From positions 1 to 35,484 of the forward strand of contig PDIP01000264.1 in NCBI GenBank assembly GCA_002811645.1: a DNA stretch of 35,484 nt, read 5' to 3'. This DNA comes from Corallochytrium limacisporum Hawaii (lineage: Eukaryota; Protista; Pluriformea). The notes below the pieces were generated by a model. The model saw only the letters and a program-made list of their open reading frames with translations. It was not told where the DNA came from and did not search any database. The translations under genes were made by a program, and so were the position numbers. How positions within the stretch are numbered: position 1 is the stretch's first letter; every line of letters starts with the position of its first letter. Below are positions 1-35,484 of the stretch, in pieces.

Positions 1-3000
1 AATAGAATTTTTCAAATACTTTTTGTATAAGTATATTAAAAATAGTTAAATATTATATATTTTACGATATTCCGTATGTATAAATAGGCCACCAAACACA
101 GTCTCTCTGATTCCAAGAAGATTAGAATGCTTTATCTGGATGCAATTCTGAGCTTGATTCTTATTGATCTAAATTGTCAATATATATCAATAATATTGGT
201 GATTTTGAAATCCTACTGGTGCCCCCATTGGCACTCGGCTAGATGCGGGGAACACTAACCTGCCTTCTGATTTCTGGCCGTCCGGCGTGAGACAAAGGTT
301 TGCGGTCTCGCCTCAACGTCGAACAATGTCCAAAGTCCCAACAGAACGGAAACACAATTGCATGGGCGCCGATGGCCACCCGTAGGTTCCTATTGGGTTC
401 GGTGCCGTGGCTCAACCACACGTCGTTGATGTTACGAGCTCCACCCTCATGGTTTGGTCTTTGACATGTGCGTGATTAACAAGTGCCGGTGTATTACGAA
501 ATTTTTGTCATAGTCGTAGTACTTATCCGCATCGTCGTCGCCTTAGGATTTCACTAGAGATAGCGTACCAGAATGAAAGGTCGTTGTATTACACAGTCAC
601 ACTATGTCCGCCACACTGAGCATTACCACAGTTGGTAAACCCCTGTCTAGTTGGTGGGTACCGAAGATCGATAGCGAACATGCTCAGTCATCCAGTGCTG
701 TGATCGAACGGAAAGCTTTGCGTAATGTCCTGTATGAGCGCTCAGACCATACAATTAATTTCGTGCTGCCCTCAAGTGCATCCTATGCAACTCTAACATG
801 ATTCAGCTACCGAGTCTGTCTTTGTATGAGTACGCCACTACGAAGGCCATGTAAGGTAGCTGTGCAAAACCTTGGGGGACAAGCGAACTCTTGTTTCGGA
901 ATTCTGTACGTTCTCATGGGGGTGAGATGATCTTGTGGGCACAAAGAAGAGAAAGAATGACAACTTGTACAACCTCATTTGATTCCTCGCCGCCCATCGC
1001 TTTTGCACGCTATATAGGTCCAAGACGTGGAAACACCTACTCTGGCAATAATCAATAAATATTGAAGAACGACACCTGTGGGTGGTCAAAGTTCGAATCT
1101 TTCGATATCGTGTGCGAGTCCGTCTGTTGCTCATTTTGAACAAAGGCGCGGGCGATGGAAGGACACATGCATCGATCGTTCAGTACCCGTGGTACCGGAA
1201 AAACCTGTCCGAGTCTGTTCAGGGGTTTATCGCCTTGGTCCCTCGCGCCCGCCACGGTGGAGGTACGTCTGCGGGCGAGTAAACAGGTCACCAACGCCCT
1301 TTTGACGACATTCGGTCATTCGCACGGGAACTTGTTTTTCAGCACATTCAAATTCAAAGCACGCAACAAGGAAATGATCAAAGTTTGTGAGAACGCATTG
1401 GACACAGTTTCCAAACATTATCTGTGCCCGTGCCCACTCTGCAACCAAACAAAGAACGAGGGGCAGTTTGTGACCTAAGACACAGGCAACCGTTTGAAAT
1501 GGTTTGACATCAAATCGTTCCCAGGGGCGTAGGCGAGCCACCCACAAAAAAATAAAAGATAATGAAAAAGTAAAGAGAGAAGATTAGTACCACCCTCGTT
1601 GTAACATAAATTAATTGGATGTGCTCGGTCTGGATCTGCCGTAAACTTCACCGTGGTTCAGTAAGAAAATACCGTACCTTTTGGTGGATGCGGAACGCCG
1701 GGTAGCGTAAGCGTGACCTCACGCAGCTGGGGGTGTGTGTGTACCTTCTGGGCTCCAAATTTCCAAAATTTGTATACAGGGCCGGAACAGAGTTGGACCG
1801 ACGGACTTGTCCCGCCAGCGGGGGAGGAGGAGGAGGAGGAAGTGGAGGCGGGGACGCACCGGTTCCCCTTTTTGCGCGACTTTTGCGGTGGTGTGTATTG
1901 GTGGGTTGGGCGGACGCGGAGAGCGGTTACTGTCAAATGAGGAGTGGGCACAGAGTCAGATGATCCGGTCTCTGAATTACAAAAATTGCCAATGGTTCAC
2001 TGTTTGCCCGTGCTATAGTTTGGGTACAATCCTGCGAGATACCGCGGGATTGCGGCGCACGAAGGCTAGAGATCTTACTGTTCACATGCATACTTTGCAT
2101 GGGCACAGAGATATGTTGCAGGAAAGTACATGTCCAAAAGCGACAAAGGAGGAGGAGGGGCGTACCATTGTAGGGCATGCCTTCTAACATTACCTTCCGT
2201 TTCATGTTCGATGGCGTTATTGATCAAACGAAACGACATTCCGTGCACAGTCCCCGATCACTCTGCTCCTGCGTCACTCATCACATCCGCGCCCACTGGG
2301 GGCTATTGTTTACTATCCGCCCAGACCGCAAGTGGTGTTGGGAACGAAAGACTGAATGGTGAACATCTGGGCGACGTCAGTGAACGTGAACGCTACATAT
2401 GGATCCATATTGCACATACCAAGAGAAGCATAGTTCTCTGGCTCCCCAGTGTGTTGCGATTGAAACTCAAGCAGGTAACTCGCCAGTTCAAGAGTACACG
2501 GTTGTATGTGGGAATGGTCAGACCAATTTCAAAGCCGTTTAGGCAGTAGACTTGCTGTCGAAATCGTCCACAACGTGATCAATTGATGTTTTCGTGGCTA
2601 TGCAATAAGGCCTTCCTGTTTCGGTGTTTTCTGCATGCCAGCGCATGTCGGGCTGCCGGGGAGGGGGGGTAGCTCAATGATCATAATGACAGCATTGTGG
2701 ATGGCATCAGCAGATAGCTGTCTATTCGACCATGTGACATGAATCCACGCTATCTTTAGTGATCCTTCTCAGCGTTAAGTTACAGTAATTGTCGTATCTC
2801 CCAGCGCCTACAGTCGACCTCAATGCTGTACAATTGGAGCGAACATGTATGGAATGTCACCTTGGTGGTATGTTAGTCAAAACCGTGTCTGTAGCTCACT
2901 AGCCCAAGTGTGAGTTACGTGCAATCAATTCCGTTTCTCCTGGATATACGTTGTCGTTGCCTACCACTACCGCAAAGTGTGAATCAAGGAAGAAGATCTT

Positions 3001-6000
3001 CATTGTGCTCCGCTAGGTGGCGGCGAGAGCGCAAGGCATCTCTACCACATCGAGTTTGAATGAAACCGGTCTATTGGATCCCGCATCGGCGCACTCGCAA
3101 GTTGATAGTTGGCGCGAGAGGGACCCGGAGCGGGCCAAGTGCGAACCAAAAGACGGGGCAGGCACGGGATGTGGATGGGGGCCCGGGGTAAGGCATAGCT
3201 AGGAGAGTATGTGCTCAGTACATGTCCGGGCGGAAGAACAGCACAAAATATATGGTTGCGAAAGCAGGACGGGGCAACCTAGGCAAAGTGGACGGCGGCC
3301 CAGGACTCGTTGACACCAGTGCTTTTCGCAAACTTGACGTAGCGGTAAGACTTCTCGTGCCCGTGCCTTGTTTGTTAATCAGTTCAGTTCTTCAGCACGC
3401 GGGAGATACAAAACACGGGAAACGTCCTGCCATACGTTGACCGCATGTGCATGAAACTGTTTACACGGAGATCAGTACGTGCTCTCATGCTCCGCTATTC
3501 TGTGCTGATAACGGGGTGCTGTTGGTGTTTCGACGTGTTGGCTATGGTGTAATAGCAGTCAAGCCCCATTGAACGAGAGAGCAGAGGTCAAGAAACCAAA
3601 AAAACTTGCGATGCTTTCCGGCGACGAGAGCTTTAAGGGCGCCGTCTCGAACGCTTACATAAGACTGCAGGGTGCATCGGAGGTGACTACCCTTGAAACG
3701 AAAGCGGGTTTCCGAAGAGAGTCATCAAGTCTCGAGCCGAACGATTTGTAGAATTGCCCCTTGCCCTGGGTCCTGCTGACACGGAGAGTTTCTAACTCGC
3801 GGGGTATAATTCGCGAATGCCCTTTACTGTGGGTGTTTGCATACAAATTGTTCCTTATTCTCAATTAGAAGGTATGAGGTATGGCTCCAACTCTTTCGGG
3901 TAGGAGAGGACTACACATCCTCGATCGTCTCCTAGTTCAGGGAGAATAAAAACCCACATCCCCGGACCTCGATTTATCGGTCATCTCCACAGAGGAAATA
4001 CTGCACGCCGGGAAAAAGAATGATGAGGCTCCACTCGAACTCGACAGGATCAGAGGAGTTTGGGGGGCGGGGGTAACCAGACGCAAGGTGGTCCCCCCCC
4101 CCCTTTACAAGACACACCGCGGGAATTTGAAAATTTTGAAGACTCTTTGACGTTGGGAGAGCGAGGGGTCATGGTCTGTTTCCCTGTATAGAAATTGGTG
4201 TGGCCGAAGCCCGTTCGTTACCCCCCCTCCTCACACCACGGGAGATTGGCCAACGCACCCGCGTCCTGGTTGGTCTTCCATTTTTCACTTCCGGTAGAAT
4301 GTTTATAAACAACAGCTTGTGCACGGCCCGAGGGGACCACTCCCATTTGTGTCAAATATGGAACAGTTGCAGGGGATATTCCAAAATTCCCTTGCAACGT
4401 ACATCCTCTCCCACCGATAACAGGTTTGCACCATAAAAATTTCTGCACTGTTTCGTAGCAATTGTAGAACACCTGGCCTTCCAGCTGATGTCAAAATCGG
4501 CTGATCAAAGTCCGTTCATAAGGTACATGCTTGCATATTACCGGTAATATATCAATAGAATGTCCTCCCCTGTGTCTATGCGCTTTCGGTTTCCGTGGAC
4601 CAGCTCGGATGTGTGTTTCTCTCAACTATTTTTTCTCTAAGAGTGGCTCGTACTTGACTTAGTCTTAGACTTTGAAAGTGCATGCGAACACGCCTGCAGC
4701 ACAACGTTCAGACGTGCCCTTGGTCCCGACGAGCACGGCTTCGATTTTCAGTACCTGGTACGACCAGCCATCCATCAGGAGACATACGCGTATACGAGCC
4801 TTATTTATGGTTTTGTGAGTGCCGCTGGAAAGAATAGTCGCCGTTCCGCCGAGTTTGATAGGAAAATACAGTCCCGTCGGCCCAACTGGCAGGTAGGAGG
4901 ATACTGTGCATCGTCCGATGTATTTCGGACAACACGACAACAAGCGAACAGGCAAAAACAGAAGAGAATGAAGAATAACCAGTGCCAATGAACTGAAACG
5001 GGATTCTTCCGAGTGTCCGTATTGGAGGAACACATCCAGACGTTCAGAGAATTTTGAAATCGGCGTGCTTAGTCACTAGCCAACCACACCCAATCAAGAA
5101 GATCGTTTTGATAGAGCACATGGAAGAACAACAGAATGGTTTTGTGGACACTTAATCCATGAATCGAACATCCTCATAGAGGAGAAACCGTACACTGCTG
5201 GCACCAACTAGAACAGCTATTGCCTTCGCATTTGCTGGCGACGTGGATGTAAAATTTATCCGGGAGGCTGATATGTGCACAATGGTGCAAACAGTAGGAT
5301 CGATACTCTGACTCGCAACGAAAACTGCAAGAAGGAGGGAGAAGGACGGGGGTATGCAGTCATAGATCGCCGTGCTCAAAAGAAATCAATATTATCATGG
5401 ACATTTTTCTGTCGATATTATTGATTATTTAGAAGTATGGAAGTAATTGATACAGTCCGAGTTTTTGGTGTATTACTTGGGGGGATCGGACGGGCTTGCT
5501 TGCACACTGGTGAAACTTCATTAAGGCAGTTGGGCGGGGAGGCCGTGGGTGACAGTGCCAGTTTTTTTCAAATCTTCCAATGTGCGTACCATGCAGAATA
5601 TAAGCCTGGACAGGGGTAAACACAGGGACAGTCTTGCCTGCGAGACTGTGTGCATTTCCCTGCCACATGCTTGAATAGTGTAGCACAAGCTTTGTTCGAA
5701 ACCAGTCTGTCGCAACGGGTAGCATTCTGGATGACAGCTGAGAGACAGAACACTTGCCGGCCACCGTCCAGTCCGCAGTTTGCAGCCCAGCAGAGCCATT
5801 CTAGGCCACTTGAAAGTCCTAGGTTGGAACAGAGGTCAACACAAATGGCCTTATTCGCTTGCAAGCACCGTCTTCATCACGATAGATAACTTGTTTTGGA
5901 TCATGTCCATTACTGCCTTCCAGACATGCAAATGAGAACAGCAATCAACGGGTTGGATCACGATGATCATGCGCTTCTTCTTGCGTAGGTATGTGGTGAA

Positions 6001-7039
6001 GGTGATGAGTAACGACATTGAATTCCAGCAACTCTTATGTTCTTTGTCCAGGTCTCAATTGCTGAACTGGTGTACAACGGGAGTGTGAGGTTATGTCCGA
6101 GGGCATGGCGTAACATGCTCGGCAAGAATCTGCTCGCAAGAGCTCATCACATTCTAGTAAGAGTGATCTGCACCAACTCGAATTCAGAAGGACAAATAGA
6201 CACACTCTCATACGAATCCCTGCTGCGGAAATGTCGTGTTTTGTTTCTCTTCGAGTAGCCGCAGAAGTTTCCGCATGATCCCTGAAACTGGTCGTGGCCC
6301 TCAAATTCCCCCCAGGGGGGGTTCAAACGATATAAATCAATAAAATTTCTAACTCTACGCATACCCTTCAAACGGACGACCGGGCCCCGTGTTCAATTTT
6401 CTCTCTTCTCTTTTGTTTTCTAGCGTGTGTTGGGTTGGTGTGCTCGGTGAGGGGTTTTCGGCCGTGTTGAAGACAGAAGGCCCCGTAATTCTTCTTCTTC
6501 TTCATACCGTTAAGTACCCCGGCAGCGAATTTCATCGGCGCTGGGTGCAACTCTCTCGTAACCCCTCCCTCTCCTTTTTCCCCTTCGTTAAACCGTCCGC
6601 TGTGCTGGCCCTTTCCCCACAGCAGGCCCGCGCGGCCCGGTGGGGGAGGGGGATCCCACCCCTCGTTCCACAATAAGAAAGTTCCCTTTCGGTGGCGTTC
6701 CCTGGTCATTTGTTTCTCGGTTTTGGTATTGGATCACCTTCTCTTTTTGTGCAAGGCTCGCTCCACAATTGCTCCCTTGCGCCACACTTGTCGTCAAACG
6801 GGAACGCTGGAAAACACTGAAGCAATTCCCAGCACGAGCGAACCGGAAATTAAGCTTGTGTGTGTCCAATGTTTCTGCTTTCAATTTTGCTCTGTTCTGT
6901 CTTTTTTTGGGTTACCGGTAGCAGTTGATGAAGTTTACCCTTTTAATACTCGTGTCTCTTTGTTTTTCTTCGTTAGCCTGGTATCTCTGTCGTGGAATGC
7001 TACTGACCGGTTTTGTTTCAAATTGTAGTTTTCCTCGTG

Positions 7040-7460
7040 TGTTCTCACCTTCCCCTTGTCCCTTTCCCTTTTTCTTTTTTAATATTAGCAGGCCCCTGCG
7101 AGTGTTATTCGCCACCCTCCCCCCCGTCCTGGGGACCTTCGCCTTCGTTTCACACTCGGGGAGAAGGGACCCTTTTTTGAGGTTTTGCCCCGTGAAAAGC
7201 GGGTCCGTTGGTGAGAGTGGGGGGGGGAGGGAGGGAACCCAGTCCCCAGAGCAGGGACAGAGAATTGGTTAACATGGATAAACCTTCTTTTTTTCTTTTG
7301 ACAAAACTCAATTCTTCCAAGGAGAAAGTCAATACATCCAGCATAGTAAAAAACAGATTCACGAAAGGAGAAAAAGGAGGGAGACGGGAAACGCAGGGAA
7401 TCCTCTGCTCGGGTAAGGGGGAAATCAAAAAAGGGAGAGAGGGGGAGGGGGAAGGGGGAG
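7040..7460. promoter_or_regulatory. Low-complexity pyrimidine/purine and G-run island upstream of the 7814 gene (putative promoter or 5' UTR)
   Basis: A CT-rich tract is followed by G/A runs such as GGGAGAGAGGGGGAGGGGGAAGGGGG. Similar islands precede the other cluster genes. The function is inferred only. Confidence 0.4.
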
Positions 7461-7813
7461 AACAGCCGTCCGAGAGCTTCAAACACAGTTCTGGGCAGGC
7501 ACACTCACTTGGGACACTTTGCCCTTCAAATTCGGTCAAATGCTCCGCTCCCCAAAGCGAATTCTTATGTTCTGTATGGGACCATTATGGGATTGATAAA
7601 ATGGTGAAGAACCAGGACAGTGCTATGGGTGGGTTTTTATATACAGAATTGGGCTGGTAGATCAGTGCAATTGTCCAACCGAGTAGGATAGTAATCTCTG
7701 TGCTGCGTAGGCTGAACTGGCATTCTCAGGTAGAACAGATAGTGTTCTATTGCAATAAAAACTTTCGGAAAAGAGAGAGAGAGCAGTTCAGAGAATATTG
7801 TACCTTCCTCATC

Positions 7814-9994
7814 ATGACCATGGACGACAAGAAGGACGAGCAGGCTTACCCTCAGGGGCATGCGCACACGCGAGACAGCATCCCTTCACACATCCGTGAC
7901 AGTCAGCTCTCTGTGGCTTCTGCCCAGAGCATCGACCAGTTAATCCCTGGAGAACGTCCCAGTATTCCCATGGTTGAATCAGACGTGGAGATACGCAGCC
8001 TGGCCGGCAGCAGCCTGGCCGGCTCCTTGGCACCCAGCGCGAACTTTTCTCTTGGTAGCCAGGCCACCGTCGGCGCATCTTCCATGAACACCACCCGCAC
8101 CCAGGCCACGGCGCACAGCACTGGCAACGGGCCCTCCACCTACGGTCCTTCGTCCACTGGTGCTCGCAGCTTCAAAGAAGTGTCTCGTGCATTTATGGAT
8201 CAGCCCCGCATGCCTCAGATCGAAGAAGATGACTACGCAGAACGTGAACGTGTCAACGATTACGAAGACTTCGAACAAGAGGAGATTGTCAAGGAATCCG
8301 TGATGGAGCCCTTGCTGAAGAAGGAAAACGCCAAGGCTTCCCGCGACAATGACAATTTTGGCAAGCACACCACATTGTATGTGATTGCTCAGCCACTCCT
8401 CTTTCTGCCCTTCCTTGCTGCCTTGTTGGTTGCTGCTGTGTCCCCATTCGTTAACGCCCACCTGTACGACATGGTCGACCAGGTCCGCGCGGGGAGCATC
8501 AACTCTTACTTTGCCAACGTTGAGATGGTGGTGACAGACTTTTCTCAAAGCCAGGTGGATCTGAACGCCGACTTCGAGATTCTGCACGGTGGCGATACCC
8601 TGCACTTCCAGCGTCAGGCTGGTTCCACTGTTGAACTACTGGATGGCCACATGGCCATTGCCCGCTTCGGGCAGCTTGCCACGGAGGAATGGACTGTTAG
8701 TGGTCTTGAGGCTGACACTCAAAACTCTGGCAAGAACAATGTCACAATCCCTCTGACGTTCCTGGACCGAGCTAAAGAAGATGACCAGGTCGAAACCGAC
8801 GTTGCCCGTCCCTTTTGGCACCTGCTTTTCAACTCTCGCCAGACCCGCAATTGGAACGTGGCCTCCATGATAAACTACAAGCTGAGCATGCGTGATGGCA
8901 CTGAGGTCAACGTTGAGGATGAATACCACTTGACTAATTTGCCGATGCAGGGATTCGGTGACATGTCCGCTGATCTTGAAATCTCCAGCCTGACTCTGGA
9001 CGGTGACGGTCAGATCGCCCTGGTGGGAATCTTGACTGGTAGCACTCGTTCCAGTACTCGCGTCGCTATCAACAGCGATGCTCCCCTGGCCCTGTGTTAC
9101 TCTGAGACCATCGCTGGCGTGCGGTCCGGTGTGGTGGTCTATGACGACAACAATGGTCTGCGTGGCGGGGATACCCTCGAGGCTTGTGTGCCGGTCACTA
9201 TGTCGGAAGGGTTTCTCATGTCTCAGTCTAATACCGACGGCCGTCCATTCACGGTCAGCGGTTTGAACATCAGTTCTCGCATTTTAGGCTGCCTACTGTC
9301 CCCAATTGCCGGTGTCGGTGATTCTTGTGAGCTGGAGCTCCGTCCCGTGCCCGTAAACGAAAACCAGCTGAGCATCCTCGAGGAAATGTTTGTTGTGCCG
9401 ATTCACCGTGCCACTACATCCCCTGCCTTTGAGACCGAGCTACCCGTCATCAGCATTGCCCGCGGTACTCAGGCATTTGGTCGTTTTGGAGACGTCAGCA
9501 GCGCGATGATCAGCATCAAATCCACTTTGAAGAGCATTGACACCCTGTCCAATCGCGAGATTCAGCGCTTGTCCGTGCAACCATCACTGTCTACTATTGA
9601 CCCAATGTATGGTAGTTTCCGCTTCTCAGTCACCGACGACGAAGGGGCAGTCAAGCGCACTTGCTATCCTTTCACCGAGGACGGTTCCCAACCTGATCAA
9701 CTCGCTGCTCTGCACCATCAACTGAATAGTAATTTCTTGCCAGCTGGGTCGGTGGAGTACACACCCACTCCCATTGAAGGAGACTCTTGCTCTCGCATGC
9801 TCTACCCTGCCATGTGCTGCCGGGCCAAGCAACTTGGTCGCTCTAGCATTATTCTGGACATCCTCATGGGCATGAAGTTCAACGGTATTGACCAGGAGCT
9901 TGCCACTGAACAGCCCAGCATGCGCGTCGTATGTGACATTGAGAACTTTGACGCCAACGGTGCATGCAGCCTGATTGACTTCATTGACCAGTGA
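7814..9994 (+). CDS. Type II single-pass membrane protein (726 aa): disordered N-terminal tail, DUF3712/Tag1-like ectodomain, C-terminal Cys motif; putative synthase accessory protein A
   Basis: Long ORF with C-ending codon bias. The ATGs at 7814 and 7820 (ACCATGG) are more plausible starts than the GTG at 7700. About 187 aa of S/T/E-rich tail precede a hydrophobic helix LYVIAQPLLFLPFLAALLVAAVSPFV (about 8375-8455). A beta-rich region follows (FGQLATEEWTV...FWHLLFNSRQTRNWNV...LPMQGF), then C-x8-CC...C-x10-C shared with 15556 and 23624. Confidence 0.85.
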   Translation: MTMDDKKDEQAYPQGHAHTRDSIPSHIRDSQLSVASAQSIDQLIPGERPSIPMVESDVEIRSLAGSSLAGSLAPSANFSLGSQATVGASSMNTTRTQATAHSTGNGPSTYGPSSTGARSFKEVSRAFMDQPRMPQIEEDDYAERERVNDYEDFEQEEIVKESVMEPLLKKENAKASRDNDNFGKHTTLYVIAQPLLFLPFLAALLVAAVSPFVNAHLYDMVDQVRAGSINSYFANVEMVVTDFSQSQVDLNADFEILHGGDTLHFQRQAGSTVELLDGHMAIARFGQLATEEWTVSGLEADTQNSGKNNVTIPLTFLDRAKEDDQVETDVARPFWHLLFNSRQTRNWNVASMINYKLSMRDGTEVNVEDEYHLTNLPMQGFGDMSADLEISSLTLDGDGQIALVGILTGSTRSSTRVAINSDAPLALCYSETIAGVRSGVVVYDDNNGLRGGDTLEACVPVTMSEGFLMSQSNTDGRPFTVSGLNISSRILGCLLSPIAGVGDSCELELRPVPVNENQLSILEEMFVVPIHRATTSPAFETELPVISIARGTQAFGRFGDVSSAMISIKSTLKSIDTLSNREIQRLSVQPSLSTIDPMYGSFRFSVTDDEGAVKRTCYPFTEDGSQPDQLAALHHQLNSNFLPAGSVEYTPTPIEGDSCSRMLYPAMCCRAKQLGRSSIILDILMGMKFNGIDQELATEQPSMRVVCDIENFDANGACSLIDFIDQ

Positions 9995-10341
9995 AGCATT
10001 CCCACATCACCACGCAATCCCCGAATCCCATCGGGCACACAAACATCATCATTTTCCATATCATATCAACCCCTTCCATTTTGAAAACACATACAGTACC
10101 ATATTGTCAGTAAAAATCAAAGGCGTCATCTTTACCCTCGCTTCCGTAACCTTCATCAGTCAATAGGTCAGTGCTTCGGAGATAACGATAAGTTCACTTT
10201 CTCCCCAAGACATGCGATTGCTGTCTGGTTAAAGTATAGATATGATATTATGTATTTGCTTGATATGAAAAAGATGTGATACGTTATGCAATGTCTGTTG
10301 GGTGTGTTTGTGTTTTGCACTTGTTATGTAAGGTCACCCTC

Positions 10342-12372
10342 TCACAGGTATAAGTTGTCACGGTAGACCTCCATAGCAAAGTAAATGGCAAGGACGGGTC
10401 CTGTGAGTCGTGTGAGTGTGGACATGACATGGAAGAAGGTGACCCAGTGGGGAGACGGGTGGAACACATCAATGGGATGGAACGCCCAGTAGACAAAACA
10501 CAGGTGGTTGAACATGAAGTAGAATGCCGTGGAGATGGAGAAAGCAATGAAGATGCGACCTCCGATAATGGGCTGTCCAAAGGCATCAGTCAGGTTGTAT
10601 GGGTAGACCAGACCCCAGACAACGGAGAATAGCAGAAGGAAAATGACGGCCACATTGTATCGGATGCGACGAAGCGATTTGTACAGCTCTTGCCGCAGCA
10701 TGGCCTTGTCATCCTTGTCATCCGTTGACTTACGAGTAACCTTGAAGGTCAGGTTACCTCCAAGCAATGCCACAACAAAGTTCTTCATGATGTAGTACTG
10801 GAACCCAATGGAGAACATCTGGGTGGATGCGTATGGGCGTGACAAACCAGAGTGAACCACCGTCTCATACAGGAGACCGGATCCAAGATAGAACAGAAGG
10901 ACAATCAGGAAGTCAATGTAGTTGACCAGGTTCAGTGGCACGTAGTGTCCAATCAAAAACACGGGGATGGAGATCGTGAAGAAAAGAGACAGCCAGGCTG
11001 TGGAATAGTTCACAAACACAGCAATGTACGCCATGCGAGTCCAGAAGGGCAGACCGCTGAGCCATAGTGGACAGTCCTTTGAGAAGAAGATCTGGTAGGA
11101 ACCTTTGCACCAACGAGAACGCTGACGGAAGGTGTCCGCAAGGGTAGTGGGAGAATATCCAGTAGCCAGGTACTCGCTAACATACATGCACTTGTATCCG
11201 GAGGCTTCCATTAACATGGACAGATAGCAATCCTCAGTGACTGAGCCAGTGGGGAATCCTCCAATAGACTCGAAAGCTGCGCGGGAAGCCACAAAGTTGG
11301 TACCAATGCAGGGAGTTGCGCCAATGCCATCACGTCCGGGAATGAGCAGCTCGAAGAAAGTCTTGGCGATCAGGTCAATCGGGTCTTCGGATGGGTCAAT
11401 GTTACCGTAAAACTGCGGGGTTTGTACAAAACCGACAGTGGGGTCGAATTCTAGTTTCATGGTTTCCTCGTTGTAGCGGTAAAAGTAAGGTACAGTCTTC
11501 TGCAGGAAGTGGCGGCTGGGAATAAAGTCAGCATCCAAGATCAGGAGCAGATCGGAGTCAGTGAGGTCCACGGCGTTGTTGATGTTTCCGGCCTTGGCGT
11601 GCTTCTTGACATTACGGTTGATGTAGAAAATATTCGGGTACACCTCCTTCAGTGCTTGGACCCACTGGTACACATTCTTACGACGGCTGTCGTCACAAAT
11701 GAAGATGTTGACATGTTCCTGGGGATAATCCATGCACATGGCACCTCGCAGGGTCTGAGCCAGGATTTCAATGCTTTCGTTGTAGGTTGGGATCATGACA
11801 GCAATGGTGGGATAGTCCTCCGGGGCAATTTTGGGTGTGCACTCCTTCAGGGGCACACACTCACGCTTGATGGGCTTCATGCGCTCTAACCATCCAAAAA
11901 AGAAGGAGGAGACAGACAGAACTTCAGCAGTAAAGAAGACGACCTGGTAGGTATAAACATCATATGGAACATCACTTCCACCAATGGTGAACATGCCACG
12001 GTAGATGAGATACGCCAGCGCGCAGCACACATGGATGGCAGCAGTAATGTTGGCCAGAATGGTTTTGCCACTATTCAGAGGAATTGACCAGTGAGGATCG
12101 ACATTCATCTGAGGGGCCTTGTTAAGGAATGCTTCAAAGTTGTGAGCCTCAGACTTCAGCATTCGGCCCTTCTTCACCTGTCGCGCCTTCAGGTTGCCTA
12201 CGGGATTGACATTCCGTTTCTGCATACCCATCATGTTGATCTCCTCCTTGGGGTCGTCAACATGTTCCTCTACAACGTCCGTACTGGAGATGCTTGTGTT
12301 GTCAGAGGTGTTTGAACTGAGGAGGCCGACGGCGGCATCGTCCTTTGGTGCTTGCTTCGAAAACCAGCCCAT
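10342..12372 (-). CDS. cesA: Cellulose synthase-like processive GT2 glycosyltransferase (CesA/BcsA family), paralog 1, 676 aa
   Basis: Motifs IPTYNE, CDDS, HAKAGNIN, DADF, VQTPQ, GTN, VTED, QRSRW (QxxRW) and FKVTRK (FxVTxK gating loop). Two N-terminal and several C-terminal transmembrane helices. Start context CACCATGG. Confidence 0.93.
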   Translation of the reverse strand: MGWFSKQAPKDDAAVGLLSSNTSDNTSISSTDVVEEHVDDPKEEINMMGMQKRNVNPVGNLKARQVKKGRMLKSEAHNFEAFLNKAPQMNVDPHWSIPLNSGKTILANITAAIHVCCALAYLIYRGMFTIGGSDVPYDVYTYQVVFFTAEVLSVSSFFFGWLERMKPIKRECVPLKECTPKIAPEDYPTIAVMIPTYNESIEILAQTLRGAMCMDYPQEHVNIFICDDSRRKNVYQWVQALKEVYPNIFYINRNVKKHAKAGNINNAVDLTDSDLLLILDADFIPSRHFLQKTVPYFYRYNEETMKLEFDPTVGFVQTPQFYGNIDPSEDPIDLIAKTFFELLIPGRDGIGATPCIGTNFVASRAAFESIGGFPTGSVTEDCYLSMLMEASGYKCMYVSEYLATGYSPTTLADTFRQRSRWCKGSYQIFFSKDCPLWLSGLPFWTRMAYIAVFVNYSTAWLSLFFTISIPVFLIGHYVPLNLVNYIDFLIVLLFYLGSGLLYETVVHSGLSRPYASTQMFSIGFQYYIMKNFVVALLGGNLTFKVTRKSTDDKDDKAMLRQELYKSLRRIRYNVAVIFLLLFSVVWGLVYPYNLTDAFGQPIIGGRIFIAFSISTAFYFMFNHLCFVYWAFHPIDVFHPSPHWVTFFHVMSTLTRLTGPVLAIYFAMEVYRDNLYL

Positions 12373-12764
12373 GGTGATGTCTTTCGCTTGCGAATCGGTT
12401 ACAAACTGACTGCAATAGAGCTGGTCAAGTCTGGTTGTATCTGGAAATCTTCAACACCCAGACTGAGATTTCAGGTATGTGACTTGCTCAAACCAATTCC
12501 AAATACCTTACTCATCTATGGTGCATAAGTTGAATACGTGATCCGTGGTGTAATATGAGACCCACATAGGTAAGCTTTGGCCAGGGCGCATAGTACCAAA
12601 AGGGTTGCCTGCTCCTGGACTTCAAGCAGATGAAACTGAGCAATTAACCCAATAGCAAATGGTAACCCAACATTATCTTCTTTGTATAGAGCCTTGGCCC
12701 GCAAACGCCCTTTGGAAAATTCATCTCTGCCCAGAAAAGCCGTGTTACCTGAGCGGCCTCAGAA

Positions 12765-13010
12765 AGAAAGAAATGAAAGGAAAAAGGGAACAGCGAGGCA
12801 TATCCAACACCGCACAGAATCCGCCTTTCCCGTTCCGGGAAGAGAACAAGGGAGAGGGGGAGGGGGGGGGGAGGGTAGAGCACAGAAAAGGGGGAAAGGT
12901 GTTAGCAGTTGGGGGAAAGGCAGTCGGGGTGGTCGGGAAAGGGGGAAAGGGACAGACCAGTGCACGGCGCACAGAGAGAGAGAGAGTGAGTGAGTGGGAG
13001 AGAGAGCCAA
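12765..13010. promoter_or_regulatory. GA/G-run island upstream of cesA paralog 1 (CT-rich on the coding strand)
   Basis: Contains GGGAGAGGGGGAGGGGGGGGGGAGGG and (GA)n, about 400-640 bp upstream of the ATG at 12372. Confidence 0.4.
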
Positions 13011-13124
13011 ATGAAATCGCAGTTTGGAGGCAGTAGGTCGCATCGGGTGTACATCATCCACCATGAAGACTTCCCGCTATTCGTGGCGAAAGGTTTTGGA
13101 AAGATGCCAGGTTACTGTTCCTAT

Positions 13125-13427
13125 ACTTTGCATGGCGAGTGATATCAAGCGGGTTCCTCTGGCCGATGGCAGGGAGAACGGCAAATGCTCGGGAGATACT
13201 CACTCGGCGGAGACAGCTCGAATTGNNNNNNNNNNNNNNNNNNNNNNNNNNNNNNNNNNNNNNNNNNNNNNNNNNNNNNNNNNNNNNNNNNNNNNNNNNN
13301 NNNNNNNNNNNNNNNNACTTTGCATGGCGAGTGATATCAAGCGGGTTCCTCTGGCCGATGGCAGGGAGAACGGCAAATGCTCGGGAGAAAGAGCGAGATA
13401 CTCACTCGGCGGAGACAGCGCGAATTG
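13125..13427. other. Assembly gap (N 13226-13316) flanked by two near-identical copies of about 100 bp; probably uncollapsed haplotypes
   Basis: 13125-13225 matches 13317-13427 except for a 10-nt insertion (AAGAGCGAGA) and one SNP (CTCG vs CGCG). Both copies directly abut the gap. Confidence 0.8.
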
Positions 13428-14459
13428 TGTCTTCCTTGGGAAATGGAACGCATCGGAGGTTGTAACGATGACCTGTCAATTTGCTCAAGACCCAAGTACA
13501 TTAAGTATTGAAATTCTACGAAGTAACGACGATATTGTTCCAATACAAAGAATTTGGATGAGAGACCAAGAAAATAATGGATACTTTTCAAACTACCACA
13601 ACGATCACGAGGCAAACGATGAGTTTTGAGTTCGTACGGCCAAGAATGGCTGTGGAAGTATATTTTGTATGGACATCGGTTAATAAGATCCAAGCCCATG
13701 TCCTACTGGGGCTGTCGTGACCGCCGCTGTGAACATACCCCAGACCCACTGCCGGTCAATTGAAAAAAGGGAGAGCAGCAGCGCAAGAAACCAGAATGTA
13801 TGTTACCTGTCCAACGCATCATGCCTTCAATAGTGCCTGAACTGCGTAAAAATATGCGATGAGCTTCTGGTGGGTAGGGGAGCCGCACTCCTTAAAGGGT
13901 CGTCGTTTTCGAATGCAAGCACTGCCATGCGACATCGGCAAGGAGACTCGCTGACACTGCGTTTTCTTGATACATTCTCAACCGACGCAACGCCCTCAGT
14001 GCGCGCGACTTGGCTTGGAGAATTAAATATTGCGGTCGTTGCGGAAATTCGTGTTACGTTCAGCAAGAAATGCAAACAAAAAGGAACATTGATAAGTATC
14101 CAAAGCTTACGCAAGAGAGGGAATGCAGGCAAGGAACACACTTTCAAAACATCCACACTGTGTTCGTGGTGCAAGGAGTCCTTCCAGTGAGACGTTGCTG
14201 GTAAAGCACCGTTGCAGAAATCAAAACCGAAAAAAAAGAAAACGAACCGACCGGACCGAATTGAGCCTTCGGGTGCACGACTTGTCAGTTTTTCTTTCTT
14301 TCCCGGTTTCGTCTTTCTTTGCTCGTGCCTCCCACTCAAATCGTTCCCATTTGGGTGTGGAAAGCAAGCAGAAATGGTTTAGTCTCTTTGTGTTAGGGTC
14401 TGTTAGGAGTGTGTGTACGTCGCGGGCTTTCGAGTTTCAAGTGGTACTCCTTGTGGTTC

Positions 14460-15080
14460 GCTTTTTAGCTCTCGCTTCTCGCTCTCGCACTATTTCTTTC
14501 TCTCATTGTTTCGAAGCTGGTGTGGGTTTCTTCTGCTTCTTCTTCTTTCCTTAGTTCTCTTACCCCGTGGTCTGCGTGTCCGCATTTGCCATTTTGCTTT
14601 TTGTTAATTTCATTCTTGTCGTTCTGCAAAATCTCTGGGTCGCTTGCACTTTCTCGGCCGATCATTATGCCTTGGCGCTCCCCCCCCTCCTCCCCGCCTC
14701 TCGCTTCTCGCTTCTCGCTCTCTCTCTGTCTCTCTCTGTGTCTGTGTTCCCTTCGTCGTGTGTGCGCGCACGGGCATTCCATGGCACGGAGACCTTCTAT
14801 GAAGTTTGGGTACCGGAACTGCGTGTGGATCAATATTAGATCAATATTTCTAGTTTACCTTAATTGGCAGGAGTGAATCGAGAGAGGGAAAGGGAGAGGA
14901 AAGGGGGAGAAAGAAGTGGCAGGGACCCGGGGGGGGGGGAAAGCGCTTCAGCGGGTTTTCCTCTGAGACAAAGGAAATGGGGGGAAGAACGGAGCAGGAA
15001 ACAGGGCTTCGGTTCGACACACAACCCTTCCCCGAGAAAATTTTGAAATGGGGCAAAGAGCGAGGGGGTAGAGGGAGGTG
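14460..15080. promoter_or_regulatory. CT-rich then GA/G-run island upstream of the 15556 gene
   Basis: (CT)n and CTCGCTT repeats at 14460-14760 switch to purine/G runs at 14870-15080. A tandem GATCAATATT pair lies at the switch point (14828-14848). Confidence 0.4.
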
Positions 15081-15555
15081 GCGAATTTATAGCAGTGACG
15101 GGCTTCCGCCCTCACTCTCCTGGTGCCTCAAGTTTTGCGACGATTTATGCCGTGCTGCATACAAGTTGAAAAGCCAAAGGAGAAATGAGGTTAATCGACA
15201 ATAGTGAACGAAACGCATTCGACAAAGGGGACTGAGTGAGTAAGGACAGTGAGTATCGAGTTCACGGGACAAGGGGTAATGGGTTTCATCTACAGCCTAC
15301 CTCGTTGTCATCCTTTAGGCTTCTTGGAATGTGGAAGCACTGTCTTCAACAAGTTGAAATGGAGACCGATTGATTCGTTGCATTGGGTACATTGCGTTGA
15401 TGTCCCTTTTCTTTGCTGTTTACTAGCCAGGTACATCAAGATTTATTGGGAAGCTTAACGGCGACACGTACAAGAATCAGTGTACGCCTTTACTTGGTAC
15501 AACGTTCAAGGCTACAGAACACTTAGGAAAGAGGAAGTCCTGTATCAAACTAACT

Positions 15556-17325
15556 ATGCCGAAGTCATACCGTCCACAGCATGACGAGGGAGGTGAGCTT
15601 GACTCCCTCATCCTTGAAGGCGACGATTCAATCATTGCCGACTTTATCGGTGACAACATTAATTGGGAGGAAGTCCAGAAGCAAAAGGAAGCAGCGGCTG
15701 GTTTTAATTATGGCTACTTCCGTCACATTATGAACCAGCTGTTTGGTGCTGGCACCTACATATTTATTACCCTGATCACCATCTTTACTCCTGCCGCATG
15801 GGTTGTCATTTCGCAGTACTTGGCGCAGGTCAATATTAGCGACCAGTCCTGGTCCTTTGACGATGCGTCTATCAGTCGCATTAACGACACTCACTACGAC
15901 TTCTCTGCTGACCTGCGTCTGACTGGTTCTTCCTTTTTCGACTTCTCCTATCCCACTTCTAACATGTCCCTCCTGGTGACAGAGGATGATGGGGAGGCGG
16001 TCCTTGGCTTCATTGAAATCCCGGGTATGGAGGTTGACAGTGTTCGCCCCTTCACCAGGCGAGTTGAAACGACACTGGAGGTTGCAGACACGGCTATGAT
16101 GGAAGAAGAACTTCGTGCAGTGACCAGTGGTCGGGACACCAGGTGGTACATTGTCGGCGAGCTGAAGACCATTATCGAGCTTGCCATCAGTCTCCGGACG
16201 TTTGTAAGCCTGCATTCCCCAGTTTCTGTACCTTCCATTATCTATGATAACATTGTCGCTTCGAATGCGCAAGTTTCGAAGATTACCAACAGTGTCATCG
16301 AGGGTTCGTGCACTGTGGCATGGGACAACCTCTCCAACACTTCCCTAAAGAATGTCTACAAGAACACTCAGATGATTTTTGTTCCCGACGTTGAACTGTC
16401 CGGTAGTGGCATCGCCAGCGAGTCTATGCTTCTAACCTGCGATGCCATTGACCTCGAGGCCTACCAAAGTGACGCCAACGGTGCTGCGACCTCTAATTGC
16501 ACCTTCAATGTGGTGCATACTAAAGACGATGCAATCACTGATGCTTCCCAATTGCTGGACCCTGAGATCAAGTACGCTCTGGCAGGTCGTCTCCTTGAGA
16601 AATTCATCTTACGTGGAGGCTTGGAGGGCACTCTGCGTGGTCCTCTCCCTGTGCCTTCAACAAACCCTTACGTTGACACGAACGATAGCCGTATTCCTGC
16701 ATTTGTACCAATCATGGGACGCATGAGTATGCAAATGGATGAGGTTCAAAATGCCGCCACCGAGGAGGATATTGTCGCAGTTGCCAGCAGAAATAACCAA
16801 ATTACCCTGAACCCCATGGCTGGCACCGCTACGGTCACTCTAAACGGTTCATCTGTGCTGCAGAAGAACCCTGGCTTTGTGATGTCTTCCACGTCCATGC
16901 GTCTTGTGGATCACTCCGGTAAGCGGGGAGTAGCCTTCACCACCACTGTTACGACTGACAATGGCGAAGAGACACTCCGCTGCCCAGCTCCTCCCGCCTA
17001 CCTGCATGTTAAACCCGCTGAGGACCGAGCTTCTACCAACGTACCTGTAACTTTATCGGTCGAAGATCCCACCAGCGGACGAATGGACGTTCCTGATGCC
17101 TGCAAGGCCGCCTACCATAATGCTATTTGCTGTGGTCTCCTGCCTCGGCCCAGCATGGCAGGCAAGTTGGCCATTGAATTCCAGGAAACCTTGGTCACAC
17201 TGAATTACGATCCCACCAGTCAGATGTCCATCAAGTGCGAGACTGATGCCGACTATGAGACGAACGTTTGCGCCCGTTTCACACGCACTTGCGATGCATT
17301 CATTGGAGAATACTGCGACGAGTAA
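15556..17325 (+). CDS. Type II single-pass membrane protein (589 aa) with DUF3712/Tag1-like ectodomain and C-terminal Cys motif; putative synthase accessory protein B
   Basis: Acidic N-terminal tail of about 65 aa, then TM helix GAGTYIFITLITIFTPAAWVVISQYL. The segment LGFIEIPGMEV...TLEVADTAMMEEELRAVTSGRDTRWYIVG resembles DUF3712. N-glycosylation sequons (NIS, NDT, NMS, NLS, NTS, NCT, NGS). Cys motif CKAAYHNAICC...CETDADYETNVC. Confidence 0.88.
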   Translation: MPKSYRPQHDEGGELDSLILEGDDSIIADFIGDNINWEEVQKQKEAAAGFNYGYFRHIMNQLFGAGTYIFITLITIFTPAAWVVISQYLAQVNISDQSWSFDDASISRINDTHYDFSADLRLTGSSFFDFSYPTSNMSLLVTEDDGEAVLGFIEIPGMEVDSVRPFTRRVETTLEVADTAMMEEELRAVTSGRDTRWYIVGELKTIIELAISLRTFVSLHSPVSVPSIIYDNIVASNAQVSKITNSVIEGSCTVAWDNLSNTSLKNVYKNTQMIFVPDVELSGSGIASESMLLTCDAIDLEAYQSDANGAATSNCTFNVVHTKDDAITDASQLLDPEIKYALAGRLLEKFILRGGLEGTLRGPLPVPSTNPYVDTNDSRIPAFVPIMGRMSMQMDEVQNAATEEDIVAVASRNNQITLNPMAGTATVTLNGSSVLQKNPGFVMSSTSMRLVDHSGKRGVAFTTTVTTDNGEETLRCPAPPAYLHVKPAEDRASTNVPVTLSVEDPTSGRMDVPDACKAAYHNAICCGLLPRPSMAGKLAIEFQETLVTLNYDPTSQMSIKCETDADYETNVCARFTRTCDAFIGEYCDE

Positions 17326-17521
17326 ACACTTCCTTGCTCCCAAAACTTTTCCACATTATCATTTCCTTCTACATGCATACCAACATTTAATATATCCAGC
17401 ATAACATCATTCCTGACTGTAATGGTACCACCCATAGTTTGGCGCAGAGCTCATGTACCCTGCCGCCTGATGCTGGTGGTTCCTTCAATAACTCCCCCCA
17501 CCGTGGGACTGCTCTTTTACT

Positions 17522-17711
17522 TACCAACCTCTGTTCAATAAAAAAGTGCAGAATTTCGAAAAACCGGTGTTCAACAAAAATTTGCACAATTCGTGATTGT
17601 TAGCCCNNNNNNNNNNNNNNNNNNNNNNNNNNNGCCGATTTTATAAGATTCAAACGAAGCTTTCAAACCATAATGTAAATTATGCACTTTTTTATTGAAC
17701 AGAGGTTGGTA
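17522..17711. mobile_element. MITE-like non-autonomous DNA transposon (Tc1/mariner-type TA target), with an internal N gap
   Basis: Perfect 29-bp inverted repeat: TACCAACCTCTGTTCAATAAAAAAGTGCA (17522-17550) and its reverse complement (17683-17711). It extends to about 35 bp with one mismatch. The outermost TA dinucleotides fit a target-site duplication. N gap at 17607-17633. Confidence 0.7.
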
Positions 17712-18444
17712 CCAAATTGTGCACCCTTTCAATTTAGGTCTTGGGCCGGAAGTGAGATCCACAGGGAGTCCCCAAAGGGCAATAAAATTAGGCCCCCATC
17801 CAAATGGAGTACTTTACGATACCAACAAATATTGATCATTGGACAGTCTTACCCTCGCAGACTCTTGAGAGAGCGACAAAAGGGGAAATTTAAAATATTG
17901 ATTATTTAAACAGACTCAAGGGGGAAAGGAGGGGAAAAGGCGTTCCGTCAAGTGGAATAGGGAGGAGGAGGCGAAGAAACTCCACGCAAGAAATTCCATA
18001 TGAAAAATATAGGGAAAAGGACCAACTTCAGTATTGTTCTCCACAGAGTGAAAAGTGGAGGCGAGGACCAGACAATGGATCCCTCAGCCAGAGTATCCTC
18101 AAAAAGGAGCAACGTTGTACAGAATCCTTGAAGGCTTTGCGGTTCTTGATTGGGTTGTGTTGGAGTAGTCTTTCTCAAATTCCCCAAAGACCCCTGACTC
18201 TTGCCGTAGAAGGCTCATCCTTGACCTCACGGAATACACGACAAGAGACACTGCAAACAGCTGTCCGCACATTCGCTCGACTGTCTTGGTACAAAGGAGG
18301 CACAGTCAATGACTGCATTAGGAATCAATGGCTGATCTAAATAGTGCTCTACTCAACGGGTAATTGAATGTTTCAGACTCACAGAATCTGAAAGCAAGGT
18401 TCCACGAAACCAAGTTCTTTGAGCCCAAAGAAAGCTGATCAATC

Positions 18445-20565
18445 ATGACTGAGCAAGACTACGCGGCAACTGATCCTGTGGCGGAGACAGAGACCGAATG
18501 GGCTGAAGAGCCTATGGCTGTGGAGGATGAAATTGCAATTGACAGTGAAGACTTGCCTGCCGTCGCCCCCACTGAAAACCCGGAAACTGTCCGGTCAGCC
18601 ACTCAGTTCTCCGCTACAAAGATCACGGACACTGTGCGGGGCTCTGTCGACGGTCGTATCTACAAGTTCCTCAACGACGACAGCTATACTGCCCGTCACG
18701 ATGCGCCCATGATGCCACCACCACCTAAAGAGTATGCTCCGCACACAAGCGCCACGAAGAGCCCGGTGCGTACTATCCTGGCCAAGGCTATTGCTATTGG
18801 CCACATTATCGCTGGCGCCTTCTACTTTTGGTACCGCATCAGTTACACTCTGGGGACGTTCGTGCCCACCAACGAAGAGGACGCATCCAAGCGTGGTGAG
18901 GAACTTCCTGCTGATCAGTATGCCTACCAGATCATCTTTCTGATGGCTGAAATGTATGCCTTCATTGTTGGTCTTTTTGTGTTTTTGGAGCATTGGAATC
19001 CCATCGAGCGCGAAGCCACCGCTCTGTCAAAGCTGAAGGTCCCTGTCCCGGAAACGGAACTGCCCACTGTCGCTGTATTTGTGCCCACCTATAAGGAGCC
19101 TACGGCCATCGTGGAGTGTACAGTTCGGTCTGCACTGAACATCAAATACCCCAAGGAATTGCTCACGGTATATCTCTGTGACGACGGTCGTATGAAGCAA
19201 AACGCAGCAATGGTGGAAAAGTTGAATTCTATCGGATATGACAATCTGCACTATGTGATCCGTGACAATAACAGCCACGCCAAAGCAGGCAACCTGAACA
19301 ATGCTTTGCAGTACACCAAGTCTGATTTGGTTCTCATCTTCGATGCTGATTTCCGTGCCCACACTGATTTCCTGGACAAGACGCTGCCATACTTCTATGA
19401 ATATGACTACATTAATGATCGCATGATCTTCAACACTCGCGTCGGCTTTGTGCAGACTCCCCAGCTTTTCTTCAACGTTGATCAGCGCGAAGACCCCATG
19501 GACTGCAAGGCAACTCAATTTTTCGAAGTCATTTGCGCTTCCCGCGACGGTGGTAACGCTACTGCTTGTGTGGGTACCAATTTCATTGCCTCTCGAATGG
19601 CATTGTCAGACATTGGCGGTTTCCCAACATTCTCCGTTACCGAAGATGCTGCTATGGGTATGCTCATGCAGTCCAAGGGCTACAAAGGCATCTACACCGG
19701 CGAGTATCTAGCTGTCGGTATTTCTCCTACGACGCTGTCTGATGTGTTCCGTCAACGTTCCCGTTGGTGCAAGGGTACTTTCCAGATGATATTTGACCGC
19801 CACAATTCCCCGTTCGTGGCCAAGGGCCTGAAAATGACCCAACGCCTCATCTACATTGGTACCGGTTTAACCTACTCTATGGCATTCCTCAACGTCTTCT
19901 TCATGGCTACTCTGGGCATTTTCATCTTTGGCCAAATCCTGCCATTCGTCATGAACGATATGTTTGAATTTGCCCTCCACATTGTGCCCTACTTGGCGAC
20001 ACATTTTCTCTATGACCAGGTCATCGGAGGCTTCACCAAATCCAGTGCGACCTCCTCTCAGAACACATATGTATTCTCCCAGATGTTCATGTACTACATC
20101 ATGAAGAACTGCATCACTGCCGCTACTGGCTTGAAACTATCTTTCAAGGTCACAAACAAGGCAGGCGACAATTCTTACTGGTCTGTAGTCAAGAATAACA
20201 TGCGCCGTGTCTGGTTCAACGTGATGGTTATACTGTACTGCGGGACCGTAATTGTTTACGGTTTCGTAAACCCCATTAATACGTACACCAAGAGTGGTGA
20301 GCGTGACGAGGGTGGCGGTCTCCTTATGTATGTGTCCATCTGTATGGCCTTCTACTACATGTTCCCGCACATCGCAGCTTTAGTCGTGTGCTTCAAACCC
20401 ACACACTACCAGAAGCCAGCCATCTACTGGACATCCTTCCTTGCCAACATGCAGAAGTTCTTCCTCATGTTGGTCTTTGTTCTGATTATGTTCCAAGGGG
20501 CAGTAGTCTTCGCTGAGAGCAAGGCCACCTTTGTCGCCCCCCAGAAGCTCTTCAATGCGGTCTGA
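18445..20565 (+). CDS. cesA: Cellulose synthase-like processive GT2 glycosyltransferase (CesA/BcsA family), paralog 2, 706 aa
   Basis: Motifs VPTYKE, CDDGR, HAKAGNLN, DADF, VQTPQ, GTN, VTED, QRSRW and FKVTNK. Same transmembrane layout as 10342-12372 and collinear with it. Acidic N-terminal tail. Confidence 0.93.
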   Translation: MTEQDYAATDPVAETETEWAEEPMAVEDEIAIDSEDLPAVAPTENPETVRSATQFSATKITDTVRGSVDGRIYKFLNDDSYTARHDAPMMPPPPKEYAPHTSATKSPVRTILAKAIAIGHIIAGAFYFWYRISYTLGTFVPTNEEDASKRGEELPADQYAYQIIFLMAEMYAFIVGLFVFLEHWNPIEREATALSKLKVPVPETELPTVAVFVPTYKEPTAIVECTVRSALNIKYPKELLTVYLCDDGRMKQNAAMVEKLNSIGYDNLHYVIRDNNSHAKAGNLNNALQYTKSDLVLIFDADFRAHTDFLDKTLPYFYEYDYINDRMIFNTRVGFVQTPQLFFNVDQREDPMDCKATQFFEVICASRDGGNATACVGTNFIASRMALSDIGGFPTFSVTEDAAMGMLMQSKGYKGIYTGEYLAVGISPTTLSDVFRQRSRWCKGTFQMIFDRHNSPFVAKGLKMTQRLIYIGTGLTYSMAFLNVFFMATLGIFIFGQILPFVMNDMFEFALHIVPYLATHFLYDQVIGGFTKSSATSSQNTYVFSQMFMYYIMKNCITAATGLKLSFKVTNKAGDNSYWSVVKNNMRRVWFNVMVILYCGTVIVYGFVNPINTYTKSGERDEGGGLLMYVSICMAFYYMFPHIAALVVCFKPTHYQKPAIYWTSFLANMQKFFLMLVFVLIMFQGAVVFAESKATFVAPQKLFNAV

Positions 20566-23500
20566 AAACACGTCGGACTCAGAGAAAATTCTAAACCATC
20601 AGAACGATATGGGAACATGACTCATAACATTAACATACGGCATCATTTCCATACTCTTAATACAAATCCTCATTACGTTCTCATTACCACCCCAATGCAC
20701 TTCATGGTTTGGCATCATAACAGGTATGGATAGACTGTAATCACTGTATCACTGAGCGCTTACGTTAGCCAGTGCACTCAAACTGGTAGAAACAAAGTCT
20801 GTTGTGCCTTCATCCACCTCTCCGCTTTCGTATTCGGGGGCCTGGTTTGCGCTGCCTCACCAACATGTAAGCCGGTCTGTGCCACTCACTGTGCCTTGCT
20901 GCCAAGTCAAAGAGGCGCTACTTGACGATTGGAACAAAACTATCATTCAGAACAATCATGATTGTAATTTGACTTTATATTGATTAATATATTTGTTTGA
21001 TTCTCTCCAAAGGCTATGGCAATATGATCAATATGGTCCTAAACACTTTAGAATAATGATTGTATATAAACTAGCACAACGGGCACGGACGAGGATTCTC
21101 GTTACCCTTTCCCTCCCCCAACTCCTTTGGTGCCATCGTCTCAGTTGCAATGGATCGTCTCAAAGTGAATCATCAGAAATACCCCCCCACACATCATGAA
21201 AACAAGCCAGCCATTCCTAAGTGAAACGGTCTTCATCCCTCATTTGGTCATGGCGGTTGGATGCTCATGCGAATGGTGTTCGAATGGCGTGTGAAGTTTA
21301 CCGAATACAGGTATCGCTGCCCGTCGCCTTTGGTGGCTTGCAGGAGCCGGCGGGTTCACTTACGTCTTTGTATGTTCCTGCTTCATCACCATACTAATTG
21401 GTTTTGTTTCTATTCTCATTATCTTCAGGGCCATCTCGCCTACGTAATTTGTTTTTTTGCAAGCGAGCACGTACGGAACACAAGCGGCTCGACTTGCAAC
21501 TGGGCATGGCTTGAAGCACAAACCGATTTTTAGTTTACACCGGGTCCTTTTGACCCCTCCCTAGCACCATGAAAAATCATCACTTTCAAAATTCATACTT
21601 ATTACATAGCATTCAGGATTGCAGCAATTACGATTCTGTCCAGTTTTTCTCCGTCTCATGCAAAAACTCTGCATCACGGACAATCAAATTCCATCGCTCT
21701 TTCAATGTGTTTCCCAAGACTAGGTCTGAGCTGTGTTTTGTTTCACAGGAACAGAGGAACATTCAGTCCAGAAACTGATTAACATTCAGGTTCTGTTTCA
21801 GAAACAGTTTTGGATGTTCTCTCGATGTTGCAATCGTGAATGTGCTCCGTTGTAAATGGCTGCTGATAGAGCATTCCTGTTGTCCATGCCACTGAGCAAT
21901 TAAGTCTGCACCTTCTTTGGATGCGAGGGAGCTTTTGACAAGGGAGCGGAGTTCGTAAGAGAGGTGGTACAGCGCAACGAAACATTGGTAGAGATATACG
22001 ACGACAGGAGTCGTACATGGGCGCTCTCGGGATATATTTCGCAAATCAGTCAACAGAAGAAGCGCGAGGGAGGACGGATGGGTGGGCGGAAGATAGAGTT
22101 CCCCAGAGTTACGAAAACGCTGGACAGCGACCAACACAAAAGCTTGCTGAAAAGGATAAAACGTCTGCATGCTAAATTATGTGGTACATGAGACACTGGC
22201 GAGCGACGCGAAATGATTTACGTTGTTTCGGCCGGCAGAACAGACGTAAAAATAAGGAACACGAGGTGATAACACAGCTTCGGAAAGTAAACCATCGTTG
22301 GGCCGTTGGAACGTGTACTTCCATCAGACACGCCCTTCGTGCGCATGACCTTCCCAAAACAACCAAGAGTTTCAAAGGCTATCACAATTCATTTCTACTT
22401 TACTGCAAATCTATAGAAGAGAAATTTCTGAACTTGTGTTTGAGCCAAACACCTGCCATATATACTTATACTCAGACTCCTTGTTTCTGTTTGGACACGT
22501 TGCTAGAAGATGGCAGTGAAGAACCTGAATTCTTCATTCCGATAATATACAAAAAAATGAAACGCGAATATGCCAGTAGAGGAGGTGACGACTGTTGGAA
22601 ACGTATCTCTTCTTTAACGGAATCTAAGGAACGGCTCCTGAGAGTAATTGACCGTGACGCACGGTGGAGCTCAGTTCCACCTCTCCGCTGTCCAAACTCC
22701 CTCTTCCCCCAGGGCAAGAATTGGTGCCCAACTGCCTTCAAGAAATTCTCCATCATTTTAATCACGATGCACACAGCTCCCCACTCAAGGGTTTTTGAAA
22801 GGGAAGGGTTTGCCCTCCCCCTCCCCCTCCTCCCGCGGGGGGGGGGGCAAACTTACGGGTGATGTCCCATTGGTTTCCACGCTGGTCGAACGCACCGACA
22901 CAGAAGGAACCATTTCACTGAACATGTTCGTTGTTTCAACTGGAGGAAAACACTGGAAAGAGAGAAGAAAGGGGGACGTGGGGCCACTCTGCTGTTTTTT
23001 CCGGTTTACCCTACGTGCCACATTAGGGGCTCGCGGTAGAAACCGAGGGCAGTTCCCTCCTCTCCCTGAAATATGGACTTGGTCCATGAGTGCGCTCTCG
23101 TTTTAGCAAACATTTGCCCTTGCTTGAGTGAGATTTTTTATATATCGAAAGTATCTAGTTTCTCCTAGCAAATTTGTCATAGCGCTAATTTGGCCTTGAG
23201 TATCGAAAGGAAAGGAAAGTGGGAGTAAAGTGTGTACAGAGCACGTTACCCACCATTGAAGGACTGCCTCTGCAGCGACACAGGCGAACAGAGAACGGGG
23301 GAGAAGGGGGAGAAAAGGCCATCCCCCCCGGAGAGGGGGGGGGAACCTAGGAAGAGACCAAAAAGGAGAATGGCACACAGAAAGGGCACACTGCAAGATG
23401 AACCGCTGCTACAGTCCAAGAACCATTGACCAGAAAAAGAATAGGCCGTATACCAGATTTTGTATGGCCATTGAAAACAATTGACCTAGAATAGGATGAA

Positions 23501-23623
23501 TAGGGCCTGTTGGTGTATTTGAAGTCTCTCACATGAGAATAACTGGTAATGCTTGTGTCACATCTAGTAATCCACACGGTCCTCTGATCAGGATTCGAAA
23601 TATCAGAGACAATTACCGGCAAA

Positions 23624-26600
23624 ATGGCTCCTCCTCAGGACCAGAGTGACGATGGGGTCCCCATGGACGCAGTTATGGAACCCATAGACGAAATTGTTCC
23701 GAAGGCAGAGGATGAGGCCTACATGACCAAGAAGCCCAAAAAGGCACGGCGTGTTTTTGGATGGCTGAAAGTCATTCTTGGCATCTCTTCTCTTGTGTTC
23801 ATTATTGTCATGCTAGTGATCAACCTTCTCACTTGGATCGACCTGAGCAAACGACTGTCTGTGGTATCGGTTGAGTCTGCTGACATTTCGGTACAAAGCT
23901 TCCAGCTAGTCAACCCGGACCGCAATCACTTGACCCTCCGCACTCAGCTACAGGTGCGTAACCCTGGCACCCAGTCTCTGCTGCTGCAGGAAACCGAAGT
24001 TGAAGTCTACGATGAGAACACAGGCCATTTAATTGGTATGTACGAATTCCCTTCCTTTGCACTGGGTGCCGCCTCTACATCCGTAGTGAGTACCGAGGCT
24101 GATTTGCGCATTTTGGACTCTGACTTGATGGCTTCGCAGCTAAGCCAGCTGTATCAGGGCACCGACCTGCGCTGGCGCTTCCGTGCCACTAACGTTCCCA
24201 CCCTTGTCAATTCAGCCATGACTCTTGGTGCTGCCACTTCCTCCGGCATTGACAAGGTCGTAACTCTGGATGGAGGCAATGAATCTGTATTCTACGCCCG
24301 CAATCTGGAATTGACCGCCGGCACTGGCCACTACGTGAATATTACCTCAACCGTGCTCATCGACGAATCTATGCCATATGCTACACTGATTGATAAGGTT
24401 GAGACAACGTTTGATCTCGAAGTTGAGGGCCGCAACGGTCCGGAGTCTCGAGTTAAAATTGGCAGCATCACTTTCCCCAAGGTTGCCTTCGGTGTCCAGC
24501 GCTCCTTCTTTGACGATGTTACCATTCAGTTGATGCACCTGACCGCTGTGAATGCTGTTTCTGGCTCGAGGCAACGCGTATCCAATGTCCCCGACTACAA
24601 TGAATACGTTGCTGATCTTTTGGGTGACCTGCTTGCAGCTCGTGAGGTCAACGTACACATGGTTGGCCCAGTGTCCGGTTTCCGTGCTTCCTACTTCGTG
24701 GGCGTTGTTGACAGTGTTCTCAACATGAAGCTTGGTAGCATCAACGTGGAAGAGATCCTCTCTGGAAGTCAGACTGTGCGTGATCGTCAAGGTGGTGGCA
24801 CAGGCAATGAACAATCCCTGACGAACGGCAATGGTCTGATTGTGGAAGACACCACAAACCTGCAGGACACTGATGCTGACGCTGCCCTACCGCTTTTGAT
24901 TAAGTCCACGACACTGGAATCTGAGCGCTCCCTTCTTGAGATGGGTTCAAAGCCTGTGAATCTCTACGGTGACGAACCTGAAGGCGTCATTGACGAGAAC
25001 GCTGTCCTGGTGCCCCTCAATGACCCTGTCTGGACAAAAATGACCCTGGCCTTCCGCAACCAGCTCAACAAGCATATCAACTACCAGTTCACCCGCATCC
25101 GCGTACATTCCGTGTATCCCACAGGGTTCAACTACCACCTTGCAGATGAAATAGCTGCAACTTCCGACGACAACAACGTTCCGTTGTTGGGTGGCAACCT
25201 GGACGAGTGTGAGGCCCAGTCTGACTTTGGTTCTATGATTGTTGCCAAAGGGTCTTCTGTTACGCTCGAACCAAATGCGTTTGGCTCCTTTGACTTTGGT
25301 CTCACTCCTCTAGAGAGTGATAAGTGTATTCGGCACCGCATCGATGCGGCTTGCTGTGCACTAAGATATGGTGGTCACGACATCCAGTCCATTCCGTTGG
25401 ATGTGACCCTGACCTTTACCATGCGCTACGAAGCCTTTGCTGTGCCCATCTCGCTCCGTGTTACAAACTTGCCCATGCATTGTGCCTCTAATACTGTTTG
25501 GTTTAACAACATTTGCCAGAAGCGTGTGAAAGATACGTGTTTCACCGCCCACCACGGTCAGAAATGTGACTCCCAAACTAAAATTCAGCTCGGTCCCTAT
25601 GGCATTGTCTCTGGTGGCAAGGCTCCGGAGAACGGCTCTGATGGCATCGATCGCAATGGCGATGGAGACACTGGTGCGCTCGCTGACTACAACAACCTCG
25701 TCTTCAGTGGTGGAATCTGTGACGGCCAGGGCAATGACCAATACGGCTTCGGTTATCTGTATCCCTCCAATGACTGTATCGAGTGGGCCAACTCTGGAAA
25801 TGTGACCAATCTTGCAGGATACGGATGCTACCAGAATTTGGATACTCTGGAAGTATGTGGTCGGTGCTGGATTCCCGAACGCCACTTTGGTGTCATTCCT
25901 GAGAATGCCACCATCTGCCCTGAGAATGTATACCGCCGCTATAATATCAATGCCTCTGCCGCGGCTGACCTCACACCCGGTACCACGCTTGCTCAGCGTA
26001 GTACCGGTTTGATTGAGGCCGACTCCTTTGTTAACCAAGGCATTGACCAGCAGTGCACCCGGGCTGGTTTCCCCGGTCTGTTGCAGATGGGATTCTACGC
26101 TTGGCAGGCTCAGTACAGCGGCGAGCTGCCCCAGGACTATATGGTGCCATGGCGCCAGACCACGGGCATGCAAAACCTTTATGCGGGTCCTGGCAATGCC
26201 TACAATCTGTCCGGCGGTCTTTTCGATGCCGGGGACGGGCTTAAGGTTACTGGCCCCATGGCATACGCTGTGACCATGCTGGCTTGGTCTGGTATTGAGA
26301 ACCGCAATGCATACGTGAAGACTGGCCAGATGGACATGCTTCTGCAGGGCGTGGACCACACAGTTACGTACCTCATGGAGTGCTCCAAGCGTATTGAAGG
26401 TGCCGCGGAAACCCAAAACATCAAGGAGCTAGTGGTGATGGTTGGTCTTCCTGACTACTACCATGATACCTGGGAGCGCAACGAGGATATCATGAAGCGT
26501 CGCATCGCCAATGATGAAGAGGATGTTGTTATGATTGCCACTCCCCTCAAACCTGCCGCCGACGTCGCTGCTGATATGGCTGCAGCTCTCACTGCCGCTG

Positions 26601-27550
26601 CCATGCTGTACCGCCAAGAGAATTACAGAACTGGCTTGGCCGAAGAAATGGATAGCCGTGCCCTCTTACTTCTGGATTTCGCCCACACATTCCCTGGTCA
26701 GGCTGCCGAGTCCTTCCCTGCTGTCGCCGCCACATACAACAACGCTGACTACAAGGATGAGATTGCCTGGGCTCTGTCTTGGTTCCGGTACGCCGGCCGT
26801 GGAGGTACACACCAGGAGCGGATGAATTCGCTGGACGGGTTCTACATGGGGTCCATCGCAAACAGTGATAACCTCTCTTACCACAATCTGAGCTGGGAGA
26901 ACAAATGGCTCGGCGTCCTCGCGCTTCAGGCTCGGGCACGTGACGAAGACCCTTACACCCAATCTGCCGTGAACCATTTGATGCGATGGATCTATTTGCA
27001 CCCGGACAGAGAAACGGAGCAGACGCTTGTCGACCTCATCCTTGCTGTTCCCAACAGGGCTACTGCTGTTGAAAACGTACCCTACACCCCTGGCGGTCTG
27101 GCCTACCCGGTTAACTTTTCTCCTCTAAGCAATGTCGCCGCTGCAAGTTTCATTGCCAATGTCATGGCCACACAGATTGAGGAAGAGAATGGAAGAGCCG
27201 AAATTGCCGCCGGGCTGCGCCTTTGGGCCCGCGATCAGTTTGACTACATCACCGGGCAGAATCCGGAGGGTATGTCTCTGATTGTTGGCTACACTGAGAA
27301 ATATCCCCTTCGTTTGCACCACCGTGGAGCTTCTTGTCCATCCGATGGCACTGAATGCGATCACAGCTATCTGGAAACCACCGCGGCGGATCTCAATCCT
27401 GTCTACGGAATGATGACTGGGGGTGTTGCCGAAGATGATACCTACAGCACTGTTACTCGAGAGAATTACCAGCTTACCGAGCCCACCACTCACGGACAGG
27501 GTGCATGGATGGCACTTTTGGCGTCTACCATTGAGACCTGTGTCGTCTAG
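23624..27550 (+). CDS. Membrane-anchored GH9 endo-1,4-beta-glucanase fused to a DUF3712/Tag1-like ectodomain and Cys-rich linker (1308 aa)
   Basis: Basic patch KKPKKARR precedes TM helix VILGISSLVFIIVMLVINLL. DUF3712-like segment IGMYEFPSF...LRILDSD...LRWRFRA...IDKVVTLDGGN. GH9 domain from about 26063: QAQYSGELP, LSGGLFDAGD (DAGD at 26225-26236), MAYAVTMLAW, DYKDEIAWA, LSWENK, QFDYITGQNP, HHRGASC and NYQLTEP (catalytic Glu at about 27479). Confidence 0.92.
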   Translation: MAPPQDQSDDGVPMDAVMEPIDEIVPKAEDEAYMTKKPKKARRVFGWLKVILGISSLVFIIVMLVINLLTWIDLSKRLSVVSVESADISVQSFQLVNPDRNHLTLRTQLQVRNPGTQSLLLQETEVEVYDENTGHLIGMYEFPSFALGAASTSVVSTEADLRILDSDLMASQLSQLYQGTDLRWRFRATNVPTLVNSAMTLGAATSSGIDKVVTLDGGNESVFYARNLELTAGTGHYVNITSTVLIDESMPYATLIDKVETTFDLEVEGRNGPESRVKIGSITFPKVAFGVQRSFFDDVTIQLMHLTAVNAVSGSRQRVSNVPDYNEYVADLLGDLLAAREVNVHMVGPVSGFRASYFVGVVDSVLNMKLGSINVEEILSGSQTVRDRQGGGTGNEQSLTNGNGLIVEDTTNLQDTDADAALPLLIKSTTLESERSLLEMGSKPVNLYGDEPEGVIDENAVLVPLNDPVWTKMTLAFRNQLNKHINYQFTRIRVHSVYPTGFNYHLADEIAATSDDNNVPLLGGNLDECEAQSDFGSMIVAKGSSVTLEPNAFGSFDFGLTPLESDKCIRHRIDAACCALRYGGHDIQSIPLDVTLTFTMRYEAFAVPISLRVTNLPMHCASNTVWFNNICQKRVKDTCFTAHHGQKCDSQTKIQLGPYGIVSGGKAPENGSDGIDRNGDGDTGALADYNNLVFSGGICDGQGNDQYGFGYLYPSNDCIEWANSGNVTNLAGYGCYQNLDTLEVCGRCWIPERHFGVIPENATICPENVYRRYNINASAAADLTPGTTLAQRSTGLIEADSFVNQGIDQQCTRAGFPGLLQMGFYAWQAQYSGELPQDYMVPWRQTTGMQNLYAGPGNAYNLSGGLFDAGDGLKVTGPMAYAVTMLAWSGIENRNAYVKTGQMDMLLQGVDHTVTYLMECSKRIEGAAETQNIKELVVMVGLPDYYHDTWERNEDIMKRRIANDEEDVVMIATPLKPAADVAADMAAALTAAAMLYRQENYRTGLAEEMDSRALLLLDFAHTFPGQAAESFPAVAATYNNADYKDEIAWALSWFRYAGRGGTHQERMNSLDGFYMGSIANSDNLSYHNLSWENKWLGVLALQARARDEDPYTQSAVNHLMRWIYLHPDRETEQTLVDLILAVPNRATAVENVPYTPGGLAYPVNFSPLSNVAAASFIANVMATQIEEENGRAEIAAGLRLWARDQFDYITGQNPEGMSLIVGYTEKYPLRLHHRGASCPSDGTECDHSYLETTAADLNPVYGMMTGGVAEDDTYSTVTRENYQLTEPTTHGQGAWMALLASTIETCVV

Positions 27551-27921
27551 AACACAGCCGGTCAACTATCTTCACAATTTCACATAAGAAACACATATAT
27601 TCAGCATATCTTTATTTTCTTCCACCCCGGAAACTGCTTTGCGTTGTAGAATGCTTGGTTACTTTTGCGATTGCAAGCTCCCTGGTTTTCCTTTCTCCGT
27701 GCAGATAGTGATTTTTCAACAGTGTCCCATTAACCATGGGTCTTCAAGCCAAATCGAAAGTTTCTAGAGTCGCCAAATTGTGAAGTGCTATGGTACGACG
27801 GTATGCAATGGATGTATTACGATGGATTGATGGTATGTTAATGAGTTATGGGAATGAAGGATTGCTCTGCTAAAAGACGCGTATTGTTGGCTGGGGGGTG
27901 TTGATCATTGGTTATGGCGAA

Positions 27922-28662
27922 TTATACCAAGAACATGGCAACAAACACGGTAAAGCCGACGGTGGCCATGCGACCAAACTGGTCCAGAGAGCCCGCTGAG
28001 TTCGATGGCAAAGAGAACTCAGGTTTAAACTGAGGTTTAAACTGGGTGACCTCGCTCATCTTGACCATAACATAGTATTCATTGTCTTCAACGAATTTCT
28101 GATCGATCGGATGGTTCCACAGATATCCATTACCATCGGCATCATAGACCCAAAGCTCTCGGGCAAAGTTGCGGCTGATCTCAAGGCATCCCTCTCTGTA
28201 ACGATTTGGAGGAATGCTCTCAGTCACTGGGATCATATCACGCCAGAGATTCTTGGTGTGGGGAGTGACGATGAAAGGACTGTCGTTGAAGATGCCAATC
28301 TTCATAGTGATGTCACTTCGGCCAACACACTCATCAATGACATCCGTGTCGTATAGGCGACCAATCTCGTTGATGTCGACTGGTTTAAAGACGGCAGTCC
28401 AGTCGCCGCCGTCCTTGGGGTCGTACAACAGGTTGATGTCATACAAAGGATCTCCTTGAGAATTATCGTCAGAAGTAGAGCCTTCCTGCTTCTCTTGATC
28501 CAAAAGATCGGTGAGCAAAGCCGACAAGTCCTTATCAGGAAGGGCGTCAATTTGTTCACGAGTTTGATCTTCAGCTGTAGGTGCATCGCCGGCCTCCTGT
28601 GCGCTGCTCATGCCGACCAGAGCAATAGATGCGACCAAAAGAGAGTAGAGAACATTGACCAT
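27922..28662 (-). CDS. Secreted, probably GPI-anchored protein of unknown function (246 aa)
   Basis: ATG at 28662 in context CACCATGG. Signal peptide MVNVLYSLLVASIALVGMSSA. The C-terminus has small residues (SNSAGS), a spacer, and a terminal hydrophobic stretch MATVGFTVFVAMFLV with no cytosolic tail, matching a GPI signal. Confidence 0.85.
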   Translation of the reverse strand: MVNVLYSLLVASIALVGMSSAQEAGDAPTAEDQTREQIDALPDKDLSALLTDLLDQEKQEGSTSDDNSQGDPLYDINLLYDPKDGGDWTAVFKPVDINEIGRLYDTDVIDECVGRSDITMKIGIFNDSPFIVTPHTKNLWRDMIPVTESIPPNRYREGCLEISRNFARELWVYDADGNGYLWNHPIDQKFVEDNEYYVMVKMSEVTQFKPQFKPEFSLPSNSAGSLDQFGRMATVGFTVFVAMFLV

Positions 28663-30403
28663 GGTGCGCTTGCGTAAATGTGCTGTCTGTCTCCTGTGGA
28701 ACAAAGCAAAGTCCTTCTAGAACCCTTGATAGATACCTCTCGTACCTTGACTTTGCAAAAGCGATTCGGAATGGAAACATTGAGGTTGATTCGTAGCAAT
28801 GTCGTAGATCGTAAATACACAGGAACGTAAATACCAATAGAGTACATACTGCTAGAGATCACCGGCGGCTAAGGTAAGCAGAGTGCATGACAGAGAGTTT
28901 AGCATTACCTGATCTGGCGATAGGGAATTATGCTATGCAACAAAATTCTCAGAGAATTGTCAGATGGGGAATGTCTATAAGGCACTTTATTGGACAAGGG
29001 AAAAGAGCTGATGCCCACTTGCTTTTGCCCACTGGGCGTCTTTTCCCCTTCCTGCGGCGCCCCGGGGCCAGGGGTCTCCTTTCCCCCCCCCCCCTTTCCC
29101 TTCTTCTCCCTGCTCCCCTTTCCCCTCAGCGTATGCACGGCTGTGCCACCTGCTTCATCGCGCCCGCCACCCTCTTCCCTCTTCAGAGTTTCCTCCGCGA
29201 GACCAAGACAGCATAAATTAAAGATGTGGCTTTTTTGGTCTCCCCCTCGGCCCCGGCACCTCAACGACTATGACAGCCATGAATAGGGTGCCGGGCTCTT
29301 GAGGCATCAACCCTGACATGGAGGCCTTAACGAATGTCACTATCCGTCCCTTTAGTCGTCAATCCAGAGACGATCTTCTCTGGTCGCTCGTCGCACAGCT
29401 TCTCTATTCGATGGGTCGATCGCCTCGTGATTTAGCGAACTGGGAGCAGTTTCTCTGGGTCGAACTGCTGTACAATCAATTTCCACGAGCTAACGAGGAG
29501 GACGTCTTGGACAGAAAAAAGCAGCGTACCTTGGTTACATGAAATTTGCAATAATTCGGGTCGCCTCCAACTTAGTTGATGAGATGCTGACAGCAAAAAA
29601 GAATTCAAGAAACTCTGGGACGAGTAAGTTGAGAATGAAGATTGGCCTTACCGACTCGAGCCTACTGCAATGAAGGATCAAGAAAGACTTATCAGACGCG
29701 GATGACACAATCCTCAGTTCCAGTGTAGCACAAAGTCGGGACTTCGTTGTTGTTTTTGAGTTTGCGTGTACGAGATATTACTGGTACACTAGGAACTGCA
29801 ATTTGTAGAACGATGGTTGCATAGGATAATTATGTCCAATCGCGTATCGGAGAAATTGGACTTTGTTGTTTGGCGTACCAAAATGAACCTCATTAACGCA
29901 GACATTGGACATATAAAGTGGACCGGTCCATATCAGCTCCAGTCTTTCGTATCAACTTGGCTCTCAAAGGCTCTCCTCACTGCAAGCGGAGGATAACCGA
30001 AAATAGTCCAACCTTCTTGCCCCAACAACGAAACAAATCGGCTATCGAATAAAGAAAAATAATTGAGTAAATCTTTCTCGTGGCTTGCCGCATATCTTCA
30101 GCACTTGGGTCCATTTTTGGTTCTCAGGGGCGTCTGTTGGGCTCGCGAATGGCTCGTCTCGTATTCCGGCCCAACTAAATCTCAATCCTTTTAAAGTTTT
30201 CACGTCCTCAAAGTTCTTCTTTTGGTACCGGAGCTGCCGTCTGTGAAGCAGAAATCAGGAAGTCACTGCGCAAATGATCGGAACACGGAGCGCAGCAAGC
30301 ACACCCATACCACGAGTCCTTCTACACAGACTTGTGGCTGAGACATGAAAAAACAAAAGGGATGCAGAGCGTCGTGAGTTTACGGGCCAGCTGCTGCCGC
30401 CTT

Positions 30404-30432
30404 TATAATCAATAATATATATATTGATTATA
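30404..30432. repeat. AT-rich inverted repeat made of two ATCAATA motifs
   Basis: TATAATCAATA (30404-30414), a 7-nt spacer, then TATTGATTATA (30422-30432): perfect 11-bp arms. Confidence 0.6.
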
Positions 30433-33121
30433 TTGACGTTCTAATGTAATCAAATATGTAATCACAACTACAATGAATCAGACCTAGAGCGGAAATGGCG
30501 GCTCAATGTCTAATGTTTCTAAGGCGAGTTGACTAGTGATTGGAGGAGTTACCTATTTGTATATTAACAGATACATATATAAGTATATAAATATATTCAG
30601 TCGGTACGGTTATTTAAAATTAGTCAGTATATCATATTCTTGACAGAACGCCGAAATTGACAAGTGGTTTGATTGGATCAGGAAAGCTTTAGCTGACTTT
30701 TCCCCACGTCTCCTTGGCCCCGACGGGGTGCGGGTCCGTGGACTGGAAAAGGAAAATACAAACACATAGCGATGTAAAAATAAGCGGCCAAACTGCGCCC
30801 CAAAAGGTTATGCGGGGAATTAACGTTTTCAAGGACGTAACCTTTTCTGAATCGAATAATCAAGGAGTTCGAGACAAAACATGCGTAATTACGTTTGCAG
30901 CAAATCCCGCCTTCACTGTCATTCTAGAGACGAGAAAAACAGAATGGAATCACGTAGCAAAGCACGTCGTCCCCATGGTGCTAGTGCCAGCTGCTGAAGC
31001 GTATGGGAATGTGACCTTCGATCTGTGAAAAGACCCTGAACACAATGATTGGGGAAGTTCTTTGGATGTTCATCATGCTAAGAAAAAAGGGAAACAGATC
31101 CAAGTCATCGTGGGCGGCTTTCGCATCAGCCATCTGTTACTTATGGTGACTCCAACGGCCACTACCATTTTCGCTAAGATCGACATTGTAGGAGGGCGCT
31201 TGTATGAAGAGATTGGTTCAAAGCCGGAAACTTGTGTGGGGTGGATGATATCGCACGGGTTAGGAGGATACTTTCTTACGGACAAGGGTTGTCCATCCTC
31301 CCACCGGCTCATACAATTCTTACTTGATGTTTAGGCATTGAACAGCACAGTCGATTTGGCGATCCAGAACAAATGTACCACTGTGGTACCACTTGCGTAC
31401 GCAGCTGATTCTCCAGGATCAGGGTCAGTCAAGGAGTGGAACAAAGAAAGTGACCAGCCAAGGCAAGGGTCTCTGAAGTAGACTCCCATTCTTAATGGAA
31501 TCTGAGCACCATGCACCATTGCTGGTGCTGGCGCAGGATGTTGACCTTCTCCTGCTGCCAGATTTTCCAATTGGGTTCCGGAATAAGGCCAGTGTTCTGG
31601 CTTACGCCAGGCAGTCAAAGATGAACATGACCATTGCACTCCCGGACGATTTGTAAACGGCAGGTCTTGTGCTATCATGGATTCCACAGGACACACCATG
31701 AATCGGAGGTCATGACTGGAGAGCGAATTCAATCGGTTCCCCCCTTGGTTAGGAAGTTTCAACAACTATTTTCCAACACCTGCCAATGCCATAGACCAGA
31801 GTCTGTCACCGGCCTAGTGAACTAAATGGTCGAAGATCTGGCCTCTCGTGCGCACACATATAAGGAAGTGCCTATTTCGGGAAGAAAGGCGGAGTAATTT
31901 CGGATACTAAGGTCTTAAAAAAATAAGATTCTGACCCTATTCTCTTCCCATGAGGTAGCCCAACCTTTATGCGACTACCACCGGTATCGTTCCACATCGG
32001 AAGGGACAAATAGCCCACACCCCTATCACGGGCTGAGTTTTGGCTGATATGTCTTTGTTGTTTATATGTCATTAAGTTAAGTGCTGGAGTGACCCTGATA
32101 GCTCGCGGGGGTTACTCCGTGGGGCAAACTGTAATTCAACCAGTAGGATCGATTTTCTTAGTGATTTCGGTTTCCTGTGTGATGTGGATTCCTACCACGC
32201 CAACCGATCTCCTCGGCACCCCATTTCATCACCGCGCTCGCAGTAGGTTTGCGGTGTAAAATCTATAGTTGTATCATATGCTGTCCATAGGTCCACATCT
32301 GTACCTACGCACGTCTGCTTCATTTGGCAATATAACTGATTCACCAGGGATGGTAGCTGTAAAGCGAACGGACCCAATTTGATAAACATCCAAAGTGGTA
32401 GTAGCTATTGCGGGCAAGAATATTGGAGAGTTTAAGAAACTATGGTCTGATATCAAGACACTCGCCCCGCTTCGTTGTACCAACATAAGTGAGTCCTGTT
32501 AAAACGACCACCACCAGTACAGGCTAAACTGCGGGGACAAATGACTCACAGGCATGTCTGGGTACCGCTGCATTGGTTCGGTAGATCCTTTTCTAAGATG
32601 CACCAGCTTAACCTAGGTCTGAATAGTATTCTCTCCCTCTAGGAGGTCCCCGCCATGGCGCACATACATTTCACATCACGGGTGGTGTCTGTGACGACCT
32701 CATCTTTGGGAATAACGGAGCGGAGATTATTCACAGCCTGTTTGACGCACCTGTCATGTGGTCGTACGATCTGAGATTTCGCCGCAGAGATCAAGTAGAT
32801 GGCAAACGCTCATTTACGAGTTGGCTCAAAGTGTTACCGCCGAGGCATGTGAAAGGGTTAACCGGACCCCGTGGGTCGTGTATCCCGTGAGGTATGTCCA
32901 CCTTCGAAATCACTCCGCGATAGGCTGAAGACATACTCATTTTTGCACTTAAGGGGTAACGCCACCAGACAAACTGCTTATGAGTACCAGACACCCGAGG
33001 AGGGTGGAGAGGGTTCCCCAGGTATACAAGACCATTTACATGAAGGCCCTTGGGGCACACAAGTACAAAGAGCAGTACAAAAACATTCAATAGAAAACGT
33101 TGTGGCCACACAGTTGCTACT

Positions 33122-35146
33122 ATGTTAAGCGGTAAAATTCTGATAGCTTTGACTGCTATTTTTAGTGTCTTAGACACTGTGCAGGCCATGCCACCAAAGA
33201 TCGAAGAGATCGATGAGCACACCATGGCATTGTCGGGAGAGATCGAGGAAGGGACATGGACAGAAACCATACTCGACTCTGACGGAAGTGAGGTAATTAT
33301 GACCGTCACTATCAAAGCAGCCGACGACGAGACGAGGCTGAATTCTAACTTTGAAGAGAAAGGATATGGCTGCTACATTGTGAAGGCTTCTCTGGAGGAC
33401 AACATTTACATACGGGTACAATACACCCATGTTTGCCTCGACGGCGAGGTCCGAGTATTGGATACATATTCTTATTTTGATTGGTATGAACCTGAGATGG
33501 TTGAGGACCCGTATCAAGTTCCAGACGGCTGGTACAATGAGGGTGGGATTCATGGTAGTTACTATCTTGGTCTGGATTGGAAAGGAGGGAACGGGAACGT
33601 GGTCAATAGATCGGCGATTGCATTTAAGGCACTTTGGTATGCGAGAGAAATCAGAATGGCTATAATGCGGACTACGTTCTACGGGTACGGAGCCTGGGAA
33701 TCTGTTATGCGCAAGGGGTTCAAAAAACTCGAGTCGGATGTTGCGAAACAATTCAATGAGGAGTATCCCCCAACCCCACCGCAGAAGGGAACCGTAGACG
33801 TCATCACCAACGGCCCCGGTAAGATGGTCTTGTATCGGGACGGTAAGATTGAAAACAAACCAACACCGTGGGCTATGAACAAGGGGACGAAAATCACTCT
33901 TACTAGTGACCCTTCGAAGACATCCCAAGGCGGTTGGGTGGGGCTCGCATGGCCAGATGCTTCTGGACAATTCTCCAGCTGGTCCGATGGCAACACGGCC
34001 GACAAAGTCGTCACCGTTACGATGAACGCGCAGGATCCTTGGACCACAGACACTGCTGTTCACGTTGAGTTCGAGGAGGCACCGAGCACTATGTATAAGG
34101 TTGATCACCGTTTTACGGACTTCTACACTGGATTCAGCTATTCGCACCCTGATACATTTCCTGTTTACACAGACCAGCTCGGATTCACTAAAATGAACCG
34201 AGTAATCTCCACTACCACCTATCCACCGTATGTGTTGGACGTGTACAAGCTGTTCATCGACCCCACAGGCAGTCTCTATGATATCGATTTGGATCTTGAC
34301 GGGAGCACCGCCGGCGGATACCCGAACATGCCCGTATACAACCCAACCATTGTGTACGACTCAATCCCAGAATGCGAACATATCACAGTCTCAATGGACA
34401 CAGACATGGGACCGATTCGACTTGTTTACATTCCTGCGATCGCTGAATATGCCATTGATGACAACCAAATTTTGGAGGTACAGTCAGGTTTCCGCGAATA
34501 CCGCAAGTGCGGAGGGCCAGAAGACGTCATCATAGACTATTCATCACAAGAATACGGAATCAAGACATTCCCTGACGCGGGCAAGTGGATAAACGAGACT
34601 TTTATGCTGGTATCGAACGGCCAAGCGCCCATCAGTGAGCACAAGGATGGTATTGACCCTCTGGAGACCCGAGAAGATCCAAATTACCACTGGCTCTTCG
34701 ACTTCGATAGGATCATCGGGAGCATGAATGACGATTTCTTTGTTGGAAATGCAAGGGATAATATTTTCTGGACCAACGGAGGAAACAATGTGGCCACCGG
34801 CAATGCTGGTGCGGATACCTACCATTTAACAGGTGGCAGCATTATGATCACTGATTTTGCCCCCACTGAGAATGACGACATTGACATTGACCGCTCATCC
34901 TATAGCATGGCCTTAATGGATGCGGACTACCACACTCATGACCTTGTATACTACCATGAAGACGGTGATTTGTATATTGAAATCAAAAGCTCAGGACAAA
35001 CGCTGGTAATGCTGCCGGGAGTTACCATGAGCAAAAGTGTCTGGGAACAAATGTGGGTGGAGAACGATCTTGTAAGAAGTCGGTACTGCATCGCACACAG
35101 AGATGGAACCACCGGCTTTTGTCGATTTGACGCTAGACTTGACTAA
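33122..35146 (+). CDS. Secreted protein (674 aa) with a bacterial B-repeat-like domain and RTX/hemolysin-type Ca-binding repeats
   Basis: Signal peptide MLSGKILIALTAIFSVLDTVQA. The region GTV...KGTKITLTSDP...FSSWSDGNTADKVVTVTM...VEF (about 33788-34078) resembles the divergent InlB B-repeat (Flg_new_2). The region IIGSMNDDFFVGNARDNIFWTNGGNNVATGNAGADTY...ITDF...DDIDI (about 34712-34890) resembles degenerate RTX nonapeptides. Confidence 0.82.
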   Translation: MLSGKILIALTAIFSVLDTVQAMPPKIEEIDEHTMALSGEIEEGTWTETILDSDGSEVIMTVTIKAADDETRLNSNFEEKGYGCYIVKASLEDNIYIRVQYTHVCLDGEVRVLDTYSYFDWYEPEMVEDPYQVPDGWYNEGGIHGSYYLGLDWKGGNGNVVNRSAIAFKALWYAREIRMAIMRTTFYGYGAWESVMRKGFKKLESDVAKQFNEEYPPTPPQKGTVDVITNGPGKMVLYRDGKIENKPTPWAMNKGTKITLTSDPSKTSQGGWVGLAWPDASGQFSSWSDGNTADKVVTVTMNAQDPWTTDTAVHVEFEEAPSTMYKVDHRFTDFYTGFSYSHPDTFPVYTDQLGFTKMNRVISTTTYPPYVLDVYKLFIDPTGSLYDIDLDLDGSTAGGYPNMPVYNPTIVYDSIPECEHITVSMDTDMGPIRLVYIPAIAEYAIDDNQILEVQSGFREYRKCGGPEDVIIDYSSQEYGIKTFPDAGKWINETFMLVSNGQAPISEHKDGIDPLETREDPNYHWLFDFDRIIGSMNDDFFVGNARDNIFWTNGGNNVATGNAGADTYHLTGGSIMITDFAPTENDDIDIDRSSYSMALMDADYHTHDLVYYHEDGDLYIEIKSSGQTLVMLPGVTMSKSVWEQMWVENDLVRSRYCIAHRDGTTGFCRFDARLD

Positions 35147-35152
35147 AAGGGA

Positions 35153-35344
35153 ATGCATTGTACCGGAAATTGGATGTGTAACTTGTCGAACAAGTGCAAT
35201 AATAATACTGGTAAATGCTACTACGACCCACCGTGTGTACCTATGAATGGCTCATGCGGTAACGGCAAGCCGTGCTGTAGTGGAATGAGATGCCTCTATG
35301 AAGAGTTCGGCGGGCACTACCATTGCTCCTACAACCCCTACTAA
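35153..35344 (+). CDS. Cys-rich, knottin-like coding segment, probably the C-terminal part of the 33122 gene
   Basis: 10 Cys in 63 aa, including C-x6-C-x5-CC-x4-C-x10-C. It is in frame with the upstream ORF (GAC TAA AAG GGA ATG) and has no signal peptide of its own. Confidence 0.6.
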   Translation: MHCTGNWMCNLSNKCNNNTGKCYYDPPCVPMNGSCGNGKPCCSGMRCLYEEFGGHYHCSYNPY

Positions 35345-35467
35345 GCCTACTCTGTTTCGGATACTATCCTGTAAGTTGAAGTTATATTCAATATAGATCC
35401 AAAAGTTTGTGTTCAAAAATAGACACCATACCCGGATCATACCGATTGTTTATTTGATTCACTGGCC

Positions 35468-35484
35468 TTGGGTTAGGGTTAGGG
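35468..35484 (+). repeat. Start of a TTAGGG telomeric tract
   Basis: The window ends TTGGG TTAGGG TTAGGG, with the G-rich strand running 5'->3' towards the end. Only two perfect units are visible. Confidence 0.7.

Follow-up and report, generated by a model that had tools for sequence, protein, structure and literature searches.

A triplicated subtelomeric gene cassette of Corallochytrium limacisporum as a candidate membrane beta-glucan synthesis complex

Whether a eukaryote can hold the parts of a beta-glucan synthase complex together at one locus is the question raised by a contig of Corallochytrium limacisporum Hawaii (i.e. PDIP01000264.1; 35,484 nucleotides, all of which were analysed and are termed the window). 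The parts of the plant glucan synthase complex were found gene by gene, and the only holozoans credited with a cellulose synthase are, to our knowledge, the tunicates. The wall of Corallochytrium, a unicellular marine relative of animals, has been described as chitin (Adl et al. 2019, PMC6492006). No paper in a full-text literature search combined Corallochytrium with cellulose synthase, and cellulose is unmentioned in a 2024 review of the Ichthyosporea.

Examination of the window confirmed the six consecutive long genes described in a first-pass annotation. These genes (A to F) are uninterrupted, intronless ORFs and all six have exact counterparts among the EukProt proteins. Gene A (7814–9994, + strand) encodes a type II membrane protein of 726 aa with one TM segment at residues 186–218. 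Genes B (10342–12372, − strand; 676 aa) and D (18445–20565, + strand; 706 aa) encode two processive GT2 synthases, of which B is a BcsA/CesA-like putative beta-glucan synthase with intact catalytic motifs. Gene C (15556–17325, + strand; 589 aa) specifies a type II membrane protein in which a TM segment precedes tandem LEA_2/DUF3712 (Tag1-like) domains and a Cys module. In gene E (23624–27550, + strand; 1308 aa), a TM anchor, a LEA_2/DUF3712 stalk and a Cys-rich linker are joined to a GH9 domain, whilst gene F (27922–28662, − strand; 246 aa) encodes a predicted GPI-anchored protein. The contig ends in a TTAGGG telomeric repeat (35470–35484, + strand), 6.8 kb from the cassette. No other gene was found between A and F; the sole further ORF of at least 200 aa from an ATG (22179–22859) was rejected as a hidden gene, having no Pfam match, no entry in the protein collection and no counterpart in two other copies of the cassette. 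Two assembly gaps are present, one in the divergent B–C spacer (13226–13316, flanked by a 111-bp near-duplicate) and one in the C–D spacer (17607–17633, flanked by a 35-bp inverted repeat), and neither touches coding sequence. The gene order was not made by these gaps, since one of the other copies is gap-free from A to F with identical order and orientation. Searches of the long spacers for transposon remnants detected simple GA repeats only, and no promoter motif was common to the cassette genes except for G/A tracts that were also present in control genes.

The six-gene cassette occurs three times in the C. limacisporum genome (i.e. in the window and in copies C242 and C265, the latter being the gap-free copy) with the same order and orientation. 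Each copy is subtelomeric, with telomeric repeats lying 0.6 kb and 13 kb from the other two cassettes. The genes of the paralogous copies are numbered consecutively (Clim_evm156–161 on s210, where 159 is the number inferred for D, and 3, 5, 6 and 7 on s233). Values of dS between copies were 0.8–1.8, as expected of old duplicates, and all six genes exhibited dN/dS ratios of 0.05–0.18, indicating purifying selection. In a search of 24.1 Mb, all three GH9 matches and all six BcsA-like GT2 matches fell inside the three cassettes, indicating that the clustering is not due to chance. Accessory-type matches numbered nine, all in cassettes, together with one unlinked Tag1-like ORF of 2060 aa elsewhere. 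The C265 copy is partly de-catalysed: the motifs of D are absent or altered and the catalytic acid of the GH9 is gone, whilst D remains constrained (branch dN/dS of about 0.15). Triplication, subtelomeric position and this partial loss of catalysis were absent from the first-pass annotation. An assembly artefact or allelic haplotigs were ruled out by the dS of about 1, the gap-free third copy and the differing flanks and telomere orientation. Bacterial contamination was ruled out by the telomeric repeats, the EukProt models, the gene-limited contigs and a eukaryotic sister clade. An origin from a giant virus or a recent bacterial operon was also rejected, as viral and JGI metagenome contigs gave matches of only 27–37%; none of these matched loci contained accessory or F homologues.

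Co-location could reflect history only, in which case a horizontally acquired or subtelomeric block would have been duplicated in its entirety whilst the LEA_2 proteins and F perform unrelated jobs such as vacuolar lipid transfer. Block duplication is frequent near telomeres, where every copy lies; the genes are intronless, and A and F are linked to glucan synthesis by position alone. Moreover, a lipid-transfer role at lysosome and vacuole membranes has been predicted for LEA_2/Tag1 proteins (bioRxiv 10.1101/2021.03.12.435176). This explanation is nevertheless quite unlikely given the copies themselves: their boundaries lie exactly at A and F, spacers and flanks retain no alignable sequence, flanking genes differ, and no gene has been lost from any copy over a dS of about 1–1.8. 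It is further opposed by the fusion of the stalk to the GH9 and by a recurrence of accessory–GT2 adjacency, judged by gene numbers, in Chromosphaera perkinsii. In that species, a homologue of C (Nk52_evm14s230) is numbered next to a GT2 gene (evm15s230), and the scaffold bears another GT2 (evm19s230); this linkage is one of consecutive gene numbers and not of DNA. No GH9 fusion was found among Chromosphaera proteins of 720–2290 aa. In the early fungus Jimgerdemannia, the nearest fungal GT2 lies head-to-head with a GH9 in two assemblies. This GH9 is spliced and, when compared exon by exon, apparently lacks the catalytic Glu; its orthology to E is not demonstrable. Red-algal sister synthases had no GH9, LEA_2 or F-like neighbours in three long red-algal-type loci, and none of the DUF3712 homologues of other protists lay next to a GT2. 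The synteny check thus gave linkage rather than its absence in relatives, namely accessory–GT2 in Chromosphaera and GT2–GH9 in Jimgerdemannia. It is probably older than the Corallochytrium–Chromosphaera split, or was transferred early between those lineages. The three conserved copies and the linkage in relatives support the annotated idea of a physically clustered eukaryotic system for beta-glucan synthesis, here maintained by selection.

The layout of E bears out the annotation of a type II membrane GH9. A TM anchor (residues 43–76) is followed by the LEA_2/DUF3712 stalk (about 77–650), the Cys-rich linker (about 660–810) and the GH9 domain (819–1298; nucleotides 26078–27517, + strand), which matched PF00759 above cut-off (E 1e-75). 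The catalytic residues are retained (DAGD at 868–871, the HHR motif and Glu1286), with Glu1286 aligning to the catalytic acid of the termite GH9 1KS8, and the domain is 28% identical to the best plant GH9. Catalytic residues were complete and under purifying selection in two of the three copies. A single colinear contig from a culture run spanned E, in which accessory and hydrolase functions share one polypeptide. In two 2015 culture runs, contigs covered both E and F and left the spacer upstream without signal; these runs are, at a guess, RNA and consist of assembled contigs without expression levels. The same runs hold 0.40–0.47 of the words of 18400–23000, which is about the length of D. 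The ORF at 22179–22859 falls outside this share. Two marine metatranscriptomes contained short pieces at 95–99+% identity.

Complete GT2 motifs were likewise read as annotated. Both B and D carry DD, DxD, TED, QRSRW, KAG, QTP and FxVTxK, and both have two hydrophobic segments, a catalytic domain and then about four further segments, a topology that aligns to 4HG6/7LBY. B is the most conserved gene of the cassette (88–92% identity between copies; dN/dS 0.05); D is 39% identical to B, with motifs intact in the window and C242 copies. No PilZ domain was found in either. The label of CesA or cellulose synthase is unproven. The best structural and HMM matches were to BcsA/CelA, but scores for the CelA model TIGR03030 (245–247 bits) were well below the cut-off of 699. 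Amongst bacterial references, the top score was obtained with the mixed-linkage synthase BgsA (207–217 bits, as compared to 162–181 for BcsA). Specificity was scored at 24 specificity-linked positions, which constitute a bacterial signature (Oehme et al. 2019, PMC6821405, S8 Table). D and B exhibited 11 and 10 CrdS/BgsA-only matches but only 2 and 0 BcsA-only matches, respectively, whereas reference BcsAs had 0 and 14–15; BcsA-type residues (H249, H276, Y302, FFCGS and YE) were largely missing. CrdS-type residues were present in B and D at V/I318, T320, F322 and P336, with T387 also in D, but W359 and Y/F402 of CrdS were missing. In a phylogenetic tree, a CrdS plus BgsA clade (99.3/100) left out the Corallochytrium synthases, whose sister group was the red-algal CesA-like GT2s (SH-aLRT 97.9 / UFBoot 99).

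These results bear on the identity of the polymer. GH9 enzymes cleave beta-1,4 bonds, and the product would therefore have to hold such bonds, as otherwise the GH9 would not matter. A mixed-linkage (1,3;1,4)-glucan is tentatively placed first, at a little under an even chance; cellulose comes next as a product that may well prove correct, and any other polymer is unlikely. If the product were crystalline cellulose made by a convergent plant-like set of parts (i.e. equivalents of a CESA pair, KORRIGAN, CC and COBRA), the BcsA/CelA matches, a GH9 partner with intact catalytic residues, the TM plus LEA_2 accessory layout and the CesA-like annotation of the red-algal sister clade would all be accounted for. 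The bacterial specificity signature may not transfer, since some of the 'non-BcsA' positions are occupied by QxPQ and VGT in plant CESAs of proven function as well. This specific form of the cellulose reading, a narrower case of the main reading, is rather unlikely, as the 24-position residues side with CrdS/BgsA (10–11 against 0–2), BgsA outscores BcsA, the TIGR03030 score is far under its cut-off and no Pfam or TIGR evidence for COBRA was obtained. Synthesis of a curdlan- or callose-like (1,3)-beta-glucan, with the GH9 acting on another substrate or structurally, would fit the CrdS-type residues and GH9 partners whose catalytic acid has been lost, as in copy C265 and, it seems, Jimgerdemannia. 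It is, however, very unlikely when two of three GH9 copies are catalytically complete under purifying selection for an enzyme that cuts beta-1,4 bonds, and when the synthases branch apart from CrdS and are without W359 and Y/F402.

The membrane accessory proteins had been annotated as novel paralogues. This novelty did not hold for their fold: values of 1e-22 to 1e-28 (Z=1000) were obtained for C and E with an HMM of non-Corallochytrium homologues, a fold search with the model of C had 1XO8 (Z 8.5), 3BUT (7.9) and 8B7D (7.6) as top matches, and an Atlas DUF3712 match to the accessory fold gave a TM score of 0.48–0.49. PF12505 itself did not match C or E. Prediction of C (one TM at about 62–87, then the tandem domains and Cys module) gave a pLDDT of 31 from 3 sequences; with 14 sequences, confidence was confined to the first LEA_2 domain. 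On profile and modelled-fold evidence, C and the stalk of E are assigned to the LEA_2/DUF3712/Tag1 superfamily. A was tied to them weakly, by a Cys motif. It has a 185-aa acidic/Ser-rich cytosolic tail, the TM segment and an ectodomain with a C-x6-AxCC Cys module at its end. Alignment with the accessory family by HHalign (E 8e-4, 24% probability) covered the Cys module alone and leave-out HMMs gave E-values of 0.002–0.2 at Z=1000; A is probably a paralogue of C and of the E stalk, though a very distant one. The extracellular domain of plant CC1 is a LEA_2 fold, and the annotated CC1/2-like layout stands for the LEA_2-type architecture of the accessories. The tail of A is acidic (30 D/E against 19 K/R), poorly conserved except for its last 40 residues and without a sequence link to CC1.

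Gene F encodes a signal peptide, an acidic linker, a conserved 150-aa core, a small-residue omega site and a hydrophobic tail. The omega region (PSNS) is conserved in three copies; in the tail, invariant columns amount to 8%, mean hydropathy is 1.75–2.2 and the last 14 residues are uncharged in all three copies. F is thus a predicted GPI-anchored protein, as annotated, but a counterpart of COBRA by similarity it is not: neither a COBRA/CCVS domain nor TIGR or Pfam evidence for COBRA was found. Searches of Pfam, PDB and Atlas gave no match, leaving the core without an assigned fold, and no homologues were found outside the three cassettes.

From sequence, the six genes likely form one inherited unit that specifies a cell-surface membrane complex for synthesis of a beta-glucan with beta-1,4 bonds. 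B and D, judging from their BcsA-family motifs and topology, would build the chain from UDP-glucose on the cytosolic side and extrude it through a channel of their own, probably as a hetero-oligomer. A, C and the E stalk, each single-pass with LEA_2 chains predicted to stand out from the membrane, may replace BcsB or the plant CC proteins in stabilising the synthase and guiding the chain. The stalk would fix the GH9 endo-beta-1,4-glucanase at a set distance from the membrane, where this enzyme, like KORRIGAN and BcsZ, may act on the chain by trimming, releasing or editing it, and F could bind or order the product at the surface. The polymer would most likely enter the wall or an extracellular coat, beside chitin. 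The cassette appears to have been copied twice between chromosome ends, and retention of D and the GH9 in the third copy after loss of catalysis would fit structural subunits. A bolder possibility, held at somewhat less than even, is that LEA_2/Tag1 repeat proteins of vacuolar type were recruited as obligatory synthase subunits, one of them bearing the glucanase at its tip. This undescribed arrangement would date far back among the unicellular relatives of animals that have walls, with three isoform sets making stage-specific polymers. If so, recruitment would be independent of the plant CC proteins, LEA_2 ectodomains would gain a role in polysaccharide export and one isoform set would retain its two dead enzymes in a scaffolding role. 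The existence of a conserved beta-glucan machine would alter the picture of the wall in the closest walled relatives of animals, and the clustered locus may provide the full parts list of a glucan synthase complex in a eukaryote. It makes testable the role of LEA_2 ectodomains at a glucan synthase, the need for membrane GH9s in synthesis and the product of the red-algal/fungal/teretosporean GT2 clade, with the third copy as a natural catalytic-dead control.

The architecture had been annotated as unlike any described system; clustered polysaccharide genes are known (bcs, Aspergillus galactosaminogalactan), whilst the parts list is undescribed as far as was found. Bacterial bcs operons (bcsA-bcsB-bcsZ; e.g. 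Pararhizobium bcsNAB-GH8) likewise combine a processive GT2, a membrane-anchored partner and an endoglucanase, and DD/DxD/TED/QxxRW/FxVTxK are common to their synthases and those of the cassette. In contrast, the cassette is eukaryotic, is divided into separate transcription units that lie on both strands, and has two synthases and no PilZ; its partner is LEA_2/DUF3712 rather than BcsB, its GH9 is fused to an accessory stalk and its synthases fall outside the BcsA clades. The rhizobial mixed-linkage synthase BgsA and curdlan synthase CrdS share with B and D 10–11 specificity-linked residues that are missing in BcsA, but B and D lie outside their clade, no HlyD-type partner (BgsB/CrdA) is present and a GH9 is. 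Red-algal CesA-like proteins (Calliarthron 'cellulose synthase 4', Gracilaria/Gracilariopsis) are of the same length class and share an insert after the DxD region. The plant complex (CESA, KORRIGAN, CC1/2 and COBRA) resembles the cassette in having two non-identical synthases, a type II membrane GH9 and a GPI-type protein, and the CC1 layout (PMC6382854) of a single-pass protein with a cytosolic tail and an extracellular domain is like that of the accessories. Plant genes are unlinked, however, whereas the cassette synthases are BcsA-sized without plant inserts and the accessory ectodomains are multi-repeat. The CC1/2 tail binds microtubules via four conserved hydrophobic motifs, and that of A is acidic and poorly conserved; the anchor of KORRIGAN (GH9A) leads directly into the GH9, whereas a stalk of about 750 residues intervenes in E; and F is unrelated to COBRA. 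Tag1/DUF3712, Vac7 and TMEM106B share with C and E a type II membrane topology and tandem LEA_2 domains, but known members are vacuolar or lysosomal and lack the extra Cys module of the cassette proteins, and in the bioRxiv study cited above none was described with a glucan synthase or a GH9 fusion. The Aspergillus galactosaminogalactan cluster (uge3, gtb3, agd3, ega3 and sph3; PMC4817252) is, like the cassette, eukaryotic and operon-like and combines synthase with hydrolase, its product being an extracellular polysaccharide, and a chitin-synthase cell-wall cluster is a further eukaryotic example (PMC4141765). These clusters differ in enzyme families and polymer, and have neither LEA_2 subunits nor a triplicated subtelomeric cassette. 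The contiguity and conserved linkage of a eukaryotic polysaccharide cluster were found here in the three copies, the Chromosphaera numbering and the Jimgerdemannia GT2–GH9 pair.

Six intronless ORFs (A to F) were found at 7814-28662, as the first-pass annotation had proposed. Both B and D encode GT2 synthases in which the motif set (DD, DxD, TED, QRSRW, KAG, QTP and FxVTxK) is complete. E combines one N-terminal TM helix with a C-terminal GH9 domain (E 1e-75) that carries DAGD, HHR and Glu1286, the last falling opposite the 1KS8 catalytic acid in an alignment, in keeping with the claim of an intact membrane GH9. A single TM helix was seen in each of A and C. The expected GPI protein is F, with a predicted signal peptide and GPI-type C-terminus whose hydrophobicity, and not its sequence, is conserved in three copies. 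The only other sizeable ORF (22179-22859) was rejected as an additional gene, being neither a called protein nor assignable to a family. Both assembly gaps in the window fall between genes, the first flanked by a 111-bp duplicate and the second by a 35-bp inverted repeat.

The window is the whole of contig C202. The closest relatives of its proteins bear EukProt names of Corallochytrium limacisporum (Clim_evm) and Chromosphaera perkinsii (Nk52_evm); the assembly contains the Clim-named paralogues and was assigned to C. limacisporum. A search of this genome assembly (24.1 Mb, 286 contigs) found each of the six genes three times, in identical order and orientation: in the window and on two other contigs (C242:479081-495740 and C265:13000-29311). 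Gene numbering is consecutive in both additional cassettes; the C265 cassette contains no gap and the C242 cassette one, in the B-C spacer. Protein identity between copies was 64-92%, with dS of 0.8-1.8 and dN/dS of 0.05-0.18, and neither spacers nor flanking genes could be aligned between copies. TTAGGG repeats occur at the contig ends near all three cassettes (6.8, 0.6 and 13 kb away). All genomic matches to GH9 and BcsA-like GT2 lie inside the three cassettes; chitin synthases are located elsewhere. In the C265 copy of D (21470-23587) the DxD and TED motifs, the Trp of QxxRW and the gating-loop motif are gone, and in the E of that cassette (24400-28275) a short deletion has removed the catalytic Glu; both genes retain an open frame and evolve under constraint (branch dN/dS about 0.13-0.15). 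Retention of a dead D and a dead GH9 in one copy supports possible structural roles for both.

Other features were observed around the cassettes. A subtelomeric sequence of roughly 100 bp (window 35362-35461) recurs at C242:465886-465984 and C242:459395-459484, where the copies adjoin internal gaps, hinting at telomere-adjacent repeats inside the C242 scaffold. Between the window cassette and the telomere lies a gene (33122-35146, + strand) whose secreted 674-aa product shows a weak match to RTX-type calcium-binding repeats (E 0.006); this gene is absent beside the other two copies. It is followed directly, before the telomere, by a short Cys-rich stretch (35150-35345, + strand; several CC/C motifs) that could encode a small secreted peptide or represent an additional exon. 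An orphan secreted 497-aa protein with no Pfam match is encoded just upstream of the C242 cassette (C242:475152-476642, + strand).

The accessory paralogs had been called novel; C, which is homologous to the E stalk, belongs with that stalk to the LEA_2/DUF3712/Tag1 superfamily, and the kinship of A to C and E is detectable in the Cys module only. An HMM built without Corallochytrium sequences gave both C and E values between 1e-22 and 1e-28, language-model neighbours were DUF3712/Tag1 (0.92), and the best fold matches to the confident part of the C model were LEA14 (Z 8.5), Af_0446 (7.9) and TMEM106B (7.6). Profile matches included DUF3712 proteins of Dermamoeba and Incisomonas. The combination of TM helix, DUF3712 and Cys module was seen in Dermamoeba algensis (P0138), an amoeba whose cell coat is thick and multilayered, in the stramenopile Incisomonas marina (P0144) and in P0137 and P0139; no GT2 adjoined these genes among loci with available context. 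Multi-DUF3712 proteins are described as type II and vacuolar and as predicted lipid carriers (Levine, bioRxiv 10.1101/2021.03.12.435176). An unlinked type II membrane ORF of 2060 aa with at least five DUF3712 repeats (contig C25, about 271500-277700; L128-L132) is a canonical Tag1-like protein and represents a possible source family of the accessory genes. No relative of F was found beyond the three cassettes.

Outside the species, the two best GT2 matches were evm15s230 and evm19s230 of Chromosphaera perkinsii. An A/C/E ectodomain profile searched against 1.84 billion representatives retrieved evm14s230 (E 2.8e-4; 1.8e-11 on the local A/C/E HMM, Z=1000), which shares the accessory layout of TM helix, beta-rich part and Cys module, and which, judging by gene numbers, adjoins evm15. 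In two assemblies (L141:7471-11943 and L146:6725-11101) the nearest fungal GT2, of Jimgerdemannia flammicorona, forms a head-to-head pair with a spliced GH9. In an exon-by-exon comparison this GH9 resembled E no more closely than it did other GH9s, and its catalytic Glu is apparently missing; the linkage may therefore have arisen in parallel. The fungal GH9 may end in a TM helix. The pair raises the possibility of an undescribed beta-glucan module in Mucoromycota. The red-algal homologues lie among unrelated genes; a Cu/Zn superoxide dismutase gene follows the CesA-like genes at two loci (L032:12999-13658 and L033:9298-10092), a conserved microsynteny.

The likely polymer was examined using an ML tree (midpoint-rooted, comprising the analysis's own matches and four references). 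Corallochytrium and Chromosphaera synthases grouped together (100/100), with red-algal CesA-like proteins as their sister group (97.9/99), and stood apart from BcsA, CrdS and BgsA. The two Chromosphaera synthases paired with each other (99/98), and the synthase pair may therefore have arisen twice. Two rhizobial 'curdlan synthases' (P0056 and P0077), 75-78% identical to BgsA and branching with it, are likely misannotated. Residues were compared at 24 positions separating bacterial subfamilies (PMC6821405, S8 Table), which sorted all reference loci correctly (L127, 23/24 CrdS; L124, 24/24 BgsA; L126, 24/24 BcsA). On this bacterial scale, D matched CrdS/BgsA alone at 11 positions and BcsA alone at two, and B at 10 and none, respectively. 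Plant CESAs share some of these non-BcsA residues; this and the bacterial origin of the table prevent the residues from deciding the polymer. The presence of a GH9 with intact catalytic residues favours beta-1,4 bonds. Both the GH9 and the residue evidence would be compatible with a mixed-linkage glucan, and cellulose is about as likely.

Two 2015 culture runs, their type guessed as RNA, apparently from two strains and available as contigs without levels, covered E and F; in one of them a single contig of 4029 nt runs colinear with E. The share of 18400-23000 words present in these runs was 0.40-0.47, about the length of D; 22900-23549 was not covered. In two 2025 marine metatranscriptomes, short fragments matched at 95-99+% identity, to E in both and to F in one. 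D, E and F are probably transcribed. One metatranscriptome contig (X4 record 15) fuses 45 nt of E (25050-25094) to gene-B-like sequence and probably arose by template switching or chimeric assembly.

The B/D-type family performs processive synthesis and translocation, and GH9 enzymes hydrolyse beta-1,4 bonds. The composition, motifs, fusion, conserved order and purifying selection of the cassette are established. B and D would synthesise and translocate a glucan processively, probably as a hetero-oligomer. The LEA_2 stalks may act as partners of the synthases, steering the chain and holding the glucanase in place, the GH9 of E would cut beta-1,4 bonds, F may bind glucan at the surface, and the polymer would end in the wall or coat. 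We consider it quite likely that this is a functional beta-glucan cassette.

The host is a walled unicellular holozoan, with a wall of chitin according to Adl et al. (PMC6492006). No paper combining Corallochytrium and cellulose synthase was found in the searchable literature, which covers few subscription journals. The architecture had not been recognised among described systems: this holds, in that literature, for the parts list and the LEA_2-GH9 fusion, and likewise for the holozoan host and subtelomeric triplication, but not for the kind of cluster, since eukaryotic polysaccharide clusters are known from the Aspergillus GAG cluster (PMC4817252) and a chitin-synthase cluster (PMC4141765). 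The cassette is a member of neither the bcs operon family nor the plant CESA/KORRIGAN/CC/COBRA set, and its likeness to both is that it would work in a similar way.
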